Sequence record: NC_008152.1
Reading direction: 5' to 3' (one strand)
Source: Escherichia phage K1-5
Length of the DNA stretch: 44,385 bases
In this document: positions 1 to 44,385 of the stretch, piece after piece
Position numbering within the stretch: position 1 is the first letter of the stretch
Layout of the letters: every line of letters begins with the position of its first letter
Notes under the pieces: model-generated
Told to the model about the DNA's origin: nothing
Database searches by the model: none
The model's input: only the letters and a program-made list of their open reading frames with translations
Program-made: the position numbers and the translations under genes

Positions 1-234
1 TCGCCCTCGCCCTCGCCGGGTTGTCCCCATAGGGTGGCCTGAGGGAATCCGTCTTCGACGGGCAGGGCTGATGTACTCCTTGTCTAGTACAAGGGAGGCG
101 GAGGGAACGCCTAGGGAGGCCTAGGAATGGCTTAGTGGTGGACAAGGTGATTACCTTAGTGAAGCCTCTTAGTGCATTCCTGAGGCCATTCAGGGCGTTT
201 ATGAGGGATTGACAGGGTGTGAGGGCGTGGGCTA
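1..234. repeat. Left direct terminal repeat (234 bp), identical to 44152..44385
   Basis: First 234 nt (tcgccctcgccctcgccggg...gagggcgtgggcta) recur exactly at the right end in the same orientation; typical terminal redundancy of T7-like genomes. Confidence 0.95.
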
Positions 235-237
235 TCT
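209..237 (+). promoter_or_regulatory. Candidate host sigma70 early promoter (TTGACA -35, weak -10)
   Basis: TTGACA at 209..214, 17-bp spacer, ctatct/tatctg -10-like; weak -10. Confidence 0.25.
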
Positions 238-608
238 GTTCCTTTGCTCCTCACTTCGTTCGTCGCTGCGGTAGCCTGATGTGTACCTTAGGTTATTCCT
301 TGATGGATAGCTTAGGTTAGCCTTAGTGGATTACCTTAGTTAAAGCCTTAGTGCTTCACTTAGTATCAGCTTAGTAGTGTACCTTAGTAAGTCTTAGTGT
401 CTTCTCTTAGTGATTGCACATGCAAGCATGTAAGATGCTAATAGGTCGCGGTCGGCAGACCGCTAAAGAAAGAGAATGGTAATAAGATGCAGTAGGAGGA
501 ACACCAGAAGCCTAGCCAACCTAAGCTATCCTAGCTCTATATCTATTGCTTTTCCTTAGTCTAACACGTTAGACAACCTATCTTATTCTTAGTGATGGTA
601 ACTTAGTG

Positions 609-637
609 TTGACAAGATAATCTTAGTGTAATACTAT
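609..637 (+). promoter_or_regulatory. Candidate host sigma70 early promoter
   Basis: TTGACA 609..614, 17-bp spacer, TACTAT 632..637; upstream of first early ORFs. Confidence 0.4.
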
Positions 638-780
638 GCATCACGTAGGCGGTGCTGAGGCACCTAGTAGCCAGCTAGTAAGGCATACGAAGAGACTAGC
701 GCTTACATTGCTCTTTAACAATTTGCTTAGTGTAACCTATGTATGCCGTGGTTAACTACTTATTGAATGAGGTATTAACT

Positions 781-960
781 ATGACATTAAATAACCGTGA
801 ACTGTCCGTTCTCTTCACTCTGTTGTGCTACATGATTCGTAACAACGAATTACTTACAGATGATGAGTTAGCCTTGTATCACCGCTTTCTTAACGAAGGT
901 TGGACCGATACAGTTAATCAATACCGTAACATGATAGATGAGTTGAGGGAGGGTAAATAA
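781..960 (+). CDS. Hypothetical early protein (59 aa; track ORF begins 739)
   Basis: ORF track 739..960; GAGG RBS 9 nt before ATG 781; stop overlaps next start (TAATG). Confidence 0.4.
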   Translation: MTLNNRELSVLFTLLCYMIRNNELLTDDELALYHRFLNEGWTDTVNQYRNMIDELREGK

Positions 961-1184
961 TGTATCAACATGAGGTATTCTTTGAATCAGCTAGCGAAGC
1001 TATTCGCTTCCGTGATGATATGATGCAAGCTGGTGTAGGCGTTGATGTGTATCACTATTTGATAGATTACGACACTGAATATCACCGAGTTACCTTAGTA
1101 TCTGAGTATGACAACCAAGTCATTACTGAGTATCTAGGCAGTGAAGATTACGATTACGATGAAGTAATCACGACAAATCTCTAA
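960..1184 (+). CDS. Hypothetical acidic early protein (74 aa)
   Basis: ORF with GAGGGAGGG RBS upstream of ATG 960; Asp/Glu/Tyr-rich. Confidence 0.5.
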   Translation: MYQHEVFFESASEAIRFRDDMMQAGVGVDVYHYLIDYDTEYHRVTLVSEYDNQVITEYLGSEDYDYDEVITTNL

Positions 1185-1192
1185 ATTAACTG

Positions 1193-1221
1193 TTGACAGC
1201 CACGGCATACAAGGTTACATT
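1193..1221 (+). promoter_or_regulatory. Candidate host sigma70 early promoter
   Basis: TTGACA 1193..1198, 17-bp spacer, TACATT 1216..1221. Confidence 0.4.
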
Positions 1222-1574
1222 AAGCATCAAGACGGCGACGTCTTTAAACATCCCGCTCTTTAACAATACGGTTTGTGTCTTGATAGGCTAACTAACTAAC
1301 TAAGGTAATTATCATGAAAGGGTTAATTTGTGTAGAACGTATGGTCAATGGTAAACTTGAAATATTACCACTGGAAAACCAATCTAGCTTCAAAGAGTGG
1401 TATGGCTGTTTCTCACTGATTTAAGGTAAAGGCTGGCACTAGTCAGCCTATCAAGGCGCAAACCAAGCTCTTTAACAATTTGGATGGTAGCTTCTTAGTC
1501 TGGATAGGTTAAACCTAGGAGATTCTCTTGAGTCTCCTATAATGTAACCTAACTAACTAAATGAGGATTAAATC

Positions 1575-1907
1575 ATGGAACGCAATGCTAACGCTTACTA
1601 CAACCTTCTGGCTGCAACTGTTGAAGCATTCAACGAGCGTATTCAGTTTGATGAGATTCGCGAAGGTGATGATTACTCTGATGCACTACATGAGGTTGTA
1701 GACAGCAATGTTCCAGTTTATTACAGCGAAATCTTTACAGTGATGGCTGCTGATGGTATTGATGTTGATTTTGAGGATGCTGGTTTGATTCCTGACACGA
1801 AGGATGTAACCAAGATTCTACAAGCTCGCATCTATGAAGCTCTTTATAATGATGTACCAAATGACAGCGATGTAGTTTGGTGTGAAGGCGAAGAAGAGGA
1901 AGAATAA
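1575..1907 (+). CDS. Ocr-like DNA-mimic anti-restriction protein (T7 gp0.3 homologue)
   Basis: 110 aa, very acidic, ends EGEEEEE; segment VPVYYSEIFTVMAADGIDVDFEDAGLIPDTKDVTKILQARIYEAL closely parallels T7 Ocr as I recall it; GAGGA RBS. Confidence 0.75.
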   Translation: MERNANAYYNLLAATVEAFNERIQFDEIREGDDYSDALHEVVDSNVPVYYSEIFTVMAADGIDVDFEDAGLIPDTKDVTKILQARIYEALYNDVPNDSDVVWCEGEEEEE

Positions 1908-2013
1908 GGATGGAAAAGCAATATAACTTTATCTTTTCAGACGGTGTAACCCTGAAGTGTTCCCTACGATTCGCACAAATTCGTGAGGAAGTACTAGGCA
2001 CTACATACAAACT

Positions 2014-2034
2014 ATTTAGCTGACACTATAAGAG
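2014..2034 (+). promoter_or_regulatory. Degenerate phage-RNAP promoter-like site
   Basis: atttagctgacactataagag; deviates around +1. Confidence 0.25.
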
Positions 2035-2099
2035 AAGGCTTAACAAGGCGTTACTAAGGTAGCGCCTGATTAAACTTTCACTTACTAGGAGTTGAGATT

Positions 2100-2288
2100 A
2101 TGAAAACCTTGATTGGATGCTTCTTGTTGGCTTCTCTTGCTCTGGCATTTACCGCTAAAGCTGGTTATGACGCTTATAAAGTAGAACAAGCCCAGCAAGA
2201 CTGGGCCAAAAAAAAGTTCAACTTGTGCAGCAAGAGCAACACCTACGAGTACTGCAACAAAACACTAAGACACTTATGGAAAGAGTAA
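2100..2288 (+). CDS. Small secreted protein (62 aa) with N-terminal signal peptide
   Basis: AGGAG RBS; MKTLIGCFLLASLALAFTAKA looks like a Sec signal peptide (AKA cleavage site); mature part has 2 Cys. Confidence 0.5.
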   Translation: MKTLIGCFLLASLALAFTAKAGYDAYKVEQAQQDWAKKKFNLCSKSNTYEYCNKTLRHLWKE

Positions 2289-2352
2289 CTAGCCTATAGC
2301 CCACCTGAGTGGGCTATGTGATATTTACTTAACACTATATAAGGTGATTACT

Positions 2353-3237
2353 ATGACTACTGAAAACACCCTCGTGTCTGTCCGTGAAGCTGCAACCGCT
2401 GAAATCAAGCAACATTTAGACAATATCGGCACTTCTTACATCAAAGTAGGGGCTTGTCTGAATGAGTTACGCGGAGACTTTGAAGGTCAAAAAGAGTTTT
2501 TAGCCTATGTTGAAGCAGAGTTTGCCATTAAGAAGGCACAATGTTACAAGCTGATGAGTGTAGCCCGTGTCTTTGAAGGCGATGATCGCTTTAAAGGCGT
2601 GGCGATGCGTGTAATGCTGGCGCTTGTTCCTTTCGCTGATGAAAATATAATCATGGAGAAGGCCGCAGAACTCGCCGCAAATGGCAAGCTGGACACTAAT
2701 GCCGTAAACGCCCTGATTGAACCTAAGAAAGAGTCAAAGGCCGAAACGGTACAATCTAAGGCTGAGACAGTAAAACCGCAGGAGAACGCGACTGAGTCCG
2801 CAGAATCACATGAAATGCAAGCGCCGCAGGTAGTGCCACCCGCGAGCGAGCAGGAGTCCGACGAATCAGCACCTTGGGAAGAGGAAAGCAAACCGGAAGC
2901 GCCAAAGGCAGCTCCGATGGATAACACGGCTAATACTGAGAATGCCGCTATTGCTGGTCTGCTGGCACAAATTAAAGCACTGACTGAGCAATTACAGGCA
3001 GCCAATGACCGCATCGCCTCCTTAAGTAGCGCACGCGAAAGCAAGAAGGCATCCGCACCTATGCTGCCGCAGTTCAAATCTTCCTGCTTCTACGCTCGCT
3101 TAGGCTTGAGCGCGGAGGAGGCAACGAAGAAAACAGCAGTTAACAAGGCACGCCGCGAACTGGTTAAGCTGGGATACGGTGAAGGCCATGAGGCATGGCC
3201 CTTAATCTCTGAGGCAGTAGAAGAGTTGACTAAGTAA
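2353..3237 (+). CDS. Hypothetical early protein (294 aa) with acidic low-complexity linker and C-terminal coiled coil
   Basis: Track ORF 2344 (GTG); ATG 2353 has AAGGTG RBS; SKAETV-type repeats in the middle. Confidence 0.6.
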   Translation: MTTENTLVSVREAATAEIKQHLDNIGTSYIKVGACLNELRGDFEGQKEFLAYVEAEFAIKKAQCYKLMSVARVFEGDDRFKGVAMRVMLALVPFADENIIMEKAAELAANGKLDTNAVNALIEPKKESKAETVQSKAETVKPQENATESAESHEMQAPQVVPPASEQESDESAPWEEESKPEAPKAAPMDNTANTENAAIAGLLAQIKALTEQLQAANDRIASLSSARESKKASAPMLPQFKSSCFYARLGLSAEEATKKTAVNKARRELVKLGYGEGHEAWPLISEAVEELTK

Positions 3238-3300
3238 CCTTATCGGTGGCATCTTCTTAGGTGTCACCTATTAAGGTTTCTTTCACTAGGAGTAAACAAG

Positions 3301-5928
3301 ATGCAAGGCCTACACGCTATTCAACTTCAACTTGAAGAAGAAATGTTTAACGGCGGTATCCGTCGCTTTGAAGCGGACCAACAACGCCAGATTGCATCCG
3401 GTAATGAATCAGACACGGCATGGAATCGCCGCTTATTGTCCGAGTTAATCGCGCCAATGGCTGAAGGTATTCAGGCATACAAGGAAGAGTATGAAGGTAA
3501 AAGAGGCCGTGCACCGCGTGCATTAGCTTTCATTAACTGCGTAGAAAACGAAGTGGCAGCATATATCACGATGAAAATCGTTATGGATATGCTGAACACG
3601 GATGTAACCTTGCAGGCTATAGCCATGAATGTAGCTGACCGCATTGAGGACCAAGTACGTTTTAGCAAGCTGGAAGGTCACGCCGCCAAATACTTTGAAA
3701 AAGTTAAGAAGTCACTTAAGGCAAGTAAGACTAAATCATATCGCCATGCGCACAACGTAGCGGTAGTGGCTGAGAAGTCAGTAGCTGACCGTGACGCTGA
3801 TTTCTCCCGCTGGGAGGCATGGCCTAAAGACACCTTGCTGCAAATTGGGATGACCTTGCTTGAAATCTTAGAGAATAGCGTATTCTTCAACGGGCAACCT
3901 GTCTTCCTCCGCACCTTGCGCACTAATGGCGGCAAACATGGTGTTTACTACCTACAGACTAGTGAACACGTAGGTGAGTGGATAACTGCATTCAAAGAGC
4001 ACGTAGCGCAACTGAGTCCTGCCTATGCTCCTTGCGTCATCCCTCCGCGTCCGTGGGTATCACCTTTTAACGGCGGTTTCCACACTGAGAAAGTAGCAAG
4101 CCGTATTCGTCTGGTAAAAGGAAACCGCGAACACGTCCGCAAGCTGACCAAAAAGCAAATGCCAGAGGTTTACAAGGCTGTTAACGCGTTGCAGGCGACT
4201 AAATGGCAGGTTAACAAGGAAGTTTTACAGGTTGTGGAAGACGTCATCCGTCTAGACCTAGGTTATGGTGTACCTTCCTTTAAACCACTCATTGACCGCG
4301 AGAACAAGCCAGCTAATCCAGTGCCGCTAGAATTTCAGCACCTACGGGGCCGTGAACTGAAAGAAATGCTTACGCCGGAACAATGGCAAGCCTTTATCAA
4401 CTGGAAAGGTGAATGTACTAAGCTGTACACCGCTGAAACTAAGCGCGGAAGCAAATCGGCGGCAACCGTTCGCATGGTTGGTCAGGCCCGTAAATATAGC
4501 CAGTTCGACGCAATCTACTTCGTGTATGCACTGGACAGCCGCAGCCGCGTCTACGCGCAATCTAGCACACTCTCACCGCAATCAAATGACTTGGGCAAGG
4601 CCTTGCTCCGTTTTACCGAAGGGCAGCGTCTTGATAGCGCTGAGGCGCTTAAGTGGTTTTTGGTGAACGGGGCTAATAACTGGGGTTGGGATAAGAAAAC
4701 TTTTGACGTGCGCACCGCTAACGTGCTGGATAGTGAATTTCAAGACATGTGCCGCGACATTGCAGCGGATCCGCTGACCTTCACTCAATGGGTAAATGCC
4801 GACTCCCCTTACGGCTTCCTTGCATGGTGCTTTGAATATGCGCGTTATCTGGATGCACTGGATGAAGGCACGCAAGACCAATTCATGACGCACCTCCCAG
4901 TCCATCAAGATGGTAGTTGTTCTGGTATCCAGCACTACAGTGCTATGCTACGCGATGCAGTAGGTGCGAAAGCAGTAAACCTTAAGCCCTCTGACTCTCC
5001 TCAAGATATTTATGGTGCCGTTGCGCAGGTAGTAATTCAGAAGAATTATGCATACATGAATGCAGAGGATGCGGAAACCTTCACTTCTGGCAGCGTGACT
5101 TTAACAGGTGCGGAGCTGCGTAGTATGGCTAGTGCGTGGGATATGATAGGAATCACTCGCGGCCTGACCAAAAAGCCCGTAATGACACTACCTTATGGCA
5201 GCACACGTCTAACCTGCCGTGAGTCAGTGATTGATTATATCGTTGATTTAGAAGAAAAAGAGGCCCAACGGGCTATTGCGGAAGGGCGTACCGCCAATCC
5301 TGTACACCCTTTTGATAATGACCGTAAAGACAGCCTGACACCTAGCGCAGCTTATAACTATATGACAGCTTTAATCTGGCCTTCTATTTCGGAAGTGGTT
5401 AAAGCCCCTATAGTGGCAATGAAAATGATTCGTCAGCTTGCCCGTTTCGCAGCTAAAAGGAATGAAGGCTTAGAGTATACCCTGCCTACTGGCTTCATCT
5501 TGCAACAAAAGATTATGGCTACTGATATGCTCCGCGTATCTACTTGCTTGATGGGAGAAATCAAGATGAGTCTACAGATTGAAACAGACGTAGTGGATGA
5601 AACGGCAATGATGGGCGCTGCTGCTCCTAACTTTGTGCATGGTCATGATGCCAGCCACCTTATCTTAACAGTCTGCGACCTTGTTGATAAAGGGATTACA
5701 TCTATCGCAGTTATTCATGACTCTTTTGGCACTCATGCAGGCCGTACAGCCGACCTTCGTGATAGCTTAAGGGCAGAAATGGTGAAGATGTATCAAGGCC
5801 GTAATGCACTGCAAAGCCTGCTAGATGAGCACGAAGAACGCTGGTTAGTTGATACCGGAATACAAGTACCAGAGCAAGGGGAGTTTGACCTTAACGAAAT
5901 CTTAGTTTCAGACTATTGCTTCGCATAA
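3301..5928 (+). CDS. T7-like single-subunit DNA-directed RNA polymerase
   Basis: 875 aa; [16 protein letters not shown] (motif A), IHDSFGTHA (motif C), C-terminal ...DYCFA; AGGAG RBS. Confidence 0.97.
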
Positions 5929-5936
5929 TATTAATA

Positions 5937-5966
5937 GGCCATTCCTTCGGGAGTGGCCTTTCTTTT
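5937..5966 (+). terminator. Hairpin with UUCG-type loop plus T-run just after the RNAP gene
   Basis: ggccattcc-ttcg-ggagtggcc followed by tttctttt. Confidence 0.55.
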
Positions 5967-6001
5967 ACCTACTACCTGTAACATTTCATTAACATAAAAG
6001 T

Positions 6002-6017
6002 GTCTCACATGTGAGAC
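6002..6017. promoter_or_regulatory. 16-bp perfect palindrome GTCTCACATGTGAGAC (copy 1)
   Basis: Read directly; immediately upstream of promoter 6020. Confidence 0.6.
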
Positions 6018-6019
6018 TT

Positions 6020-6040
6020 ATTTACCGGACACTATAGGAT
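6020..6040 (+). promoter_or_regulatory. Phage RNAP promoter (early-type variant)
   Basis: atttaccggacactataggat; 2 nt downstream of a 16-bp palindrome. Confidence 0.6.
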
Positions 6041-6081
6041 AGCCGTCGGAGACGGGAAAGAAAGGGAAGATAAAGGATATA

Positions 6082-6140
6082 AAGGAAGTAATAGGTATTA
6101 AAGGTTATATAGGTTATCTAGGAATACCTATTACCTTCTT
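6082..6140. other. AT-rich dyad element (candidate primary replication origin)
   Basis: 12-bp inverted arms gtaataggtatt (6088..6099) and aatacctattac (6123..6134) flanking aaaggttatataggttatctagg; lies between two phage promoters after the RNAP gene. Confidence 0.4.
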
Positions 6141-6182
6141 CCTTCCTCTTATTACCACTCAGAGGAAGGGCAGACCTAGGTT

Positions 6183-6198
6183 GTCTCACATGTGAGAC
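6183..6198. promoter_or_regulatory. 16-bp palindrome GTCTCACATGTGAGAC (copy 2)
   Basis: Read directly; upstream of promoter-like 6204. Confidence 0.6.
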
Positions 6199-6203
6199 TT
6201 CGT

Positions 6204-6224
6204 ATTTACCGGACAGTATAGATA
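6204..6224 (+). promoter_or_regulatory. Phage RNAP promoter-like variant
   Basis: atttaccggacagtatagata; preceded by a second copy of the 16-bp palindrome. Confidence 0.4.
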
Positions 6225-6251
6225 AGATTAACTCACTTTGGAGATTTAACC

Positions 6252-6380
6252 ATGCGCAACTTTGAGAAGATGGCCCGTAAAGCTAACCGTTTTGACATGG
6301 AAGAGGGGCAGAAGAAAGGCAAGAAGCTGAATAAGCCTGTCCGTGACCGTGCATCTAAACGCGCTGCGTGGGAGTTCTAA
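6252..6380 (+). CDS. Small basic protein (42 aa), below ORF-track cutoff
   Basis: GGAGA RBS about 7 nt before ATG; MRNFEKMARKANRF...; ends just before the primase start. Confidence 0.35.
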   Translation: MRNFEKMARKANRFDMEEGQKKGKKLNKPVRDRASKRAAWEF

Positions 6381-6383
6381 GTT

Positions 6384-8372
6384 ATGGCTATTATTCAGAA
6401 TGTACCGTGTCCTGCCTGTCAAAAGAATGGACATGATATTACTGGCAACCATCTCATGATATTTGATGATGGTGCCGGCTACTGTAATCGTGGACACTTT
6501 CATGATAATGGTAGACCTTACTATCACAAGCCGGAAGGTGGCATCGAGATAACCGAGTTATCTATTACTGGCAATATCAAATATACACCTTCTCAATTCA
6601 AAGAAATGGAGAAGGAAGGGAAGATAAGCGACCCTAAATTACGTGCCATCGCACTTGGTGGTATGCGTATGAAAGACCGTTGGGAGGTCATGAATGAACA
6701 AGAAAGGGCAGAGCAAGAAGCAGAGTGGAAACTTGATGTTGAATGGTTCCTCACGCTTAAGCGTAAGAACCTTGTTTCCAGGCACATTCGCGGCGACATT
6801 TGCGCATTGTATGATGTACGTGTTGGGCACGATGAAGAGGGTAGAGTCTCACGGCATTACTATCCGCGCTTCGAAAAAGGTGAGCTAGTAGGCGCTAAGT
6901 GTCGCACATTACCTAAAGATTTTAAGTTTGGTCATTTAGGTAAACTCTTTGGTATGCAAGATCTTTTCGGTATGAATACTTTGTCTCACGTGTTAGACAA
7001 GGGAAGACGAAAGGATTGCTTGCTCATTGTCGGCGGCGAACTGGATGCACTAGCAGCGCAGCAGATGCTCCTTGATTCTGCCAAGGGTACTAAGTGGGAA
7101 GGCCAGCCATACCATGTATGGTCTGTCAACAAAGGCGAGTCTTGCCTTGAAGAGATAGTGCAGAACCGTGAGCATATCGCCCAATTCAAGAAGATTATAT
7201 GGGGTTTTGATGGAGATGAGGTAGGGCAGAAGCAGAATCAGCAAGCGGCTCGCCTGTTTCCTGGTAAATCCTATATCCTTGAATACCCCTCTGGTTGCAA
7301 AGATGCTAACAAGGCATTGATGGCTGGCAAGGCTAAAGAATTTGTAGATGCATGGTTTAATGCCAAGTCATCTGATGAAGTCTTTGGTAGCCAGATTAAA
7401 TCTATCGCATCTCAAAGGGATAAGCTCAAGGCTGCACGTCCAGAGCAAGGACTGTCATGGCCTTGGCCTAAGCTGAACAAGGTAACGCTAGGTATTCGTA
7501 AGAACCAGCTTATCATTGTAGGTGCAGGGTCTGGTGTAGGTAAGACTGAGTTCCTTCGTGAAGTAGTTAAGCACCTCATTGAAGAACACGGTGAATCTGT
7601 AGGCATCATTTCTACAGAAGACCCGATGGTCAAGGTGTCCCGTGCTTTTATCGGCAAGTGGATTGATAAGCGTATTGAGTTACCTCCAACCAACGACCCG
7701 AAAGAAGACGGATACCGTGAGGTGTTCGACTATACCGAGGAAGAAGCTAACGCCGCCATTGATTATGTAGCTGATACAGGTAAGCTGTTTGTAGCTGACC
7801 TAGAGGGTGACTATTCGATGGAAAAGGTAGAGCAAACTTGCCTAGAGTTTGAGGCTATGGGTATTTCTAATATCATCATTGATAACTTAACGGGGATTAA
7901 ATTAGATGAGCGTGCTTTTGGTGGGAAGGTTGGTGCACTTGATGAATGCGTCAAGCGGATTGGTACTATCAAAGACCGACACCCGGTTACTATATTCCTT
8001 GTATCACACCTTACACGTCCTCCGGCAAACCGTACCCAACACGAAGAAGGTGGCGAAGTTATCCTTTCTGACTTCCGAGGCTCAGGCGCTATCGGATTCT
8101 GGGCATCTTACGCCTTGGGGATTGAGCGTAATACAAGAGCTGAAACGCTTGACGAAAGGACTACCACGTACATCTCATGTGTCAAAGACCGCGACCAAGG
8201 TATCTACACTGGAACCAAGGTCATGCTTAAGGGTGACATTCAAACCGGACGTTTAATGGAACCACAAGCCCGTACTAAGTCATTTGATACAGGTGAAGCA
8301 AGGCAACAAGAAGTACCAGATTTACCGGATACTATAGAAGAGACTACCTTCGATGAAGAAAGTGAGTTCTGA
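6384..8372 (+). CDS. DNA primase/helicase (T7 gp4-like)
   Basis: 662 aa; N-terminal Cys4 zinc ribbon (CPACQ...YCNRGH), Walker A GAGSGVGKTEF, acidic C-terminus ...DEESEF. Confidence 0.95.
   Translation: MAIIQNVPCPACQKNGHDITGNHLMIFDDGAGYCNRGHFHDNGRPYYHKPEGGIEITELSITGNIKYTPSQFKEMEKEGKISDPKLRAIALGGMRMKDRWEVMNEQERAEQEAEWKLDVEWFLTLKRKNLVSRHIRGDICALYDVRVGHDEEGRVSRHYYPRFEKGELVGAKCRTLPKDFKFGHLGKLFGMQDLFGMNTLSHVLDKGRRKDCLLIVGGELDALAAQQMLLDSAKGTKWEGQPYHVWSVNKGESCLEEIVQNREHIAQFKKIIWGFDGDEVGQKQNQQAARLFPGKSYILEYPSGCKDANKALMAGKAKEFVDAWFNAKSSDEVFGSQIKSIASQRDKLKAARPEQGLSWPWPKLNKVTLGIRKNQLIIVGAGSGVGKTEFLREVVKHLIEEHGESVGIISTEDPMVKVSRAFIGKWIDKRIELPPTNDPKEDGYREVFDYTEEEANAAIDYVADTGKLFVADLEGDYSMEKVEQTCLEFEAMGISNIIIDNLTGIKLDERAFGGKVGALDECVKRIGTIKDRHPVTIFLVSHLTRPPANRTQHEEGGEVILSDFRGSGAIGFWASYALGIERNTRAETLDERTTTYISCVKDRDQGIYTGTKVMLKGDIQTGRLMEPQARTKSFDTGEARQQEVPDLPDTIEETTFDEESEF
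8320..8340 (+). promoter_or_regulatory. Near-consensus phage promoter inside the 3' end of the primase/helicase gene
   Basis: atttaccggatactatagaag. Confidence 0.45.
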
Positions 8373-8387
8373 TTAGTGTATTTATCA

Positions 8388-8413
8388 GGCTTGTCTCACA
8401 TGTGAGACAGGCT
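8388..8413. promoter_or_regulatory. Extended hairpin around palindrome copy 3
   Basis: caggcttGTCTCACATGTGAGACaggctc; follows the primase/helicase stop. Confidence 0.6.
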
Positions 8414-8447
8414 CTTATTAAGTACATTAAATAACTGGAGATTGATT

Positions 8448-9131
8448 ATGTATAACTTAGTGTTGAATGTAGGTGACTTTGTACGCAACATCAAGAAAGA
8501 TTCAAGTCGCTATCTTTGCCGTGGTGTTGTAACCTTTGTAGGTGAGAACCTGTATTATGTAGAATATCGCAGTGGTGTTAAGCAATATTACCACAAGAAG
8601 ACAGCACATAAATATCTTGAAAAGATTGTAGAGATAAACAATCAATGTAAGTGCATACATGATGAGGTTTGCGATAAATGTGCTCGCCAGATGCTTAAGA
8701 ATTTCCTAGCTCCTCTTTATTATGGTGCTGGTCCTCAAACACTAGCAGAGTGCATGGCAGAAAAGAAAACCACACTCAAGAAAGAGCGTCGCAATGTAAT
8801 CACTGGTAAGACTCAAAGTGAGATGATTAAGCAATGTGGCACTGCATTAGGTGTTACACAGTTTAATACTCGTGCATTGGGTAAATCCACAGGACAAGCT
8901 ATGGTAAAGATTGGAGAAGCCATGATGCATCCAAATGTACCTGTGCGAATCATGGATGTTGACCATGCAATCACAGAACAAGGTACGCAACGACGTGTAA
9001 TTAATAAGCATTTTGCCGACACTATAGAAGGCATTATTCGTAAGCAAGGGTTGAAAGGTCTTCACATCTTAAATGGTGAAGAATTACTGTACCTACCTAT
9101 CGTTACTGAAGAAACATACGTGAATATCTAA
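8448..9131 (+). CDS. Hypothetical protein (227 aa)
   Basis: Track ORF 8442 (TTG); ATG 8448 with GGAG RBS; Cys-rich segment CKCIHDEVCDKC. Confidence 0.6.
   Translation: MYNLVLNVGDFVRNIKKDSSRYLCRGVVTFVGENLYYVEYRSGVKQYYHKKTAHKYLEKIVEINNQCKCIHDEVCDKCARQMLKNFLAPLYYGAGPQTLAECMAEKKTTLKKERRNVITGKTQSEMIKQCGTALGVTQFNTRALGKSTGQAMVKIGEAMMHPNVPVRIMDVDHAITEQGTQRRVINKHFADTIEGIIRKQGLKGLHILNGEELLYLPIVTEETYVNI
9010..9030 (+). promoter_or_regulatory. Promoter-like core inside coding sequence
   Basis: attttgccgacactatagaag; core conserved, upstream part divergent. Confidence 0.25.
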
Positions 9132-9141
9132 GGAGTTAATC

Positions 9142-9360
9142 ATGACTAAGGTATTAATTTATATGCGTGGACCTCATAAATGCTATGCAGTTGTAGCACC
9201 AAATGGTGTTAAGCCTTATCGTACTTCAAAAAGATTGGCATTAATAGGTGCTAGTAGTAGTGCAAGTTTCCAAATGGAACTTTTTGGTCATTGGACTGAA
9301 AGGCAATTCCGTGAGGATTTTAAAGTCATTGGCAGCTTCATGGTGAAATATGCAGAATAA
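9142..9360 (+). CDS. Hypothetical protein (72 aa)
   Basis: TAAGGAG RBS; ORF track. Confidence 0.5.
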   Translation: MTKVLIYMRGPHKCYAVVAPNGVKPYRTSKRLALIGASSSASFQMELFGHWTERQFREDFKVIGSFMVKYAE

Positions 9361-9559
9361 ACATAGTCTTAGAATGTTCGATGGTCATGAAAACCTGCAA
9401 GCCAAGATTACTAACCAAGCCTTCCTGTTCGCACAGTTAACTATGGCTGAGGCTAAGAAGAATAGTCTCACTCGTGAACAGGTTATCAAGGAGGCCACTT
9501 GGGAACCACACCAAGGTAAATATATGGGCCACAAATTAACTGTAACACGCAGTCGATAA
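9350..9559 (+). CDS. Hypothetical protein (69 aa)
   Basis: ORF track; start overlaps end of previous gene. Confidence 0.45.
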   Translation: MQNKHSLRMFDGHENLQAKITNQAFLFAQLTMAEAKKNSLTREQVIKEATWEPHQGKYMGHKLTVTRSR

Positions 9560-9617
9560 GTCAAGGGTTGTCCAACGTGTTGGACAGCCTTTCATCATAT
9601 TGATTGGGAGGTATTAA

Positions 9618-9770
9618 ATGACTAAGTTTACTATGCAAGACCTCATTAAATTACGTGATGAAATAGAATCACCGGAAGTTAATACAGAGTTTCACTACAT
9701 TGATCCACGAGATAAACGAGAGATTCCTGATTATCAGATTGAGACGGAGTTAATGTATGAAGATTATTGA
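9618..9770 (+). CDS. Small acidic protein (50 aa), below ORF-track cutoff
   Basis: GGGAGG RBS then ATG 9618; stop overlaps the DNA polymerase start. Confidence 0.4.
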   Translation: MTKFTMQDLIKLRDEIESPEVNTEFHYIDPRDKREIPDYQIETELMYEDY

Positions 9771-12297
9771 TTGGAAGAAGGAAGCAGAAGGCCGTATCCT
9801 AGTGATGGATGCGGAGGCTAAAGGCCTGCTGGGTGCTATCCGCTACGGTCATCGTGAAGATGTACACATTATTTGCTGCATGGACTTGCTCACCACTGAG
9901 GAGTTCCTCTTCTTCGACCCATATGAGATGCGTGACCCTGAAGCAAGGGAACACTTGAAAGAGTGGGAAGGCCATCAAGATGGGACCTTGGTTGATGGTG
10001 TTAACTTCCTAAAGCACTGTGAAGCCATCGTCTCACAGAACTTCCTAGGCTATGACGGGCTTCTCTTTGAGAAAGCCTTCCCTGACATCTGGAAGGGATT
10101 TAACTACACCGAGAGGCGCGGCAAGGGCAGACTACGTGCTGACTTGTGTCCGGTACGCGTCATGGATACGCTGGTCATGAGTCGCCTGTTAAACCCAGAT
10201 AGACGCCTTCCTCCGCAAGCATATGCCAAAGGTATGGGTAACGTTGCCCCTCACTCAATTGAGGCGCACGGCATTCGTATAGGCCGTTATAAGCCGGAGA
10301 ACGAGGATTGGTCTAAACTAACTGACCACATGGTACATCGTGTACGCGAGGACGTGGCGATAGGCCGTGACCTATTCCTCTGGCTATTTAACGGAGAATG
10401 GACGGAGCACAAACGCCGTGGCGTGAATAAACGCACTGGCCTAGGTATTGAGACAGCCTTCCACATGGAGTCCATTGTGACGCTGGAGATGAGCCGTCAG
10501 GCCGAGCGTGGATTCCGTCTGGATATAGATAAAGCATTAGCACGATGCGAGGAATTGGACGCTAAGATTGATGAGACAGTCGCAGCGTTCCGTCCGCACA
10601 TGCCTATGCGTATCAAGTCTAAACCTTTTAAACCGGAAGAAAAGAATGAAGTATGCCAACGCGCAAATGAGTATGGAGCTAGCAACAATATACCTACTGT
10701 CCTTGACCCCTCTCACTTTCTTCACGCAGAGAGACGAGGAGATCGCAAGACAGTATGGAGTGTCACTACTAAGTCTGGTGATTGGTCGGCTAGCGTCAAG
10801 AAAGACTTTCCTCACCTTAGAGGAAACCGTAATGACACGCCAAGTGTCAAGTGGATTGGCGCTTACTCGCCTGTTACTTTCGAAGAGATTCCCTTGGGTA
10901 ACAGGGATACAGTTAAGCAAGTGCTCTATGATTATGGATGGAAAGGTGTTGAATTTAACGATACCGAGCAAGCGCATCTCGATGAGCATGGCGTATTACC
11001 CAAGCCTTGGAGTGGGAAGATAAATGAAAAGTCCCTTACTTTATGGCAAGAGAGAGCCGCACGTGAAGGTAAAACAGTCCCTGATTGGTGCTTGGGTATC
11101 GCTGCATGGTACATACTCGTATCCCGTCGTGGTCAGATCCTCAACCGTGGTGACGTTGAAGCCTTCGACCAGAAGGGGGTGTGGCCTTCGCAAGCTGGTA
11201 TACGAAAGTGTCGCGGCCTTGTACCTGTAGCATTTAACAAGGAGTTAGGAATCAATGCGCAGCAATACTACGAAAGGTACGGATGCTGGCCTACGTCAGA
11301 CAAGGATGACGGAGAATGGCGTGTGCCAGCTATTGCTATTAGTATTGGAACTTCTACGTTCCGTATGCGTCATCGTAACGTGGTTAATATTCCTGCCCGT
11401 GGCTTGTATCCTTTACGTGATTTATTCATAGCAGGGAAAGGCAAGCTAATCCTTGGTTGTGACGGTGCAGGTCTTGAACTGCGTGTCCTGTCTCACTTCA
11501 TGAATGACCCTGAGTACCAAGAGATTGTACTGCACGGTGATATTCATACGCATAACCAGATGAAGGCTGGTCTTCCTAAGCGTGATATGGCGAAGACATT
11601 TATATATGCCTTCCTATATGGGTCTGGTATAGCTAACCTTGCAGCAGTATGTGGTGTTACTGAGGAAGAAATGGAGGAAGTTGTGGCAAGATTTGAGGTT
11701 GAACTACCATCTCTTGCACGTCTTCGTGAGAATGTTATCGCACAAGGTAACAAGTTTGGCTACCTACAAGCACCTGATGGTCATTGGGGTCGCATCCGTA
11801 TGTCTGGTGGTGAACTTAAAGAACACACTATGCTTAACGTACTACTCCAGATGACTGGTTCTCTGTGTATGAAATACGCATTGGTCAGAGCGTTTGCAGT
11901 GATGCGCAAGGAAGGTGTGGCCTTAGATAGCATGGGAAACCCTTGCGGTATAGCTAACGTGCACGATGAAATCCAGATGGAAGTCCCTGAAGATGAGGTC
12001 TTGTATCTCAACTACGACTTGCCTTTCACCTTAGAAGGGTTCGAAACAGAGAAGGCTGCTGTGAAAGCAGTGTTCGATGCAGAGGAGAAACGTGTTCATG
12101 TGGATTCTGAAGGACGTATGTGGTCTGCTGCAAATCTCGTTAGTGTTGATGCTGGTGTACTTCATTGCCAGCGTCGTTATCACCGTGCAGGGCATATCAT
12201 TGCCGACGCAATGACCTGGGCGGGTCAGTACCTGAAGATGCGTTGTCCGATGGCAGGTGAGTATAAGATTGGTGCAAGTTGGAAGGAAACACACTGA
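9757..12297 (+). CDS. Family A DNA polymerase with 3'-5' exonuclease domain (T7 gp5-like)
   Basis: 846 aa; exo motif VMDAEAKG, pol motif A CDGAGLELRVLSHF, motif B RDMAKTFIYAFLYGSG, motif C VHDEIQ. Confidence 0.97.
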   Translation: MKIIDWKKEAEGRILVMDAEAKGLLGAIRYGHREDVHIICCMDLLTTEEFLFFDPYEMRDPEAREHLKEWEGHQDGTLVDGVNFLKHCEAIVSQNFLGYDGLLFEKAFPDIWKGFNYTERRGKGRLRADLCPVRVMDTLVMSRLLNPDRRLPPQAYAKGMGNVAPHSIEAHGIRIGRYKPENEDWSKLTDHMVHRVREDVAIGRDLFLWLFNGEWTEHKRRGVNKRTGLGIETAFHMESIVTLEMSRQAERGFRLDIDKALARCEELDAKIDETVAAFRPHMPMRIKSKPFKPEEKNEVCQRANEYGASNNIPTVLDPSHFLHAERRGDRKTVWSVTTKSGDWSASVKKDFPHLRGNRNDTPSVKWIGAYSPVTFEEIPLGNRDTVKQVLYDYGWKGVEFNDTEQAHLDEHGVLPKPWSGKINEKSLTLWQERAAREGKTVPDWCLGIAAWYILVSRRGQILNRGDVEAFDQKGVWPSQAGIRKCRGLVPVAFNKELGINAQQYYERYGCWPTSDKDDGEWRVPAIAISIGTSTFRMRHRNVVNIPARGLYPLRDLFIAGKGKLILGCDGAGLELRVLSHFMNDPEYQEIVLHGDIHTHNQMKAGLPKRDMAKTFIYAFLYGSGIANLAAVCGVTEEEMEEVVARFEVELPSLARLRENVIAQGNKFGYLQAPDGHWGRIRMSGGELKEHTMLNVLLQMTGSLCMKYALVRAFAVMRKEGVALDSMGNPCGIANVHDEIQMEVPEDEVLYLNYDLPFTLEGFETEKAAVKAVFDAEEKRVHVDSEGRMWSAANLVSVDAGVLHCQRRYHRAGHIIADAMTWAGQYLKMRCPMAGEYKIGASWKETH

Positions 12298-12413
12298 TGG
12301 ACAGGTTTGATATTGTTTGCCTATTCTCTACCTTCTTTCTTATATTCCTTATGCTTGCTTGCTATGGAAGTATGCGATTAGATATACCTGATGAAGAGGA
12401 GGGTTACGATTGA
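12297..12413 (+). CDS. Tiny hydrophobic peptide (38 aa)
   Basis: ATG overlaps DNAP stop (TGATG); MDRFDIVCLFSTFFLIFLMLACYG... is a single predicted TM helix. Confidence 0.3.
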   Translation: MDRFDIVCLFSTFFLIFLMLACYGSMRLDIPDEEEGYD

Positions 12414-12511
12414 TGCAGGCATCTTTTATTATTCTTGGAGTCATATTATTTATGGTAGTATTCTGGGCTTTCTCTGGCATTGACCCAGATTGTGATGGTA
12501 ACTACGACTGA
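12413..12511 (+). CDS. Tiny hydrophobic peptide (32 aa)
   Basis: GAGGAGGG RBS 9 nt upstream; MQASFIILGVILFMVVFWAF... TM-like. Confidence 0.3.
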   Translation: MQASFIILGVILFMVVFWAFSGIDPDCDGNYD

Positions 12512-12579
12512 GTTATACTCAAGGTCACTTACGAGTGGCCTTTATGAATAACTTATTCCTACTTATTTTGTCTAACATG

Positions 12580-12600
12580 ATTTACTGGACACTATAGAAG
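12580..12600 (+). promoter_or_regulatory. Phage RNAP promoter (perfect consensus)
   Basis: atttactggacactatagaag. Confidence 0.8.
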
Positions 12601-12666
12601 GAAAGCATAGGTAATCTAGGTTTATAAGGTAGTATAGGTAATTAAGTAAATATAGGAGATATAAAT

Positions 12667-13044
12667 ATGTCTATGGTAACTACTCTGGTATTCGTGGCTC
12701 AATACTTTCGTGGTCTTGCTAATAAGTTCAAGTCCAAGGCTATCAAAGCTATTGAGGCTCGCATCGAAGCAGTACAGGCAGAGCAAGTTAAAGTTGAAGA
12801 ACATCGTAGTTCTCAAATGATTGACTGTCATAACCGCTACTATGCATCTCGTGATGAACTAAATGCACGTCAAGTCAAAGAGGTAGAAGATATGCTGGCA
12901 CGTCACCAGCAAGAGCGTGACAGCCTGAAAGCTGAATTTGAAGAGAACAAGGCATCAATTGCTCTTGTACATCAAGCTGCATCTGACAGTCTGAAGAAAG
13001 AGATTGTTATGCTGGAAATCGAACTGGATAACCTGACCAAATAA
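12667..13044 (+). CDS. Hypothetical coiled-coil protein (125 aa)
   Basis: AGGAGA RBS; downstream of a consensus phage promoter. Confidence 0.6.
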   Translation: MSMVTTLVFVAQYFRGLANKFKSKAIKAIEARIEAVQAEQVKVEEHRSSQMIDCHNRYYASRDELNARQVKEVEDMLARHQQERDSLKAEFEENKASIALVHQAASDSLKKEIVMLEIELDNLTK

Positions 13045-13053
13045 GGGGGGGTT

Positions 13054-13353
13054 ATGATGGAAGAAGTAATTCAAGCTAAACATGTAGGTATTATCTTTCG
13101 CGATCTAGAGCAGCGTAAAGTTGCAGGTCATACTCGTCTGGCTAAAGAGGAAGACACCGCAATCACTACTGTAGAACAAGCAGATGCCTATCGTGGACCA
13201 GAGTTCACTCAAGGTGAAACTTGTCACCAATTGAGCCTATCAATTTGTGACACTATGGCTATTGTAAATGTGCAAGAAGTCGAAGAGGGTGAGTGTGTCA
13301 GTTACATCTACCCTTTAGATACTATTGCACGCATTAAGGTAATCCATAAGTAA
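13054..13353 (+). CDS. Hypothetical protein (99 aa)
   Basis: GGGGGG RBS-like tract before ATG; ORF track. Confidence 0.5.
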   Translation: MMEEVIQAKHVGIIFRDLEQRKVAGHTRLAKEEDTAITTVEQADAYRGPEFTQGETCHQLSLSICDTMAIVNVQEVEEGECVSYIYPLDTIARIKVIHK

Positions 13354-13373
13354 TTACTAGACACTATAGAACA
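13353..13373 (+). promoter_or_regulatory. Phage RNAP promoter variant
   Basis: attactagacactatagaaca. Confidence 0.45.
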
Positions 13374-13522
13374 ATAGGTCGGCTTAGTTCGGCCTATGAT
13401 TGTAAAGTGTTGTTGATGTTGAACCATTGTGCATCTTGCACAACCCGATACCGTATAGGGCTTTCTAGTGAGTACATGCTTGTGCTCAGTACAAAGCTAA
13501 CTGACAATAGGAGACTAAATAA

Positions 13523-14329
13523 ATGGCACGTGGTGATTTTGATTTTGGTGCTCAGGTTACTAAATCTGAAGGTAAAGTCTTTAAGAATCCAGAAGTAGGT
13601 GATCATGAAGCAGTAATCTCTGGCATCATTCATGTTGGTTCCTTCCAAGACATCTTTAAGAAAGGTAATACCACTGAAGTTAAGAAGCCAGCAAACTTTG
13701 TTCTGGTTAAGATTGTCCTGATGGGTGACGATGACAAGAACGAAGATGGTTCTCGCATGGAACAATGGATGGCTGTGCCTCTGAAGTCTGGTGATAAGGC
13801 AACACTGACTAAGTTCCTGAATGCAGTTGACCCTAAAGAGTTGCTGGGTGGCTTCGATGATTTCATTGGTGAATGCCTGACTGCAACGATGGTCGGTTCT
13901 GGTGATAAGAATGACGATGGCTCATTCAAGTATGTTAACTGGAAGGGATTTGGTGGTATGCCGGACAAGCTGAAGAAACTGGTCATTGCTCAGGTTGAAG
14001 AGGAAGGTCTGTCTATGACAGGTCACATTACCTTCGACAAGCTGACCAAAGAAATCCTTGATGACATCCCAGCCAACTTGGTGCGTCAATACTTCCTGAA
14101 CGAGACGCCTCGTGGTAAGAACCTGTCTGTTGCTGGTTCTCACGTAGAAGCAATCATTAAAGCTGCTCGTGAAGAAGACCCAGAATGGAAGAAGGCTAAG
14201 AAGAAAGACGAGGAAGATGCTACCCCAGCTAATCGTAAATCTCTGGATACTGGTGAGTCTGTTCCACAGGAAGTACCTGAAGCAGAAGATACTCCTGCAC
14301 CGGAGATGGATGAGGACGCGGAATATTAA
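13523..14329 (+). CDS. Acidic-tailed protein (268 aa), candidate ssDNA-binding protein
   Basis: AGGAGA RBS; lies between DNAP and exonuclease; C-terminus ...PEMDEDAEY is an acidic tail ending in an aromatic residue, as in T7 gp2.5. Function is inferred only. Confidence 0.45.
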   Translation: MARGDFDFGAQVTKSEGKVFKNPEVGDHEAVISGIIHVGSFQDIFKKGNTTEVKKPANFVLVKIVLMGDDDKNEDGSRMEQWMAVPLKSGDKATLTKFLNAVDPKELLGGFDDFIGECLTATMVGSGDKNDDGSFKYVNWKGFGGMPDKLKKLVIAQVEEEGLSMTGHITFDKLTKEILDDIPANLVRQYFLNETPRGKNLSVAGSHVEAIIKAAREEDPEWKKAKKKDEEDATPANRKSLDTGESVPQEVPEAEDTPAPEMDEDAEY

Positions 14330-14338
14330 GGAGAAAGG

Positions 14339-14557
14339 ATGAAAGTACAAATCGTAACCCTGCACTGCAAGAAAGGAATTACAACTCTTGGCGGCAACAC
14401 TTTTCACTCCTTCTCTGAAGGGGACACATATGCCGACCTGCACTACATCTGGCGCGACGGACAGCACGTGGTGAACTACAGCGACCCAGCTACGGGGAAA
14501 CGCCACGGCGTATCGCTTCCGGCGCATGACATTGCTCAGGTGAACACAGTTTTATAA
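14339..14557 (+). CDS. Hypothetical protein (72 aa)
   Basis: AAGGAGAAAGG RBS. Confidence 0.5.
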   Translation: MKVQIVTLHCKKGITTLGGNTFHSFSEGDTYADLHYIWRDGQHVVNYSDPATGKRHGVSLPAHDIAQVNTVL

Positions 14558-14558
14558 A

Positions 14559-14574
14559 GTCTCACGTGTGAGAC
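14559..14574. promoter_or_regulatory. Palindrome variant GTCTCACGTGTGAGAC (copy 4)
   Basis: Loop differs (CGTG vs CATG), stem conserved; upstream of promoter 14590. Confidence 0.55.
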
Positions 14575-14589
14575 AAATCGGTGTCCGGT

Positions 14590-14610
14590 ATTTACTGGAC
14601 ACTATAGAAG
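14590..14610 (+). promoter_or_regulatory. Phage RNAP promoter (perfect consensus)
   Basis: atttactggacactatagaag; 15 nt downstream of a palindrome variant. Confidence 0.8.
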
Positions 14611-14662
14611 AGAAGAATTTTAATCGGCGATAATGCCATAACCAACAAAAGGAGAATTTAAT

Positions 14663-15034
14663 ATGTTCAAGATTGAAACTATCGTAAACCGTGTTGTTAA
14701 AGGTGCTGCTCTGGTATCCGTTGAGTCTTTCATTATCGTCGATGAAACTGATCAACTGGTAGCTGGTACTAAGGCTTACGATACCCGTGAAGAAGCTCAG
14801 GCTAAGATTGACAGCATGGGTAACTTCGCTGCTGGTCTGGAGTTCGCTCGTGCTTGCTTCCCTGAGCAGGCTGACAAAGCTCAGATTGGTAAGGCTAATA
14901 TCGTAGCTGAATATCTGGATTGGGTTGCTGCTGGTAAACCAGTGAAAGAAGTTAAGGCTGCTGAAGAAGCTGAAGCTCCAGCAGAAGAAGTAGCTGCACC
15001 GGAAACTCCGGTAAGTGAAGAGGAAGAATTTTGA
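14663..15034 (+). CDS. Small acidic-tailed protein (123 aa)
   Basis: Consensus phage promoter upstream, AGGAGA RBS, strong hairpin terminator downstream; C-terminus ...VSEEEEF. Confidence 0.6.
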   Translation: MFKIETIVNRVVKGAALVSVESFIIVDETDQLVAGTKAYDTREEAQAKIDSMGNFAAGLEFARACFPEQADKAQIGKANIVAEYLDWVAAGKPVKEVKAAEEAEAPAEEVAAPETPVSEEEEF

Positions 15035-15093
15035 TAATAGCAGGTGTTGCCTCTGTTAGTCCTAGCTGACTATCACGCTCACCTCATCTAATG

Positions 15094-15126
15094 CCCTGTC
15101 TGCCTTAGTGTAGGCAGGGTCTTTTG
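15094..15126 (+). terminator. Hairpin plus T-run terminator
   Basis: ccctgtctgc-cttagt-gtaggcaggg followed by tcttttg; same architecture as the post-capsid terminator. Confidence 0.55.
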
Positions 15127-15151
15127 CGTAATAGTTATTGGAGAATGAATT

Positions 15152-15424
15152 ATGCCGACTATTGAATCTCGAATTGAACTGGACATTAGCTACAATGCAA
15201 TCACCAGACAGTATATTGGGGTTGCCTATGATTACAAAACTGGTGAGAAGCTAGTGGAGGTGAGACAATGGGATGACTATTGGTTAAGACAGAACCTCCA
15301 TGATGCGGTGTCCTCCTTCCTGAAGGAGTGGCCTACATGCGACCAAACTTCGACTTCGGAGCTACAGTATCGGAAGACAATAACCTGTTGCTGTGGCCAA
15401 CTGAAGGTAATCGAATCGCTTTAA
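15152..15424 (+). CDS. Hypothetical protein (90 aa); 3' end overlaps exonuclease start
   Basis: GGAGAATG RBS-like; overlaps the 15337 start by about 88 nt in another frame. Confidence 0.4.
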   Translation: MPTIESRIELDISYNAITRQYIGVAYDYKTGEKLVEVRQWDDYWLRQNLHDAVSSFLKEWPTCDQTSTSELQYRKTITCCCGQLKVIESL

Positions 15425-16365
15425 TAGATGCTGATATGTTACCTTACATCATAGGGTATACAATCAGTGATATGACTTATGTACGAGCCACAACTCGTGT
15501 TAAGTCAGGGCAAGTCCCCTCAATCAAAGATACACCTGAGTGTAAGCAAGCGTGTGACCGTGTGAACTCCTTGCTTAACTCTTGGGTGTATGCAGCAGAA
15601 TGTGATGCAGCTAAGTTGTTCATGACGAAATCAGAAGCTAACTTCCGTGTCCGCCTAGCATTCACCAAGCCTTATAAAGGTCAACGTAAGACCGAGAAGC
15701 CTCCATTCTTCTATGAATTGCGAGAGCATCTCTTAGAGGTTCACGGTGCAATCTTGGCAGATGGAGAGGAAGCAGATGACCTCATGAGTATCGCACAATG
15801 GGACAGCCACCGCCGCTTCCAGCAAGATACAGGTAACGAGTTCCCTATCGGTAGTCCAGAGCATAAAGCATTCTCTGATACTTGCATCGTTTCCTTGGAT
15901 AAGGATTTGATGATTGTTCCCGGTTGGCATCTACAGCCGGGTCAAGAGAAGAAATGGGTAGAGCCTATGGGTTGGCTTGAGCTACGCCGTAAGGCTAATG
16001 GGCAAGTCAAAGATCTAAAAGGTGCTGGCCTCATGTTCCACTATGCACAGATGATTATCGGTGATGATATTGATAACTATGCTGGCATACCAGGTCGTGG
16101 TGCTAAATATGCCTATGATCTTCTCAAAGATTGTAAGACAGAGAAAGAGTTGTACATGGCAGTGCTGGGTGCTTACAAGGCTAAGTTCGGGCATGGACAA
16201 GTTAAAATTAAGAATTACCGAGGTGGTTATCGTATCGGCAAAGCCTTTGACCTAATGCTTGAGTGTGGTCGCTTATCTCACATGGCAAGATTCAAGGGTG
16301 ATATATGGCGAGCCGATAAGAACCCAATCTTGTGGGGAGATGATGCGGAATGGTTAGCAAATTAA
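15337..16365 (+). CDS. 5'-3' exonuclease (FEN-like, T7 gp6-like)
   Basis: Track ORF 15328 (GTG); ATG 15337 with GGAG RBS; motifs LIDADMLPY, SLDKDL, GDDIDNYAGIPGRG. Confidence 0.85.
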   Translation: MRPNFDFGATVSEDNNLLLWPTEGNRIALIDADMLPYIIGYTISDMTYVRATTRVKSGQVPSIKDTPECKQACDRVNSLLNSWVYAAECDAAKLFMTKSEANFRVRLAFTKPYKGQRKTEKPPFFYELREHLLEVHGAILADGEEADDLMSIAQWDSHRRFQQDTGNEFPIGSPEHKAFSDTCIVSLDKDLMIVPGWHLQPGQEKKWVEPMGWLELRRKANGQVKDLKGAGLMFHYAQMIIGDDIDNYAGIPGRGAKYAYDLLKDCKTEKELYMAVLGAYKAKFGHGQVKIKNYRGGYRIGKAFDLMLECGRLSHMARFKGDIWRADKNPILWGDDAEWLAN

Positions 16366-16760
16366 AATCATCGGAGGTGGCAGCTTATAAGAAGGAATTG
16401 CTAGATAAGCAAGGATGGAAATGCCCTCTGTGTGGCGGCAGTCTCAAAGCTGTCACACCTGTAAACCGTGTACTTGACCATGACCATGAGACAGGATTCT
16501 GCCGCGCTGTTGTATGCCGAGGCTGCAATGGTGCGGAAGGGAAGATTAAGGGTGTTATCTCTGGTTATGGTAAGGCTGGTAACAACCGTTACTTCCAGCT
16601 TCAATGGTTAGAGCGACTATATGAATACTGGAAGTTACATAGTACGCCTCAGACAGATAAGTTATATCACAAACATCAAACGGAGGCAGAGAAGCGCGAG
16701 GCTAAGAACCGTAAGGCACGCCTTGCTTATGCAAGAAAGAAGGAGGTTAAAGTTGGGTAA
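16350..16760 (+). CDS. Endonuclease VII-like junction-resolving nuclease
   Basis: 136 aa; CPLCGG...LDHDHETGFCR...CRGCNG matches the T4 endonuclease VII zinc/His-metal signature. Confidence 0.8.
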   Translation: MVSKLKSSEVAAYKKELLDKQGWKCPLCGGSLKAVTPVNRVLDHDHETGFCRAVVCRGCNGAEGKIKGVISGYGKAGNNRYFQLQWLERLYEYWKLHSTPQTDKLYHKHQTEAEKREAKNRKARLAYARKKEVKVG

Positions 16761-17760
16761 GCTGCGCAGCTTGTACAAAGACTCCGAGGTACTTGATGCA
16801 ATCGAGCAAGCTACCGACGAGAAAGGTAATGTTAACTACAATGAGATGGCACGTGTATTATCGTGTCATACTGTGGGTAAGAAGATTACCCGCCAGTTGG
16901 CTCGATACTGGCATGGTCAATTCAAGAAGACCAAGAAGAATGGTGATTACTACCAGACCCTTCTGCAAGAAGATAAGCGTATCAAAGAAGAGCGTAAGCT
17001 CAGGACTCCTGACCGCTACGAGGATTTGGCTATTGTGCCATTGCCTGACTCGCCTCATCGAAGTGTACTGGTGATCCCTGATACTCATGCACCTTATGAG
17101 CACCCAGATACCCTAGAGTTCCTTGCAGCCGTGGCAGCACGTTACCGTCCAGACACAGTGGTACACCTAGGAGATGAGGCAGACAAACATGCCCTGTCAT
17201 TCCACGATTCGGACCCAAATCTGGATAGTGCTGGCATGGAGTTAGAGAAGGCTCGTATCTTCATGCACAAATTGCACAAGATGTTCCCTGTGATGCGCCT
17301 GTGTCACTCTAACCACGGCTCTATGCACTTCCGTAAGGCAAGCGCCAAAGGCATCCCTGTGCAATACCTGCGCACCTATCGTGAAGTCTTCTTCCCGCAG
17401 GGAGGTGGCGACCAGTGGGATTGGCAACATACGCACGTCCTTGAGTTGCCGAATGGTGAACAAGTGGCATTCAAGCATCAACCTGCTGGCTCTGTCCTAG
17501 CAGATGCAGCGCATGAGCGTATGAACCTTGTGTGTGGTCACTTGCACGGTAAGATGTCTGTGGAGTACGCACGTAATACACATGAACAGTATTGGGCTGT
17601 GCAAGGTGGCTGCTTAATTGATGAGTCATCCCGTGCATTTGCCTATGGTCGTGAGTCTAAATACAAGCCAGCATTAGGTTGTGTGGTCATTCTGGAGGGT
17701 GTGCCTCACATTGTCCCGATGCAAACCAATAGCGACAACCGTTGGATTGGCAAGATTTAG
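16753..17760 (+). CDS. Calcineurin-like metallophosphoesterase
   Basis: Track ORF 16621; likely TTG 16753 start 6 nt after AGGAGG; motifs VIPDTHAPYEHPD, HLGDEAD, CHSNHGSMH, CGHLHG. Confidence 0.7.
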   Translation: MGKLRSLYKDSEVLDAIEQATDEKGNVNYNEMARVLSCHTVGKKITRQLARYWHGQFKKTKKNGDYYQTLLQEDKRIKEERKLRTPDRYEDLAIVPLPDSPHRSVLVIPDTHAPYEHPDTLEFLAAVAARYRPDTVVHLGDEADKHALSFHDSDPNLDSAGMELEKARIFMHKLHKMFPVMRLCHSNHGSMHFRKASAKGIPVQYLRTYREVFFPQGGGDQWDWQHTHVLELPNGEQVAFKHQPAGSVLADAAHERMNLVCGHLHGKMSVEYARNTHEQYWAVQGGCLIDESSRAFAYGRESKYKPALGCVVILEGVPHIVPMQTNSDNRWIGKI

Positions 17761-17775
17761 TTGACACTATAGAAC
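17755..17775 (+). promoter_or_regulatory. Phage RNAP promoter variant
   Basis: atttagttgacactatagaac; overlaps the phosphoesterase stop codon. Confidence 0.45.
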
Positions 17776-17860
17776 AAAGGGCTAGGTAAGACTTTATCGG
17801 CTGGCGTATCCAAATGATATTGCACTAGCCCTTGATTGTATAGTGAATGGAGGATTCAAT

Positions 17861-18364
17861 ATGTCACACTATGAATGTAAGAAGTGTCATAAGCGTTATG
17901 ATTACTGTACTTGTGGTCAAGAGAAAACATCTTTTAAAGTTGGAGACAAGGTATTTCGTAATGAAAAAGATTCGATTCCTTGGAATCAATACTGCAAAGA
18001 AGCTGGTATTGACCCTGATAGCCCTGTAACCATAGATGATATTGATGGCATTAACTTGTGCTTTCGTGAGGTGAGGGGTACAGGTTGGGATTCCAAAAAA
18101 TTCAAACTTGCATCTGATAAGTTAGACAACAATATGGTAATTAAGCCTAAGCACTACGAGTTCTTTGATGGCGTAGAGGCAATCACTATCATTGCCCGCA
18201 GTATGACCGAGAAGCAATTCGCTGGCTATTGCATGGGTAATGCTTTGAAGTACCGTCTACGTGCAGGTAAGAAGTTCAACACTGAAGAAGACCTGAAGAA
18301 AGCAGATTACTACAAAGAGTTATTCCAGAAGCATCGTCACGAATGTATTGATGAGGATATTTGA
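17861..18364 (+). CDS. Hypothetical protein (167 aa) with Cys-rich N-terminus
   Basis: Track ORF 17843; ATG 17861 after GGAGGA RBS; CKKCHKRYDYCTC. Confidence 0.55.
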   Translation: MSHYECKKCHKRYDYCTCGQEKTSFKVGDKVFRNEKDSIPWNQYCKEAGIDPDSPVTIDDIDGINLCFREVRGTGWDSKKFKLASDKLDNNMVIKPKHYEFFDGVEAITIIARSMTEKQFAGYCMGNALKYRLRAGKKFNTEEDLKKADYYKELFQKHRHECIDEDI

Positions 18365-18365
18365 T

Positions 18366-19313
18366 ATGAATATCTTTGAGTTCCTAGGTCTTCCAGAAGA
18401 CCACCGCAATCACCCATTCATGCTGGTGAAGCATCGCGGTGAAGTTCCTGAGAAGAAATTAACTTTTCCATGTTATGCACAGGTGAAACGAGATGGTATC
18501 TTTTCTGCTGTTGTTGTTCGCACTGATGGTGTCGTTGGCATTTTTGGTCGCACTGGTAAGAAATTGGCAAACACTGAAGGACTCGAACAAGCCTTTGCTA
18601 CCTTTCCGGTTGGCATTTATCTTGGTGAGCTTCAGTCTATGGCCATTGATATCTACCTTGAGGCAATCTCTGGGGTTGTGAACCCCAATCGCACTGAGCC
18701 ACTTGATTTCATAGGCCAGCAGATTAAAGACAACCTGTATATCGACTTCTTCGATATGTTAACTATTAAGGCATTCCATGATGGATTCACTGATGTTTCT
18801 TATCTCAAACGTTACGATGCTTTACATCGTCGTATCGGCGCTCATCTTAGCGGGTGCAACGCTATCCTTCCTATCACTCCTTGCCATAATGAGCGAGAAG
18901 TTGAAGCGTTTGCGCAAGAGCAAATAGATGCAGGACGTGAGGGTGCTGTATTCAAACTGGACTGCGATTATGAAGCAGGACACAAAGGTTATCGTCAGAC
19001 TAAAGAAGTCCGTAAGGTAACCTATGACCTTACTTGTATTGGCTTTGAAGAAGGTAAAGGCAAATACAAAGGTAAGGTAGCTAACCTCATTTTCAAATGG
19101 AAAGGAGGCAAGACAATCAAAGCTATGTTAGGTAAGGGGTGGACTCATGCAGATGCAGAGCAGATGTTCCACGACATTAAACATGGTGGACGATTGAATG
19201 TCATTGGTAAAATCTTTGAAGTCAAAGGTCTTCAGGATTCAAGCAAGGGCAACATTCGTCTGCCCAAAGCGGGAGAATTAAGACATGACAAAGATGAACC
19301 AGATTTCTTTTGA
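18366..19313 (+). CDS. ATP-dependent DNA ligase
   Basis: Track ORF 18348 (TTG); ATG 18366 after GAGGA; adenylation motif KRDG (KxDG), EGAVFK, Lys-rich C-terminal motif. Confidence 0.8.
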   Translation: MNIFEFLGLPEDHRNHPFMLVKHRGEVPEKKLTFPCYAQVKRDGIFSAVVVRTDGVVGIFGRTGKKLANTEGLEQAFATFPVGIYLGELQSMAIDIYLEAISGVVNPNRTEPLDFIGQQIKDNLYIDFFDMLTIKAFHDGFTDVSYLKRYDALHRRIGAHLSGCNAILPITPCHNEREVEAFAQEQIDAGREGAVFKLDCDYEAGHKGYRQTKEVRKVTYDLTCIGFEEGKGKYKGKVANLIFKWKGGKTIKAMLGKGWTHADAEQMFHDIKHGGRLNVIGKIFEVKGLQDSSKGNIRLPKAGELRHDKDEPDFF

Positions 19314-19500
19314 TAGCATGAAGGCAACTCGTGCAGTTGAGGTAGCAGAAGCTATCTTCGAAACTTTATCCTGTGGCATGGAAGTGCCATATACTTTACT
19401 TGCTGATGCAGAAGAACTTGGTCTTTCTGTAGAAGCTATCCAAGAGAAGGTTGACGAATTATATGGTACAGACGAAGAAGAAACCGACGATTTCATTTGA
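19285..19500 (+). CDS. Small acidic protein (71 aa)
   Basis: GGGAG RBS; ends ...EEETDDFI; overlaps ligase 3' end. Confidence 0.45.
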   Translation: MTKMNQISFDSMKATRAVEVAEAIFETLSCGMEVPYTLLADAEELGLSVEAIQEKVDELYGTDEEETDDFI

Positions 19501-19510
19501 AGGAATGGAG

Positions 19511-19633
19511 ATGCTTGAGATGATTCTCAAGCCTTCTTCTCCTAAGGTGACTAAGACTCATGAAGAGTTAATCGTTGATGAAGTTAAGCGTTACATCATG
19601 GATTGTGTCAGAGCACAACTGGTGGTCCAATGA
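19511..19633 (+). CDS. Small protein (40 aa; track ORF from 19451)
   Basis: GAAGGA RBS 6 nt upstream of ATG 19511. Confidence 0.3.
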   Translation: MLEMILKPSSPKVTKTHEELIVDEVKRYIMDCVRAQLVVQ

Positions 19634-20157
19634 TACGTCCAGCCTCCTTCCTAGATATTCCTGAGATTATAAACCTTGGGAATAAATATGTGGAAGAGGA
19701 AGTCAAGGTTGTAGCCCACCACTCAGCCTCATGGAATGCAGAACAAAGTGCCATAACCTTTGTGCATCTCTTAATAGAGACCCACCACTCAGCCTCATGG
19801 AATGCAGAACAAAGTGCACATAACCTTTGTGCATCTCTTAGTAGAGAAGATTTATCCCTATGGGTTGCTGTAGATGAAGGGCAGATTGTAGGGTTCCTGT
19901 GGGCTGGCTATCACGAGTTGGCCCCTTGGACACCTGTAAGAGTTGCCTCTGACATTCTCTTTTATATTATACCAGAGAGGCGAGGAACACTACTTGGTAT
20001 GCGTCTCATCAAAGCCCTAAAGCAATGGGCTAGTGATAATGAATGCTCTGAGGTTCGCCTGTCTATCGCCTCTGGTATTAATGAAGAACGTGTCGGACGT
20101 ATGTATAAGCGACTTGGCTTTGAACCGTTTGGCACTGTGTATAACCTGAAGTTCTAA
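19630..20157 (+). CDS. GNAT-family N-acetyltransferase-like protein with an internal 22-aa tandem duplication
   Basis: Track ORF 19603; C-terminal IIPERRGTLLGMRLIKAL...SGINEERVGRMYKRLGFEP fits the GNAT motif A/B pattern; duplicated HHSASWNAEQSA block. Confidence 0.55.
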   Translation: MIRPASFLDIPEIINLGNKYVEEEVKVVAHHSASWNAEQSAITFVHLLIETHHSASWNAEQSAHNLCASLSREDLSLWVAVDEGQIVGFLWAGYHELAPWTPVRVASDILFYIIPERRGTLLGMRLIKALKQWASDNECSEVRLSIASGINEERVGRMYKRLGFEPFGTVYNLKF

Positions 20158-20166
20158 GGAGATAAC

Positions 20167-20373
20167 ATGGGTGTTGTAAAGAAAGCATTTAAGGCTATCG
20201 GTCTTGCTCAAGATGCACCACGTATTGAAGCCAAAGTCCCAGCACAGCAGCTTGAGCGTAAGCCTGAGACTGAAGCTGAAGATATTCAAATTGGTGCAGG
20301 GGATGATGCTACTGCATCTGCAAAAGGTAAGCGTGGCCTTGTCCGTCCGGTAGCTTCTAGCTTGAAGGTGTAA
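20167..20373 (+). CDS. Small protein (68 aa) upstream of portal
   Basis: TAAGGAGA RBS; sits where T7 has the small virion proteins gp6.7/7.3. Confidence 0.45.
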   Translation: MGVVKKAFKAIGLAQDAPRIEAKVPAQQLERKPETEAEDIQIGAGDDATASAKGKRGLVRPVASSLKV

Positions 20374-20374
20374 T

Positions 20375-21925
20375 ATGAAACAGAGCATAGATTTGGAGTA
20401 TGGAGGTAAGCGGTCTAAGATACCTAAGCTATGGGAGAAGTTCTCCAATAAACGTAGCTCTTTCCTTGATAGGGCGAAGCATTACTCCAAATTAACCTTG
20501 CCCTATCTGATGAATGACAAAGGTGATAACGAGACTTCGCAGAATGGATGGCAAGGTGTAGGTGCTCAGGCAACCAACCATCTAGCCAACAAGCTAGCGC
20601 AAGTACTATTCCCTGCACAGCGTTCCTTCTTCCGTGTAGACTTAACTGCACAAGGTGAGAAGGTTCTTAATCAGCGTGGCCTGAAGAAGACAGAGCTAGC
20701 TACCATCTTCGCTCAAGTGGAAACACGGGCAATGAAAGAGTTAGAGCAACGTCAATTCCGGCCTGCTGTAGTAGAAGCATTTAAGCATCTTATTGTTGCT
20801 GGCAGCTGTATGCTATACAAGCCGAGCAAAGGTGCAATCAGTGCTATCCCAATGCATCACTACGTAGTTAACCGTGATACCAATGGCGACCTGTTAGACA
20901 TTATCTTGCTACAAGAGAAAGCCTTACGTACCTTTGACCCAGCTACACGTGCGGTAGTAGAGGTTGGCCTGAAAGGTAAGAAGTGCAAGGAAGATGACAG
21001 CGTTAAGCTGTACACACATGCTAAGTATCTTGGTGATGGATTTTGGGAACTCAAGCAATCTGCTGATGATATCCCTGTGGGTAAGGTGAGTAAAATCAAA
21101 TCAGAAAAGCTACCTTTCATCCCATTAACTTGGAAGCGAAGCTATGGTGAGGATTGGGGTCGACCTCTTGCAGAGGATTACTCCGGTGATTTATTCGTTA
21201 TCCAATTCTTATCTGAAGCGGTTGCCCGTGGTGCTGCGCTGATGGCAGATATCAAGTACCTGATTCGTCCTGGTGCTCAAACTGATGTTGACCACTTTGT
21301 TAACTCTGGCACTGGTGAGGTTGTCACTGGTGTAGAAGAAGACATCCATATTGTACAGTTAGGTAAGTACGCAGACCTCACACCTATTAGCGCGGTTCTA
21401 GAGGTATACACTCGCCGTATCGGTGTTGTCTTCATGATGGAGACAATGACACGCCGTGACGCCGAACGTGTTACTGCTGTAGAAATCCAGCGAGATGCGT
21501 TAGAGATTGAGCAGAACATGGGTGGTGTATACTCCCTCTTTGCTACTACTATGCAATCGCCAGTAGCGATGTGGGGTCTGCTGGAGGCAGGGGAGTCCTT
21601 CACTAGTGACTTAGTGGACCCTGTGATTATCACAGGTATTGAAGCTTTAGGACGCATGGCTGAGTTGGATAAACTGGCTAACTTTGCTCAGTATATGTCA
21701 CTGCCATTACAATGGCCTGAGCCTGTCCTAGCTGCTGTGAAATGGCCTGACTATATGGATTGGGTGCGTGGTCAAATCTCTGCTGAACTGCCGTTCCTTA
21801 AATCGGCTGAAGAGATGGCACAAGAACAGGAAGCACAGATGCAAGCACAGCAAGCACAGATGCTTGAAGAAGGTGTGGCTAAGGCCGTGCCGGGTGTAAT
21901 TCAACAAGAACTTAAGGAGGCGTAA
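20375..21925 (+). CDS. Portal (head-tail connector) protein, T7 gp8-like
   Basis: 516 aa; directly upstream of scaffold and capsid genes; size and synteny only. Confidence 0.8.
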   Translation: MKQSIDLEYGGKRSKIPKLWEKFSNKRSSFLDRAKHYSKLTLPYLMNDKGDNETSQNGWQGVGAQATNHLANKLAQVLFPAQRSFFRVDLTAQGEKVLNQRGLKKTELATIFAQVETRAMKELEQRQFRPAVVEAFKHLIVAGSCMLYKPSKGAISAIPMHHYVVNRDTNGDLLDIILLQEKALRTFDPATRAVVEVGLKGKKCKEDDSVKLYTHAKYLGDGFWELKQSADDIPVGKVSKIKSEKLPFIPLTWKRSYGEDWGRPLAEDYSGDLFVIQFLSEAVARGAALMADIKYLIRPGAQTDVDHFVNSGTGEVVTGVEEDIHIVQLGKYADLTPISAVLEVYTRRIGVVFMMETMTRRDAERVTAVEIQRDALEIEQNMGGVYSLFATTMQSPVAMWGLLEAGESFTSDLVDPVIITGIEALGRMAELDKLANFAQYMSLPLQWPEPVLAAVKWPDYMDWVRGQISAELPFLKSAEEMAQEQEAQMQAQQAQMLEEGVAKAVPGVIQQELKEA

Positions 21926-22845
21926 TGTCTTTCTCATTTACTGAACCGTCAACCACTCACCCTACTGCTGAAGAGGGTCCGGTAGAAACCAAGGAGGTAA
22001 CAACTGATGCTGCTACTACTGATGCTCCTGCTGACGCTGGCACTTCTGTACAAGATGACAATGCTGGTGCACAACCTACTGAAGACACCGGAGGAGAAGC
22101 TTCTGGACAGCCTTCAGAAAAAGGAGACAATGGCGGAGAGAATGGTGAACCTAAGCCAGATGATACCGCGACCGACACTGAGGAAGTGCAATACTTCTTC
22201 GGAGAACATGAAGTAACAGTAGACATCCCACAGGATGTAACTGACAGCCTTAAAGAGAAAGGCATTGATGCCAAGCAGGTTGCCAAGGAACTCTATTCCA
22301 AAGGTGGCAAGTTTGAACTGTCAGATGCAACCAAGCAGAAATTGTATGATGCTTTTGGCAAGTTTGCGGTAGATGCTTACCTATCAGGTCTAAAGGCTCA
22401 AAATGAAGCCTTCTTCCTGAAAGAAGCCAACGCAGCTAAAGAGTTGGAAGCAGCTAACACCCAACGCTTCTCTGATGTTTCTAAGGAAATTGGTGGCGAA
22501 GAAGGTTGGTCCCGTCTTGAGGAGTGGGCACTTGAAGCGCTGTCTGATGACGAACTAATGGCATTCAATGCGGTGATGGAATCTGGCAACCAGTACCTGC
22601 AACAATATGCTGTTCGTGAACTGGAGGGTCGTCGTAAGCAGGCACAGGGGGATGATAAGCCATCCCTGATTGAGCCATCAGCACCTGCTAAGGCTAATGA
22701 AGAGAATGGCCCACTGACGCGAGATCAGTACGTTCAAGCAATCGCAACTCTTAGCCAGAAGTACGGCAATGACCGTAAAGCTATGGCAGAAGCTCAGGCT
22801 AAACTGGACGCCCGTCGCCGTGCTGGCATGGCTCGCGGTATCTAA
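21925..22845 (+). CDS. Capsid assembly scaffolding protein, T7 gp9-like
   Basis: 306 aa, acidic, coiled-coil-rich; between portal and capsid; ATG overlaps portal stop. Confidence 0.75.
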   Translation: MSFSFTEPSTTHPTAEEGPVETKEVTTDAATTDAPADAGTSVQDDNAGAQPTEDTGGEASGQPSEKGDNGGENGEPKPDDTATDTEEVQYFFGEHEVTVDIPQDVTDSLKEKGIDAKQVAKELYSKGGKFELSDATKQKLYDAFGKFAVDAYLSGLKAQNEAFFLKEANAAKELEAANTQRFSDVSKEIGGEEGWSRLEEWALEALSDDELMAFNAVMESGNQYLQQYAVRELEGRRKQAQGDDKPSLIEPSAPAKANEENGPLTRDQYVQAIATLSQKYGNDRKAMAEAQAKLDARRRAGMARGI

Positions 22846-22851
22846 TTCAGT

Positions 22852-22872
22852 ATTTACTGGACACTATAGAAG
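22852..22872 (+). promoter_or_regulatory. Phage RNAP promoter (perfect consensus) upstream of major capsid gene
   Basis: atttactggacactatagaag followed by gggag. Confidence 0.85.
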
Positions 22873-22924
22873 GGAGAAAAGTTCTCCCTAGTTATCAATT
22901 TGATTTATAAGGAGATTATAATAC

Positions 22925-24133
22925 ATGTCTACACCGAATACTCTGACTAACGTTGCTGTATCTGCGTCCGGTGAGGTTGACAGCCTTCTCATTGAGAAGT
23001 TTAATGGTAAGGTCAATGAGCAGTACCTGAAAGGTGAGAACATTCTGTCCTACTTTGATGTACAAACTGTTACTGGCACTAACACAGTGAGCAACAAATA
23101 TTTGGGCGAAACTGAGTTGCAGGTGCTAGCACCGGGTCAGTCCCCTAATGCCACCCCTACTCAGGCGGATAAAAACCAGTTGGTAATTGATACCACTGTC
23201 ATTGCTCGTAACACTGTGGCTCACATCCACGATGTACAAGGTGACATCGATAGCCTGAAACCAAAACTGGCTATGAACCAAGCCAAGCAACTGAAACGTC
23301 TGGAAGACCAGATGGCAATTCAGCAGATGCTGTTAGGCGGTATTGCTAACACCAAGGCCGAACGTAACAAGCCGCGTGTTAAAGGGCATGGCTTCTCTAT
23401 CAACGTTAACGTAACTGAGAGTGAAGCACTGGCTAACCCTCAGTATGTTATGGCTGCGGTAGAGTATGCTCTGGAGCAACAGCTTGAGCAGGAAGTGGAC
23501 ATCTCTGATGTAGCTATCATGATGCCGTGGAAGTTCTTCAATGCTTTGCGTGATGCAGACCGAATTGTAGATAAGACTTACACTATCAGCCAGTCTGGTG
23601 CAACCATTAATGGCTTCGTTCTCTCTTCTTATAACTGCCCTGTGATCCCGTCTAACCGATTCCCTACCTTCGCTCAGGATCAGGCTCACCACCTGTTGTC
23701 TAATGAAGATAACGGCTATCGTTATGACCCTATCGCAGAGATGAATGGTGCAGTTGCTGTTCTGTTCACTTCCGACGCACTGCTGGTGGGTCGTACCATT
23801 GAAGTGACTGGTGACATCTTCTATGAGAAGAAAGAGAAGACTTATTACATTGACACCTTCATGGCTGAGGGTGCAATCCCTGACCGTTGGGAAGCAGTGT
23901 CTGTAGTTACCACTAAACGTGATGCAACTACTGGTGATGCTGGAGGTCCTGGTGATGATCACGCAACCGTACTGGCTCGTGCACAGCGTAAGGCTGTATA
24001 TGTCAAAACCGAAGGTGCTGCGGCTGCATTCTCTGCTGCCCCAGCAGGTATCCAAGCGGAAGACCTTGTAGCGGCGGTACGTGCTGTAATGGCAAATGAC
24101 ATTAAGCCGACTGCAATGAAACCTACTGAGTAA
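22925..24133 (+). CDS. Major capsid protein
   Basis: 402 aa; perfect consensus phage promoter and strong RBS (AAGGAGA) upstream, strong terminator downstream. Confidence 0.9.
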   Translation: MSTPNTLTNVAVSASGEVDSLLIEKFNGKVNEQYLKGENILSYFDVQTVTGTNTVSNKYLGETELQVLAPGQSPNATPTQADKNQLVIDTTVIARNTVAHIHDVQGDIDSLKPKLAMNQAKQLKRLEDQMAIQQMLLGGIANTKAERNKPRVKGHGFSINVNVTESEALANPQYVMAAVEYALEQQLEQEVDISDVAIMMPWKFFNALRDADRIVDKTYTISQSGATINGFVLSSYNCPVIPSNRFPTFAQDQAHHLLSNEDNGYRYDPIAEMNGAVAVLFTSDALLVGRTIEVTGDIFYEKKEKTYYIDTFMAEGAIPDRWEAVSVVTTKRDATTGDAGGPGDDHATVLARAQRKAVYVKTEGAAAAFSAAPAGIQAEDLVAAVRAVMANDIKPTAMKPTE

Positions 24134-24141
24134 CACCTATG

Positions 24142-24176
24142 CCCTATCTACCTTGCGTAGGTAGGGTTCTTTTTGT
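24142..24176 (+). terminator. Hairpin plus T-run terminator after capsid gene
   Basis: ccctatctac-cttgc-gtaggtaggg then ttctttttgtt. Confidence 0.7.
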
Positions 24177-24187
24177 TAGGAGGATTC

Positions 24188-24925
24188 ATGCCTGTAATTA
24201 GACAAACCAGTAAATTAGGACATATGATGGAAGATGTGGCCTTCCAGATTATTGATAGTAAGCTGGAAGCGGTAAACTTGTGTATGCGAGCTATTGGTCG
24301 TGAGGGTGTGGATTCCCTCGACTCAGGGGACTTGGACGCAGAAGATGCAAGCAAAATGATCGACATCGTATCCCAGCGGTTCCAGTACAACAAAGGAGGT
24401 GGCTGGTGGTTCAATCGTGAACCAAACTGGCAACTTGCACCAGACACTAACGGTGAAGTTAATTTACCTAACAACTGCCTAGCAGTATTGCAGTGTTATG
24501 CTTTAGGTGAAAAGAAAGTACCTATGACTATGCGAGCAGGTAAGCTCTACTCTACTTGGAGTCACACCTTTGATATGCGTAAGCATGTTAATGCTAATGG
24601 TATGATTCGTCTTACCTTACTCACCTTACTACCCTACGAGCATCTACCTACAAGTGTAATGCAGGCTATTGCCTATCAAGCTGCTGTAGAGTTTATTGTG
24701 TCTAAGGATGCAGATCAGACTAAGCTAGCCACTGCGCAGCAGATAGCCACTCAGCTTCTTATGGATGTACAATCTGAGCAAATGTCACAGAAGCGATTAA
24801 ACATGCTGGTACATAACCCTACTCAGCGTCAGTTTGGTATCATGGCTGGTGGCTCTCAGAATGTACCTGCTTACTCTCATTCACCTTATGAGAGTTGGGC
24901 GCTCCGTCCGTGGGAGGATCGTTAA
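24188..24925 (+). CDS. Tail tubular protein A (gp11-like)
   Basis: Track ORF 24173; ATG 24188 after AGGAGG; synteny after capsid. Confidence 0.75.
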   Translation: MPVIRQTSKLGHMMEDVAFQIIDSKLEAVNLCMRAIGREGVDSLDSGDLDAEDASKMIDIVSQRFQYNKGGGWWFNREPNWQLAPDTNGEVNLPNNCLAVLQCYALGEKKVPMTMRAGKLYSTWSHTFDMRKHVNANGMIRLTLLTLLPYEHLPTSVMQAIAYQAAVEFIVSKDADQTKLATAQQIATQLLMDVQSEQMSQKRLNMLVHNPTQRQFGIMAGGSQNVPAYSHSPYESWALRPWEDR

Positions 24926-27327
24926 TGGAAGTACAAGGTTCATTAGGTAGACAAATCCAAGGGATTAGCCAGCAGCCGCCAGCGGTACGCTTGGATGGTC
25001 AGTGCACAGCTATGGTTAATATGATACCTGATGTAGTGAATGGTACTCAATCACGCATGGGTACAACTCATATTGCAAAGATACTTGATGCGGGGACTGA
25101 TGACATGGCTACTCATCATTATCGCAGAGGTGATGGTGATGAAGAGTATTTCTTCACGTTGAAGAAAGGACAAGTTCCTGAGATATTTGATAAGTATGGG
25201 CGCAAATGTAATGTGACTTCACAAGATGCACCTATGACCTACCTCTCTGAGGTTGTTAATCCAAGGGAAGATGTGCAATTCATGACGATAGCTGATGTTA
25301 CTTTCATGCTTAATCGTAGGAAAGTAGTTAAAGCTAGTAGCAGGAAGTCACCTAAAGTTGGAAACAAAGCCATTGTGTTTTGTGCGTATGGTCAATATGG
25401 TACATCTTATTCCATTGTAATTAATGGGGCCAACGCTGCTAGTTTTAAAACACCGGATGGTGGAAGTGCAGACCATGTTGAACAAATTCGAACTGAACGT
25501 ATCACTTCTGAATTGTACTCTAAGTTGCAGCAATGGAGCGGTGTGAGTGACTATGAAATACAAAGAGACGGTACTAGTATATTTATCGAGAGACGGGATG
25601 GTGCTAGCTTTACAATAACAACCACCGATGGTGCAAAAGGTAAGGACTTAGTGGCTATCAAGAATAAAGTTAGCTCTACTGACCTACTCCCTTCTCGTGC
25701 GCCTGCTGGTTATAAAGTACAAGTGTGGCCTACTGGCAGCAAACCTGAGTCTCGTTACTGGCTGCAAGCTGAGCCTAAAGAGGGAAACCTTGTGTCTTGG
25801 AAAGAAACAATAGCTGCTGATGTATTACTTGGGTTTGATAAAGGCACAATGCCTTACATTATTGAACGTACAGATATCATCAACGGCATAGCTCAATTCA
25901 AGATAAGACAAGGTGATTGGGAAGATCGTAAAGTAGGGGATGACTTGACTAACCCTATGCCCTCTTTTATTGATGAGGAAGTACCCCAGACAATAGGTGG
26001 AATGTTCATGGTGCAGAACCGCCTATGCTTTACAGCAGGTGAAGCGGTTATTGCTTCTCGTACATCATACTTCTTCGATTTCTTTCGTTATACGGTTATC
26101 TCTGCATTGGCAACTGACCCCTTTGATATTTTCTCAGATGCTAGTGAAGTCTACCAGCTAAAACATGCAGTGACCTTAGATGGCGCTACCGTGTTGTTCT
26201 CTGATAAGTCACAATTCATACTGCCAGGCGATAAGCCTTTAGAGAAGTCAAATGCACTGCTTAAGCCTGTTACAACATTTGAAGTGAACAATAAAGTGAA
26301 GCCAGTAGTAACTGGTGAATCGGTAATGTTTGCCACTAATGATGGTTCTTACTCTGGTGTACGAGAGTTCTATACAGACTCTTATAGTGACACTAAGAAG
26401 GCACAAGCAATCACAAGTCATGTGAATAAACTCATCGAAGGTAACATTACCAACATGGCAGCAAGCACCAATGTCAACAGGTTACTTGTCACTACCGATA
26501 AGTATCGTAACATAATCTACTGCTACGATTGGTTATGGCAAGGAACAGACCGTGTACAATCAGCATGGCATGTATGGAAGTGGCCTATAGGTACAAAGGT
26601 GCGAGGTATGTTTTATTCTGGTGAATTACTTTACCTGCTCCTTGAGCGAGGAGATGGCGTGTATCTGGAGAAGATGGACATGGGTGATGCACTAACCTAC
26701 GGTTTGAATGACCGCATCAGAATGGATAGGCAAGCAGAGTTAGTCTTCAAGCATTTCAAAGCAGAAGATGAATGGGTATCTGAGCCGCTCCCTTGGGTTC
26801 CTACTAACCCAGAACTTTTAGATTGCATCTTAATCGAGGGTTGGGATTCATATATTGGCGGCTCTTTCTTATTCAAGTACAACCCTAGTGACAATACTTT
26901 GTCTACAACCTTTGATATGTATGATGACAGCCATGTAAAAGCGAAGGTTATTGTTGGTCAGATTTACCCTCAAGAGTTTGAACCTACGCCTGTGGTTATC
27001 AGAGACAATCAAGACCGTGTATCCTACATTGATGTACCAGTTGTAGGATTGGTTCACCTTAATCTTGACATGTACCCCGATTTCTCCGTAGAAGTTAAGA
27101 ATGTGAAGAGTGGTAAAGTACGTAGAGTATTAGCGTCAAACCGTATAGGTGGTGCTCTCAATAATACAGTAGGCTATGTTGAACCGAGAGAAGGTGTCTT
27201 CAGATTTCCACTGAGAGCTAAGAGCACGGATGTTGTTTATCGTATTATTGTAGAGTCACCTCACACATTCCAGCTTCGTGATATTGAGTGGGAAGGGAGC
27301 TACAATCCAACCAAAAGGAGGGTCTAA
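24925..27327 (+). CDS. Tail tubular protein B (gp12-like)
   Basis: Track ORF 24895; ATG 24925 overlaps previous stop (TAATG) after GGGAGGA; 800 aa (T7 gp12 is about 794 aa). Confidence 0.8.
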   Translation: MEVQGSLGRQIQGISQQPPAVRLDGQCTAMVNMIPDVVNGTQSRMGTTHIAKILDAGTDDMATHHYRRGDGDEEYFFTLKKGQVPEIFDKYGRKCNVTSQDAPMTYLSEVVNPREDVQFMTIADVTFMLNRRKVVKASSRKSPKVGNKAIVFCAYGQYGTSYSIVINGANAASFKTPDGGSADHVEQIRTERITSELYSKLQQWSGVSDYEIQRDGTSIFIERRDGASFTITTTDGAKGKDLVAIKNKVSSTDLLPSRAPAGYKVQVWPTGSKPESRYWLQAEPKEGNLVSWKETIAADVLLGFDKGTMPYIIERTDIINGIAQFKIRQGDWEDRKVGDDLTNPMPSFIDEEVPQTIGGMFMVQNRLCFTAGEAVIASRTSYFFDFFRYTVISALATDPFDIFSDASEVYQLKHAVTLDGATVLFSDKSQFILPGDKPLEKSNALLKPVTTFEVNNKVKPVVTGESVMFATNDGSYSGVREFYTDSYSDTKKAQAITSHVNKLIEGNITNMAASTNVNRLLVTTDKYRNIIYCYDWLWQGTDRVQSAWHVWKWPIGTKVRGMFYSGELLYLLLERGDGVYLEKMDMGDALTYGLNDRIRMDRQAELVFKHFKAEDEWVSEPLPWVPTNPELLDCILIEGWDSYIGGSFLFKYNPSDNTLSTTFDMYDDSHVKAKVIVGQIYPQEFEPTPVVIRDNQDRVSYIDVPVVGLVHLNLDMYPDFSVEVKNVKSGKVRRVLASNRIGGALNNTVGYVEPREGVFRFPLRAKSTDVVYRIIVESPHTFQLRDIEWEGSYNPTKRRV

Positions 27328-28049
27328 TGGCTATAGGTTCAGCCGTTATGGCTGGTATGTCTTCTATTGGTAGCATGTTTGCAGGCAGTGGTGCAGCAGC
27401 CGCTGCTGGAGGTGCTGCCGCAGGTGGCGGAGGTTTGCTAGGTTCACTAGGTGGATTCCTAAGTGGCTCTACTGCTGGTTTCTCTAATGCTGGCCTTCTT
27501 GGTGCTGGCCTTCAAGGGTTAGGCTTGATTGGTGATCTATTTGGTGGAAGTGATGAAGCCAAGGCGATGAAGAAAGCACAAGAAGAGCAATGGCGGCAGC
27601 AGCTTATTGCTACACAAGAGGCGTACAAGACAGTGGCAGACGCAGAACGTTCTGCTGCTAAACAATATCATGCAGATGCAATCAGTAATCAGGCTTCACT
27701 GCTACAGCAGCGAGCACAGGTTGCATTACTTGCTGGGGCTACTGGTACTGGTGGTAATTCTGTGTCCTCTATGCTTAATGACTTAGCAGCAGATGGCGGC
27801 AGGAACCAGAGTACTATCATTGATAACTATGAGAATCAGAAGATTAATTTCACCAACCAGCTTAAGTCTATCCAACGTGGTGGTCAGATGCAGATGCGTG
27901 AGTTTAAGAAGCCTTCTGCTATGAATACCTTGGTTAAAGGTATTCCAAGTCTGGCATCTGCCTATGTAACTGGTAGTAAGTCTGGCAAGGCATTGGGTAA
28001 AGCCTTAACTGATTCTCGCACATATTCATCTGGAACAAGAGGTATTTAA
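27327..28049 (+). CDS. Internal virion protein (gp14-like), Gly-rich N-terminus
   Basis: Track ORF 27288; ATG 27327 after AAGGAGGG; synteny. Confidence 0.55.
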   Translation: MAIGSAVMAGMSSIGSMFAGSGAAAAAGGAAAGGGGLLGSLGGFLSGSTAGFSNAGLLGAGLQGLGLIGDLFGGSDEAKAMKKAQEEQWRQQLIATQEAYKTVADAERSAAKQYHADAISNQASLLQQRAQVALLAGATGTGGNSVSSMLNDLAADGGRNQSTIIDNYENQKINFTNQLKSIQRGGQMQMREFKKPSAMNTLVKGIPSLASAYVTGSKSGKALGKALTDSRTYSSGTRGI

Positions 28050-30997
28050 TGGCAATTGAGCGACAAGCAGTACAAGGTCTGCCACAAGTGCAGGCCACTT
28101 CTCCTAATGTCATGACCTTTGCACCTCAACAAGTGGGAGGTGTGGAGGCTGGCGTGGCTTCTACCTCCGGTAGTAGGTTTATCGAAGACCTTATTCGTGC
28201 AGCAAGCAGCGTGGCTGATGTTACCACTGGTATCCTTAATCAGAAGATTGAGGAAGATAAGGTTGTTCAAATGGAACGGGCATATAACGGATTAATGCCT
28301 TCTGAGGATGCAACTCGTGGTGGCGCTCGTGCTAACATGCTTGTCAAAGCTCAACTGCTAGCTAATGATGAAGCAGCACGAATGAAAGACATGGCTACTC
28401 GTTTCCAAGGAACGGATGACGAATGGACACAACTTATGGTTGACTCTCGTAATGAGATGCAGAATAAGCTGTTCCAGCAATACCCTGAGTTGCAAGGTGA
28501 CAAAGATACTATGCGTATGGTCACTAATGTCTTCCAAGAACAGCAGCCTCAGATTTGGGCTACACGAACCCAGCATAAACTTGACCGTGAACAAGCAGAC
28601 CGTGAGGATACCTTTGACGGGCGAGTGGCTTCTACTTGGGATTCTAATATTGACCCTGAAGCCTCTGGCTATGCTTTACAGGAACGAATCCGCGAAGGTC
28701 TTACTCAAGGATTACTACCTGAACAGATGTACAAGAAGTTAGTCCAGCGAGCAATTTCACTTGCACAAGGCGGTGATGTTAGCATGGCTGAAGCCCTGAA
28801 GTATGTGAAGGACGATAAGGGTGTTTCTGTTTATGCTAAGAATCCACAGCTTATCACAGCCATCACTAGTGGTAATGCAGTTTGGGCTAGGAATAATGTA
28901 GCTGATGTAACTCGTATGTCTTTCGAAGTTAAAGAATCCTACCTTGCAGGTGATTTAACTGATGAAGAATTGTTGGAACGAGCACAGCACATTAATAATC
29001 TGACAGGTAACTCTGTCTTCTCTAATCCAGAACTAGAGGCACTGATGCGCCAACGGGCTAAGCAGAATGCAGAGCTAGGTGCAATGCAGGATATGCGACG
29101 TGAGCTTTACTCCGACCGCCTGACTGGCTTCCAAGGTAAGACTGATAAAGAGAAGAAGGCTTACATTGATGTTATCAAACAGGATAGCCAACTTTATGCA
29201 GACCAGCAAATCAAACAACGTGGCTTGGACCCTTACAGTCAAGAGGCTGAAGCTATTCGTGGTGCAGTGGAAGTGCAGCGCCTGCAATTCATGAACTCCA
29301 AAGGCTTAGTGGATGATACCTTTGAGTCTCGTATCAAAGCCATGGAATCTATGCTATCGCCTGAGCACTTTGCCAAGGGCGAACCACAGGAGTTGATGAC
29401 TATTCGCCAGTTGTGGGAACAGTTACCAGAAGAGAGCCGAGGTGTCTTTGGTGACACGGTGAATGGCTACATGGATAACTACAACACTGCACTACAAATG
29501 GGAGAGACACCTTTGCAGGCTGCAAGGTTTGCGCGTAAAGCACAGCAGAAATTCTCTCGTACTGAGAAGGAAACCAAGAAGTTCAACTCAGCTATTGGAG
29601 ATGCACTGGATGAGGTATCTGGTGCTGGCTGGTTTGATGGTAAAACCGAAGTGTCAGACTTAGGTAAAGCTATTGCGGAAGAAGAGTTACGAGCTAAGGC
29701 CAATATGTTGTGGTCTAGTGGTATGCGTAACATGGATTCCATCAAGAAGGCTTTAATTACTTGGGGCAATAAACGCTACACTCAATCAGAGGATGCAAAG
29801 ACTTCCGGTGGCTATTTCATTAAAGGTGATTACACTTCTGCATCTGATATGCTTATGTCAGTTGGGAAAGGCGTAAACCCTACCGATGTACCTCTGGCGC
29901 TTGGTAGGTATGTAGAAACACAGATGCCAGAATTGAAGAAGGAGCTTCAAGAGGGGGAAACTAAAGATGATATATACATTGATTACAATGAACAGAAAGG
30001 TACTTTCGTGATTCGTGCTGGTGCAGCAGGTCGCCCTCTTTCTGGAGTAATCCCTGTAACCTCTTTAGATACCACTTCACTACTAGATTCTGCCTATCAG
30101 AAGAAAGTAGAGGAACGAGATAAAGGCGAGTATGTTCACCCGTATCGTACAGATATTGGTGCACAAGAGCCTATGCCAGCTAAACCAACTGCCAAAGATA
30201 TTGGTAAATTTGGACTAGCTAACTTCCTCATGTCTTCTGCTTTTGCTTCTGGTGAGAATCTGCCTTCTAACTTCGAGATTAACTATCGAGGTAATATGCA
30301 ACAATTCTATGACAAGCTAGCTATGGATGAGAATAAAGATAAAGTTGGCTTTAATAAGGCAACTGGAACCTTTACTCCATATAAAGACGCTCACGGTGAG
30401 TCTATCGGTTACGGTCATTTCTTAACGGAAGAAGAGAAGCGAAACGGGTATATTAAGATTGGCGATGAACTAGTTCCCTATCGAGGGTCTATGTCTCAGC
30501 TTACAGAGAGCAAGGCTCGCGCTCTTATGGAGCAAGATGCTAAGAAGCATGTGCCTCCTACTCGTGACTGGAAGATTCCGTTTGACCAGATGCACCCTGC
30601 ACAGCAACGTGGCTTGATGGATTTAAGCTACAATTTAGGTAAAGGTGGAATCCAGAACTCACCGCGTGCTCTTGCTGCATTCAAAGCTGGTAAGCTTACG
30701 GAGGGCTTTATCGAAATGCTGGGCACTGCATCAAGTGAAGGTAAGCGTATTCCTGGCCTACTGAAGCGACGCGCTGAGGCATACAATATGGCATCTGCTG
30801 GTGGTGTGCCTAAGATTACCGAAGTGGAGACTCGTGAAGATGGCTCCATGTGGGTTAGGTTTGGTGGACCTATGCCAGCAGGTTCTGTCTCGGCATGGAC
30901 TCATAAACGTATTGGCGCGGATGGTTGGTATCAGGTTTATGAGGCTGCACCTACCAAGTTAGCTAAAGATTCTAAGGTAGGTAAAGTTAAGTTGTAG
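28049..30997 (+). CDS. Internal virion (core) protein, gp15-like, with C-terminal T4-lysozyme-like (GH24) domain
   Basis: 982 aa; C-terminal YKDAHGESIGYGH...LMDLSYNLGKGG...LLKRRAEAYNMA parallels T4 lysozyme YKDTEGYYTIGIGH...ALINMVFQMG. Confidence 0.75.
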   Translation: MAIERQAVQGLPQVQATSPNVMTFAPQQVGGVEAGVASTSGSRFIEDLIRAASSVADVTTGILNQKIEEDKVVQMERAYNGLMPSEDATRGGARANMLVKAQLLANDEAARMKDMATRFQGTDDEWTQLMVDSRNEMQNKLFQQYPELQGDKDTMRMVTNVFQEQQPQIWATRTQHKLDREQADREDTFDGRVASTWDSNIDPEASGYALQERIREGLTQGLLPEQMYKKLVQRAISLAQGGDVSMAEALKYVKDDKGVSVYAKNPQLITAITSGNAVWARNNVADVTRMSFEVKESYLAGDLTDEELLERAQHINNLTGNSVFSNPELEALMRQRAKQNAELGAMQDMRRELYSDRLTGFQGKTDKEKKAYIDVIKQDSQLYADQQIKQRGLDPYSQEAEAIRGAVEVQRLQFMNSKGLVDDTFESRIKAMESMLSPEHFAKGEPQELMTIRQLWEQLPEESRGVFGDTVNGYMDNYNTALQMGETPLQAARFARKAQQKFSRTEKETKKFNSAIGDALDEVSGAGWFDGKTEVSDLGKAIAEEELRAKANMLWSSGMRNMDSIKKALITWGNKRYTQSEDAKTSGGYFIKGDYTSASDMLMSVGKGVNPTDVPLALGRYVETQMPELKKELQEGETKDDIYIDYNEQKGTFVIRAGAAGRPLSGVIPVTSLDTTSLLDSAYQKKVEERDKGEYVHPYRTDIGAQEPMPAKPTAKDIGKFGLANFLMSSAFASGENLPSNFEINYRGNMQQFYDKLAMDENKDKVGFNKATGTFTPYKDAHGESIGYGHFLTEEEKRNGYIKIGDELVPYRGSMSQLTESKARALMEQDAKKHVPPTRDWKIPFDQMHPAQQRGLMDLSYNLGKGGIQNSPRALAAFKAGKLTEGFIEMLGTASSEGKRIPGLLKRRAEAYNMASAGGVPKITEVETREDGSMWVRFGGPMPAGSVSAWTHKRIGADGWYQVYEAAPTKLAKDSKVGKVKL

Positions 30998-31007
30998 TAC
31001 CTAACTC

Positions 31008-31037
31008 AAGGCTTGTCTCACATGTGAGACAGGTCTT
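31008..31037. promoter_or_regulatory. Extended hairpin around palindrome copy 5
   Basis: aaggcttGTCTCACATGTGAGACaggtcttt; between gp15-like and gp16-like genes. Confidence 0.6.
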
Positions 31038-31061
31038 TATGATAGGCACTATGGAGGAATT

Positions 31062-34000
31062 ATGGAACAAGACATTAAGACTAATTGGGCTGGATATGTC
31101 CAGTCTACTCCTGAGCCGTTTTCTATTGAGGCGGCTCCGGTATCGGCTCCTACGATACGCCAGCGTAATGAGTTACAAGAGCAAGTTCTTGAAGCTAAAG
31201 CTGACGCTGATATCTTAGGTGCTGTAGGTGCTGCCTTCCAGAATGAGTGGTTGGCATTCGGAGGCAAGCGGTGGTATGACCGTGCCACTGCTGATTTCAC
31301 ACCTCAACCAGACTTTGAGATACAACCTGAGCAACGTGAAGCACTACGTTTCAAATATGGTACGGATATGATGCAGACAATCACTGAGGGTGTTCGTTCT
31401 GAGGATGAATTGAACTTCCGTATTCAGAATGCGGATGAAGACCTTGAGCGCAATAAGCGCATTGCTCAGGCTGGCTGGGTTGGCTCTGTGGCGACGATTG
31501 GCGCTGCTGTGCTTGACCCTGTGGGATGGGTTGCCTCTATTCCAACCGGTGGTGCCGCTAAAGTTGGACTCGTAGGCCGTGCTGTGCGTGGCGCTATCGC
31601 CGCTGGCGTGAGTAATGCCGCTATTGAATCCGTATTGGTCCAAGGTGACATGACTCGTGATTTAGATGACATTATGGTAGCACTGGGTTCCGGTATGGCT
31701 ATGGGTGGCGTTATTGGCGCTGTAGCGCGTGGTAGGGCCACTAAGCTCAGTGAGCAAGGTGATGACAGGGCTGCTAGCATTGTGCGCAGTGCAGACGCAG
31801 GGGACCGCTATGTTCGTGCTGTTGCCGATGACAGTATCGGTGCGATGCGTGTTAAGGGCGCAGAGGTTCTCACTGAGGGTGTATTCGATATCTCCAGTAA
31901 GAGTGAAGACCTACTGAAAACCTTGCAACGAGAAGGTAATGCGATTGATATGACACCTCGCCGTTGGGCTGGAACTATGTCTGCCCTCGGTACTGTCGTG
32001 CACTCATCTAAAGATGCAAGTATCCGAGGCCTTGGTGCTCGTCTGTTTGAATCCCCACAAGGTCTAGGTATGCAGAAGGCATCTGCTAGTCTTATGCAGA
32101 ATACTAACTTAAATCGCCTGAAATCTGCTGATATGAACCGCTTCAATGATGGGTTTGATTTGTGGCTTAAAGAGAATAATATCAATCCAGTAGCAGGGCA
32201 TACCAACTCTCATTATGTACAGCAATACAATGAAAAGGTGTGGGAGGCAGTGCGTATTGGCATGGATGAGTCTACACCTAAATCTATCCGCATGGCTGCT
32301 GAGGGACAACAGGCTATGTACAGAGAGGCGCTGGCTTTACGTCAACGTTCTGGTGAAGCGGGATTTGAAAAGGTAAAAGCCGACAACAAATATATGCCTG
32401 ATATCTTTGATAGTATGAAAGCCAGACGTCAATTCGATATGCACGATAAAGAAGACATCATCGAACTTTTCTCTCGTGCCTACCAGAATGGCGCTCGTAA
32501 GATTCCAAAGGAAGCAGCAGATGAGATTGCACGAGCACAGGTAAATCGCGTTGCTGATGCTACCTTAACTGGAAAGCTTAGTTTTGAAAAGGCAATGTCA
32601 GGTCAGACTAAGGCAGAGTATGAAGCTATCATGCGTAAGGCAGGCTTCAGTGATGAAGAAATTGAAAAGATGATAGAAGCTCTGGATAACAAAGAAACCA
32701 GAGATAACATCTCTAACCGAGCTAAAATGAGTTTAGGATTAGATGTTACTCAAGAATACAATGGCATTCGTATGCGTGACTTCATGAATACCAACGTGGA
32801 AGAGCTAACAGATAACTATATGAAGGAAGCAGCAGGTGGCGCTGCATTGGCTCGCCAAGGCTTCTCTACCTATCAGGCTGCACTTAATGCAATTGACCTT
32901 GTAGAGCGAAATGCACGAAACGCGGCTAAGGATAGCAAGGCTAGTTTGGCATTAGATGAAGAGATTCGTCAGATGCGAGAAGGTCTTCGCCTGATTATGG
33001 GCAAGTCGATTGATGCAGACCCACAGGCTATATCTACTAAGATGATGCGTCGTGGTCGTGATATCACAGGTGTGCTTCGCTTAGGTCAAATGGGCTTCGC
33101 ACAGCTAGGTGAACTTGCCAACTTTATGGGTGAATTTGGTATTGCTGCAACTACTATGGCTTTAGGTAAGCAATTCCGCTTCACCTCTAAGGCGTTGCGT
33201 AATGGCGATGGCTTCTTCCGAGATAAGAACTTAGCTGAGGTTGAGAGAATGGTGGGGTACATTGGTGAGGATAACTGGCTAACAACTAAGGGTGCACGTC
33301 CTGATGAATTTGGTGATGTAACCACAGTAAGAGGGATGATGGCTCACTTTGACCAATCCATGAACTCAATACGTCGTGCTCAAACCAACCTATCACTCTT
33401 CCGCATGGCACAGGGTTCTCTGGAGCGAATGACTAATAGGCAAATAGCTTTGTCTTTCATTGACCACCTTGAAGGCAAGAAGATTATTCCTCAGAAGAAA
33501 CTGGAGGAACTTGGTCTTACTCAGGAGTTCATGACTAACCTACAGAAGCACTATGATGCTAACTCTAAAGGTTCTGGCTTGCTTGGCTTTGATACAATGC
33601 CTTATGCCATGGGTGAAACTTTAGCTAATGCTATTCGTCGTAAGTCAGGTCTAATCATCCAACGTAACTTCATTGGTGATGAAGGTATCTGGATGAACAA
33701 AGCACTAGGTAAGACATTTGCACAGCTTAAGTCATTCTCTCTTGTATCTGGTGAGAAGCAATTTGGTCGAGGGATTCGCCACGATAAAATTGGTCTTGCT
33801 AAGAAGACAGCTTACGGGTTTGCTTTGGGTTCAATAGTGTATGCGGCAAAAGCCTATGTGAACTCTATTGGGCGAGAAGACCAAGATGAATATTTGGAAG
33901 AGAAGTTATCGCCTAAAGGGTTGGCCTTTGGTGCAATGGGTATGATGAGTACAACTGCTGTATTTAGTCTAGGTGGAGATTTCTTAGGTGGCCTAGGTGT

Positions 34001-34247
34001 TCTACCTTCCGAACTCATTCAATCACGCTATGAAGCAGGTTTCCAAAGTAAGGGTCTGATTGACCAAATACCTCTGGTTGGCGTTGGTGCAGATGCAGTA
34101 AATCTGGCTAACTCAATCAAGAAGTATGCAGAAGGTGACACAGAAGGTGTAGATATCGCTAAGCGAGCACTCCGTCTTGTGCCACTTACCAATATAATAG
34201 GTGTCCAAAACGCATTGCGTTATGGCTTAGATGAACTGGAGGATTGA
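31062..34247 (+). CDS. Internal virion (core) protein, gp16-like
   Basis: 1061 aa; Gly/Ala-rich hydrophobic segment GWVGSVATIGAAVLDPVGWVAS; synteny. No obvious transglycosylase motif at the N-terminus. Confidence 0.7.
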   Translation: MEQDIKTNWAGYVQSTPEPFSIEAAPVSAPTIRQRNELQEQVLEAKADADILGAVGAAFQNEWLAFGGKRWYDRATADFTPQPDFEIQPEQREALRFKYGTDMMQTITEGVRSEDELNFRIQNADEDLERNKRIAQAGWVGSVATIGAAVLDPVGWVASIPTGGAAKVGLVGRAVRGAIAAGVSNAAIESVLVQGDMTRDLDDIMVALGSGMAMGGVIGAVARGRATKLSEQGDDRAASIVRSADAGDRYVRAVADDSIGAMRVKGAEVLTEGVFDISSKSEDLLKTLQREGNAIDMTPRRWAGTMSALGTVVHSSKDASIRGLGARLFESPQGLGMQKASASLMQNTNLNRLKSADMNRFNDGFDLWLKENNINPVAGHTNSHYVQQYNEKVWEAVRIGMDESTPKSIRMAAEGQQAMYREALALRQRSGEAGFEKVKADNKYMPDIFDSMKARRQFDMHDKEDIIELFSRAYQNGARKIPKEAADEIARAQVNRVADATLTGKLSFEKAMSGQTKAEYEAIMRKAGFSDEEIEKMIEALDNKETRDNISNRAKMSLGLDVTQEYNGIRMRDFMNTNVEELTDNYMKEAAGGAALARQGFSTYQAALNAIDLVERNARNAAKDSKASLALDEEIRQMREGLRLIMGKSIDADPQAISTKMMRRGRDITGVLRLGQMGFAQLGELANFMGEFGIAATTMALGKQFRFTSKALRNGDGFFRDKNLAEVERMVGYIGEDNWLTTKGARPDEFGDVTTVRGMMAHFDQSMNSIRRAQTNLSLFRMAQGSLERMTNRQIALSFIDHLEGKKIIPQKKLEELGLTQEFMTNLQKHYDANSKGSGLLGFDTMPYAMGETLANAIRRKSGLIIQRNFIGDEGIWMNKALGKTFAQLKSFSLVSGEKQFGRGIRHDKIGLAKKTAYGFALGSIVYAAKAYVNSIGREDQDEYLEEKLSPKGLAFGAMGMMSTTAVFSLGGDFLGGLGVLPSELIQSRYEAGFQSKGLIDQIPLVGVGADAVNLANSIKKYAEGDTEGVDIAKRALRLVPLTNIIGVQNALRYGLDELED

Positions 34248-35209
34248 TGAGTTATACTTTCACAGAACATACAGCCAATGGTACGCAAGTCACCTATCCT
34301 TTTAGCTTTGCTGGTAGGGATAAAGGTTATCTTCGTGCCTCAGATGTGATAGTGGAGTCTCTTCAAGGTAACACTTGGATTGAAGTTACATCTGGCTGGC
34401 AACTAACTGGCACGCACCAGATTACTTTTGATGTAGCACCAGTTGCAGGTTTGAAGTTCCGTATTCGAAGGGAAGTACAAAAAGAATATCCATACGCTGA
34501 GTTTGACCGTGGTGTTACCTTGGATATGAAGTCTTTAAATGGTTCTTTCATTCATATACTGGAGATTACACAGGAGTTACTTGACGGGTTTTATCCAGAA
34601 GGATACTTCATTAAACAGAATGTAAGCTGGGGCGGCAATAAGATTACTGATTTGGCTGATGGCACAAATCCGGGAGATGCAGTAAATAAAGGGCAGCTTG
34701 ATGCCATCGACAAGAAGCATACAGATTGGAACGCCAAACAGGACATTGAGATTGCTGGCCTTAAGGCTGGTATGACTTCTGGTATTGCGCACAGAACTGT
34801 TCCTTGGTACACGATAGCCCAAGGTGGTGAGATTTCCGTAAAACCACCTTATGAATTTCAAGATGCACTAGTTTTCCTTAATGGGGTATTGCAGCACCAA
34901 ATTGTAGGCGCATACTCTATAAGCAACAACACTATCACTTTCGCAGAGCCGCTTGTGGCTGGTACAGAGGTGTATGTGCTGATTGGTAGTCGTGTGGCTA
35001 CATCTGAACCTAATATTCAGTTGGAGTTGAACTTTGACTTAGTAGAAGGCCAACAAGTAGTACAGATTGGCTCTGCATTTAAGTACATTGAGGTCTACCT
35101 TGATGGATTATTACAACCTAAACTTGCTTATCAGGTAGACGGTGACATTGTTACTTTCTCAGAAAGAGTACCAGAATGCCGGATGACTGCTAAGATTATC
35201 ACAGCATAA
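34247..35209 (+). CDS. Tail-fibre adaptor protein (homologue of the T7 gp17 N-terminal tail-attachment domain)
   Basis: 320 aa; GNKITDLADGTNPGDAVNKGQLDAI resembles T7 gp17 RRIVNLANAVDDRDAVPFGQL; ATG overlaps upstream stop. Confidence 0.75.
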   Translation: MSYTFTEHTANGTQVTYPFSFAGRDKGYLRASDVIVESLQGNTWIEVTSGWQLTGTHQITFDVAPVAGLKFRIRREVQKEYPYAEFDRGVTLDMKSLNGSFIHILEITQELLDGFYPEGYFIKQNVSWGGNKITDLADGTNPGDAVNKGQLDAIDKKHTDWNAKQDIEIAGLKAGMTSGIAHRTVPWYTIAQGGEISVKPPYEFQDALVFLNGVLQHQIVGAYSISNNTITFAEPLVAGTEVYVLIGSRVATSEPNIQLELNFDLVEGQQVVQIGSAFKYIEVYLDGLLQPKLAYQVDGDIVTFSERVPECRMTAKIITA

Positions 35210-35218
35210 GGAGGTGGG

Positions 35219-35413
35219 ATGATTAACTCCGAACTGGTAGATAGTGGTGTGAAGCTTGCGCCACCTGCACTCATATCAGGTGGGTACTTCCTCGGTATCA
35301 GTTGGGATAATTGGGTGTTAATAGCAACATTCATTTATACCGTGTTGCAAATTGGGGACTGGTTTTATAATAAGTTCAAGATTTGGAGGGAGAAGCGTGA
35401 GCGTACACAATAA
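35219..35413 (+). CDS. Class II holin (T7 gp17.5-like)
   Basis: 64 aa; AAGGAGG RBS; IYTVLQIG with charged C-terminus resembles T7 holin AYTVVQIG...; directly before the small terminase gene as in T7. Confidence 0.75.
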   Translation: MINSELVDSGVKLAPPALISGGYFLGISWDNWVLIATFIYTVLQIGDWFYNKFKIWREKRERTQ

Positions 35414-35696
35414 ACATGCAGCTACAGAGGACGAGGTTGGCATTCTGCATGGTGCTATTACCAAAATCTTCAATAAGAAAGCACAGGCAATACTGGACAC
35501 TATAGAAGAAGACCCTGATGCAGCATTACATTTAGTGTCTGGTAAGGATATTGGTGCGATGTGTAAGTGGGTTCTTGATAACGGCATTACCGCCACACCT
35601 GCTGCACAGCAGGAAGAGTCCAAGTTATCTAAGCGCCTCAAGGCTATCCGAGAGGCATCCAGTGGTAAGATAATTCAATTCACTAAGGAGGATTGA
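35397..35696 (+). CDS. Terminase small subunit (gp18-like)
   Basis: Track ORF 35352; likely GTG 35397 start after GGAGGGAG; directly upstream of the large subunit; assignment by synteny. Confidence 0.55.
   Translation: MSVHNKHAATEDEVGILHGAITKIFNKKAQAILDTIEEDPDAALHLVSGKDIGAMCKWVLDNGITATPAAQQEESKLSKRLKAIREASSGKIIQFTKED
35488..35508 (+). promoter_or_regulatory. Near-consensus phage promoter embedded in the small terminase gene
   Basis: caatactggacactatagaag; 18 of 21 positions match, all mismatches at the 5' edge. Confidence 0.45.
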
Positions 35697-37594
35697 TGGC
35701 TAAGGCAAGAGAATCACAAGCGGAGGCTCTTGCCAGATGGGAGATGCTACAGGAGTTACAGCAGACCTTTCCTTACACCGCGGAAGGTTTGCTTCTCTTT
35801 GCAGATACAGTTATTCATAACTTAATTGCAGGCAACCCTCATCTGATTCGTATGCAGGCGGATATCTTGAAGTTCCTATTTTACGGACACAAGTACCGCC
35901 TCATCGAAGCGCCTCGTGGTATCGCTAAGACAACACTATCAGCAATCTATACGGTATTCCGTATTATTCATGAACCGCATAAGCGTATCATGGTTGTGTC
36001 CCAAAACGCCAAGCGAGCAGAGGAAATCGCAGGTTGGGTAGTTAAAATCTTCCGTGGCTTAGACTTTCTTGAGTTTATGCTGCCGGATATCTACGCTGGG
36101 GACCGTGCATCCGTTAAGGCGTTTGAGATTCATTACACCCTACGTGGTAGTGATAAGTCTCCTTCTGTATCCTGTTACTCAATCGAAGCAGGTATGCAGG
36201 GTGCTCGTGCTGATATTATTCTAGCGGATGACGTAGAGTCGATGCAGAATGCTCGTACGGCAGCGGGCCGTGCCTTGCTTGAGGAGCTGACTAAGGAGTT
36301 TGAATCTATCAACCAGTTTGGGGATATCATTTACCTTGGTACACCTCAGAACGTAAACTCTATCTACAACAACCTACCTGCTCGTGGTTACTCTGTTCGT
36401 ATCTGGACTGCGCGTTACCCTTCAGTAGAGCAAGAGCAATGTTATGGCGACTTCCTTGCACCTATGATTGTTCAAGATATGAAGGACAACCCAGCACTTC
36501 GCTCAGGGTACGGGTTGGATGGTAATAGTGGTGCACCTTGTGCCCCTGAAATGTATGATGATGAAGTCCTGATTGAGAAGGAAATCTCTCAGGGTGCTGC
36601 TAAGTTCCAGCTTCAGTTCATGCTTAACACTCGCATGATGGATGCTGACAGATACCCATTACGCCTGAACAATCTAATCTTCACCTCGTTTGGTACAGAG
36701 GAAGTCCCTGTGATGCCTACGTGGAGTAATGATTCCATAAACATCATTGGTGATGCACCTAAGTATGGTAACAAGCCTACGGATTTCATGTACAGACCTG
36801 TAGCTCGCCCATATGAATGGGGTGCTGTCTCCCGCAAGATTATGTATATTGACCCTGCGGGTGGTGGTAAGAACGGAGATGAGACGGGTGTAGCCATCGT
36901 ATTCCTGCACGGCACATTCATTTATGTGTATCAGTGCTTTGGTGTACCTGGCGGATACCGAGAGTCGTCCCTGAATCGCATTGTGCAGGCCGCAAAGCAG
37001 GCGGGTGTTAAAGAGGTATTCATTGAGAAGAACTTTGGTCATGGCGCGTTTGAGGCGGTAATTAAGCCGTACTTTGAACGAGAGTGGCCTGTAACTCTGG
37101 AAGAGGATTACGCCACCGGACAGAAAGAGTTGCGTATCATTGAGACGCTGGAGCCGCTCATGGCAGCCCATAGGCTTATCTTCAATGCAGAGATGGTGAA
37201 GTCAGACTTTGAGTCGGTACAGCACTATCCGCTTGAACTACGCATGTCCTACAGTCTTTTCAATCAAATGTCGAACATAACGATTGAGAAGAACAGCCTC
37301 CGGCACGATGACCGCCTAGACGCCCTGTATGGCGCTATACGGCAATTAACTTCTCAGATAGACTATGACGAGGTTACACGGATTAATCGCCTCAGAGCGC
37401 AGGAGATGCGCGATTACATCCATGCTATGAACACACCTCATCTACGCAGGGCAATGCTATATGGAGATTACGGTACTGAGCGAAGAGTGACCAACACTTC
37501 CGTAGCGATGCAGCAGCGAGTTTACGGGCAGAACTACCGAAATAAATCGGCAAGCAGAAATACACTTTCTGCAAGGATTTCAAGGACTTATTAA
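35696..37594 (+). CDS. Terminase large subunit (gp19-like)
   Basis: 632 aa; AAGGAGG RBS; deviant Walker A RGIAKTT, Walker B IILADDVE, RNaseH-like nuclease segment IDPAGGGKNGDETGVAI. Confidence 0.9.
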   Translation: MAKARESQAEALARWEMLQELQQTFPYTAEGLLLFADTVIHNLIAGNPHLIRMQADILKFLFYGHKYRLIEAPRGIAKTTLSAIYTVFRIIHEPHKRIMVVSQNAKRAEEIAGWVVKIFRGLDFLEFMLPDIYAGDRASVKAFEIHYTLRGSDKSPSVSCYSIEAGMQGARADIILADDVESMQNARTAAGRALLEELTKEFESINQFGDIIYLGTPQNVNSIYNNLPARGYSVRIWTARYPSVEQEQCYGDFLAPMIVQDMKDNPALRSGYGLDGNSGAPCAPEMYDDEVLIEKEISQGAAKFQLQFMLNTRMMDADRYPLRLNNLIFTSFGTEEVPVMPTWSNDSINIIGDAPKYGNKPTDFMYRPVARPYEWGAVSRKIMYIDPAGGGKNGDETGVAIVFLHGTFIYVYQCFGVPGGYRESSLNRIVQAAKQAGVKEVFIEKNFGHGAFEAVIKPYFEREWPVTLEEDYATGQKELRIIETLEPLMAAHRLIFNAEMVKSDFESVQHYPLELRMSYSLFNQMSNITIEKNSLRHDDRLDALYGAIRQLTSQIDYDEVTRINRLRAQEMRDYIHAMNTPHLRRAMLYGDYGTERRVTNTSVAMQQRVYGQNYRNKSASRNTLSARISRTY

Positions 37595-37613
37595 TTACTG
37601 GACACTATAGAAG
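37593..37613 (+). promoter_or_regulatory. Phage RNAP promoter just after the terminase large subunit
   Basis: aattactggacactatagaag; overlaps terminase stop; followed by an ATAGGT-rich block. Confidence 0.7.
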
Positions 37614-37755
37614 GAAGGCCCAGATAATAAGAGAAAATAATAGGTAATATATATATAGGTTAACCTAGGTTATATAGGTATGCCTTAGTATGGGTGTACT
37701 CCTGTACACCCTATTCCTTACTACCTTACTATATTTACATAATAGGAGAGAGACA

Positions 37756-38034
37756 ATGGCTAATGATTATAGTAGTCAACCATTAACAGGTAAGTCTAAG
37801 AGAAAGCAGGTACAACCTGTAAGTGAAGAACTAATGCTTCCGGTGCTCAAAAAAGAGGAAGTTAGTAAGAAAAGCAATGTTATTAATGATGCCACCAAAT
37901 CAGGTAAACAGAAAGGGGCCATGGTGTGCCTTGAAGTGAAAGGTGGTGTATTGAAGATTGCTATCGCGGTTGATGGCAAAGAAGATTCAGAGTGGAAGTT
38001 AGTAACAGTGGAACCAACTGTTAACCCAGTTTAA
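37756..38034 (+). CDS. Hypothetical protein (92 aa), paralogue A
   Basis: Track ORF 37690; ATG 37756 after AGGAGAG; shares KKEE..SK...SGKQKGAMV.LE...IAVA motif with the next ORF. Confidence 0.55.
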   Translation: MANDYSSQPLTGKSKRKQVQPVSEELMLPVLKKEEVSKKSNVINDATKSGKQKGAMVCLEVKGGVLKIAIAVDGKEDSEWKLVTVEPTVNPV

Positions 38035-38052
38035 GATAAGGAGGAAGATTAC

Positions 38053-38343
38053 ATGGCTAAATATGGTACTACAGGTTCTGTTACTGGTCAGGCTTTTCGA
38101 GTAAAAGCAGTACAAACTATTGCAACGGCAATCCCGATGCCTGTTGTTAAAGAAGAAGACCTTAAGAGTAAAGACCACCCTATCAACATCAAACATTTAT
38201 CAGGTAAACAGAAAGGTGCAATGGTTGCTCTTGAGAAAGGTGACACAACCTTACATATTGCTGTTGCACGTGGTAGTGAACCCACAGACCCTTGGGATGT
38301 AACTGGTATGGAAAAGGACGCTGTTACTCCAGCAGGGGTATAA
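38053..38343 (+). CDS. Hypothetical protein (96 aa), paralogue B
   Basis: TAAGGAGG RBS; SGKQKGAMVALEKGDTTLHIAVA. Confidence 0.6.
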   Translation: MAKYGTTGSVTGQAFRVKAVQTIATAIPMPVVKEEDLKSKDHPINIKHLSGKQKGAMVALEKGDTTLHIAVARGSEPTDPWDVTGMEKDAVTPAGV

Positions 38344-38345
38344 TA

Positions 38346-38690
38346 ATGCTTAATAAATACTTCAAGCGTAAAGAGTTTGCTTGCCGTTGTGGGTGCGGTA
38401 CATCCACTGTTGATGCTGAATTACTACAGGTAGTCACAGATGTGCGTGAGCACTTTGGTTCTCCTGTAGTTATCACTTCGGGTCATCGCTGTGCTAAGCA
38501 CAATGCCAATGTAGGTGGCGCTAAGAACTCCATGCATCTTACTGGTAAGGCTGCTGACATTAAAGTGTCTGGCATATTACCTTCTGAAGTGCATAAGTAT
38601 CTTACTAGCAAATACCAAGGCAAGTATGGTATAGGTAAGTATAACTCCTTCACTCACATCGATGTACGGGATGGTTGTGCGCGATGGTAA
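38346..38690 (+). CDS. Endolysin, peptidase M15-type zinc peptidase
   Basis: Track ORF 38292; ATG 38346; SGHRCAKHNANVGGAKNSMHLTGKAADI matches the M15 H..D...H zinc-binding signature. Confidence 0.8.
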   Translation: MLNKYFKRKEFACRCGCGTSTVDAELLQVVTDVREHFGSPVVITSGHRCAKHNANVGGAKNSMHLTGKAADIKVSGILPSEVHKYLTSKYQGKYGIGKYNSFTHIDVRDGCARW

Positions 38691-38798
38691 GATGTGTTGA
38701 ATGGTGTGAGCGTATGGTTGCCCAAGCTGCCGAGGATGGCAACTATGATGACTGGAAGAACTACTCTGACTTGTTAGCTCAATGGAAAGGGAGATGCA

Positions 38799-38948
38799 AT
38801 GAAAAAGCTGTTTAAGTCTAAGAAGGTTGTAGGTGCACTGGTTGCACTTGTTATTGCTCTTGTTTCTGTAGGTCTTGGTGTAGACCTTGGCTCTGGCACG
38901 GAATCCTCTGTGACAGATGTGGTCTGCCAAGTGATCACCTGTGAATAA
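38799..38948 (+). CDS. Small membrane protein (49 aa) in lysis cassette
   Basis: AGGGAG RBS; MKKLFKSKKVVGALVALVIALVSVGLGV has one TM helix; between endolysin and spanin candidates. Confidence 0.35.
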   Translation: MKKLFKSKKVVGALVALVIALVSVGLGVDLGSGTESSVTDVVCQVITCE

Positions 38949-39162
38949 GTTTCTAGAAGTTCTGGCAGGTCTTATTGGCCTGCTTGTCTCTGCTAAGAAG
39001 AAACAAGAAGAGAAGGAGGCACAAAGTGAAGCGAATCATGTTAGTGACAACCCTTCTGATTGGTTCGCTGACCACTTCCGGGTGTCAGCAGGCGTTACCA
39101 GAGAAAGCAATGGTGAAACCTCTGAGGCCGACGCTGACGGCAGTTTACGAGGTAGACGATAA
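38941..39162 (+). CDS. Candidate i-spanin (Rz-like), 73 aa
   Basis: GTG start in track; N-terminal TM FLEVLAGLIGLLVSA then charged region; an o-spanin-like ORF starts inside it. Short for an i-spanin. Confidence 0.35.
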   Translation: MNKFLEVLAGLIGLLVSAKKKQEEKEAQSEANHVSDNPSDWFADHFRVSAGVTRESNGETSEADADGSLRGRR

Positions 39163-39235
39163 GGTCTGCTTTAGTAAGCCTGACGCTACAAAACTTGGTT
39201 TGTACATTCTCTCGCTAGAACGCGGATACAATTAA
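39026..39235 (+). CDS. Candidate o-spanin (Rz1-like) lipoprotein
   Basis: Track ORF 38975; GTG 39026 6 nt after AAGGAGG (or ATG 39038); signal MKRIMLVTTLLIGSLTTSGC with lipobox-like TSGC. Confidence 0.5.
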   Translation: MKRIMLVTTLLIGSLTTSGCQQALPEKAMVKPLRPTLTAVYEVDDKVCFSKPDATKLGLYILSLERGYN

Positions 39236-39264
39236 TACATAGCTTTATGTATCAGTGTCTTACG

Positions 39265-39285
39265 ATTTACTGGACACTATAGAAG
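39265..39285 (+). promoter_or_regulatory. Phage RNAP promoter (perfect consensus) upstream of tailspike cassette
   Basis: atttactggacactatagaag. Confidence 0.8.
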
Positions 39286-39366
39286 AGGTAAGATAGCGCC
39301 GTTCTTTTGAGCGGCCTATTACTAGCCAATCTTCATAGGGAGGGTTGGAAAGTAATAGGAGATAGC

Positions 39367-41265
39367 ATGGCTAAATTAACCAAACCTAATACTGAAGGAA
39401 TCTTGCATAAAGGACAATCTTTGTATGAGTACCTTGATGCGAGAGTTTTAACATCAAAGCCGTTTGGTGCTGCAGGTGACGCCACTACTGATGATACGGA
39501 GGTTATAGCTGCTTCATTAAACTCTCAGAAAGCTGTCACAGTCTCAGATGGTGTATTCTCTAGCTCTGGTATTAACAGTAATTACTGTAACTTAGACGGC
39601 AGGGGTAGTGGCGTGCTAAGTCACCGTTCAAGTACAGGTAACTACTTAGTATTTAACAATCTACGTGCAGGTCGCTTAAGTAATATTACGGTAGAAAGTA
39701 ATAAGGCGACTGATACAACTCAGGGACAGCAGGTATCCCTTGCTGGTGGAAGTGATGTTACTGTAAGTGACGTTAACTTCTCAAACGTTAAAGGTACTGG
39801 TTTCAGTTTAATCGCATACCCTAATGATGCGCCACCTGATGGACTTATGATTAAAGGCATTCGAGGTAGCTATTCCGGCTATGCTACTAATAAGGCAGCC
39901 GGATGCGTACTTGCTGATTCCTCAGTTAACTCCCTCATAGATAACGTCATTGCTAAGAACTACCCTCAGTTCGGAGCAGTAGAGTTGAAAGGTACAGCCA
40001 GTTACAACATAGTCAGTAATGTTATAGGGACAGATTGCCAGCATGTAACTTACAACGGCACTGAAGGGCCAATAGCTCCTTCTAATAACCTTATCAAGGG
40101 GGTGATGGCTAATAACCCTAAGTATGCAGCGGTTGTTGCAGGCAAAGGAAGTACGAACTTAATCTCAGACGTGCTCGTAGATTACTCAACTTCTGATGCT
40201 AGGCAGGCTCATGGTGTTACAGTAGAGGGTTCTGATAACGTCATAAATAATGTGCTTATGTCAGGATGTGATGGTACTAACTCTTTAGGACAAGGGCAGA
40301 CTGCTACAATTGCACGCTTTATAGGTACAGCTAATAACAACTATGCGTCTGTATTTCCTAGCTACAGTGCTACAGGTGTTATTACTTTCGAATCCGGCTC
40401 TACCCGTAACTTCGTAGAGGTAAAGCACCCTGGCAGGAGAAACGACCTTCTCAGTTCTGCTAGTACTATTGACGGTGCAGCTACTATTGACGGCACTAGT
40501 AATAGTAACGTAGTGCACGCACCTGCCTTAGGGCAGTACATAGGTAGTATGTCAGGTAGGTTCGAATGGCGGATTAAGTCCATGTCACTCCCTTCAGGCG
40601 TTCTTACTTCTGCTGATAAGTACAGAATGCTTGGAGATGGTGCTGTGTCATTAGCTGTAGGTGGGGGCACTTCTTCTCAAGTTCGCCTATTTACTTCTGA
40701 TGGTACTTCTCGGACAGTGTCCCTCACCAACGGTAACGTGCGTCTTTCTACCAGTAGCACAGGCTTTTTGCAGTTAGGTGCTGATGCAATGACCCCAGAC
40801 AGTACTGGTACATACGCATTAGGTTCCGCCAGCCGAGCATGGTCTGGCGGTTTTACTCAAGCAGCATTCACTGTTACCTCAGATGCTCGGTGTAAAACAG
40901 AACCTCTTACTATCTCAGATGCCTTACTGGATGCTTGGTCTGAAGTTGACTTTGTGCAGTTTCAGTATTTGGATCGTGTTGAGGAGAAGGGTGCAGACTC
41001 AGCTAGATGGCACTTCGGTATCATCGCTCAGCGAGCTAAGGAGGCTTTCGAACGTCACGGTATAGATGCACATCGCTATGGCTTCTTGTGCTTCGACAGT
41101 TGGGATGATGTATACGAGGAAGATGCCAATGGCTCTCGTAAACTGATTACACCAGCAGGTTCCCGCTACGGTATTCGTTACGAGGAAGTACTGATATTAG
41201 AGGCTGCGTTGATGCGGCGGACTATTAAGCGTATGCAGGAAGCACTAGCTTCCCTGCCTAAGTAA
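39367..41265 (+). CDS. Tailspike 1: beta-helix polysaccharide depolymerase (K5-lyase-like) with C-terminal self-cleaving chaperone domain
   Basis: Track ORF 39307; ATG 39367 gives 632 aa; repetitive beta-helix-like rungs (NVIAKN, NIVSNVIG, NVINNVLMS); C-terminal SDARCK ... HFGIIAQRAKEAF resembles the peptidase S74 intramolecular chaperone. Confidence 0.7.
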   Translation: MAKLTKPNTEGILHKGQSLYEYLDARVLTSKPFGAAGDATTDDTEVIAASLNSQKAVTVSDGVFSSSGINSNYCNLDGRGSGVLSHRSSTGNYLVFNNLRAGRLSNITVESNKATDTTQGQQVSLAGGSDVTVSDVNFSNVKGTGFSLIAYPNDAPPDGLMIKGIRGSYSGYATNKAAGCVLADSSVNSLIDNVIAKNYPQFGAVELKGTASYNIVSNVIGTDCQHVTYNGTEGPIAPSNNLIKGVMANNPKYAAVVAGKGSTNLISDVLVDYSTSDARQAHGVTVEGSDNVINNVLMSGCDGTNSLGQGQTATIARFIGTANNNYASVFPSYSATGVITFESGSTRNFVEVKHPGRRNDLLSSASTIDGAATIDGTSNSNVVHAPALGQYIGSMSGRFEWRIKSMSLPSGVLTSADKYRMLGDGAVSLAVGGGTSSQVRLFTSDGTSRTVSLTNGNVRLSTSSTGFLQLGADAMTPDSTGTYALGSASRAWSGGFTQAAFTVTSDARCKTEPLTISDALLDAWSEVDFVQFQYLDRVEEKGADSARWHFGIIAQRAKEAFERHGIDAHRYGFLCFDSWDDVYEEDANGSRKLITPAGSRYGIRYEEVLILEAALMRRTIKRMQEALASLPK

Positions 41266-41272
41266 GCAACAG

Positions 41273-41294
41273 GCAGTGCGTAAGCACTGCTTTT
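41273..41294 (+). terminator. Intrinsic-type terminator in the 85-nt spacer between tailspike genes
   Basis: gcagtgc-gtaa-gcactgc then tttt. Confidence 0.6.
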
Positions 41295-41350
41295 AGCGCA
41301 ACTTTTCTTAAAGGTTATCACGGTGGTAGCCTTTCAGAAAAGGAGGTTAC

Positions 41351-43786
41351 ATGATTCAAAGACTAGGTTCTTCATTAGTTAAATTCAAGAGTAAAATAGC
41401 AGGTGCAATCTGGCGTAACTTGGATGACAAGCTCACCGAGGTTGTATCGCTTAAAGATTTTGGAGCCAAAGGTGATGGTAAGACAAACGACCAAGATGCA
41501 GTAAATGCAGCGATGGCTTCAGGTAAGAGAATTGACGGTGCTGGTGCTACTTACAAAGTATCATCTTTACCTGATATGGAGCGATTCTATAACACCCGCT
41601 TCGTATGGGAACGTTTAGCAGGTCAACCTCTTTACTATGTGAGTAAAGGTTTTATCAATGGTGAACTATATAAAATCACGGATAACCCTTATTACAATGC
41701 TTGGCCTCAAGACAAAGCGTTTGTATATGAGAACGTGATATATGCACCTTACATGGGTAGTGACCGTCATGGTGTTAGTCGTCTGCATGTATCATGGGTT
41801 AAGTCTGGTGACGATGGTCAAACATGGTCTACTCCAGAGTGGTTAACTGATCTGCATCCAGATTACCCTACAGTGAACTATCATTGTATGAGTATGGGTG
41901 TATGTCGCAACCGTCTGTTTGCCATGATTGAAACACGTACTTTAGCCAAGAACAAACTAACCAATTGTGCATTGTGGGATCGCCCTATGTCTCGTAGTCT
42001 GCATCTTACTGGTGGTATCACTAAGGCTGCAAATCAGCAATATGCAACAATACATGTACCAGATCACGGACTATTCGTGGGCGATTTTGTTAACTTCTCT
42101 AATTCTGCGGTAACAGGTGTATCAGGTGATATGACTGTTGCAACGGTAATAGATAAGGACAACTTCACGGTTCTTACACCTAACCAGCAGACTTCAGATT
42201 TGAATAACGCTGGAAAGAGTTGGCACATGGGTACTTCTTTCCATAAGTCTCCATGGCGTAAGACAGATCTTGGTCTAATCCCTAGTGTCACAGAGGTGCA
42301 TAGCTTTGCTACTATTGATAACAATGGCTTTGTTATGGGCTATCATCAAGGTGATGTAGCTCCACGAGAAGTTGGTCTTTTCTACTTCCCTGATGCTTTC
42401 AATAGCCCATCTAATTATGTTCGTCGTCAGATACCATCTGAGTATGAACCAGATGCGTCAGAGCCATGCATCAAGTACTATGACGGTGTATTATACCTTA
42501 TCACTCGTGGCACTCTTGGTGACAGACTTGGAAGCTCTTTGCATCGTAGTAGAGATATAGGTCAGACTTGGGAGTCACTGAGATTTCCACATAATGTTCA
42601 TCATACTACCCTACCTTTTGCTAAAGTAGGAGATGACCTTATTATGTTTGGTTCAGAACGTGCAGAAAATGAATGGGAAGCAGGTGCACCAGATGATCGT
42701 TACAAGGCATCTTATCCTCGTACCTTCTATGCACGATTGAATGTAAACAATTGGAATGCAGATGATATTGAATGGGTTAACATCACAGACCAAATCTATC
42801 AAGGTGACATTGTGAACTCTAGTGTAGGTGTAGGTTCGGTAGTAGTTAAAGACAGCTACATTTACTATATCTTTGGTGGCGAAAACCATTTCAACCCAAT
42901 GACTTATGGTGACAACAAAGGTAAAGACCCATTTAAAGGTCATGGACACCCTACTGATATATACTGCTATAAGATGCAGATTGCAAATGACAATCGTGTA
43001 TCTCGTAAGTTTACATATGGTGCAACTCCGGGTCAAGCTATACCTACTTTCATGGGTACTGATGGAATACGAAATATCCCTGCACCTTTGTATTTCTCAG
43101 ATAACATTGTTACAGAGGATACTAAAGTTGGACACTTAACACTTAAAGCAAGCACAAGTTCCAATATACGATCTGAAGTGCAGATGGAAGGTGAATATGG
43201 CTTTATTGGCAAGTCTGTTCCAAAGGACAACCCAACTGGTCAACGTTTGATTATTTGTGGTGGAGAAGAGACTTCGTCCTCTTCAGGTGCACAGATAACT
43301 TTGCACGGCTCTAATTCAAGTAAGGCTAATCGTATCACTTATAACGGAAATGAGCACCTATTCCAAGGTGCACCAATCATGCCTGCTGTAGATAACCAGT
43401 TTGCTGCTGGTGGACCTAGTAACCGATTCACTACCATCTACCTAGGTAGTGACCCTGTTACAACTTCAGATGCTGACCACAAGTACAGTATCTCTAGTAT
43501 TAATACCAAGGTGTTAAAGGCTTGGAGCAGGGTTGGTTTTAAACAGTATGGTTTGAATAGTGAAGCAGAGAGGGACCTTGATAGCATACACTTCGGTGTC
43601 TTGGCTCAGGATATTGTAGCTGCTTTTGAAGCTGAAGGGTTGGATGCCATTAAGTATGGAATTGTGTCCTTCGAAGAAGGTAGGTACGGTGTGAGGTATA
43701 GTGAAGTTCTAATACTAGAGGCTGCTTATACTCGTTATCGTTTAGACAAGTTAGAGGAGATGTATGCCACTAATAAAATCAGTTAA
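41351..43786 (+). CDS. Tailspike 2: endosialidase (endo-N-acetylneuraminidase) with C-terminal self-cleaving chaperone domain
   Basis: 811 aa; AGGAGG RBS; two Asp-boxes SGDDGQTW and SRDIGQTW; C-terminal SDADHK ... HFGVLAQDIVAAFEAEG parallels the C-terminus of tailspike 1. Confidence 0.85.
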   Translation: MIQRLGSSLVKFKSKIAGAIWRNLDDKLTEVVSLKDFGAKGDGKTNDQDAVNAAMASGKRIDGAGATYKVSSLPDMERFYNTRFVWERLAGQPLYYVSKGFINGELYKITDNPYYNAWPQDKAFVYENVIYAPYMGSDRHGVSRLHVSWVKSGDDGQTWSTPEWLTDLHPDYPTVNYHCMSMGVCRNRLFAMIETRTLAKNKLTNCALWDRPMSRSLHLTGGITKAANQQYATIHVPDHGLFVGDFVNFSNSAVTGVSGDMTVATVIDKDNFTVLTPNQQTSDLNNAGKSWHMGTSFHKSPWRKTDLGLIPSVTEVHSFATIDNNGFVMGYHQGDVAPREVGLFYFPDAFNSPSNYVRRQIPSEYEPDASEPCIKYYDGVLYLITRGTLGDRLGSSLHRSRDIGQTWESLRFPHNVHHTTLPFAKVGDDLIMFGSERAENEWEAGAPDDRYKASYPRTFYARLNVNNWNADDIEWVNITDQIYQGDIVNSSVGVGSVVVKDSYIYYIFGGENHFNPMTYGDNKGKDPFKGHGHPTDIYCYKMQIANDNRVSRKFTYGATPGQAIPTFMGTDGIRNIPAPLYFSDNIVTEDTKVGHLTLKASTSSNIRSEVQMEGEYGFIGKSVPKDNPTGQRLIICGGEETSSSSGAQITLHGSNSSKANRITYNGNEHLFQGAPIMPAVDNQFAAGGPSNRFTTIYLGSDPVTTSDADHKYSISSINTKVLKAWSRVGFKQYGLNSEAERDLDSIHFGVLAQDIVAAFEAEGLDAIKYGIVSFEEGRYGVRYSEVLILEAAYTRYRLDKLEEMYATNKIS

Positions 43787-43914
43787 GCAAGCTGCTGTAC
43801 TCCAGAACACAGAAGAGCTTATTCAATCAGGACGTGACCCTAAGCAGGCTTATGCCATTGCCAAGGATGTTCAACGTCGTGCCATGAAGAAACCTTCTGC
43901 ATCTTCTGCGTAAG

Positions 43915-43975
43915 CAGGTTAATATCTTAGTATAAACAAGGGCAGACTTAGGTTTGTCCTTAGTGTATTCCAAAG
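43915..43975. repeat. Three CTTAG(T/G) repeats immediately left of the right terminal repeat
   Basis: tcttagtat, acttaggtt, ccttagtgt at about 43925, 43946, 43958. Confidence 0.5.
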
Positions 43976-43983
43976 GAGGTAAC

Positions 43984-44112
43984 ATGCTGAAAGATGGTTG
44001 GGTTTCATATGACCCTACAGACCCTAAGAATTGGCTACAGGTTATCGCTATAGCTTGTGCAGGTAGCCTATTGGCTGCCCTGATGTATTCATTATGGATG
44101 TACACAAAGTAA
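43984..44112 (+). CDS. Small membrane protein (42 aa) at right genome end
   Basis: AAAGGAGG RBS 5 nt before ATG; VIAIACAGSLLAALMYSLWM is a TM helix; ends about 40 bp before the terminal repeat. Confidence 0.4.
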   Translation: MLKDGWVSYDPTDPKNWLQVIAIACAGSLLAALMYSLWMYTK

Positions 44113-44151
44113 CCAAAGTCAAAATTTTGATGTAGGCGTGTGTCAGCTCTC

Positions 44152-44385
44152 TCGCCCTCGCCCTCGCCGGGTTGTCCCCATAGGGTGGCCTGAGGGAATC
44201 CGTCTTCGACGGGCAGGGCTGATGTACTCCTTGTCTAGTACAAGGGAGGCGGAGGGAACGCCTAGGGAGGCCTAGGAATGGCTTAGTGGTGGACAAGGTG
44301 ATTACCTTAGTGAAGCCTCTTAGTGCATTCCTGAGGCCATTCAGGGCGTTTATGAGGGATTGACAGGGTGTGAGGGCGTGGGCTA
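44152..44385. repeat. Right direct terminal repeat (234 bp)
   Basis: Exact copy of 1..234 read by eye; window ends exactly at the repeat end. Confidence 0.95.

Follow-up and report, generated by a model that had tools for sequence, protein, structure and literature searches.

A 44,385-bp SP6-like podovirus genome assigned to Escherichia phage K1-5

Related phages

Escherichia phage K1-5 (genus Vectrevirus, species Vectrevirus K15, Molineuxvirinae) carries two capsule-degrading tail spikes, a K5 lyase and a K1 endosialidase; the literature on its dual K1/K5 specificity and on the adaptor role of gp37 is summarised in PMC5380687. The DNA analysed here, referred to as the window, is a single stretch of 44,385 nucleotides and was compared with K1-5, with two further coliphage genomes and with SP6 and T7.

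Phage AAPEc6 (NC_047769), the closest genome in the collection searched, aligned to 99% of the window at ~95% identity and has both tail spikes, the 85-nt spacer between their genes, the promoter set and the RNA polymerase specificity loop in common with K1-5. It differs in that an HNH endonuclease gene separates the two terminase genes and in having a different gp5, a gp27 of 153 aa without the duplication described below, a gp36 of 1102 aa (1061 in K1-5), and capsid and Ocr proteins that are 84% and 60% identical, respectively; its record contains no terminal repeat. K1E (NC_007637) is 92-93% identical over ~93% of the window and has the same promoter consensus, adaptor and 811-aa endosialidase, whereas its first spike position is occupied by a 111-aa ORF instead of the K5 lyase, its spacer measures 67 nt and its terminase large subunit is interrupted by a homing endonuclease. 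SP6 (NC_004831, Zindervirus) shows the same gene order, an RNA polymerase of 85% identity, syntenic promoters, the tail-spike leader and spacer modules, and ATCTGTT at the repeat boundary, but its tail-spike bodies are unrelated to those of K1-5, with 70% of the window aligned at 76% identity.

T7 (NC_001604) is similar to K1-5 in its single-subunit RNA polymerase (35% identity), unidirectional transcription, terminal repeats, class II signal directly after the left repeat, terminator 3' of the capsid gene, and order of the replication, head, tail and internal-protein genes. Unlike in T7, the tail spikes of K1-5 are encoded at the right end, following the terminase; a separate adaptor takes the place of the gp17 fibre, homologues of the T7 protein kinase and amidase-lysozyme are absent from the corresponding positions, and the ligase-like gene lies later.

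Genome identity

With a probability of about 97%, the window represents Escherichia phage K1-5 and comprises its complete linear genome, published previously (GenBank AY370674 / RefSeq NC_008152); as a finding, this is already known and ordinary. The two 234-bp terminal repeats form the extreme ends of the window, the left one beginning at its first base and the right one finishing at its last. By exact-sequence look-up, all 23 window proteins tested were identical to GenBank/RefSeq sequences of K1-5, including the K1-5-unique forms of gp5 and gp27, and no differences were detected at the protein level. Thirteen of the exact-match proteins together make up ~60% of the genome. For 15 of the 23, a single contig is on record, 44,385 bp in length. 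The remaining eight do not discriminate, as four (gp33, gp34, TerL and gp43) also occur in other named phages and four on several contigs. The non-coding DNA and the 27 further genes would share the K1-5 identity.

An earlier note, made from the letters of the window alone, had proposed an SP6-like podovirus, K1-5 or a near relative, and had given a K1-5 genome length of 44,385 bp. The exact matches and the length of the contig on which they are recorded agree with both statements, and the SP6-like classification is upheld by the placement in genus Vectrevirus, species Vectrevirus K15. The phage would function as a lytic podovirus of the T7 supergroup. Between the two options, K1-5 itself is favoured because the next genome, AAPEc6, the best relative in the phage collection searched, is only ~95-96% identical to the window.

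Terminal repeats

Bases 1..234 (+ strand) are the same as bases 44152..44385 (+ strand), and the longest exact terminal match is 234 bp; exact comparison thus bears out the direct repeats that had been described at both window ends. In the SP6 and K1E records, the repeat measures 174 bp and 288 bp, respectively. The sequence ATCTGTT, the core of the T7-type class II RNA polymerase pause/termination signal, has its sole + strand copy within the window at 234..240, on the inner edge of the left repeat and hence in the concatemer-junction position. It is also found at the repeat boundary of SP6 (174), K1E (288) and T7 (161), and the T7 concatemer junction is known to carry a class II signal (bioRxiv 10.1101/2021.01.11.426313; PMC11617373). 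Homology and T7/SP6 biology suggest that concatemers would be cut and packaged by the terminase with regeneration of the terminal repeats, a process in which the pause signal at the junction may participate, as in T7.

Gene content and order

Fifty genes, all of them on the + strand, account for 91.3% of the window; each has valid start and stop codons and a Shine-Dalgarno-like sequence. They are collinear with AAPEc6 (tblastn), and the AAPEc6, K1E and SP6 annotations have the same gene order, so that the claim of strong ORFs exclusively on the + strand and in T7-supergroup order holds. GC skew is positive in 43 of 44 1-kb windows. Antisense to the capsid gene lie the longest - strand ORFs, of 267 aa, which were rejected as genes and regarded as shadow frames; the capsid genes of AAPEc6, K1E, SP6 and T7 likewise contain comparable open antisense frames, of varying length.

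All features in the following are on the + strand. The left end encodes gp3, an Ocr-like DNA-mimic anti-restriction protein (1575..1907; Pfam PF08684, E 9.6e-31; exact K1-5 gene 3). Primase/helicase gp9 (6384..8372; exact match to K1-5 AAL84819.1) and the 846-aa DNA polymerase gp13 (9757..12297; exact match to K1-5 AAR90053.1) would replicate the DNA, by homology and by analogy with T7 and SP6. The GNAT acetyltransferase gp27 (19630..20157; 175 aa) was assigned by domain and sequence comparison; a 66-bp stretch of its gene is duplicated in tandem, imperfectly, at 19715-19780 and 19781-19847, in K1-5 only.

Virion proteins include the portal protein gp29 (20375..21925; exact K1-5 match), the major capsid protein gp31 (22925..24133; exact match to K1-5 AAR90073.1) and, mapped by tblastn to 24188..34247, the tail tube proteins gp32 and gp33 and the internal virion proteins gp34, gp35 and gp36. 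The matches of gp33, gp34, gp35 and gp36 to K1-5 are exact, and gp35 contains a lysozyme domain (Pfam Phage_lysozyme). The small and large terminase subunits, gp39 and gp40, occupy 35397..37594 (tblastn, exact look-up), where no homing endonuclease insert was found, in contrast to K1E and AAPEc6, which carry an endonuclease gene at the terminase locus. The lysis cluster at 38346..39235, identified by tblastn against the AAPEc6 annotation, consists of endolysin gp43 (an exact protein match), a small ORF, holin gp44 and Rz-like gp45.

RNA polymerase and transcription

The single-subunit RNA polymerase gp7 (3301..5928, + strand; 875 aa; Pfam RNA_pol and RPOL_N) is an exact match to K1-5 AAL86891.1/YP_654105.1. 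The consensus promoter ATTTACTGGACACTATAGAAG was found four times exactly and 11 times within three mismatches in the window, on the + strand only, with 0 expected. Allowing five mismatches, 14 sites were obtained, again on the + strand only, and their majority string is exactly the consensus given in the earlier note. Exact copies lie at 12580..12600, 14590, 22852 and 39265, and near-consensus copies at 2014, 2323, 6020, 6204, 8320, 9010, 13352, 17755, 35488 and 37593 (all + strand). The phage promoters are syntenic in AAPEc6, K1E and SP6, with the exception of 2323, which was found in K1-5 only.

The promoter had been described as SP6-like with a different upstream specificity region, and positions -12 to -10 are indeed CTG in K1-5 versus GGT in SP6; the SP6 consensus used for that comparison has an exact copy in the SP6 genome, syntenic with the K1-5 capsid promoter. 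Alignment of the polymerase with those of SP6 and T7, the check proposed alongside, placed the specificity loop at residues ~738-766, with Ser747 versus SP6 Arg746 at the residue equivalent to T7 Asn748 (N748). This loop difference parallels the divergence of the promoters at -12 to -10, of which the replacement of Arg746 by Ser747 is most likely the cause. The specificity loop of the K1E polymerase is identical to that of K1-5. K1E RNA polymerase has been employed with the K1E promoter (PMC6412113), and an SP6-related polymerase works in vitro on the promoter TATTTACTGGACACTATAG (PMC13029058).

Consensus scanning for sigma-70-like promoters yielded a candidate at 609..637 (+ strand; TTGACA-17-TACTAT, 10/12 matches) and a second one at 1193-1221. 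Compared with shuffles, sigma-70-like matches in the window are not above chance, and it is the position of the two candidates that suggests an early promoter function. Directly 3' of the polymerase gene, a terminator-like hairpin with a T-run is found at 5936..5959 (+ strand; -18.2 kcal/mol, z -5.0); another, followed by TCTTTTTG, lies 3' of the capsid gene at 24141..24167 (+ strand), in the position of T7 Tphi, which is annotated immediately 3' of T7 gene 10. The region 6001..6224 (+ strand) contains two copies of the repeat TGTCTCACATGTGAGACTT with a palindrome inside, each followed by a phage promoter (6020-6040, 6204-6224); the analogy with T7 phi1.1A/B makes it a candidate origin of replication.

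From homology and established T7/SP6 biology, we infer that host RNA polymerase would transcribe the left end, with the genes for the Ocr-like protein and the phage enzyme, as far as the hairpin that follows gene 7, and that the phage's own single-subunit polymerase would then transcribe everything rightward from the ~14 promoters. The roles proposed here for the early promoters, terminators, origin, Ser747, spacer hairpins and ATCTGTT are those suggested by homology and position.

Tail spikes and the intergenic spacer

[quoted passage not shown] At 39265..39366 (+ strand), an exact-consensus promoter with +1 at 39282 is joined to a structured 5' leader (z -4.7), and this element is kept in SP6. 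It precedes gene 46, encoding the 632-aa K5 lyase spike (39367..41265, + strand; exact match to AAG59821.1/YP_654147.1), of which residues 1-505 are covered by the K5 lyase structure PDB 2X3H and residues 505-565 form a Peptidase_S74 chaperone domain (Pfam PF13884). A lyase start at TTG 39307, as given by the mechanical ORF list, was rejected, the true start being ATG 39367. Gene 47 encodes the 811-aa K1 endosialidase spike (41351..43786, + strand; exact match to AAG59822.1/YP_654148.1) with the Pfam domains End_N_terminal, End_beta_propel, End_beta_barrel, End_tail_spike and Peptidase_S74, the C-terminal chaperone; it matches PDB 1V0E and 3GVL. Both genes would be transcribed from the promoter at 39265, each spike would carry a self-cleaving C-terminal chaperone domain, and the two spikes, mounted on the gp37 adaptor, would set the host range.

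Between the lyase end at 41265 and the start of the 811-aa ORF at 41351 lies a spacer of 85 nt (41266..41350, + strand), exactly as counted in the earlier note. No phage promoter was found within it. Hairpin 1 (41271-41292) is followed by UUUU, and hairpin 2 (41302-41342) adjoins the Shine-Dalgarno sequence GGAGG. For hairpin 1, the likeliest role is that of a leaky terminator or a stabiliser of the 3' end; hairpin 2 with the Shine-Dalgarno sequence would drive translation of the endosialidase.

Alternatively, the spacer may have no RNA function and be conserved as DNA homology, a recombination linker for swapping tail-spike cassettes. Between K1-5 and SP6, identity is ~90% across the spacer and the opening codons of the gene that follows while the flanking spike genes are unrelated, the phi92-like myovirus alia has a relic of the spacer element 3' of a tail-spike-like gene, and hairpin 2, almost invariant across 13 sequences, is without compensatory pairs. 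In the same 13 sequences, however, hairpin 1 has double compensatory changes at three of its six pairs and none broken, which argues that selection has acted on the structure rather than on homology of the sequence. Moreover, the folding of both hairpins is much more stable than that of shuffled sequences (z -3.5 and -5.6), and the leader of gene 46, which encodes the first spike, is organised likewise, with a sequence of its own. We therefore consider a spacer devoid of RNA function unlikely, although still worth entertaining; a linker role and an RNA role can coexist.

Hairpin 2 and the long hairpin of the gene 46 leader could also be RNase III sites, by analogy with the T7 R-sites, and not translational elements; cleavage would then split the lyase from the endosialidase message. 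Each forms an imperfect stem of ~17-19 bp, about as long as RNase III requires, and the hairpin is intergenic on a polycistronic phage transcript and extremely conserved. Searches of Rfam families returned no match, however, and hairpin 2 lacks covariation in the 13 sequences, so that we regard processing by RNase III as doubtful, somewhat more so than the linker, and retain the translational reading of hairpin 2.

Several Vectrevirus genomes combine a K5-lyase-type spike, an endosialidase and the same 85-nt spacer, the AAPEc6 lyase and endosialidase are 99.4% and 98.3% identical to those of the window, and TerL, gp33, gp34 and gp43 are exactly common to other phages; nevertheless, that the window is a very close dual-tail-spike relative (e.g. 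AAPEc6, ULINTec7 or VEc3) of the same length by chance is highly improbable, given the 15 exact proteins confined to a single 44,385-bp contig, among them the 175-aa gp27, the ~95-96% identity of the best collection genome, and its divergent capsid protein. The other members of the gp27 cluster are 153 aa long, except for one 52-aa fragment.

Identity of the genome

Judged by its encoded proteins, the window is the genome of K1-5 itself (species Vectrevirus K15) and more than that of a mere relative; the earlier note had proposed K1-5 or a near relative. The assignment was made at the protein level, by exact-sequence look-up of 23 proteins, and all 23 proved to be deposited K1-5 GenBank/RefSeq proteins. 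They comprise the products of genes 3, 5, 6, 7 (RNA polymerase), 9, 13, 16, 23, 24, 27, 29, 30, 31, 33, 34, 35, 36, 37, 40 and 43, of gene 46 (K5 lyase, AAG59821.1) and gene 47 (K1 endosialidase, AAG59822.1), and of gene 48. For 15 of them, gp5 and gp27 among these, the sequence is recorded on one contig only, of 44,385 bp. It is these exact matches, including those of the K1-5-distinctive gp5 and gp27, together with the single-contig records, which identify the window as K1-5. The genome length of 44,385 bp that had been quoted for this phage is likewise that of the window and of the contig on which the K1-5 proteins are recorded.

A megablast search of the window against 50,697 phage records, a set that did not contain the K1-5 accessions, returned relatives only, with AAPEc6 (NC_047769; about 96%) and several unannotated Vectrevirus genomes as best matches, and K1E (NC_007637) at 92-93%. 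In local alignments, 99% of the window aligned to AAPEc6 with 95% identity, 93% to K1E with 92%, and 70% to SP6 (NC_004831) with 76%.

The genome is thus already known and published, and both the observation and the interpretation of the earlier note are correct. K1-5 is known for its dual K1/K5 capsule specificity and serves as a model for tail-spike cassettes and adaptor proteins. Given that it is a well-studied reference phage, the result carries little weight as a discovery; its value is that of a control, in which a complete phage genome, with its repeats, promoters and two tail-spike genes, was correctly recognised from raw sequence. Of possible use for the engineering of phage host range or of orthogonal RNA polymerases are a class II signal found at the repeat boundary of four phages, a covarying hairpin in the spike spacer, a Ser/Arg difference in the polymerase specificity loop, and a duplication in gp27.

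Genome ends and gene order

The first 234 bases of the window recur as its last 234, and the longest exact terminal match is 234, as expected for the direct terminal repeats that had been described. The mechanical ORF list places every ORF of more than 300 aa on the + strand, where 50 genes were defined, each with valid start and stop codons and preceded by a Shine-Dalgarno-like sequence; between them they take up 91.3% of the window. Of 44 segments of 1 kb, 43 have a positive GC skew and one a skew near zero, which is expected under one-directional transcription. tRNA and tmRNA genes were not found in the window, nor were Rfam families at the gathering threshold.

The gene map was obtained by tblastn of the AAPEc6 proteome onto the window, with collinear results. 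Small early genes and an Ocr-like DNA mimic (Pfam ocr) are followed by the RNA polymerase, then by primase/helicase and DNA polymerase, and then by an exonuclease, endonuclease VII, a phosphoesterase, a nucleotide-kinase-like protein and a ligase-like protein. After a GNAT acetyltransferase come portal, scaffold and capsid proteins, tail tube proteins A and B, three internal virion proteins, one of them with a lysozyme domain, and gp37, the tail-spike adaptor, with a T7 tail-fibre N-terminal domain (Pfam). A holin-like protein, the small and large terminase subunits, two small paralogues, an endolysin, a holin and an Rz-like protein precede the two tail spikes. For the adaptor, TTG 34244 was rejected as start codon, as ATG 34247 yields the exact K1-5 protein.

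The linear genome, the direct terminal repeats and the location of all genes on one strand are traits of the T7 supergroup (Autographivirales), and the replication, head and tail genes follow the order of T7 (NC_001604), in line with the order that had been claimed; in contrast to T7, the receptor-binding genes of K1-5 sit after the terminase. The window is collinear with SP6 and K1E, including the gp37 adaptor and the tail-spike genes downstream of the terminase and lysis genes, as is characteristic of the SP6-like phages (Molineuxvirinae, genus Vectrevirus). The longest frame on the - strand (267 aa, 23333..24136), antisense to the capsid gene, was rejected as a gene. It is probably a shadow of codon usage, because the capsid genes of AAPEc6, K1E, SP6 and T7 have comparable antisense frames open over 187-335 aa.

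The heptamer ATCTGTT forms the core of a class II pause/termination signal that has been described at the concatemer junction of T7 (bioRxiv 10.1101/2021.01.11.426313, PMC11617373). Its single + strand copy in the window occupies 234-240 and falls precisely on the inner edge of the left repeat. It lies at the same repeat boundary in SP6 (174-180), K1E (288-294) and T7 (161-167). The K1-5 copy, on the non-template strand and beside the terminal repeat, is placed like a T7-type class II signal and is a candidate for one. Short repeats of the CTTAGTG / CCTTAGG type were also observed at 150-750, beside and partly within the left terminal repeat, with tandem periods of 23-24 nt at 284-411; by analogy, they bring to mind the arrays of short repeats next to the terminal repeat of T7.

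Promoters and RNA polymerase

The promoter consensus of the earlier note, ATTTACTGGACACTATAGAAG, occurs in the window in four exact copies and in 11 with up to three mismatches, all on the + strand, with 0 expected by chance. When up to five mismatches were allowed, 14 promoter-like sites were found on the + strand, and their majority consensus is ATTTACTGGACACTATAGAAG exactly. These sites lie 5' of gp5, gp6, gp8 (two in tandem), gp10, gp10.5, gp15, gp16, gp18, gp23, the capsid gene, TerL, gp41 and the lyase gene, and 13 of the 14 are matched by syntenic sites in AAPEc6 and K1E. At positions corresponding to the K1-5 promoters, SP6 has sites of its own consensus; the presence of SP6-type promoters with the core GACACTATAGAAG at syntenic positions is a further SP6-like trait. 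The consensus sequences of the two phages differ only at -12, -11 and -10, with CTG in K1-5 and GGT in SP6, which bears out the difference that had been noted in the upstream specificity region.

The K1-5 RNA polymerase is a single-subunit enzyme encoded in the early region, with the Pfam domains RNA_pol and RPOL_N; T7 RNA polymerase is 35% identical to it, with the catalytic motifs aligned. A comparison of the specificity loop with SP6 and T7, which had been suggested as a check, revealed six differences between K1-5 and SP6 in the T7-equivalent segment. Non-conservative among them is Ser747 of K1-5, K1E and AAPEc6 versus Arg746 of SP6, at the position of T7 Asn748. As Asn748 is known from work on T7 and T3 to read bases -10 and -11, the Ser/Arg difference is most likely the cause of the promoter difference at -12 to -10. 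The specificity loop of the K1E polymerase is identical to that of K1-5. Functional support for a promoter of the K1-5 type comes from the in vitro transcription from TATTTACTGGACACTATAG by an SP6-related polymerase (PMC13029058), and from the use of the K1E polymerase with a K1E promoter in an expression system (PMC6412113).

Terminator-like hairpins followed by T-runs were located 3' of the RNA polymerase gene (5936-5959), 3' of gp18 (15093-15120), and 3' of the capsid gene (24141-24167); this last one occupies the place that Tphi has in T7. Sigma-70-like sites at 609-637 and 1193-1221 are regarded as candidate early promoters only, because sigma-70-like matches in the window are not enriched over shuffles. 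Just downstream of the RNA polymerase gene, a 19-nt repeat containing a palindrome, TGTCTCACATGTGAGACTT, was observed in two copies 181 bp apart (6001-6224), each directly 5' of one of the tandem promoters (6020, 6204). By position, this arrangement is similar to that of the tandem phi1.1A/B promoters of the primary origin of T7.

Tail spikes and preceding RNA structures

The two tail-spike genes anticipated from the sequence, a K5 lyase followed by an 811-aa K1 endosialidase, were both found. The lyase gp46 (39367..41265, 632 aa) aligns over residues 1-505 to the solved K5 lyase 2X3H (E = 0) and carries the C-terminal intramolecular chaperone domain Peptidase_S74 at residues 505-565 (Pfam); with this structure match and chaperone domain, its sequence has the features of a KflA-type K5 lyase tail spike. 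TTG 39307 was rejected as its start, ATG 39367 yielding the exact K1-5 protein. In gp47, five Pfam domains score above their cut-offs, namely all four endosialidase domains and the Peptidase_S74 chaperone, and the endoNF structures 1V0E and 3GVL align to residues 38-705. Its layout of N-terminal extension, beta-propeller with inserted beta-barrel, stalk and C-terminal chaperone matches that of endoNF and endoNE. The C-terminal domains of gp46 and gp47 are about 32% identical to each other.

K1-5 carries both enzymes on its adaptor, which gives it a host range of K1 and K5 strains (PMC5380687). The dual-spike arrangement is not unique to K1-5, because AAPEc6 also has both spikes (39571-43990), with a K5 lyase 99.4% and an endosialidase 98.3% identical to those of K1-5 and with the same 85-nt spacer. 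The host on which AAPEc6 was isolated is E. coli O45:H10. In other genomes, about 40 kb in size, the same lyase body was observed in the form of an 843-aa protein.

Between the end of the lyase ORF at 41265 and the beginning of the 811-aa ORF at 41351 lies the 85-nt spacer, 41266..41350, that had been counted before. A consensus scan of the window found no phage promoter within it, and gene 47 is predicted to be co-transcribed with gene 46. The spacer folds into two hairpins (z = -5.6 overall), hairpin 1 at 41271-41292 with -17.1 kcal/mol and hairpin 2 at 41302-41342 with -19.7 kcal/mol. Among 13 distinct versions of the spacer, taken from K1-5, AAPEc6, K1E, SP6, IMG/VR contigs and one myovirus, six pairs of hairpin 1 are all kept, three of them with changes on both sides (for example GCAGTGC/GCACTGC to GCGCGGC/GCCGCGC), and hairpin 2 and the GGAGG after it are almost invariant. 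From the comparison of these versions, hairpin 1 is concluded to be an RNA structure under selection. It has a stem of 9 pairs and a U-run of only 4 nt, where the intrinsic (class I) terminators have a stable GC-rich hairpin and a U-run of 5 or more, and it was not picked out by the + strand scan; its predicted role is most likely that of a leaky terminator or of a 3'-end stabiliser.

The gene 46 promoter (39265) and the 85-nt leader that follows (39282-39366) are conserved with SP6 save for the specificity bases, and the spike bodies are unrelated. Leader and spacer are built alike: a short GC hairpin comes first, and then a long one whose end lies at the Shine-Dalgarno sequence. The long hairpins of both spike leaders have stems of about 17-19 pairs and are candidates for either RNase III sites or translational elements. 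It is conceivable, and in our view unlikely, that both pre-spike modules, each consisting of two hairpins and a conserved N-terminal docking peptide, constitute a portable RNA element for spike dosage and cassette exchange. Such an element would govern how much of one spike is made relative to the other, through partial termination, RNase III processing or a blocked ribosome-binding site, and would provide the junction for the exchange of receptor-binding cassettes; if true, the known cassette model of K1-5, K1E, K5 and SP6 would gain a regulatory layer.

A degraded copy of the SP6/K1-5 spacer was observed in Escherichia phage alia (MN850632), a 147-kb phi92-like myovirus, at 4001-4077, after the tail-spike-like gene alia_23. 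It retains both hairpins and has lost the Shine-Dalgarno sequence and the ATG, and as a sequence relic it suggests a possible transfer of cassettes between phage families. A search for its donor found no SP6-like one, the closest bodies to alia_23 being those of T7-like phages at 47% identity. In SP6, the start that RefSeq gives for gp50, at 41774, is apparently an internal ATG placed 30 nt too far downstream; translation from the conserved ATG at 41744 yields MIQRLGSSLVK, the N-terminal docking peptide of K1-5 gp47.

Features distinguishing K1-5 from its relatives

The gene of the GNAT acetyltransferase gp27 (19630-20157) carries an imperfect tandem duplication of 66 bp (19715-19780 and 19781-19847), which adds 22 aa; the overall frame is kept because the first copy is without one base. 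Neither AAPEc6, K1E and SP6 nor any other cluster member examined has the duplication, and gp27 measures 175 aa in K1-5 and 153 aa in the other members, bar one 52-aa fragment. The duplication may be specific to the K1-5 stock or a sequencing artefact.

The locus of gp5 (2100-2288, 62 aa) has no alignment to AAPEc6, K1E or SP6. The gene is flanked by a promoter-like site at 2014-2034 on one side, and by a hairpin at 2295-2318 and a K1-5-only promoter-like site at 2323-2343 on the other; together with these signals, it looks like a small inserted expression cassette. Finally, gp36 (31062-34247) has 1061 aa in K1-5 versus 1102 in AAPEc6, the difference being a deletion of 41 aa that follows residue 628, and the 1061-aa form is common in metagenomic Vectrevirus contigs.

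Follow-up and report, generated by a model that had tools for sequence, protein, structure and literature searches.

Oriented CTTAGT(G) repeats at the ends of the phage K1-5 genome: a probable counterpart of the T7 short-repeat arrays, with a possible role in genome maturation and packaging

The left end of the genome of Escherichia phage K1-5 (NC_008152.1) is crowded with copies of a short sequence, CTTAGT(G), and the question is what purpose such a family of repeats could serve there. The window, i.e. the whole stretch of 44,385 nucleotides that was analysed, covers the complete genome of a K1-5-like Vectrevirus, whose direct terminal repeat (DTR) is exact over 234 bp: the left DTR (1-234, + strand) is found again, letter for letter, at 44152-44385, the prefix of the sequence being also its suffix. 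The original prediction, made from the letters of the window, was that the motif is enriched at the ends, with about 20 copies in the first 640 bp, and that these copies are likely to be the functional analogue of the 7-bp repeat arrays lying next to the T7 terminal repeats.

Enrichment was assessed in several ways. Counted on both strands, the window contains 58 CTTAGT against 30.5 ± 4.5 in shuffled sequences, none of the 100 shuffles reaching 58. When the unique genome (1-44151) is divided at position 800, the first part has 16 copies on the + strand and none on the - strand, and the remainder has 14 and 23, respectively. CTTAGT is the most enriched strand-specific 6-mer of segment 1-700 (15 observed versus 0.33 expected, Poisson P = 3.4e-20), where CTTAGTG is found 10 times (0.10 expected), CCTAG five times (0.46 expected) and the degenerate pattern C[CT]TAG[CGT] 22 times on the + strand versus 3 on the - strand. 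The motif is thus clearly enriched at the genome end relative to the genome-wide expectation. An RNase III-like site at 726 also includes CTTAGT, as do hairpin loops near 13383 and 15104.

All the copies of the left end that are described here were listed on the + strand. The DTR contains two CCTAGG variants, at 110 and 120 (110-125), which are among the C[CT]TAG[CGT] matches and which, being palindromic, are ambiguous as to strand, and three CTTAGTG, at 131, 155 and 168 (131-174); there are also three DTR copies in K1E, and one each in SP6 and Pm5460. The three CTTAGTG reappear at 44282, 44306 and 44319, where they had been taken for three more copies inside the right terminal repeat; they are DTR duplicates and cannot be counted as independent. 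Next comes the dense array (287-412), with two CTTAGG (starting at 287 and 311) followed by eight CTTAGT(G) (322, 335, 347, 359, 370, 383, 393 and 406). Their successive spacings are 24, 11, 13, 12, 12, 11, 13, 10 and 13, that is, a 10-13 bp period after the initial 24-bp gap; the consensus is tayCTTAGTg, with a period of ~12 bp. The ten or so copies announced for 286..410 are therefore there (eight CTTAGT and two CTTAGG at 287-411). Farther to the right are three CCTAGC/CCTAAGC variants at 511, 520 and 530 (511-535), a triplet which exists also in SP6 and K1E, and then four further copies at 555, 588, 602 and 622 (555-628), the last three of which bracket and enter the first early promoter. 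Over the whole leader, this makes 3 copies within the DTR, 10 next to it on the right and 4-7 up to and into that promoter. As to the total of about 20 for the first 640 bp, the copies are indeed many, but segment 125-640 holds 15 exact CTTAGT plus 2 CTTAGG, and it takes the CCTAGG/CCTAGC-type variants to approach 20.

The dense array does not look like a gene, and its sole ORF is a 33-aa chance ORF. Its folding is no more stable than that of shuffled sequences (z = -0.18 for the + strand and +0.49 for the - strand) and it has no Rfam match. This lack of secondary structure on either strand, together with the absence of an Rfam match, favours a sequence that is read on duplex DNA, and a structured-RNA or single-stranded-DNA element was rejected. 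A simple tandem repeat (VNTR) or a coding repeat was also rejected: the units proposed by TRF match at 71-78%, with indels reaching 21%, and no two spacers are alike. So was a Rho-utilisation (rut) site, the array of the window being 21% G and 17% C whereas the T7 array is C-rich and G-poor.

Copies are also found at the other end, to the left of the right DTR. This right-flank pair, overlooked in the original prediction, consists of a CTTAGT at 43926 and a CTTAGTG at 43959 (43926-43965, + strand) and sits 187-226 bp from the DTR; the last 300 bp of unique sequence thus contain two copies versus 0.13 expected (P = 0.008). It is at the same place in SP6, K1E and Pm5460. The pair brackets a hairpin (43938-43961) of 10 pairs, which are 100% paired in 12 distinct relatives, with one invariant G.U pair and two pairs showing compensatory changes. 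A CTTAGG at 43947 corresponds to the stem-closing pair and the loop of this conserved RNA hairpin; since the loop sequence varies in relatives (CTAG, CTAT, TTAT or TTGG), it is not a true copy of the repeat. The right-flank copies coincide with gene-boundary and ribosome-binding-site contexts. Between the pair and the block at the junction is inserted a small membrane-type ORF of 42 aa (43984-44112, + strand); Pm5460 is without it, and its pair is ~62 bp from the genome end, while in other relatives the site holds between one and three small ORFs of different kinds, with CTTAGT(G/C) bordering each of them.

Other features lie in or near the terminal repeats. Inside the DTR, CCCCATAGGG occupies positions 25-34, and T7 has CCCCCATAGGGGG at the same offset. 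The right edge of the left DTR is straddled by the heptamer ATCTGTT (234-240), of which this is the single + strand copy genome-wide; every SP6-like relative examined reads GGGCTA/TCTGTT at the DTR edge (shown by the stroke). ATCTGTT is at 161-167 in T7, i.e. at DTR+1, and likewise at DTR+1 in T3. We take it to be the class II pause (concatemer junction) heptamer of T7, and 234-240 to be a putative pause site. Between this motif and the array lies a pyrimidine-rich spacer (241-286, + strand; 68% C+T) with short repeats of the CTCACT/GCTCC type; its length is variable, the distance from ATCTGTT to the first repeat ranging from +47 to +115 among relatives. On the other side of the concatemer junction, the block adjoining the right DTR on its left (44103-44151, + strand), CACAAAGTAACCAAAGTCAAAATTTTGATGTAGGCGTGTGTCAGCTC(TC), is highly conserved, being near-identical in SP6, K1E, Pm5460, VR702 and the IMG/VR loci, and appears to be a candidate left-end cleavage or recognition site.

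The leader ends in the first early promoter, of sigma-70 type (609-637, + strand; TTGACA-17 nt-TACTAT, 10 matches out of 12 with the consensus); Pm5460 has an annotated host promoter at the homologous site. CTTAGTG abuts TTGACA and/or occupies the promoter spacer in SP6, K1E, Pm5460 and VR702. Packaging does not account for copies located within the early promoter. CTTAGT is absent from the second early promoter, at 1193. A perfect TTGACA is present inside the DTR (209-214, + strand), 18 nt upstream of TATCTG and at the same place in SP6, K1E and Pm5460; judging from the letters, it could possibly belong to a weak host-type promoter facing the array. The phage-promoter sequence GGACACTATAGAAG, with three mismatches at most, has no match in 1-2020 or after 39285, the weak match nearest to the array being at 2021, and Pm5460 displays a promoter-like CACTATAGAAG near 590. 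There is no consensus-strength phage promoter downstream of 39272-39285, and a single weak + strand terminator-like site (42064) separates that last promoter from the right end; late transcription can therefore plausibly reach the junction. The likeness of CACTAAG, the reverse complement of the motif, to the phage promoter core CACTATAG was put down to numerology, since the -12 to -8 specificity region is absent.

Motif, orientation and layout are common to SP6, K1E, Proteus phage Pm5460, Klebsiella phage VR702 and 12 IMG/VR loci, and the arrangement is kept across Vectrevirus, Zindervirus and Acadevirus; the comparison with the SP6 and K1E ends, which the original prediction had proposed as a check, shows the same motif, orientation and ~12-bp spacing in both. 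The 12 IMG/VR loci are the genuine SP6-like junctions among 120 loci, mostly due to chance, that were found with the 15-mer GTGGGCTATCTGTTC. In the relatives, the commonest spacing between adjacent copies is 12 bp (range 10-13 for 101 adjacent pairs) and the array has 7 to 10 copies. When pairwise identity was calculated over the array of 16 relatives, the cores were found at 0.865 and the spacers at 0.557 (P = 5.6e-12).

A more general pattern, CTTAGT-N6-7-CTTAGT-N6-CTTAGT-N6-CTTAGT, was scanned in 185,579 bacterial and archaeal genomes plus IMG/VR and gave at least 229 matches. Among the 229 matches listed, 212 repeat at least one spacer (in 147 of them all three spacers are identical), leaving 17 with three different spacers. 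The SP6-like ones among these 17 number five and come from IMG/VR; ATCTGTT lies nearby in four of them, and the contig of the fifth (L282) ends too soon to tell. The other 12 of the 17 listed are from unrelated genomes and have near-identical spacers. Occurrence of the array in satellites, decoys or other phage groups was considered, and none was found beyond the SP6-like ones among the pattern matches listed.

We conclude that the CTTAGT(G) array is very probably the SP6/K1-5-group counterpart of the T7 short-repeat arrays, which are called SRL/SRR in the T7 literature; the architectural analogy on which the original prediction rested holds when the layouts of T7 (motif CCTAAAG) and of the window are directly compared. 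The 160-bp DTR of T7 contains three CCTAAAG, as many as there are copies in the DTR of the window, and the T7 array with its 13-bp period (175-332) corresponds to the ~12-bp-period array at 287-411. The enrichment statistics of CCTAAAG in T7 are similar to those of CTTAGT in the window, and every T7 copy is in one orientation, as in SP6, K1E, Pm5460 and the window. In T7 and T3, as in the window, an oriented core occurs ~10-14 times, every 12-13 bp, close to the left DTR on its right side, with ATCTGTT at the DTR right edge; the host-RNAP early promoters come after the array, and one of them overlaps a repeat (the A1 promoter of T7 overlaps CTTAAAG). The arrays of T3 and K1F follow the same plan as that of T7. 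The differences are several. The T7/T3 core is C(C/T)TAAAG instead of CTTAGT(G), and the period is 13 instead of ~12 bp; the arrays start 15 bp from the DTR there, but 53 bp from it in the window, after the variable CT-rich tract; they are A/C-rich and G-poor there and T-rich in the window. In T7 the right flank, 78-157 bp before the right DTR, has two exact and 3-5 degenerate copies, whereas that of the window is weaker, with two copies, and is separated from the DTR by the inserted small ORF. Lastly, a phiOL-/phiOR-type phage promoter adjoins the T7/T3 arrays and none is found beside those of the window; we regard such promoters as an accessory, not a defining, feature of T7-type arrays. In the literature searched, as far as it was accessible, no role is assigned to the T7 heptamer arrays, no test of them is reported and no packaging requirement is documented; the repeats of SP6, K1-5 or K1E are not described in the literature searched.

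The small terminase subunit may be a candidate trans-acting binder of the repeats. Its gene (35397-35693, + strand) codes for a protein which is 100% identical to K1E gp39 and belongs to Pfam family PF11123 (E = 3e-16), as does the T7 small terminase, gp18. For neither the K1-5 nor the T7 protein was a PDB relative found, and an AF2 model of the K1-5 protein made with no alignment is all-helical, with a pLDDT of 59, and uninformative. T3 and T7, which share the repeat core, have gp18 proteins that are 92-93% identical, and interchangeable (PMC3276506). Small terminase identity is 92% between T7 and T3 (same core) versus 52% between T7 and K1F (different core). The products gp5, gp6, gp15, gp16 and gp18.5 behave in the same way in the T7/T3/K1F comparison, which does not single out the small terminase; mosaic blocks common to T3 and T7 probably account for such co-variation of many proteins with the core. 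The packaging specificity of T3 and T7 is due to gp19, not gp18 (PMC3276506).

The explanation that we prefer is that of a protein-binding array on duplex DNA, part of the concatemer junction and acting in maturation and packaging; on the sequence evidence, we would give this whole explanation a probability of about 0.5, and involvement of the CTTAGT(G) array in maturation or packaging has, in itself, close to an even chance. A phage-encoded protein, with the PF11123 small terminase as the most plausible candidate, would bind the copies head to tail on double-stranded DNA and, in the concatemer, coat both flanks of the single DTR. ATCTGTT, on the DTR right edge, would be the place where late transcription coming in from the right pauses, and the protein-coated array just downstream of the pause could help to recruit, orient or arrest terminase for the formation of the ends. 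The T7 packaging motor travels from right to left; a motor moving in the same direction here would traverse the array in the last 640 bp before the left-end cut. The variability of the array distance (+47 to +115) and of the copy number (7 to 10) argues against a rigid geometry between array-bound protein and cut site, and a simple one-face wrap round a terminase ring does not fit a period of 12-13 bp, which does not match the turns of the DNA helix. The right flank, with its two copies in gene-boundary and ribosome-binding-site contexts, also speaks against this explanation.

Besides packaging, the position of the repeats suggests a role at the start of infection: they would mark the ~640 bp that enter the cell first, and their ligand, either a host factor or an ejected internal core protein, would protect or anchor the entering end or tune the first host-RNAP promoter. 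About 90% of the copies are in the non-coding leader, upstream of or inside the first sigma-70 promoter, every relative examined has a copy touching the -35 hexamer or within the promoter spacer (with the A1-CTTAAAG overlap as the T7 equivalent), and in the T7/T3/K1F comparison gp15 and gp16, which are core proteins, follow the motif no less closely than the small terminase. This explanation nevertheless seems unlikely: copies exist also left of the right DTR, the last part to enter the cell, most copies are 200-500 bp away from the promoter, the early promoter at 1193 has none, and no DNA-binding activity of this kind was found in the literature searched, as accessible.

A variant of the packaging explanation, to which we give little credence, is that the heptamers are not static binding sites but polar signals read by the packaging motor itself. 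A right-to-left terminase would meet 17-22 same-sense copies in the last 640 bp, and these could form a clade-specific countdown that the end is approaching, similar to cosQ or KOPS, which would slow down the motor and license a precise left-DTR cut. Each Autographiviridae lineage would then have co-evolved its own core: CTTAGTG, CCTAAAG or CCTACAGT.

Equally doubtful is a signal acting at the RNA level, with CUUAGUG in transcripts serving, for example, to attract an RNA-binding protein or to punctuate intergenic stretches. It would account for the strict single orientation, all the copies being on the transcribed strand, and would suit the right end, where the motif is at gene boundaries, provides stop codons, precedes the ribosome-binding sites of small ORFs in many relatives and flanks an RNA-type hairpin with G.U pairs. 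The conserved DTR TTGACA could drive transcription through the array, and the motif is found in the two hairpin loops (13383, 15104) and the RNase III-like site (726). However, transcript levels are probably low in the array, which precedes the first recognised early promoter and closely follows a pause/termination motif; the array RNA has neither structure nor an Rfam match, and the 43 kb of transcribed genome show no enrichment of the motif (14 copies on + and 23 on -).

The repeats could also be by-products with no function of their own, generated by slippage or unequal crossing-over in a tolerant leader, or be microhomology 'linkers' for the swapping of cassettes. Copy number does shift by whole units (locus L025 lacks 25 bp of the array, i.e. 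two units), the CT-rich tract beside the array is tandemly expanded in L077, and the different right-end small ORFs of the relatives, with their CTTAGT(G/C) borders, look as if inserted between repeats. This origin is nonetheless quite improbable: the core is invariant and the spacers are down to 56% identity across genera whose proteins are 77-86% identical; orientation, spacing and position are kept, and the T7/T3 and K1F lineages independently keep the layout with other cores. Neutral slippage would make the spacers uniform as well, as is the case in the unrelated 12-bp tandem repeats of other genomes. Finally, a role in replication is most improbable, whether the array is seen as a left-end secondary origin or as clustered primase sites: the right-half units of the T7 array, AAAGACCA, AAAGACCC and AAAGACAC, carry T7 primase sites on the lagging-strand template, and the T7 left end holds, by annotation, a secondary origin at phiOL, but the left half of that array has no primase sites, the window lacks a phage promoter near its array (2021 is the nearest weak match), the CTTAGTG core does not contain GCA, the SP6 primase trinucleotide, and the right-flank copies would be unexplained.

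T7-type phages are mainstays of phage engineering, phage therapy and the making of transducing particles, uses to which K1-5, K1E and SP6 are put too, yet the cis-acting sequences needed to mature and package T7-type phage DNA are so far only partly defined. The present comparison shows an array layout conserved across subfamilies, with selection on the core only and a core proper to each clade; an old and vaguely annotated T7 feature becomes a testable element with exact coordinates, a consensus and natural variants. For minimal packaging cassettes or rebooted genomes of the SP6 group, segments 1-640 and 43926-44151 should be retained until the arrays are proven dispensable.

Outside the T7 family, an analogy, and no more, to the proposed binding array is lambda cos, where multiple short sites also lie beside a terminase cut (the cosB R-sites for gpNu1, and cosQ) and where orientation matters, cosB being read by the small terminase and cosQ by the arriving motor. 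Lambda differs in having three R-sites and an IHF site at fixed distances, and cohesive ends, whereas the window combines a direct terminal repeat and a transcription-pause motif with 17-22 copies whose distance from the cut varies. The parC site of plasmid R1 (bound by ParR) and plasmid iterons resemble the array in form only, with ~10 direct repeats in one orientation and a period of about one helical turn; like it, iteron and centromere arrays combine conserved cores with free spacers, which is typical of cooperative head-to-tail protein binding. The window, however, is a phage genome end, and no ParR- or Rep-type gene was identified among those of its ORFs that were looked at. The FtsK KOPS and the RecBCD Chi sites are likewise strictly oriented short motifs placed where a DNA translocase must change its behaviour, but they are spread over megabases and their readers are known, whereas the motif of the window is packed into 640 bp. 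To conclude, the array of the window is the expected family counterpart of an already known T7 feature.

The 44,385-bp window is the whole linear genome of a phage whose nearest database relatives belong to Vectrevirus (Autographiviridae, Molineuxvirinae; identity up to 96%); its two ends, 1-234 and 44152-44385, are identical and form a direct terminal repeat (DTR) of 234 bp, and it contains promoters of the SP6/K1-5 type (GGACACTATAGAAG). CTTAGT is strongly over-represented in it (58 copies on both strands versus 30.5 ± 4.5 in shuffles) and the surplus sits at the genome ends. In the unique genome, positions 1-800 hold 16 copies on the + strand and none on the - strand, against 14 and 23, respectively, across the remaining 43 kb. 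An unbiased k-mer screen of 1-700 ranked CTTAGT first (15 observed versus 0.33 expected, P = 3.4e-20), which bears out the predicted terminal enrichment; CTTAGTG was found 10 times for 0.10 expected. The degenerate pattern C[CT]TAG[CGT] gave 22 occurrences on the + strand versus 3 on the - strand. The dense cluster of about ten copies foreseen near 286-410 does exist: the block at 287-411 is made of two CTTAGG followed by eight CTTAGT, with spacings of 24, 11, 13, 12, 12, 11, 13, 10 and 13. The overall figure of about 20 copies holds only when CCTAGG and CCTAGC variants are counted, since exact CTTAGT is present 15 times in 125-640 (17 with CTTAGG). The three further copies placed inside the right terminal repeat are those at 131, 155 and 168, seen again in the second DTR copy; the true right-flank copies, at 43926 and 43959, had been overlooked. 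The CTTAGTG at 726, kept in SP6, K1E and the Klebsiella phage VR702, is part of the first of three CTCTTTAACAA(T) sites (711, 1256 and 1468), which correspond to the conserved portion of early RNase III sites of the T7 type; this copy probably forms part of a stem and does not belong to the array.

In the comparison suggested at the outset, the core, orientation and layout are matched at the ends of SP6 and K1E (DTRs of 174 and 288 bp); they are also common to the Proteus phage Pm5460 (Acadevirus), VR702 and 12 IMG/VR contigs. The first 800 bp contain 12 copies in SP6, 14 in K1E and 10 in Pm5460 (0.24, 0.32 and 0.30 expected), with none on the - strand, and the last 300 bp two copies in each. 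Neighbouring copies are 10-13 bp apart in all genomes (mode 12), the extended consensus is approximately t-a-y-CTTAGT-g, and copy number changes by whole units, from 7 to 10 among relatives. Over 16 aligned arrays, mean pairwise identity was 0.865 for core columns versus 0.557 for spacer columns (P = 5.6e-12), a contrast somewhat inflated by the motif-anchored alignment but still plain in the raw sequences; between SP6 and K1-5 the cores are invariant and the spacers essentially unrelated. The only ORF in the array is a chance one of 33 aa. These comparisons give evidence of selection restricted to core and spacing.

Among relatives the first copy lies anywhere between +47 and +115 from the DTR edge, owing to the variable length of a CT-rich tract. 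In the window this tract (241-286) follows ATCTGTT and consists of CTCACT/GCTCCTCACT units; it has undergone a roughly four-fold tandem expansion in L077, an IMG/VR relative. On the other side, a conserved ATTGCA-palindrome always abuts the last copy. Two adjacent hairpins or palindromes come right after the array, at 418-431 and 448-463, and TAAGATGC lies just 3' of the first and again at ~483. Their sequence changes and their symmetry is kept: ACATGC-AA-GCATGT becomes ATAGCT-AA-AGCTAT, ATAGC-TAC-GCTAT or ACAAGC-AA-GCTTGT in relatives, and GCGGTC-GGCA-GACCGC becomes GCTTGC-TGGAA-GCAAGC in Pm5460.

At the right end, an 811-aa ORF (41351-43786) occupies the position of the annotated endosialidase tailspike of K1E. 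Beyond it, the seeming trio of repeats at 43926, 43947 and 43959 is a pair of CTTAGT(G) copies around a hairpin with a 10-bp stem, AAGGGCAGAC-TTAG-GTTTGTCCTT (43938-43961). In 12 distinct relatives, 120/120 stem cells are paired, with one invariant G.U pair and two pairs changed on both sides; the loop is TTAG, CTAG, CTAT, TTAT or TTGG. The G.U pairs point to an RNA hairpin on + strand transcripts, the middle 'CTTAGG' (43947) being incidental. This hairpin, which sits between the last two small genes and has an insertion of ~80 bp within its loop in one relative (L005), may serve in transcript stabilisation or processing; an intrinsic terminator was rejected, as it has no U-tract. Late transcription can plausibly reach the junction, since neither a consensus-strength phage promoter nor a convincing + strand terminator was found downstream of 39272-39285.

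A 42-aa ORF (43984-44112) separates the repeat pair from a 47-bp block, CACAAAGTAACCAAAGTCAAAATTTTGATGTAGGCGTGTGTCAGCTC (44103-44151), which abuts the right DTR on its left and is nearly invariant in all SP6-like relatives, Proteus and Klebsiella phages included; it is the best-conserved non-coding stretch that we noticed. Other relatives carry here one to three differing small ORFs, each bounded by a further CTTAGT(G/C), then a ribosome-binding site; the right-end repeats thus look like remnant units of a right-hand array, with small genes inserted into its spacers. An RNA-punctuation role for them is conceivable. In L005 and five other relatives (L016, L026, L103, L104 and L125) the gap between tailspike region and right DTR is a cassette-like variable region where AAGGAGG precedes each small ORF. 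In Pm5460 about 62 bp separate the repeat pair from the genome end, a distance similar to that in T7.

Other repeats were seen inside the genome. CTTAGT is in the loop of two hairpins, AGGTCG-GCTTAGTT-CGGCCT (~13375-13395), directly 3' of the promoter at 13359, and CCCTGTCTGC-CTTAGT-GTAGGCAGGG followed by TCTTTTG (15093-15125), terminator-like in appearance. A 32-nt element including the perfect palindrome TGTCTCACATGTGAGACA is repeated at 8387-8418 and 31009-31040 (91% mutual identity, 22.6 kb apart), and also at 6177 and 9564. There are, in addition, an exact 37-bp direct repeat (19715-19751 and 19781-19817, spaced 66 bp) and a 36-bp repeat, 83% identical (37899-37934 and 38199-38234), whose 300-bp spacing presumably recalls the tandem ~300-bp genes gp42/gp43 of SP6.

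Oriented, evenly spaced, core-conserved, unstructured, non-coding and present within the DTR and on both its flanks, the array looks as sites for cooperative head-to-tail binding of a protein to duplex DNA usually do. The binder would be a phage-encoded, clade-specific protein, the first candidate being the small terminase (gene at 35397-35693, PF11123 as T7 gp18), and the array would act in concatemer maturation and packaging. Several findings speak against a tight coupling. Both copy number and distance to the cut site vary, and a period of 12-13 bp does not keep in phase with the helix. A co-variation test on T7, T3 and K1F was unselective: the small terminase fits, but gp15, gp16, gp5, gp6 and gp18.5 fit equally. 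Packaging also leaves unexplained the early-promoter copies at 588, 602 and 622 around TTGACA (609-614), arranged alike in all relatives. We therefore put maturation and packaging at even odds or slightly less, far below the correspondence with T7. An entry or early-promoter role of the repeats, to which these promoter copies would belong, is unlikely. A signal at the RNA level would suit the right-end hairpin; within the array, single-strand structure was absent on either strand (z = -0.18 and +0.49) and Rfam gave no match, and we hold this reading to be quite improbable. Non-functional slippage or linker repeats would agree with whole-unit changes in copy number and agree poorly with the core-spacer contrast; this is a little more doubtful again. 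A replication role is very improbable.

In T7, such arrays have been known ever since its sequence was published, and the SP6 and K1-5 genome papers may already mention them. What is added here is a quantitative confirmation with a corrected right-end picture, evidence for selection limited to core and spacing, and lineage-specific cores within one conserved junction plan; array function is now directly testable. Every SP6-like DTR ends with GGGCTA and is followed by TCTGTT, so that ATCTGTT spans the right DTR boundary; single on the + strand of the window (234-240), it corresponds to the heptamer conserved among class II pause/termination signals of T7 RNAP. The existence of a conserved class II motif of 7 bases, with the T7 concatemer-junction site as its natural example, is confirmed by a preprint (10.64898/2026.02.12.705533). 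That this T7 pause site can also serve as an E. coli promoter is reported in a 2026 preprint. A perfect TTGACA inside the DTR, lying 18 nt upstream of the TATCTG that overlaps ATCTGTT (209-240), may thus act as a weak promoter directing transcription rightward into the array; this TTGACA is kept in SP6, K1E and Pm5460.

The left part of the DTR is homologous among these phages. SP6, K1E, Pm5460, T7, T3 and K1F start with TCTC and the window with TCGCC; its right DTR copy is directly preceded by TC (44150-44151), and by homology the true DTR may be 236 bp and the deposited left end (1-2) 2 nt short. There follows CCCCATAGGG (25-34 and 44176-44185), with its counterpart CCCCCATAGGGGG at an equal distance from the left end in T7; similar elements are found in T3, K1F, SP6 and phiKMV, making it a family-wide candidate end-recognition site. 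The 160-bp DTR of T7 contains three CCTAAAG (17, 41 and 60) and is followed by the sole + strand ATCTGTT (161-167), as in the window, then by an array of 13-bp period (175-332; 8 exact copies, 13 by degenerate pattern). Two exact and five degenerate copies lie at 39621-39700, 78-157 bp left of the right DTR, and the first 800 bp have no - strand copy. The plan is the same in T3, with the core C(C/T)TAAAG; K1F has a 178-bp DTR, then TATCTGTA, its own cores CCTACAGT and CATAAGTC, and three copies left of the right DTR. In phiKMV short repeats also lie right of the DTR, but their cores are unrelated and ATCTGTT is missing. One T7 accessory feature, a phiOL-/phiOR-like phage promoter, was not found beside the arrays of the window. 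The shared junction layout and the homologous left part of the DTR therefore identify the CTTAGT copies, with a probability of about 0.9, as the SP6-group counterpart of the T7 arrays, as originally proposed.

Follow-up and report, generated by a model that had tools for sequence, protein, structure and literature searches.

Three copies of a 13-nt sequence, GCTCTTTAACAAT, lie among the first small genes of Escherichia phage K1-5 (NC_008152.1), and the locus raises a simple question: what kind of signal is repeated there? The original prediction placed the copies at about 713, 1254 and 1468, all in gaps between early ORFs, and took them, together with short hairpins nearby, for sites at which RNase III processes the early mRNA. 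As to occurrence and placement it was right. In the window – the whole 44,385-nt stretch of DNA analysed here – the 13-mer has exactly three exact copies, beginning at 710, 1255 and 1467 and all on the + strand (Table 1); 100 dinucleotide-preserving shuffles yielded 0 exact matches, a chance expectation of none against the three found. The ORF list shows each copy to be intergenic: the first precedes ORF 781-960, the second sits between ORFs 960-1184 and 1314-1424, and the third between ORF 1314-1424 and an ocr-like ORF at 1575-1907.

Table 1. Features of the K1-5 early region, in window coordinates
Feature	Position	Strand	Basis and remarks
P1, predicted host sigma70 promoter (TTGACA-17-TACTAT)	609..637	+	consensus scan, 10 of 12 matches
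boxA#1, predicted rrn-type Nus-factor (NusB/S10) loading site	710..722	+	exact 13-mer; about 66 nt past the P1 start
Helix A, 5' strand	724..753	+	29 bp, one bulge (A739); MFE fold, covariation
Two small early ORFs (781-960 and 960-1184)	781..1184	+	looped out by helix A
P2, predicted host sigma70 promoter (TTGACA-17-TACATT)	1193..1221	+	consensus scan, 10 of 12 matches
Helix A, 3' strand	1198..1226	+	MFE fold, duplex energy, covariation
Small hairpin AAGACG-GCGA-CGTCTT	1229..1244	+	-7.0 kcal/mol, z -2.6; between the P2 start and boxA#2
boxA#2	1255..1267	+	exact 13-mer; about 27 nt past the P2 start
Helix B, 5' strand	1270..1294	+	24 bp (20 + 4 bp); MFE fold, covariation
36-aa ORF	1314..1424	+	ORF list; looped out by helix B
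Small hairpin AGGCUGGC-ACUA-GUCAGCCU	1431..1450	+	8 bp; 42-nt segment -14.2 kcal/mol, z -2.5
Helix B, 3' strand	1440..1464	+	MFE fold, inverted repeat, covariation; ends 2 nt before boxA#3
boxA#3	1467..1479	+	exact 13-mer
Long irregular local hairpin (module 3)	1491..1566	+	about 26 bp, interrupted by internal loops; after boxA#3 and ahead of the ocr-like gene
ocr-like anti-restriction gene	1575..1907	+	PHROG 2568, E 2.6e-51; first gene after module 3
First phage-RNAP promoter	2016..2030	+	match to TTANNTNACACTATA

The sequence itself has a familiar counterpart. Over its full 13 nt it is identical to boxA of the E. coli rrnB leader (L001, 367-379), on which NusB/S10 load for the rRNA antitermination complex, and it is 1 nt different from the boxA in the 16S-23S spacer of the same operon. 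The functional boxA consensus, GYTCTTTAANA (PMC5725501), matches these three sites and no others when both strands of the 44 kb window are scanned. The boxA core is invariant in SP6, K1E and T7 and in the Proteus, Lelliottia, Klebsiella and Pectobacterium relatives; the early leaders in which it stands unchanged are those of SP6, K1E, PM93, phD2B, cp4, PhiM1 and T7, and distant phages align to the early region solely in islands around boxA. Strict selection does not extend to every copy, since a third copy in SP6 (GATCTTTAACAAT) and a fourth in K1E (GCTCTTTTAACAAT) are degenerate. The same boxA is also placed ahead of tRNA arrays in other phages. Retrieval from viral contigs on the basis of the RNAP brought in close relatives only, with 84-100% identity. 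A literature search on boxA together with SP6, K1-5, T7-like phages, Autographiviridae or Molineuxvirinae returned no description of such an element; the SP6 genome paper (PMC374404) lay outside that search.

Might the 13-mer and its adjacent short hairpins nonetheless be, in themselves, what RNase III recognizes and cuts? The copies are intergenic, RNase III cuts the early RNA of T7 at structures between genes, and small hairpins do exist upstream of two copies, at 1229-1244 and 1431-1450, as had been claimed. On their own, however, these hairpins are only marginally better than shuffles (z about -2.5), and at 6-8 bp they are much shorter than the 25-40 bp leader-trailer helices of rRNA. Copy 1 has no such small hairpin upstream. 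The hairpin at 1229-1244, at a boxB-like position, has GGGA or GAGA loops in some relatives and is absent from several others – upstream boxB-like hairpins are variable or missing among relatives – and that at 1431-1450, conserved with changed stems (CTGGC/GCCAG, GCCAGC/GCTGGC, CTTGC/GCAAG), abuts and partly overlaps the 3' strand of a far longer helix. The 13-mer, for its part, has exactly the sequence of a motif known to bind protein in single-stranded form, the boxA of host rrn operons, and lies outside the neighbouring helices (710-722 against a helix start at 724; 1255-1267 against 1270). Neither the 13-mer nor the short hairpins were borne out as RNase III targets, and we consider this reading very improbable. 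What survives of the original prediction is the notion of intergenic processing as such, which is unlikely at the 13-mer or at hairpins of 6-8 bp and plausible at longer duplexes.

Folding of the early region located such duplexes: two long helices, A and B, and the hairpin at 1491-1566. Each boxA is followed by a duplex strand, within 3 nt in the case of boxA#1 and boxA#2 and within 11 nt in that of boxA#3. Helices A and B start 2 and 3 nt, respectively, after the last base of the 13-mer; both are present in the MFE fold of the 645-2100 transcript, with boxA#1 and boxA#2 just outside them, and they enclose two ORFs and the 36-aa ORF, respectively. In the 1.4 kb MFE fold the CUCUUU of each boxA also pairs with GAAGAG codons at 1893-1922, but these pairs are weak and long-range, and likely artefacts.

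Evidence that helices A and B are real came from several sources. The duplex energies are -48.3 kcal/mol for helix A and -39.8 kcal/mol for helix B, with z-scores of -10.3 and -9.3 against shuffles. Among 2200 genome-wide segments helix A ranks 3rd and helix B 20th by duplex energy, a ranking that is confounded by GC-rich regions, and for this reason we turned to contiguous-helix evidence and to covariation. Energy alone places helix B merely in the top 1% of genome segments; as an inverted repeat it is the top one of the whole genome. In the alignments, 95.6% of cells are paired for helix A (A1) and 97.5% for helix B (A2), against 23-43% in slid-register controls, and compensatory changes occur at 10 of 28 pairs in helix A and at 8 of 22 in helix B; on none of five measures of covariation did any of 500 shuffles reach the observed value. 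Moreover, the strands are specific to their partners: cognate pairs have energies of -44.9 and -37.8 kcal/mol, swapped pairs -24.7 and -26.0 kcal/mol. Counts of G.U and A.C are 45 and 9, an imbalance expected of + strand RNA. An inverted repeat acting at the level of DNA, as a protein-binding site, was considered and rejected given this excess of G.U over A.C and arms that stand 145-445 nt apart.

The third module is built differently. For the segment after boxA#3 no long-range partner was found (z 0.4); instead there is the local hairpin at 1491-1566, with an energy of -31.4 kcal/mol and a z-score of -4.5 (reached by 0 of 200 shuffles). It has the features of a T7-type early RNase III site – local, intergenic, about two helical turns long and interrupted by internal loops – and the 6-8 bp hairpins do not. 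In 10 relatives, per-sequence folds give a hairpin of like architecture with different upper-stem sequences. When MAFFT and RNAalifold were applied to module 3 of these 10 relatives, misalignment of the variable upper stems prevented any consensus structure, and support for module 3 thus comes from per-sequence folds rather than from formal covariation. An Rfam scan of 1-6200 at permissive E-values gave chance-level matches only, and no family for boxA or for T7 RNase III sites.

All three boxA copies lie 3' of sigma70-like promoters and 5' of the first phage-RNAP promoter, boxA#3 being without a promoter of its own. P1 and P2 are predictions from a consensus scan, and their starts, near 644-645 and near 1228, are predicted rather than mapped; the region that holds P1 (599-794) is conserved as far as the Proteus phages, and the TTGACA of P2 is retained in 12 of the 13 sequences in the helix A alignment (SP6 has TTGACT). 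The phage-promoter motif TTANNTNACACTATA has ten + strand matches, none before 2016, a position that marks the downstream limit of RNA made by host RNAP alone. Nus factors reportedly play no part in transcription by T7 RNAP. As for the genes, ORFs 781-960 and 960-1184 match PHROG 9275 and PHROG 6403, both families of unknown function, the 36-aa ORF has no PHROG match, and the counterpart of the ocr-like gene in relatives is annotated as Ocr.

The proximity of boxA to coding sequence brings in another possibility, namely that boxA recruits Nus factors mainly for translational repression of the next gene and not for antitermination. There is a precedent in the suhB 5' UTR, where repression is boxA-dependent when boxA is close to the start codon (PMC5725501), and the next ATG is 47 nt from boxA#2 and 59 nt from boxA#1. 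The distance from boxA#3 to the ocr-like start, however, is 96 nt, the Shine-Dalgarno sequences do not adjoin boxA but are set apart from it by covarying helix strands, and the tRNA arrays that boxA precedes in other phages offer nothing to translate. We think this quite improbable. The leaders of CRISPR arrays, like the suhB 5' UTR, carry the same boxA consensus outside rRNA, where it protects or regulates poorly translated RNA; in both cases, unlike the window, boxA is a single element with no long-range processing helix attached.

The closest parallel is to be found in the host. The rrn operons of E. coli carry an identical boxA 13-mer, and rrn and the window share an order of elements: after the promoter comes boxA, and after boxA the 5' strand of a long-range helix enclosing the genes downstream. 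In rrn a hairpin stands between promoter and boxA, as it does in the window for copies 2 and 3, though variably among relatives. In both, a second boxA follows the 3' strand. The likeness extends to detail, for the leader-trailer duplex of rrnB (39 pairs, -56.6 kcal/mol) starts 1 nt past boxA, and the 23S duplex of rrnB does likewise. Helix A (29 bp) falls inside the leader-trailer length range of about 25-40 bp and helix B (24 bp) just under it, so that the window's helices overlap or approach those of rrn. The differences are equally clear. The cargo enclosed is small protein-coding genes rather than rRNA, the loops measure 145-445 nt against 1.6-3 kb, and the rrn boxC consensus, UCUGUGUGGG, is absent from the window, where helix B contains just a UGUGU stretch; for rrn, boxB is reported as dispensable and the role of boxC as unclear. 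In the window, unlike rrn, one 3' strand doubles as a promoter: that of helix A runs from the last base of the -35 element through spacer and -10 hexamer up to the P2 start. Given the identity of boxA and the conserved double-stranded RNA that follows each copy, the early operon seems to follow the plan of a ribosomal RNA operon in miniature.

We therefore favour, with a probability of roughly 0.7, the reading that the 13-mers are rrn-type boxA elements on early RNA made by host RNAP, that they load a Nus complex, and that the associated duplexes are probably cut by RNase III. In rrn operons boxA is reported to be necessary and sufficient for formation of the rrnTAC, which once assembled doubles elongation speed, suppresses Rho and raises co-transcriptional RNase III cleavage about 5-fold. 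On the phage transcript, the nascent boxA would bind NusB-S10 and nucleate the host antitermination complex (NusA, NusG, SuhB, S4) on the polymerase, which would become Rho-resistant and about twice as fast across the leader-rich early region. In T7-type phages this same transcription is believed to draw the genome into the cell. The early region yielded no Rho-dependent terminator, which counts against the model. The partner strands for boxA#1 and boxA#2 lie 170-500 nt downstream, and the enclosed small genes would thus be placed in loops, like 16S and 23S in rrn, while the duplex of boxA#3 is local and of the T7 R0.3 type. The boxA-bound complex would probably hold the 5' strand close to the RNA exit channel until its partner comes out; once complete, the duplexes would probably be cleaved by RNase III to release discrete early mRNAs. 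Cutting would sever the tethered boxA, which could explain why a fresh boxA, able to reload the complex, stands after each 3' strand.

The helices are real and covarying, whereas cutting is predicted, and the duplexes could work without RNase III, by stabilizing or insulating the cassettes against RNase E or exonucleases or by timing translation, with boxA serving antitermination only. We judge this unlikely. At 24-29 bp the duplexes overlap or approach in length the rRNA helices cleaved by RNase III, which measure 27 bp in the case of 23S and 25-40 bp in that of 16S, and the boxA-helix geometry shared with rrnB makes processing plausible; in addition, boxA recurs after each 3' strand, as expected if the upstream boxA is cut off, and module 3 occupies the place of the known R0.3 site of T7, between boxA and the ocr homologue. 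We suggest that RNase III processing may occur at the duplexes of 29 and 24 bp and at the hairpin 1491-1566.

Comparison with T7 lends perspective. The T7 early leader, 3' of promoters A1-A3, has the same 13-mer at 813-825 – not annotated as boxA in the RefSeq record – and after it come a local hairpin, the R0.3 RNase III site, and gene 0.3 (ocr). Module 3 of the window keeps this order, from boxA#3 through the hairpin 1491-1566 to the ocr-like gene; a similar UAUAAU/UAUGAU stretch lies 3' of the upper stem in both. In T7 and T7-like contigs boxA is single and lacks a long-range partner (z > -3.2), in contrast to the window with its three copies, two of which belong with long-range helices that bracket genes. 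T7 mutants without the boxA region are viable, which suggests that boxA is not essential in that phage. There is a likeness, too, to nutL and nutR of phage lambda, as Nus-factor-dependent RNA signals early in a phage transcription unit at which NusB/S10 bind boxA. In lambda, however, boxA is followed by boxB, on which the phage protein N is needed, whereas the hairpin of the window, where present, is upstream of boxA, and the window's boxA, unlike that of lambda nut, is the full rrn version. A lambda-type nut site was accordingly rejected: the hairpins lie upstream, and the PHROG matches of the early ORFs include no antiterminator annotation.

A final issue is the arrangement of the modules, which differs between phages: A-B-local in the window, B-A-local in SP6 and A-B-B-local in K1E, with L090, L139 and L133 lacking B. 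Such variation in order and number, along with the presence of up to three boxA copies per early transcript, would fit repeats that are homology patches for recombination of early cassettes, or decoys that titrate NusB/S10 away from rrn, with the polymerase transcribing the phage left unmodified. Yet patches need neither identity to rrn boxA nor placement on one strand 3' of host promoters, the core stays unchanged among phages too diverged in their flanks to be aligned there, and decoys leave unexplained the fixed gap of 1-2 nt between boxA and helix strand that is common to rrnB. We give this explanation little credence. If rrn-type loading is accepted, shuffling could still be part of a wider picture, in which the SP6/K1E-type early operon is a full structural mimic of an rRNA operon. 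Reiterated boxA would load rrnTAC onto the polymerase that transcribes, and thereby imports, the phage genome; each tethered boxA would deliver its adjacent 5' strand to the distant 3' strand, so that cassettes are looped and excised co-transcriptionally by RNase III, with reloading at the next boxA; and the boxA-delimited cassettes would be the units shuffled between phages. Since one 3' strand forms part of the next promoter, RNA processed from read-through transcripts and RNA initiated at that promoter would have almost the same 5' end. We offer this larger scheme tentatively, as a possibility rather than as our expectation.

On the basis of sequence, the annotation of a conserved phage motif shifts from a possible RNase III box to a predicted host Nus-factor loading site, and two strongly covarying long-range RNA helices, previously unseen, are brought to light. 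If the model is true, then a virus has taken over, for protein-coding genes, the entire scheme by which an rRNA operon works – a tether at boxA, looping, excision by RNase III and reloading – and its early region, at about 0.9 kb and not essential to the host, would provide a compact system for testing whether rrnTAC loops and chaperones RNA, a function now under debate. The model would further have implications for how genome entry driven by host polymerase escapes Rho, and for why boxA heads many phage early and tRNA operons.

K1-5 is an SP6-like podophage (genus Vectrevirus, K1E group) whose genes are oriented left to right and whose first 3 kb finds its best public matches at 95% identity. 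As the original prediction had stated, the 13-mer GCTCTTTAACAAT stands in three exact copies, each of them intergenic (boxA#1 to boxA#3, see table); no exact match arose in 100 dinucleotide-preserving shuffles. It matches, base for base, the boxA found in the leader of E. coli rrnB (L001 367-379), an element with the boxB hairpin on one side, boxC on the other and the rrnB promoter P2 upstream; the boxA of the rrnB 16S-23S spacer differs from it by one base. GYTCTTTAANA, the consensus of functional gammaproteobacterial BoxA elements given by Baniulyte et al. (PMC5725501), matches the window, on both strands, only at these three sites. BoxA is necessary and sufficient for recruitment of NusB-S10 and assembly of the rRNA antitermination complex, which is Rho-resistant, elongates about twice as fast, and keeps the 5' portion of the growing transcript fixed next to the RNA exit channel.

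Two sigma70-like promoters, P1 and P2, have predicted starts ~66 nt before boxA#1 and ~27 nt before boxA#2. The first of the ten phage-polymerase promoters in the window (TTANNTNACACTATA) is at 2016, and thus all boxA copies lie on RNA made only by the host enzyme; Nus factors reportedly play no part in transcription by T7-type polymerases (PMC5725501). Just upstream of the second phage promoter (2325), a 10-bp hairpin with a weak T tract (2295-2318) resembles a terminator and may be a host-polymerase attenuator or an RNA-stability element within the early region. The heptamer CTTAGTG, found 25 times in the genome (7.8±2.9 expected), has 11 plus-strand copies in 131-732, upstream of and around P1, one of them within the 5' strand of helix A, and four near the right end (43959-44325). 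A 17-nt inverted repeat (305-321 and 515-531, 94% complementary) lies ahead of P1, in sequence that is apparently not transcribed. A perfect palindrome, GTCTCACATGTGAGAC, is present at 6002-6017 and 6183-6198, just 3' of the terminator of the RNA polymerase gene, with a related palindrome near 31.0 kb (31008-31037); these may be protein-binding sites.

Features of the K1-5 early region and positions of the boxA core in the seven phages compared
Feature	Position	Strand	Details
P1, sigma70-like promoter	609-637		TTGACA-17-TACTAT
boxA#1	710-722	+	
P2, sigma70-like promoter	1193-1221		TTGACA-17-TACATT
boxA#2	1255-1267	+	
boxA#3	1467-1479	+	
Helix A	724-738 with 1212-1226; 740-753 with 1198-1211		29 bp, one bulged A; encloses ORFs 781-960 and 960-1184
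Helix B	1270-1289 with 1445-1464; 1291-1294 with 1440-1443		24 bp; encloses 36-aa ORF 1314-1424
boxB-position hairpin	1229-1244		
Helix B-adjoining hairpin	1431-1450		
Module 3 hairpin	1491-1566		
Single-subunit RNA polymerase gene	3301-5928		
Terminator-like hairpin	5936-5959		just after RNA polymerase gene
GCTCTTTAACAA, SP6	656, 926	+	
GCTCTTTAACAA, K1E	894, 1663, 1975	+	
GCTCTTTAACAA, Proteus phage PM93	514, 1358	+	
GCTCTTTAACAA, Lelliottia phage phD2B	707, 990, 1612	+	
GCTCTTTAACAA, Klebsiella phage cp4	913, 1570	+	
GCTCTTTAACAA, Pectobacterium phage PhiM1	730	+	
GCTCTTTAACAA, T7	813	+	downstream of promoters A1-A3; also in published T7 fragment

Immediately 3' of boxA#1 and of boxA#2 lie stretches that are complementary to distant downstream sequence, and the resulting helices A and B are the strongest elements when the entire P1 transcript (645-2100) is folded to minimum energy. 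The duplex energies, -48.3 kcal/mol for helix A and -39.8 kcal/mol for helix B, compare with -24.0±2.4 and -19.8±2.2 when the 5' strands are shuffled (z -10.3 and -9.3). In a genome-wide sliding test of 2200 segments helix A ranked 3rd and helix B 20th; helix B is also the genome's top inverted repeat. In the same 1.4 kb fold of the P1 transcript each of the three boxA copies pairs through its CUCUUU core (707-712, 1257-1261, 1468-1473) with 1893-1922, where GAAGAG-type codons of the ocr-like gene encode its acidic C-terminal tail: probably an artefact of global folding, albeit a recurrent complementarity.

Relatives form both helices from differing sequences, the pairs covary, and RNAalifold recovered each helix independently. 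Across alignments of 13 sequences for each helix (A1 for helix A, A2 for helix B), 95.6% and 97.5% of cells, respectively, form a standard pair, against 25-41% and 23-43% when the register is slid; compensatory changes affect 10 of 28 pairs in helix A and 8 of 22 in helix B, and for neither helix did any of 500 shuffles match the observed value on any of five covariation measures. Swapping strands among phages weakened helix A from -44.9 to -24.7 kcal/mol and helix B from -37.8 to -26.0 kcal/mol. The excess of G.U pairs over A.C mismatches (45 versus 9) is as expected of pairing in plus-strand RNA, and not of a palindrome at the level of DNA. Because the 3' strand of helix A overlaps the spacer, -10 hexamer and pre-start bases of P2, only RNA reading through from P1 contains both its strands. 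The same design, in entirely different sequences, is found in an unrelated contig (L118, minus strand, 5804 and 6108), where boxA is followed by a 26-bp long-range helix with its 3' strand inside a TTGACA-17-TATGAT promoter, and where a helix-B-like module is also present.

For the stretch that follows boxA#3 the duplex test gave no long-range partner (z 0.4). Directly upstream of the ocr-like gene (PHROG 2568, E 2.6e-51) lies a long irregular local hairpin (-31.4 kcal/mol, z -4.5, reached by none of 200 shuffles). Its design of lower stem, internal loop and upper stem is common to ten relatives with quite different upper-stem sequences, a likeness that rests on individual folds, the automatic alignment of this module being too poor for formal covariation counts. 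T7 has the same order of boxA, hairpin and ocr, and its hairpin, also folded here, is the classical R0.3 RNase III site, which separates the boxA sequence from gene 0.3; T7-like contigs likewise gave no long-range partner after boxA in the duplex test.

Applied to rrnB, the same test returned the 16S leader-trailer helix (39 pairs, -56.6 kcal/mol), which encloses 16S and begins 1 nt after the boxA 13-mer, as compared with 1-2 unpaired nt in the phage. After the spacer boxA, the strand pairing with the 23S trailer also begins 1 nt later; this solution has large internal loops and was therefore given less weight. Operon and phage share the order promoter, optional hairpin, boxA, 5' strand, cargo, 3' strand, next boxA, and the matching arrangement indicates the same design. 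RNase III cuts leader-trailer helices of 25-40 bp, and it has been proposed that NusB-anchored boxA keeps the 5' strand close to the exit channel until the trailer has come out; in a single-molecule assay co-transcriptional cleavage by RNase III rose from 12% to 56% with a stably assembled rRNA antitermination complex. The phage duplexes might alternatively stabilise or insulate cassettes without cleavage.

The original prediction had cast the 13-mer and two nearby short hairpins as candidate RNase III sites. The hairpins exist, yet are short (6-8 bp) and barely above shuffles (z ~-2.5); with the box outside the duplexes and the hairpins too short, such sites are unlikely. One hairpin is in boxB position, between promoter start and boxA, and is in relatives absent or swapped for other small hairpins, often with GNRA-type loops, which is consistent with the dispensability of boxB in rrn. 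The other adjoins the 3' strand of helix B, and in the alignment its stem is kept through coordinated changes (CTGGC/GCCAG, GCCAGC/GCTGGC, CTTGC/GCAAG); speculatively, it could serve as a protective 3' end after cleavage.

The boxA core GCTCTTTAACAA is invariant in the seven phages compared, and is confined to the plus strand and the early leader. In distant phages, alignment to the early window region is limited to short islands at or next to boxA. The motif occurs in more than 120 viral contigs, including T7-likes, SP6-likes, an abundant hairpin-plus-boxA class, and phages in which promoter and boxA head an array of 23-25 tRNA genes. Nus-dependent translational repression of the suhB type is possible, but fits the spacing poorly and does not account for boxA before tRNA arrays. 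Such arrays (23-25 tRNAs) open with a sigma70 promoter and rrn-type boxA in L091 (6343-6445) and L092 (minus strand, ~7981); in L107 a unit made up of promoter, hairpin gctgagaaatcagc and boxA occurs three times (4207, 4531, 5540) before 6 tRNAs, one of these units having a ~31 bp duplex whose partner strand is ~780 nt downstream. In L014, L038, L052, L047, L085 and ~20 other viral contigs the hairpin aaaaaagcgccctacaggacgctt immediately precedes GCTCTTTAACAATCTGG, with GGGGATATCCAGAT repeats 500-650 nt downstream; this class looks prophage-like.

The order of modules (boxA plus following duplex) is A-B-local in the window, B-A-local in SP6 and A-B-B-local in K1E, and some contigs lack B. Modules are permuted, duplicated or missing among SP6 (L003 656-1640), K1E (L004 894-2350), L090, L133 and L139; SP6 has a degenerate third boxA (GATCTTTAACAAT at 1536), and in K1E a single nucleotide is inserted in the fourth copy (GCTCTTTTAACAAT). 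As read from sequence, permutation and degenerate copies suggest cassette exchange at boxA. The variable order and number would suit a boxA that might be a recombination joint or Nus-factor decoy; neither role, however, explains why the motif is identical to that of the host, why it keeps to one strand and why the boxA-helix spacing is fixed.

That the early leader of T7 contains a boxA-like sequence has long been on record, and the motif itself is thus already known. Its reiteration together with covarying, gene-bracketing helices of leader-trailer type in SP6/K1E-type phages met with no description in the literature searched, a search outside which the original SP6/K1-5 genome papers fell, and this coupling is apparently new. 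On our preferred reading, Nus factors would load at every boxA, rendering host polymerase Rho-resistant and faster across a region with long untranslated stretches. In T7, early transcription by host polymerase is thought to draw the genome into the cell. Tethered boxA would favour pairing of the adjacent long-range duplex, which RNase III would cleave, freeing separate early mRNAs. Each 3' strand is followed by another boxA (28 nt past helix A, 2 nt past helix B), presumably because cutting would separate the upstream boxA from the nascent chain.

Follow-up and report, generated by a model that had tools for sequence, protein, structure and literature searches.

[quoted passage not shown] The window, meaning the whole stretch of DNA analysed, spans an entire linear phage genome: its 44,385 bp begin and end with the same 234 bp, an exact direct repeat. 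T7 Ocr is a DNA mimic that blocks type I restriction-modification (R-M) enzymes and the BREX defence (BrxX/PglX), and it is sensed by AriA of the PARIS system (PMC3439906, PMC7261183, PMC11317158, PMC10802264). The assignment of the K1-5 gene is correct and ordinary rather than new, as RefSeq already carries the annotation. An exact look-up returned the same sequence, at 110 of 110 residues, under YP_654101.1 / AAR90044.1 (K1-5 gp3), and RefSeq names YP_654101.1 'ocr-like anti-restriction'. Moreover, a 2026 paper counts Ocr homologues among the conserved features of Vectrevirus phages (PMC13005862). With the annotation and these homologues already in print, the identification holds nothing conceptually new; the modest addition made here concerns the way in which ocr alleles are distributed and exchanged among related phages.

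The ocr gene and its homologues

The gene lies on the + strand and extends from an ATG at 1575 to a TAA at 1905–1907, the stop codon being included in its coordinates. A Shine-Dalgarno sequence, GAGGA, can be read from the letters at 1563–1567 (+), 7 nt before the ATG. The encoded protein has a pI of ~4.05, with 29 aspartate and glutamate residues against six lysines and arginines, a net charge of −23 and a poly-Glu tail. In the alignment, its N-terminus, MERNANAYY, also begins its homologues. The sequence-only reading had described an acidic protein of 110 residues that aligned by eye with T7 Ocr over its core, and had proposed a pairwise alignment with T7 gp0.3 as a check. The length and the acidity were as described, and the likeness proved to be far beyond chance. 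When T7 gp0.3, taken from the T7 record, was compared with the K1-5 protein by BLASTP, 49 of 98 aligned residues were identical (50%) and 70% were positives, with 0 gaps and E=1e-33.

Searches against family and structure collections gave the same picture. The Pfam family PF08684 ('DNA mimic ocr') matched over profile positions 5–97 of 101 with E=9.6e-31 and a score of 106.7 bits, its gathering cut-off being 25 bits, and phrog_2568 ('ocr-like anti-restriction') of the PHROGs collection matched with E=2.6e-51. Among PDB chains, phmmer aligned T7 gp0.3 (1s7z, 2y7c) with E=2.5e-27, residues 7–107 falling onto residues 7–107 without a gap, and further matches were to T7 gp0.3 in the complexes 6r9b, 7eew, 8q56, 8v45 and others. 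The only match to a non-Ocr PDB chain had E=0.42. Pfam families other than PF08684 gave 0 matches at E<=0.01, and neither the ArdA DNA mimics nor the T3-type gp0.3 SAM hydrolase matched in this search at that threshold. Among 5.8 billion proteins searched, 427 relatives were found; PF08684 was present in 120/120 of those listed, many of which lie on contigs of ~39–45 kb, the size of a complete phage genome. Additionally, tblastn found ocr in 570 phage records, mostly of Escherichia, Klebsiella, Salmonella and Yersinia phages, and many of these are annotated as Ocr. By these comparisons, the product of 1575–1907 is a genuine homologue of the DNA-mimic protein of T7.

Strong purifying selection acts on ocr, with a dN/dS of 0.087 against K1E and 0.061 against K1F. 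The homology and the selection also bear on the suggestion that the frame is a chance or decayed one, unexpressed, with the true gene on the other strand or in another frame. Alternative frames do exist mechanically, at 1735–2010 (−, 91 aa) and 1561–1701 (+, 46 aa), but the suggestion can practically be dismissed. The + strand frame has family matches at E ~1e-30 (Pfam) and ~1e-51 (PHROG), follows a good Shine-Dalgarno sequence, evolves at a dN/dS of 0.06–0.09, is conserved across hundreds of phage genomes and stands among genes that are all on the + strand. Both alternative frames are ruled out as the real gene by the homology of ocr and the selection acting on it.

Some database labels read differently. 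The UniRef label for K1-5 gp3 is 'Protein kinase', and the ocr genes of several phage records are labelled 'protein kinase' or 'N4-like RNA polymerase'. These labels are evidently annotation slips from the neighbouring genes of T7.

Functional residues and the predicted fold

The T7 and K1-5 proteins align without gaps over residues 1–102, so that their positions correspond one to one, and the comparison was extended to an alignment of six homologues (K1-5, K1E, K1F, SP6, LL11 and T7). T7 Ocr has 24 acidic residues within positions 1–102, and K1-5 Ocr is acidic at 21 of these as well. At 14 positions, each of the six homologues has an acidic residue, in agreement with the count of ~15 conserved ones given by Roberts et al. 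(2012, PMC3439906). In the same study, the residues E59/D62/E64/E66/D67 (mature numbering; 60/63/65/67/68 with Met1), covered by Mut3/Mut12, were found to be 'clearly important for activity' (PMC3439906). All five positions of this block, E60/D63/E65/E67/D68, carry an acidic residue in K1-5 Ocr. Outright differences between the two proteins lie at the ends: T7 Ocr has 117 residues and K1-5 Ocr 110, the N-terminal 20 residues and the C-terminal tail differ, and the six T7 residues 103–108 are absent from the K1-5 protein. Ocr is known to tolerate the neutralisation of ~16 acidic residues per monomer, and it keeps its anti-restriction activity when cut back at the C-terminus to residue 99 (PMC3439906). 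The missing residues 103–108 are no argument against function, because Ocr cut back to residue 99 stays active.

Hydrophobic positions are also retained. F54, A58 and L82 (Met1 numbering) are invariant across the six aligned homologues. An F54D/A58E mutant of Ocr dimerises less efficiently (PMC7261183), and F54 and L82 are sites both of PARIS escape mutations and of contact with AriA (PMC10802264). Judged from the alignment, the hydrophobic residues of the dimer interface are all kept in K1-5 Ocr.

The AlphaFold2 monomer of K1-5 Ocr is a low-confidence model, with a mean pLDDT of 54.7 and a pTM of 0.50, built from a shallow alignment of 44 sequences in which all rows were at least 80% identical to the K1-5 protein. 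Four helices appear in this low-confidence model, at residues 5–25, 35–45, 48–58 and 78–91. When it was compared with the PDB by Foldseek, the best eight matches were all T7 Ocr, with a probability of 1.00 and E ~1e-3; superposed on 1S7Z, the low-confidence model reached a TM-score of only 0.42 with an rmsd of 6 Å. The Ocr fold and the dimer are predicted for K1-5 from homology to a solved structure, with 50% identity in a gap-free alignment, and not from the model.

Early-region context and candidate control elements

By megablast, the K1-5 genome shares 91–95% nucleotide identity with Vectrevirus phages, namely K1E and its relatives (Autographiviridae, Molineuxvirinae). For the first 5 kb, the best match in the phage collection reached 95.4%, with none at 99% or above, and the assignment to K1-5 is based on the exact protein look-up. 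The RNA polymerase gene of SP6 (Zindervirus, Molineuxvirinae) aligns with that of K1-5 at 75%. The earlier description of the genome as SP6-type is sound in the sense that K1-5 falls within Vectrevirus, in the subfamily that also holds SP6.

One of a series of small + strand ORFs, ocr is found 1.5 kb in from the left end of the genome, and the series precedes the gene for an 875-aa single-subunit RNA polymerase at 3301–5928. The gene order matches that of SP6, K1E and LL11, where SP6 gp5, K1E gp3 and LL11 gp06, 'ocr-like anti-restriction', occupy the same place. As in T7 (gp0.3; 1S7Z; PF08684), the gene is an early one that precedes the RNA polymerase gene and has a boxA-like motif ahead of it; it is the fourth or so early ORF in K1-5 and the first in T7. 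Two sigma-70-like promoters were read upstream on the + strand. The first, at 609–637, consists of TTGACA, a 17-nt spacer and TACTAT and would mark the start of the early operon, whereas the second, at 1193–1221, consists of TTGACA, a 17-nt spacer and TACATT and is the nearest upstream of ocr; each is a 10/12 consensus match only, and the consensus scan found no enrichment of such matches over shuffles. Exact SP6-type promoter cores, GACACTATAG, occur on the + strand with all ten copies downstream of the RNA polymerase gene. From its position, ocr is inferred to be an early gene transcribed by the host polymerase as in T7, because sigma-70-like promoters stand upstream of it, the phage promoter cores lie downstream, and the order is that of SP6, K1E and LL11.

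Several other features accompany this region. Degenerate SP6-type promoter-like cores, GACACTATAA and AACACTATAT, are present upstream of the RNA polymerase gene at 2022–2031 and 2331–2340 (+), just after ocr and gene 4 and before a 297-aa gene, the core at 2022 being the first near-match. A 62-aa ORF at 2100–2288 (+) has a signal-peptide-like N-terminus, MKTLIGCFLLASLALAFTAKA, and belongs to phrog_20059, a family with no assigned function. This ORF is a second hypervariable cassette, with 36–57% nucleotide identity to K1E and LL11 and flanks above 90%, and it is followed by a terminator-like hairpin at 2295–2318. An Rfam scan of 1–3400 gave only a sub-threshold match to a microRNA family, on both strands, at 2023–2094; this was rejected as a known RNA family, as the stretch is palindromic and the match reflects its hairpin. 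Furthermore, the heptamer CTTAGTG occurs on the + strand in 11 copies within the left 730 bp (131–732) and in three copies within the right terminal repeat (44282–44325), and 25 copies are found genome-wide against 7.8 expected. This array resembles the short repeat arrays near the genome ends of T7-group phages.

The 150-nt leader of ocr is unusually structured. The RNA fold of 1422–1574 has an energy of −47.7 kcal/mol (z=−4.1), and none of 200 shuffles folds as well. Within the structured part (~1491–1565), a 10-bp hairpin is predicted at 1516–1539 (+), just upstream of the ribosome-binding site of ocr, with a possible role in RNA processing or stability.

Three exact + strand copies of an rrn-boxA-like motif, CTCTTTAACAAT, are also present, each after a G and all in the early region, a count that no shuffle reaches. 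One lies at 1468–1479, 96 nt before the ATG of ocr, and the two others at 711–722 and 1256–1267. The boxA sequence of E. coli rrnB is tgctctttaacaattt (PMC2176067), and a comparison with that published sequence shows the phage motif to be equal to it. Copies of the motif were likewise found in the early regions of K1E (three), SP6 (two), LL11 (two), K1F (one) and T7 (one), and the single T7 copy sits between promoter A3 and gene 0.3. Their probable role is to speed up the expression of early genes, ocr among them, either as sites of NusB/S10 antitermination or as enhancer sites that bind S1.

Two allele types and the inferred function

Two ocr sequence types can be distinguished, ~48% identical to each other, and they cut across Molineuxvirinae and Studiervirinae. 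The 'MERNANAYY' type is found in K1-5 and K1E (Vectrevirus) and in K1F (Kayfunavirus, Studiervirinae), whereas the 'MAMSNMTY' type is found in T7, SP6 (Zindervirus) and LL11 (Vectrevirus). The proteins of the Molineuxvirinae phages SP6 and LL11 (gp5 and gp06) share the early-operon position and the family of K1-5 Ocr, but they are 45–48% identical to it and 69–78% identical to T7 Ocr. As SP6 and LL11 Ocr are nearer to T7 Ocr than to K1-5 Ocr, ocr exists as two distinct alleles among SP6-type phages. Outside Vectrevirus, the nearest Ocr type is that of K1F gp0.3 and other Kayfunavirus phages (Studiervirinae), with 82–85% amino acid identity to K1-5 over residues 1–102. K1F gp0.3 (1114–1623 in K1F) has 169 residues, including a C-terminal extension of ~60 aa that is absent from K1-5 Ocr. 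Kayfunavirus Ocr proteins have 162–175 residues and the extra C-terminal ~60 aa are acidic; one relative of the Kayfunavirus type carries a second precomputed Pfam domain, PF26807.

At the nucleotide level, K1-5 and LL11 are 97–100% identical in the flanks (1480–1539 and 1900–2079), but only 37–77% identical in the ocr ORF between them, a pattern that reads as the clean replacement of a cassette. The ocr genes of SP6 and T7 share 80% nucleotide identity with a dS of ~0.7; the two genomes are otherwise distant. Between K1-5 and K1F, the similarity is confined to the ocr ORF, at 74.6% nucleotide identity with a dS above 2 (saturated). A recent transfer of ocr from K1F is ruled out by these two values, and the exchange between K1-5 and K1F would be old because that identity comes with a saturated dS. 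Read in this way, ocr appears as an exchangeable cassette of two types, passed within the SP6-like and T7-like subfamilies as well as between them, a modest addition to the annotation and an instance of ordinary phage mosaicism. Such mosaicism suggests continuing selection on ocr alleles. It is conceivable, though rather improbable, that the types differ in the defences they inhibit or trigger and that swapping is an adaptive response to hosts that sense Ocr or resist it. In that case, the K1-5 allele would have a host-range effect measurably different from that of T7 Ocr.

A related proposal is that K1-5 Ocr belongs to the family but has a target spectrum diverged from that of T7 Ocr. The K1-5/K1E/K1F type might inhibit a different range of defences, or proteins of the host that bind DNA, RNA polymerase for example, or might be selected to evade PARIS-like sensing of Ocr with anti-restriction kept. 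The depth of the split between the types and its course across phage subfamilies are in favour of the proposal, as is the swapping of ocr as a cassette, frequent allele replacement being typical of arms-race genes; RNA polymerase, moreover, is also bound by T7 Ocr (PDB 6r9b). Against it, K1-5 Ocr keeps the two residues that matter for PARIS sensing, F54 and L82, together with the whole of the critical acidic block. Ocr also tolerates many substitutions (PMC3439906), so 50% identity alone implies no new specificity. A diverged spectrum is therefore judged unlikely, and a T7-like action is the preferred reading.

On this preferred reading, T7-like action would begin with transcription of ocr by the host RNA polymerase from the early-gene end of the genome, so that the protein would be made while the phage DNA is still entering the cell. 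K1-5 Ocr would fold as a small, all-helical, highly acidic protein and dimerise through the hydrophobic interface formed by F54, A58 and L82. The dimer is expected to imitate the shape and the phosphate pattern of ~20–24 bp of bent B-DNA, and it would competitively inhibit both type I R-M enzymes and BrxX/PglX, the methyltransferase of BREX. Hosts carrying PARIS (AriA/AriB) would in turn sense K1-5 Ocr and abort the infection. The homology, the critical residues, the purifying selection and the early position are direct observations on K1-5, whereas dimerisation, targets and phenotype would follow by analogy. For T7 Ocr, the earlier statement is correct: type I R-M and BREX are blocked by it, and an abortive-infection system (PARIS) is triggered (PMC3439906, PMC7261183, PMC10802264). 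For the K1-5 protein, the block of type I R-M and BREX, the triggering of PARIS and an effect on host range are extrapolated from T7; a search of the searchable literature found no experiments on the Ocr alleles of K1-5, K1E, K1F or Vectrevirus.

The K1-capsule-specific phage K1-5 would thus carry the standard counter-defence of Autographiviridae against type I R-M and, by extension from T7, against BREX. By the same reasoning, it should be vulnerable to hosts that carry PARIS. These expectations may help when K1-5-like phages are selected or engineered for therapy.

Follow-up and report, generated by a model that had tools for sequence, protein, structure and literature searches.

Escherichia phage K1-5 is an SP6-like podophage and a member of the genus Vectrevirus. 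Its early region holds a short open reading frame, gene 5, that raises a simple question: what does its 62-residue product (gp5) do for the phage? The relatives of gp5 are all named "hypothetical protein" in the databases, and the literature searched, with the original genome papers outside its scope, held no discussion of K1-5 gene 5 or of gene 6 of SP6 (a paper on lysis suppression by CSP1 was set aside as a source, since it deals with a different phage). Here, we analyse gene 5 within the complete K1-5 sequence (record NC_008152.1, 44,385 nucleotides; hereafter "the window") and compare it with the corresponding loci of related phages.

Gene 5 and its family

Gene 5 runs from an ATG start codon to a stop codon, and the coordinates given for the 62-aa frame in a preliminary description of the region proved exact in start, stop and frame. 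Two features define the gene:

2100–2288 (stop codon included), plus strand: gene 5, encoding the 62-aa precursor gp5 of PHROG 20059; identified by ORF call, family match and substitution pattern (see below)
2087–2091, plus strand: Shine-Dalgarno sequence AGGAG of gene 5, 8 nt ahead of the ATG and visible in the sequence itself

Upstream lie the gene for the DNA mimic Ocr (1575–1907; PF08684, E = 9.6e-31) and gene 4 (37 aa; 1910–2023). Gene 5 is further neighboured by gene 6, which encodes a protein of 294–297 aa (PHROG 4571, with no assigned function), and by the gene for a single-subunit RNA polymerase (RNAP; 3301–5928). Its position between ocr and the RNAP gene places gene 5 in the early region. 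The GC content of gene 5 (0.418) is no different from that of the neighbouring early genes (0.386–0.414).

A protein search returned the database entry "5 [Escherichia phage K1-5]" at full identity. The only family match was to PHROG 20059, whose function is not assigned and whose profile covers gp5 over its full length (E = 3.1e-46; residues 1–62 against positions 1–61 of 61); Pfam, NCBIfam and PADLOC gave no significant match. A word search of 5.8 billion clustered proteins recovered only five clusters, all from Vectrevirus, and only two further matches came from an exhaustive HMMER search over 1.84 billion representatives. The family is tiny and confined to Vectrevirus, and neither sequence, profile nor fold searches found a homologue of known function. 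Several apparent similarities were dismissed as chance: (i) the two further HMMER matches, one to a TPR-repeat protein and the other a tandem-repeat artefact, whose E-values sum many weak repeats, and (ii) the sole phmmer matches among PDB sequences, to multi-copy ETV6 fusion constructs at ~5 bits per repeat. When a model of the predicted mature peptide was used as query, the fold search found nothing in the PDB, and matches in BFVD only at E > 7.

Selection on the reading frame was assessed by comparing natural alleles. Gene 5 is present in 12 GenBank phage records. Ten of the encoded proteins are 98% identical to the K1-5 version, while the other two (from phages ULINTec6 and Mt1B1_P10) represent a divergent allele that is 77% identical. 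K1-5 and the divergent allele are separated by 25 synonymous and 15 non-synonymous differences, counted over 35 synonymous and 148 non-synonymous sites. For these two intact lineages, pS is 0.71 and pN 0.10, giving a pN/pS of ~0.14 (~0.05 after Jukes-Cantor (JC) correction). The gene 5 frame is under strong purifying selection. The preponderance of synonymous differences argues against a chance frame, and we regard gene 5 as almost certainly a real, selected gene. The 13 amino-acid replacements spare all three cysteines, the AKA/G junction (see below) and a C-terminal H-L-W-x-E motif. They also spare tyrosine and tryptophan, and the single phenylalanine of the mature part is replaced only by tyrosine.

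At the nucleotide level, the body of gene 5 is 78% identical between K1-5 and the divergent allele, the lowest value of the region, against 96% for the leader and 90–93% for ocr and gene 6. That the gene body is so much more diverged than its flanks indicates that two old allele lineages have been recombined into similar phage backbones.

The N-terminus of gp5 as a predicted signal peptide

The preliminary description had credited the 62-aa protein with a canonical signal peptide. We examined the N-terminus with a hand-made and rather crude set of rules that considers the charge of the n-region, the length and hydrophobicity of the h-region, and agreement with the -3/-1 rule. As controls, the rules pass OmpA, PhoA, MalE, Bla and DsbA, and fail LacZ and Ocr.

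2100–2162, plus strand: predicted Sec signal peptide, residues 1–21 (MKTLIGCFLLASLALAFTAKA), from the rule-based test with controls; signal peptidase I (SPase I) site predicted between A21 and G22

All three parts of a type I signal peptide can be recognized in gp5. The n-region (M1-K2-T3) carries a net charge of +1 and no acidic residue. The h-region (T3–A19) comprises 17 uncharged amino acids, with a mean Kyte-Doolittle value of 2.34 over its best 15 residues; it is uniformly hydrophobic rather than amphipathic (hydrophobic moment 0.08). Finally, the c-region (A19-K20-A21/G22) fits the -3/-1 rule and is conserved in all alleles. The divergent allele carries four replacements in the signal region (F8L, A11S, A14V and T18A), all of them uncharged, so that the core stays hydrophobic. 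The six reading frames of the window contain 253 ORFs of 40 aa or more; three of these pass the rule set, and gp5 is the only one that also satisfies the strict -3/-1 criterion.

One of the three cysteines, C7, falls within the signal peptide and is conserved in every allele A sequence seen (allele A being gene 5; see below). In a lipobox, [LVI][ASTVI][GAS]C, the cysteine usually stands at position 15 or later, after the n- and h-regions. In gp5, the LIGC at residues 4–7 is preceded only by MKT, with no h-region before it, and processing as a lipoprotein by SPase II was rejected. Together, the n/h/c layout with its AKA/G site, its conservation and the selection on the frame uphold the signal peptide proposed earlier. 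On these sequence features, gp5 is probably exported to the periplasm through the Sec pathway, and cleavage between A21 and G22, though a less secure prediction, seems likely.

The predicted mature peptide

2163–2285, plus strand: predicted mature periplasmic peptide of 41 aa (GYDAYKVEQAQQDWAKKKFNLCSKSNTYEYCNKTLRHLWKE), net charge +3, with Cys43 and Cys52
2208–2215, plus strand: A8 homopolymer within gene 5, corresponding to A5 in relatives

The predicted mature part is hydrophilic overall (mean H -0.29), with eight Lys/Arg against five Asp/Glu and seven aromatic residues. It does contain cysteine, as first described: two residues, C43 and C52, are spaced as CX8C and are invariant in every allele A sequence seen. 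The A8 run gives K1-5 gp5 one extra lysine codon relative to all other intact alleles.

AlphaFold2 predictions were made with almost no alignment depth. For the mature part (pLDDT 73), the model has a helix over residues 25–46, a turn, and a second helix over residues 49–61 (precursor numbering); for the full-length protein (pLDDT 62.8), it has one unbroken helix over residues 6–45. We read the mature part, with modest confidence, as a helix-turn-helix. In the C-terminal helix the hydrophobic moment reaches 0.63 (99.85th percentile of shuffled sequences), a strongly amphipathic pattern. In the model, Cys43 and Cys52 flank the turn, an arrangement that would allow a disulfide staple under the oxidising conditions of the periplasm.

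Transcription signals and RNA hairpins around gene 5

K1-5 contains 12 copies of the core ACACTATA, all on the plus strand, where 1.7 would be expected by chance; the consensus of these 12 phage promoters is ATTTACTGGACACTATAGAAG. Four signals surround gene 5:

2014–2034, plus strand: phage-RNAP promoter P1 (ATTTAGCTGACACTATA followed by AGAG; +1 = A2031), one of the 12 cores
2034–2079, plus strand: 5' leader hairpin, consisting of an inner 9-bp stem with a tetraloop (2046–2067) and an outer extension (2034–2079), from RNAfold and covariation
2295–2318, plus strand: 3' hairpin with a 10-bp stem, a 4-nt loop and a weak T-rich tail, from a terminator-like scan
2323–2343, plus strand: promoter-like sequence P2 (ATTTACTTAACACTATA followed by TAAG), its core matched in K1-5

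P1 is of the SP6/K1-5 type. It overlaps the gene 4 stop codon, and its +1 nucleotide is A instead of G. All 21 related loci examined, SP6 included, retain P1. A transcript from P1 would begin with the leader hairpin. This hairpin has a predicted folding energy of -22.7 kcal/mol (z = -3.95). Seven of the nine pairs of its inner stem show double-sided compensatory changes across relatives, and 98% of alignment cells are paired, against 37–50% in slid registers; in many relatives the tetraloop is of the UNCG type. The 3' hairpin (-15.5 kcal/mol; z = -4.0) has 99% of cells paired and four pairs with compensatory change, all four contributed by SP6. It marks the right end of the gene 5 cassette. 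A search of positions 1900–2400 against Rfam returned only generic hairpin (miRNA) matches, far below threshold. P2 overlaps the ribosome-binding region of gene 6. Indels or substitutions disrupt its core in most relatives, and as a promoter P2 is probably weak or vestigial.

These signals qualify the proposal that gene 5 is expressed among the early genes. The location upstream of the RNAP gene agrees with early expression, but a reading as early only is at odds with the conserved phage promoter directly upstream. Given the placement of P1, transcription by the phage RNAP is to be expected as well. We infer that gene 5 is transcribed both by the host RNAP (from its position) and by the phage RNAP (from P1).

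Gene 5 occupies a variable slot

To place gene 5 among its relatives, 19 IMG/VR loci were recovered through their gene 6 homologue, and the interval from the leader hairpin to gene 6 was read in each. Where K1-5 has gene 5, this interval in relatives is filled by other small ORFs, of at least three unrelated kinds and all membrane-targeted, or holds no ORF at all. The occupants of this slot, with their numbers in IMG/VR and in GenBank records, are as follows:

Allele A (gene 5), 61–62 aa: predicted cleaved signal peptide; IMG/VR 2, GenBank 12
Allele B, 75 aa: N-terminal transmembrane segment with a basic stretch behind it, C-terminus probably cytoplasmic; IMG/VR 3, GenBank 32
Allele C (including SP6 gp6), 51–63 aa: signal or anchor plus a short tail; IMG/VR 8, GenBank 13 (Klebsiella and Salmonella relatives)
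Allele D, 41 aa: C-terminal transmembrane segment (predicted tail-anchored); IMG/VR 2, GenBank 14
Allele E, 65 aa: N-terminal transmembrane segment, C-terminal domain predicted cytoplasmic; IMG/VR 1
Empty slot, no ORF: IMG/VR 3

Every occupant has a single hydrophobic segment; the uncharged runs of the non-A alleles span about 15–30 residues, compared with 17 in gp5. Phages with an empty slot keep P1 and the leader hairpin, while the ORF, the 3' hairpin and P2 are absent.

Similarity between alleles is slight. Pairwise BLAST of allele A against allele C (SP6 gp6) gave E = 6e-5, with the first 18–21 residues alike (MKTLI..CFLL), and hhalign aligned only the signal region, at a probability of 17%; we treat the mature domains of A and C as unrelated. 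The comparison of alleles B and E gave E = 0.05.

Closely related phages differ at the slot. Two GenBank records named "K1E" differ only in their slot allele, one carrying A (KY435490) and the other B (AM084415). Phages isolated on a single host, APEC 45, carry either A (ULINTec6) or D (ULINTec4 and ULINTec7), and T205P4 carries A where T205P5 carries D. A tie between allele A and specificity for the K1 capsule was considered and rejected: phages with the K1 endosialidase include carriers of A, of B and of D, and the two "K1E" records differ.

Natural loss of gene 5

Two of the five gp5 protein clusters turned out to be null alleles, and both were confirmed in the DNA. In the first (loci L030 and L031, metagenomic relatives), the homopolymer is A4 instead of A5, causing a -1 frameshift. 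In the second (loci L032 and L033), 32 nt have been deleted between two CAGCAAGA repeats. Each null allele was found in two sequencing runs, with the ocr, gene 6 and RNAP context intact. The null alleles and the empty slots together indicate that the function of gene 5 is not needed for growth. Gene 5 is very likely an accessory and exchangeable cassette. This context is the new and most useful addition of the present analysis; as phage genomics goes, the finding is ordinary, gp5 being a narrow-range member of the general class of small accessory proteins that virulent phages export or place in the membrane.

A proposed role at the envelope of the infected cell

The observations above can be assembled into the following account. 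The self-contained cassette, consisting of (i) a ribosome-binding site, (ii) the ORF and (iii) the 3' hairpin, is inserted after a conserved promoter and leader, ahead of gene 6 and the RNAP gene. Host RNAP read-through would supply the protein as soon as infection begins, within the first minutes, and the phage RNAP would do so later. The Sec pathway would carry the 62-residue precursor across the inner membrane, where signal peptidase I would cut after Ala21 and release a basic, aromatic-rich peptide of 41 residues. This peptide would fold as a helix-turn-helix, probably stapled by a Cys43–Cys52 disulfide, and may work at the infected cell's envelope against competing phages, in the manner of superinfection exclusion. 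In its most concrete version, gp5 would bind a periplasm-exposed part of the ejection machinery of an incoming phage. We put forward the account as a whole (an exported, disulfide-stapled accessory peptide from an exchangeable cassette, with an envelope role in phage competition) tentatively, at somewhat less than even chances of being right. Superinfection exclusion, which the preliminary description raised together with receptor or envelope modification, agrees with the data and is the role that we favour, speculative as it is; taken singly, an exclusion-type function is rather unlikely. In its favour are the accessory nature of the gene (null alleles and empty slots) and the hypervariability of the slot among phages that share a host, the other occupants being small and membrane-targeted too. 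Sequence, profile and fold searches detected no homology of gp5 to any exclusion protein.

The closest parallel is T4 Spackle (Sp, gp61.3), an early, helical, disulfide-containing periplasmic protein with a signal peptide, which blocks the tail lysozyme of superinfecting phage (PMC7677548). Like Spackle, gp5 is small, comes from a virulent coliphage, is predicted to be helical and periplasmic with a cleavable signal, and has a mature part that opens with glycine (Gly23 in Spackle; Gly22, as predicted, in gp5). The two differ in size and fold: mature Spackle is a five-helix bundle of 75 residues, whereas mature gp5 is a predicted helical hairpin of 41. Homology was rejected, as BLASTP produced no alignment at E <= 100 and a phmmer search of the PDB did not return Spackle at E <= 10.

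The parallel extends to a candidate target, in that K1-5 also has a virion-borne PF00959 lysozyme domain alongside a non-homologous endolysin. The domain (GH24) occupies residues 776–910 of the 982-aa internal virion protein (28049–30997), and the endolysin (38292–38690) is an M15 peptidase unrelated to it. By analogy with Spackle, the GH24 domain may be considered a possible target of gp5. The domain does not co-vary with the slot allele: it is 97.8–100% identical in phages with A, B or D, being near-invariant throughout. Extending the analogy, the slot in Molineuxvirinae might be a swappable exclusion locus, each allele blocking genome entry at a different layer of the envelope, with gp5 as a minimal, non-homologous Spackle analogue that inhibits the incoming GH24 domain and spares the phage's own M15 endolysin. 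We consider this extended scheme speculative and distinctly improbable. The predicted topologies also speak against the exclusion-type reading of gp5: with the C-terminal domains of B and E predicted to be cytoplasmic and D tail-anchored, these alleles could not work through a periplasmic domain, and the slot would not have one shared periplasmic mechanism.

Other known systems resemble gene 5 in part. Proteins of the T5 Llp and Cor type are receptor-blocking SPase II lipoproteins. gp5 is likewise small, phage-encoded and predicted to be envelope-targeted, but its lipidation is not expected, given the early position of LIGC. Llp- and Cor-type proteins are phage-encoded and guard the infected cell from further infection (PMC9586334). 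Morons are accessory genes that sit between conserved genes with a promoter and a terminator of their own. Gene 5 resembles them in its dispensability, and its presence, absence or replacement is polymorphic among near-identical, collinear genomes. It has a conserved promoter upstream and a conserved hairpin downstream, but P1 and the leader are common to the downstream genes and persist in the empty slot. It departs from morons in that its GC content matches that of its early neighbours; moreover, classical morons belong to temperate phages and are expressed from the prophage, while K1-5 is virulent. SP6 gp6 (allele C; PHROG 36247) has the same slot and flanks, small size and N-terminal hydrophobic targeting segment, but an unrelated mature part and a longer hydrophobic run (21–30 aa).

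Alternative explanations

Several other readings of gp5 deserve consideration. It could be directed at the host, neutralising or re-programming a periplasmic or outer-membrane component such as an abortive-infection or defence sensor, a protease, capsule export or envelope-stress signalling. Gene 5 does sit close to the known anti-restriction gene ocr, in the part of the genome concerned with host takeover; like typical counter-defence genes it is accessory and hypervariable, and its null alleles suggest a value that depends on host or condition. Nevertheless, PADLOC and Pfam show no significant similarity to known anti-defence proteins, and the allele is uncorrelated with K1-capsule specificity; we judge a host-directed role unlikely. 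The N-terminus might alternatively stay uncleaved as a signal anchor (N-in, C-out). In that case gp5 would be a bitopic mini-protein of the inner membrane whose 41-residue periplasmic tail modulates an inner-membrane target. Precedents are MgrB, which acts on the host sensor kinase PhoQ, and T4 Imm, which acts at the site of DNA entry through the inner membrane. All other slot occupants resemble membrane-anchored mini-proteins, AlphaFold extends a continuous helix across the cleavage site (residues 6–45), and, at 17 residues, the uncharged run falls little short of a transmembrane helix. Against such an anchor stand the AXA site (A19-K20-A21/G22) after the core, conserved in the divergent allele too, a core that is shorter than in the other slot alleles (17 residues against 19–30) and of a length typical of cleaved signals, and the combination of lysine at -2 with a small +1 residue, as in the signal peptide of PhoA (one of our controls). 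We consider an anchored gp5 quite unlikely.

Less probable again is a role in the timing of lysis, with gp5 as a periplasmic antiholin or lysis-inhibition factor analogous to T4 RI, itself an early, small, periplasmic protein with N-terminal targeting. Gene 5 lies far from the lysis genes (the endolysin gene begins at 38292), there is no sign of a holin with a periplasmic domain, and the Leu/Phe-rich core of gp5 is unlike the weakly hydrophobic, Gly/Ala/Ser-rich SAR (signal-anchor-release) domain. We rate a lysis function as very unlikely (for lysis inhibition in T-even phages, see the review PMC6832632). Lastly, gene 5 could be a neutral passenger or a decaying gene that currently has no function, as might be thought from its natural frameshift and deletion alleles, the empty slots, and the tiny family seen in Vectrevirus only. 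This is the most improbable of the readings, given the low pN/pS between intact lineages, the avoidance of the cysteines and of AKA/G by all 13 replacements, the unchanged tyrosine and tryptophan, and the retention of a good Shine-Dalgarno sequence.

Implications

At present, gene 5 is one more conserved hypothetical protein gene. If a target of gp5 were defined, the 41-residue exported hairpin would be among the smallest periplasm-acting phage effectors. Phages such as K1-5 and its relatives are used in therapy and diagnostics directed at K1-encapsulated E. coli, and it is common for cocktails to mix near-identical Vectrevirus isolates. Should the slot encode exclusion or envelope functions, it would offer a natural, dispensable payload site where promoter, stabilising leader and 3' hairpin are already in place, and the allele carried (A, B, D or none) would affect interference among the members of a cocktail and with resident phages.

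Gene 4, promoter P1 and the leader hairpin

The region upstream of gene 5 (the 62-aa ORF predicted to encode an exported protein) contains three closely spaced features:

2014..2034 (+), phage RNA polymerase promoter P1 (ATTTAGCTGACACTATA)
1910..2023, gene 4 (37 aa), whose TGA stop codon (2021..2023) is located inside P1
2034..2079, conserved and covarying leader hairpin of the P1 transcript, with an inner stem at 2046..2067

Given the position of its stop codon within P1, the final codons of gene 4 also make up the promoter's upstream half. The gene is kept from K1-5 through SP6, and belongs to a family of unknown function (PHROG 11746). In the leader hairpin, the inner stem is prolonged into an irregular helix of ~18 bp, which is bordered by invariant TTAAC and GATTAA motifs; in many relatives, the hairpin carries UNCG-type tetraloops. 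Even where the gene-5 slot (the interval between the hairpin and gene 6) is empty, the hairpin is retained. It could act as a 5' stabiliser or as an RNase III-type processing site.

Variation within and around the gene-5 slot

Three further features lie within, or close to, the slot:

1575..1907, Ocr homologue (PF08684)
2208..2215, A8 homopolymer inside K1-5 gene 5
2323..2343, promoter-like sequence P2, directly upstream of gene 6

All other intact gene 5 alleles have A5, or a non-homopolymeric equivalent, at the position of the K1-5 A8 run, which adds one in-frame Lys to the gene 5 product. In two metagenomic contigs (L030 and L031), the homopolymer is cut to A4, resulting in a frameshift. 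At P2, the +1 position is T, and TA replaces GG at -9/-8. This sequence is whole in K1-5, yet disrupted in most relatives, and resembles a degenerating second copy of P1 marking the right-hand boundary of the exchangeable gene-5 cassette.

The name 'Escherichia phage K1E' refers to two GenBank records: (i) AM084415 / NC_007637, 45,251 bp, in which the slot holds the 75-aa allele B (annotated 'gp5'), and (ii) KY435490, 44,246 bp, in which it holds the K1-5-type allele A. Since they differ in both length and slot allele, the two records are separate isolates or sequences. The Ocr homologue—annotated as 'protein kinase' in some GenBank records—also occurs as two strongly divergent alleles among close relatives: nucleotide identity between K1-5 and K1E KY435490 is 58%, compared with 92-98% for the flanking genes.

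Probable early transcription signals, and peptidoglycan hydrolases, elsewhere in the genome

The remaining features are:

609..637 and 1193..1221, sigma-70-like promoters (10/12 consensus positions matched)
5936..5959, strong intrinsic-terminator-like hairpin, right after the RNA polymerase gene
28049..30997, internal virion protein (982 aa), with a T4-lysozyme-type domain (PF00959) at residues 776-910
38292..38690, endolysin (Peptidase_M15_3)

The hairpin at 5936..5959 (10 bp, 6/10 GC, followed by TTCTTTT) is probably the early terminator for the host RNA polymerase. The PF00959 domain shows 97.8-100% identity across the best-matching 60 GenBank phage records, all Vectrevirus-like. With PF00959 in the virion protein and Peptidase_M15_3 in the endolysin, the peptidoglycan hydrolases of entry and exit belong to different classes.

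Follow-up and report, generated by a model that had tools for sequence, protein, structure and literature searches.

A palindromic site family of SP6-like phages and its predicted reader, a ParB/KorB-type early protein

A 16-bp palindrome recurs in the genome of Escherichia phage K1-5, most likely as the site at which a hitherto uncharacterized early phage protein with a ParB/KorB-type DNA-binding domain docks on the DNA, a prediction that rests on the co-variation between protein and palindrome and on the predicted fold of the protein. The window, which is the whole stretch of 44,385 nucleotides that was analyzed (NC_008152.1) and represents a complete K1-5/K1E-type Vectrevirus genome, contains eight copies, starting at positions 559, 6002, 6183, 6983, 8393, 9570, 14559 and 31015. 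They belong to a family with the pattern GTC[Y][M]AC-N2-3-GT[K][R]GAC, of which 0.004 copies are expected from base composition. Five of them had been reported in a first-pass annotation and all five are located where they were placed (6002, 6183, 8393 and 31015 as exact copies, 14559 with the centre GT), while none are expected according to 100 dinucleotide shuffles. However, the count of five was incomplete, as the copies at 559, 6983 and 9570 had been missed, and the statement that all copies are intergenic holds for the five but not for the whole set, since 6983 sits inside the helicase gene. As a whole, the best explanation combines an operator, a dimeric 297-aa reader, KorB-like regulation and three copies residing at hairpin tips, and we assign this reading a probability of roughly 0.7.

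In each of the SP6-like (Molineuxvirinae) and Colwellvirinae genomes examined, no other palindrome is as common as this family, with 6-11 copies per genome versus about 0.005 expected, and the conservation in related genomes extends to position: the left-end slot, held by copy 559 in the window, is occupied in 11 of 11 genomes. The T7 genome contains no copy of the family. In its extended form the site comprises 18 bp with the usual T...A flanks (T-GTC-Y-M-AC-RY-GT-K-R-GAC-A). Arm positions 1-3, 6 and 7 are essentially fixed across subfamilies that otherwise lack intergenic similarity, whereas the flanking stems covary freely; positions 4/13 and 5/12 vary, with pairing preserved. The spacer is 2 bp long in most genomes and 3 bp in others, and both lengths occur within Proteus phage Pm5460. 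Such mixing sits uneasily with a rigid dimer but would be expected of a hairpin loop. Full-text searches of literature other than the SP6, K1-5 and K1E genome papers did not yield a description of the palindrome, and an earlier mention in these papers is possible.

Five of the copies stand alone, and no strand is assigned to them. Copy 1 (559-574; GTCTAACACGTTAGAC), which has doubly compensated arms (TA/TA), precedes the first sigma70-like early promoter (609-637), at a distance of 34 bp from its -35 element. Copies 2 (6002-6017) and 3 (6183-6198), both exact, and copy 7 (14559-14574) lie next to phage promoters, as had been recognized in the first-pass annotation, and end 20, 23 and 33 nt, respectively, before +1. 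Copy 2 follows the early terminator (5936-5959) and precedes the first phage promoter. Copy 3 precedes the second post-RNAP promoter at a position corresponding to T7 R1.1, which lies between phi1.1A and phi1.1B; the gene that comes next is a T7 gene 1.1 homologue. Copy 7 begins 2 nt past the stop codon of a 72-aa gene. Copy 4 (6983-6998; GTCTCACGTGTTAGAC) resides within the primase/helicase gene at codons 200-205 (L-S-H-V-L-D), where a perfect right arm would give a TGA stop codon, TTA being the nearest sense codon. This site is syntenic in K1E, SP6, KlebK44, Kp7, phD2B and PP1, and at these positions the codons and one amino acid (His/Asn) track the operator allele. Conserved copies are found inside the RNAP, helicase and ligase/kinase genes, so that in relatives, too, essential genes harbor some of the copies, and these gene-internal copies include some with C.U or A.G arm mismatches.

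The positions at the ends of transcription units, ahead of the next promoter, raise the question of whether the copies cause intrinsic termination or pausing of the phage or host RNAP. Several copies directly follow stop codons, the copy behind the helicase gene (hairpin 8379-8424) is labeled 'putative terminator' by ARNOLD in the GenBank record of a relative, and a simple scan flags 6002 and 6183, owing to the T-rich start of the promoter that follows. In addition, seven SP6 RNAP terminators have been cited (PMC11347151), some of which probably coincide with extended copies. However, the stand-alone cores (559, 6002, 6183, 6983 and 14559) fold into weak hairpins of 6-8 bp with -5 to -8 kcal/mol, and the 3' flank is usually not U-rich in relatives (e.g. 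AUUAACCACCC in Era103 and AAGGAGAUAG in VEN), so that the G+C-rich hairpin and U-tract of an intrinsic terminator are not found. The post-RNAP slot has a strong terminator of its own immediately upstream, the SP6 terminator t5 that has been tested is an unrelated, classical post-capsid hairpin (PMC11347151), and conserved copies reside within the RNAP, helicase and ligase/kinase genes. Finally, termination would not call for an invariant stem sequence, nor for its co-variation with a residue of a protein. The pause or terminator option of the first-pass annotation thus appears very improbable.

The remaining three copies are located at the tips of two-stem RNA hairpins of RNase III type on the + strand. 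The hairpin at 8379-8424, after the helicase gene, carries copy 5 (8393-8408) and comprises 24 pairs, 5 of them with compensatory changes across genera (z -4.3). The hairpin at 9552-9604, before the DNA polymerase gene, carries copy 6 (9570-9585; GTCCAACGTGTTGGAC), which has the alternative arm allele, and comprises 23 pairs, 10 of them with such changes (z -3.7). The third element, a putative T7-type RNase III site at 30996-31050 after the gene for the 982-aa internal virion protein, carries copy 8 (31015-31030) and comprises 16 pairs, 7 of them with compensatory changes across genera (z -5.3). It is made up of a lower stem, an ACUC/UAUGA internal loop and an AAGG/UCUU stem base, the latter aligning with AAGG/CCUU of T7; the element aligns column for column with T7 R0.3, R0.5, R1.1, R4.7 and R18.5, and CTCAAGG and TTATG are invariant across this alignment. 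The T7 folds at these sites are consistent with the T7 cleavage coordinates, which we take to be those of Dunn & Studier 1983. Variant internal loops in the same layout occur at 9570 (AGUC ... UCAUCA) and 8393 (UC ... CUUAU). An asymmetric internal loop beside a conserved stem base, which reads ACUC / AAGG...CCUU / UAUGA in T7 R0.3, R0.5, R1.1 and R18.5, is present in all three elements, whose conserved G.U pairs are valid on the + strand only.

RNase III requires roughly two helical turns (PMC1540722), and the three elements, with an upper stem of 13-14 bp and a lower stem of 5-9 bp, provide about this length. For 8393 and 31015, which follow the primase/helicase and internal-virion-protein genes, the extension of the stem by the flanks had been noted before. 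Like the T7 sites, the elements have a lower stem, an asymmetric internal loop and an upper stem, and they are likewise intergenic, often adjoining promoters; the upper stem of the T7 sites, however, measures about 10 bp, while that of the window elements is lengthened by the palindrome, which is absent from T7. Judged by these comparisons, there is no doubt that the copies at 8393, 9570 and 31015 belong to conserved RNA structures resembling the T7 RNase III sites. A search against Rfam returned nothing in the window at gathering thresholds. The architecture is not shared by the five stand-alone copies, for which an RNase III reading fails because 6-8 bp are far below two helical turns. Conversely, a canonical T7-type RNase III signature at 12509-12556 on the + strand (ACUCAAGGUCACUUACGAGUGGCCUUUAUGA) lacks the palindrome, indicating that the core is not required in such sites. 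The RNase III idea of the first-pass annotation appears to hold for 8393 and 31015, and also for the missed 9570, but it does not account for the conserved 16-bp core.

It might still be argued that all copies are purely RNA hairpins, acting as RNase III sites or as another sequence-specific processing or stability element, and that the protein co-variation described below is coincidental or reflects binding of the protein to the RNA stem. Such a view would draw on the three conserved structures, on the pairing maintained at positions 4/13 and 5/12 and on the loop-like variation of the spacer in sequence and length. Also, all genes of the window are on the + strand, so all copies are transcribed, and among wobble pairs on this strand U.G outnumbers C.A by 14 to 4, which hints at some RNA-level constraint on the palindrome. 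We nevertheless regard this explanation as unlikely. Apart from the shortness of the stand-alone cores and the core-less site at 12509-12556, it is at odds with arm positions that stay fixed across subfamilies while the flanking stems covary, and with the conservation of C.U- and A.G-mismatched copies in genes. Moreover, a ParB/KorB-type helix-turn-helix with the residue-allele pattern reported below suits B-DNA better than an A-form RNA stem.

The candidate reader of the palindrome is encoded at 2344-3237 on the + strand, just ahead of the gene for the phage RNA polymerase. This early protein of 297 aa is equivalent to K1E gp6 and SP6 gp7, and its translation probably starts at Met4, giving 294 aa. 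Its predicted structure shows a helix-turn-helix region (residues 13-125) of ParB/KorB-type fold, albeit with weak Foldseek E-values, followed by a disordered linker, a 43-residue helix (195-237) and a J-domain-like C-terminus, which does not show the full J-domain fold with His-Pro-Asp between helices II and III. The recognition helix spans residues 64-77 and includes Lys69. Sequence searches revealed no link to ParB or KorB, and a profile of the reader family returned only coiled-coil noise among PDB sequences. The ParB/Srx N-terminal CTP-binding domain, which serves clamp formation and spreading, was detected neither by Pfam (E up to 10) nor in the model, so that the protein ought not to be classed as an orthologue of ParB or KorB. 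Pfam and PHROGs gave no nucleic-acid-binding annotation for 20 early and middle-region ORFs of the window, and a ParA-like partner was found neither in Pfam scans of these ORFs nor in the annotation tables of relatives. For the reader family, Pfam yielded only sub-threshold hits to DUF3102 (PF11300), which cover the helix-turn-helix region in some members (P0155, E 8.6e-4), the window protein itself remaining below every Pfam threshold. Some members bear DUF3102 as their UniRef label and the structural neighbors in BFVD are DUF3102 proteins, a family without an assigned function or DNA site.

The identity of residue 69 in the recognition helix (K, N, H or R) agrees with arm positions 4-5 at 36 of 36 informative loci, with five independent switches, and two predictions drawn from this co-variation, which is strong though indirect, came true. 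Lys and Arg go with G, and Asn goes with A. Within the window, one copy with the other allele (9570) and the TA/TA copy (559) depart from the main allele; because these are tolerated, residue 69 is not an absolute discriminator. The allele correlates partly with residue 72 as well, but the Proteus phages (Asn69/Lys72) and P0232 (Lys69/Asn72), the contig of the latter being too short to hold operator sites, indicate that this residue is not the main determinant. As a residue of the early protein co-varies with the arms, the operator of a dimeric DNA-binding protein, the other option put forward in the first-pass annotation, appears to explain the core better.

A different kind of reader would be a host protein, e.g. 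a transcription factor or a nucleoid protein, whose binding site the phage exploits. The half-site is similar to bacterial parS and the hosts are all Gammaproteobacteria, yet the alleles differ among phages of close hosts (K1-5 on E. coli, SP6 on Salmonella, and Klebsiella phages), the same allele is common to Escherichia, Erwinia, Pseudomonas and Vibrio phages, and it follows a phage-encoded residue. In addition, chromosomes of Enterobacteriaceae are not known to carry ParABS. Taken together, a host reader is extremely improbable. With respect to other E. coli regulators, the sites of CRP, SlmA (SBS), MatP (matS), MetJ and Tus are not known to match the palindrome in arrangement, and these were dropped.

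Three further candidates were rejected. A primase recognition site would contain GTC for the T7 enzyme and GCA for that of SP6; on the 5' side of the palindrome's GTC the bases are unconserved, and the core contains no GCA. Restriction sites (BsmAI, GTCTC; AflIII, ACRYGT) cannot account for the switching of alleles. N4-type hairpin promoters were dropped since a polymerase of that type is not encoded and their stems are of unrelated sequence.

For the preferred phage-encoded reader, we envision that the double-stranded operator, e.g. the GTCTCACATGTGAGAC duplex, would be bound by a dimer of the 297-aa protein made from early transcripts of the host RNAP. Each ParB/KorB-type helix-turn-helix would read one 7-bp half-site, with residue 69 contacting arm positions 4-5 (12-13 on the other arm). 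The half-site centres would be 9-10 bp apart, corresponding to one turn of B-DNA, and dimerization is assumed to occur via the long helix. The eight sites fall at the first early promoter, at the presumptive origin together with the first post-RNAP phage promoters, and at one further middle promoter, the others being located inside the helicase gene and at three unit boundaries. From these positions we infer that the protein may act like KorB of plasmid RK2, as a global site-specific regulator or roadblock that controls early and middle transcription and perhaps its own operon and the origin as well. At the three boundaries the operator occupies the tip of a putative T7-type RNase III hairpin, where a palindrome can be accommodated with the RNA structure intact, and these loci may therefore function as DNA and as RNA.

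The likeness to RK2 KorB, which has 12 OB operators, is limited in several respects. There is no similarity at the sequence level, the ParB/Srx-type N-terminal CTPase domain of KorB is not detectable in the phage protein, whose helix-turn-helix is instead N-terminal and followed by the long helix and the J-domain-like module, and the phage is a virulent replicon of the T7 supergroup in which most neighboring promoters serve a single-subunit phage RNAP. Compared to parS of chromosomal ParB (Spo0J; TGTTTCACGTGAAACA), the phage half-sites are separated by 2-3 extra base pairs, and the phage side, without the CTPase domain and without a ParA partner in the relatives' annotation tables, is a lytic phage with no evident role in segregation.

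Taken further, it might be hypothesized, with somewhat better than even odds, that virulent SP6-like and Colwellvirinae phages of the T7 supergroup share an unrecognized genome-wide operator network. Its reader would be a conserved early protein in which a ParB/KorB-type DNA-binding domain without the CTPase module is joined to a coiled coil and a J-domain-like module. The allele would be set by one recognition-helix residue (Lys, Asn, His or Arg), the site sets would have been rewritten genome-wide at least five times, and operators in RNase III hairpin tips would let one locus serve as DNA and as RNA. A possible role of the protein is to coordinate the transition from host to phage RNAP, the origin and middle-gene shut-off (in T7: gp0.7, gp2, lysozyme), and it may also recruit DnaK to DNA.

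SP6, K1E and K1-5 have long served as model phages and are candidates for therapy, and the RNA polymerase of SP6 is in standard use in the laboratory, but regulation in the SP6 group beyond promoters and terminators is essentially undescribed. In practical terms, automatic annotation of these palindromes as terminators is to be avoided, and recoding or refactoring of the phage could break the eight sites, including the one hidden in the helicase reading frame. T7-type RNase III sites appear to be common to Studiervirinae and Molineuxvirinae. The pairing of residue 69 (K, N, H, R) with operator positions 4-5 would offer a natural specificity code for studying protein-DNA co-evolution, and could also serve for orthogonal operator-repressor pairs. 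For the phages themselves, the analysis points to a candidate global regulator that is conserved across two subfamilies of the Autographiviridae, together with its probable DNA sites.

The window (44,385 bp) constitutes a complete K1-5/K1E-type Vectrevirus genome (Autographiviridae, Molineuxvirinae), the closest match in the phage collection being 98.3% identical over the 2.8 kb tested; all of its genes lie on the + strand, and its phage promoter sequence is ATTTACCGGACACTATAG. The five copies of a 16-bp palindrome described by the first-pass annotation (6002, 6183, 8393, 14559 and 31015) are present exactly as reported, where none would be expected by chance: the three copies placed upstream of phage promoters end 20-33 nt before +1, and the two following long genes indeed possess longer stems. 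A widened pattern, GTC[TC][CA]AC-N2-3-GT[GT][AG]GAC, identified eight copies versus 0.004 expected, adding those at 559 (both arms changed; preceding the first early promoter), 6983 (within the primase/helicase gene) and 9570 (before the DNA polymerase gene; both variable arm positions swapped with complementarity kept).

In an unbiased tally of 6-nt inverted repeats in ten further genomes (K1E, SP6, two Klebsiella phages, Lelliottia phD2B, Proteus Pm5460, Pectobacterium PP1, Erwinia Era103, and Pseudomonas Ulitu01 and Vibrio VEN from a different subfamily, Colwellvirinae), the palindrome family was the commonest palindrome in all ten, with 6-11 copies per genome, while the T7 genome contains zero copies. 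The positional conservation that had been proposed as a check was found, the copies residing in syntenic slots: one left-end site that precedes the first early promoter in every genome, one or two copies 3' of the terminator of the RNAP gene and ahead of the first phage promoters, and further copies at helicase codon ~200, 3' of the helicase gene, 5' of the DNA polymerase gene, ahead of the promoter upstream of a 123-aa gene, 3' of the gene for the large internal virion protein and, in some genera, within the RNAP gene or within a kinase or ligase gene. In the 99 sites compared, no change is seen at arm positions 1, 2, 6 or 7, position 3 varies in a single contig (L050, T·G), changes at positions 4/13 and 5/12 are nearly always complementary, and the centre is a purine followed by a pyrimidine with no exceptions. 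The spacer measures 2 bp in 71 of these sites and 3 bp in 28. Pm5460 has a 2-bp spacer at its left-end copy (562) and 3-bp spacers at 6615, 9159, 10234, 15021 and 31563, a mixture that is unexplained by a rigid-dimer model. Tandem pairs occur in Era103 (7022-7072; the copies lie 35 bp apart and flank a truncated promoter) and in Ulitu01 (9167-9238; inside a 55-bp direct repeat ending in a C-run).

All copies within a genome share one arm allele, i.e. the base pairs at arm positions 4-5 and 12-13, two off-allele copies being tolerated in the window, and the pattern between genomes contradicts phylogeny. GTCTCAC/GTGAGAC is found in K1-5, K1E, Era103 and both Colwellvirinae, GTCCAAC/GTTGGAC in the Klebsiella, Lelliottia, Proteus and Pectobacterium phages, and mostly GTCTAAC/GTTGGAC in SP6. 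Such a concerted change would be the expected product of a sequence-specific trans-acting reader. Few non-structural proteins occur in all ten motif-bearing genomes yet are absent from T7. We aligned 24 conserved families (~6,700 columns) and sought columns that track the allele rather than the tree. Nine did so, eight of which are conservative or variable on one side only (L/M, S/A, D/E, V/I and similar); the ninth is residue 69 of a 297-aa early protein (2344-3237, + strand) encoded just upstream of the RNAP gene. This residue is Lys in 5/5 TC/GA phages, Asn in 5/5 CA/TG phages and His in SP6, and the rule has no exceptions in 34 IMG/VR loci (gene plus 10-kb flanks; 19 Lys, 14 Asn, 1 His), roughly one in three being a genome already used for discovery. 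Among 250 homologues residue 69 is K, N or, in one sequence, R, whereas K64 never changes and Q66 is replaced in a single sequence. Two predictions were then tested on new contigs: L048, a distant lineage with Asn69, carries GTCTAAC-NN-GTTAGAC, and L050, encoding the sole Arg69 protein, carries a new allele, GT[T/C]CCAC-NNN-GTGGGAC. In the major groove, Lys and Arg prefer to lie opposite G and Asn opposite A. Five independent switches map to the RNAP tree, including an Asn-to-Lys reversal in the clade of the window.

Pfam, PHROGs and PDB sequence searches with the early protein returned only sub-threshold DUF3102 matches. An AlphaFold2 model based on 75 diverse homologues has good confidence at residues 13-125 and 195-296 and predicts a helix (49-60), a turn and a second helix (64-77) bearing K64, Q66 and residues 69 and 72; beyond this HTH region, a disordered acidic linker leads into a 43-residue helix, and the chain ends in a small domain. 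In fold comparison the model was scored against Spo0J (1vz0, 8.7), operator-bound KorB (1r71, 7.9), the Caulobacter ParB DNA-binding domain (6s6h, 7.5) and KorB (8qa8, 7.2), and against SopB (3mkw), P1 ParB (1zx4) and VirB (3vwb) at 5.2-5.6. The operator alternative raised by the first-pass annotation thus stands for the core: based on its co-variation with residue 69 and the predicted ParB/KorB fold, the palindrome core is probably (roughly 0.7) the operator of this early protein, while the extended copies at 8393, 9570 and 31015 additionally call for an RNase III reading.

The copy within the helicase gene (6984-6998, codons 201-205) reads TCT CAC GTG TTA GAC (S-H-V-L-D) in phages with Lys69 (K-type) and TCC AAC GTG TTG GAC (S-N-V-L-D) in those with Asn69 (N-type), residue 202 being His and Asn, respectively. 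A perfect K-type arm would require a TGA stop, the nearest sense codon being TTA; the synonymous Leu codon TTG gives a perfect N-type palindrome. Thus both synonymous codons and one residue of the helicase change with the operator allele, the putative embedded DNA site dictating protein sequence as well as codon choice.

The first-pass annotation had favoured an RNA structure, either an RNase III site or a pause/terminator. For the core this did not hold. The five stand-alone copies (559, 6002, 6183, 6983 and 14559) are weak, isolated 6-8-bp hairpins (-4.9 to -7.9 kcal/mol), and at 6983 the core hairpin does not form. In relatives, the 3' flank of stand-alone copies is mostly not U-rich, a separate strong terminator precedes the copies in the post-RNAP slot, and the core sequence is much more conserved than any neighbouring structural stem. 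One related record labels the post-helicase copy 'putative terminator'. An excess of + strand wobble pairs (14:4), together with the mixed 2/3-bp spacers, leaves room for an RNA-level constraint or a non-template-strand C-to-T bias. Directly 3' of the RNAP gene, a classical intrinsic terminator (5936-5959; 10-bp stem, TTCTTTT tail) was observed, and this arrangement, with the operator between terminator and phage promoter, is repeated in Kp7, PP1, Era103, phD2B and Ulitu01.

The RNase III reading did stand for the extended copies, the flanks of which pair and covary between genera in the pre-DNAP (9570; 23 predicted pairs, 10 with compensatory changes), post-helicase (8393; 24 and 5) and post-gp35/36 slots (31015; 16 and 7). 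In each hairpin an internal loop separates a lower from an upper stem, and the conserved G·U pairs are possible only in the + strand transcript. When T7 was folded at its RNase III cleavage positions, reportedly those of Dunn & Studier 1983, the sites R0.3, R0.5, R1.1, R4.7 and R18.5 showed the form (A)CUCAAGG-[upper stem]-CCUUUAUGA, and the 31015 element reads ACUCAAGGcuu[GUCUCACAUGUGAGAC]aggUCUUUAUGA; aligned together, these elements keep CTCAAGG and TTATG unchanged, and the arms of their lower stems line up. By structure, covariation and T7 alignment, the three elements match T7-type sites in every feature testable in silico and are very likely RNase III-type processing hairpins. Such internal loops limit cleavage to one strand, leaving a protective 3' hairpin, and substrates require about two helical turns (PMC1540722). 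A canonical T7-type signature without the palindrome, GAGUUAUACUCAAGGUCACUUACGAGUGGCCUUUAUGAAUAACUU, is located at ~12509-12556, with an upper stem nearly identical to those of R1.1 and R0.5, indicating that T7-type sites are common to Studiervirinae and Molineuxvirinae and that the palindrome is an addition to the tip at some sites rather than the RNase III signal.

The most probable explanation is that a dimeric early protein of ParB/KorB fold reads a network of DNA operators, three of which are superimposed on RNase III hairpins, whose tips can accommodate the palindrome with the RNA structure undisturbed. Judged by where the sites lie, the protein may be a KorB-like global regulator or a roadblock: the first early promoter, preceded by the left-end site, drives the protein's own operon; one or two sites lie in the region equivalent to the T7 origin, with a gene 1.1 homologue coming next in the window and in several relatives; and 26 of 91 sites adjoin a phage promoter without overlap. 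Between the two post-RNAP promoters, flanked by the copies at 6002 and 6183, lies an 18-nt AT-rich inverted repeat (6082-6140; 89% complementary), a candidate origin, since the T7 primary replication origin occupies the equivalent place. Another inverted repeat, GGTGTCCGG-TATTTA-CTGGACAC (14581-14603), has a 3' arm that forms the promoter specificity region; the slot recurs in five relatives (L003, L005, L006, L008 and L009), and since the 5' arm varies together with each phage's own promoter sequence, a promoter-embedded hairpin or dyad is conserved. We propose that the early protein and its sites would represent a new ParB/KorB-type operator system which, unlike known ParB/KorB systems, does without the CTPase module and operates in virulent phages of the T7 supergroup.
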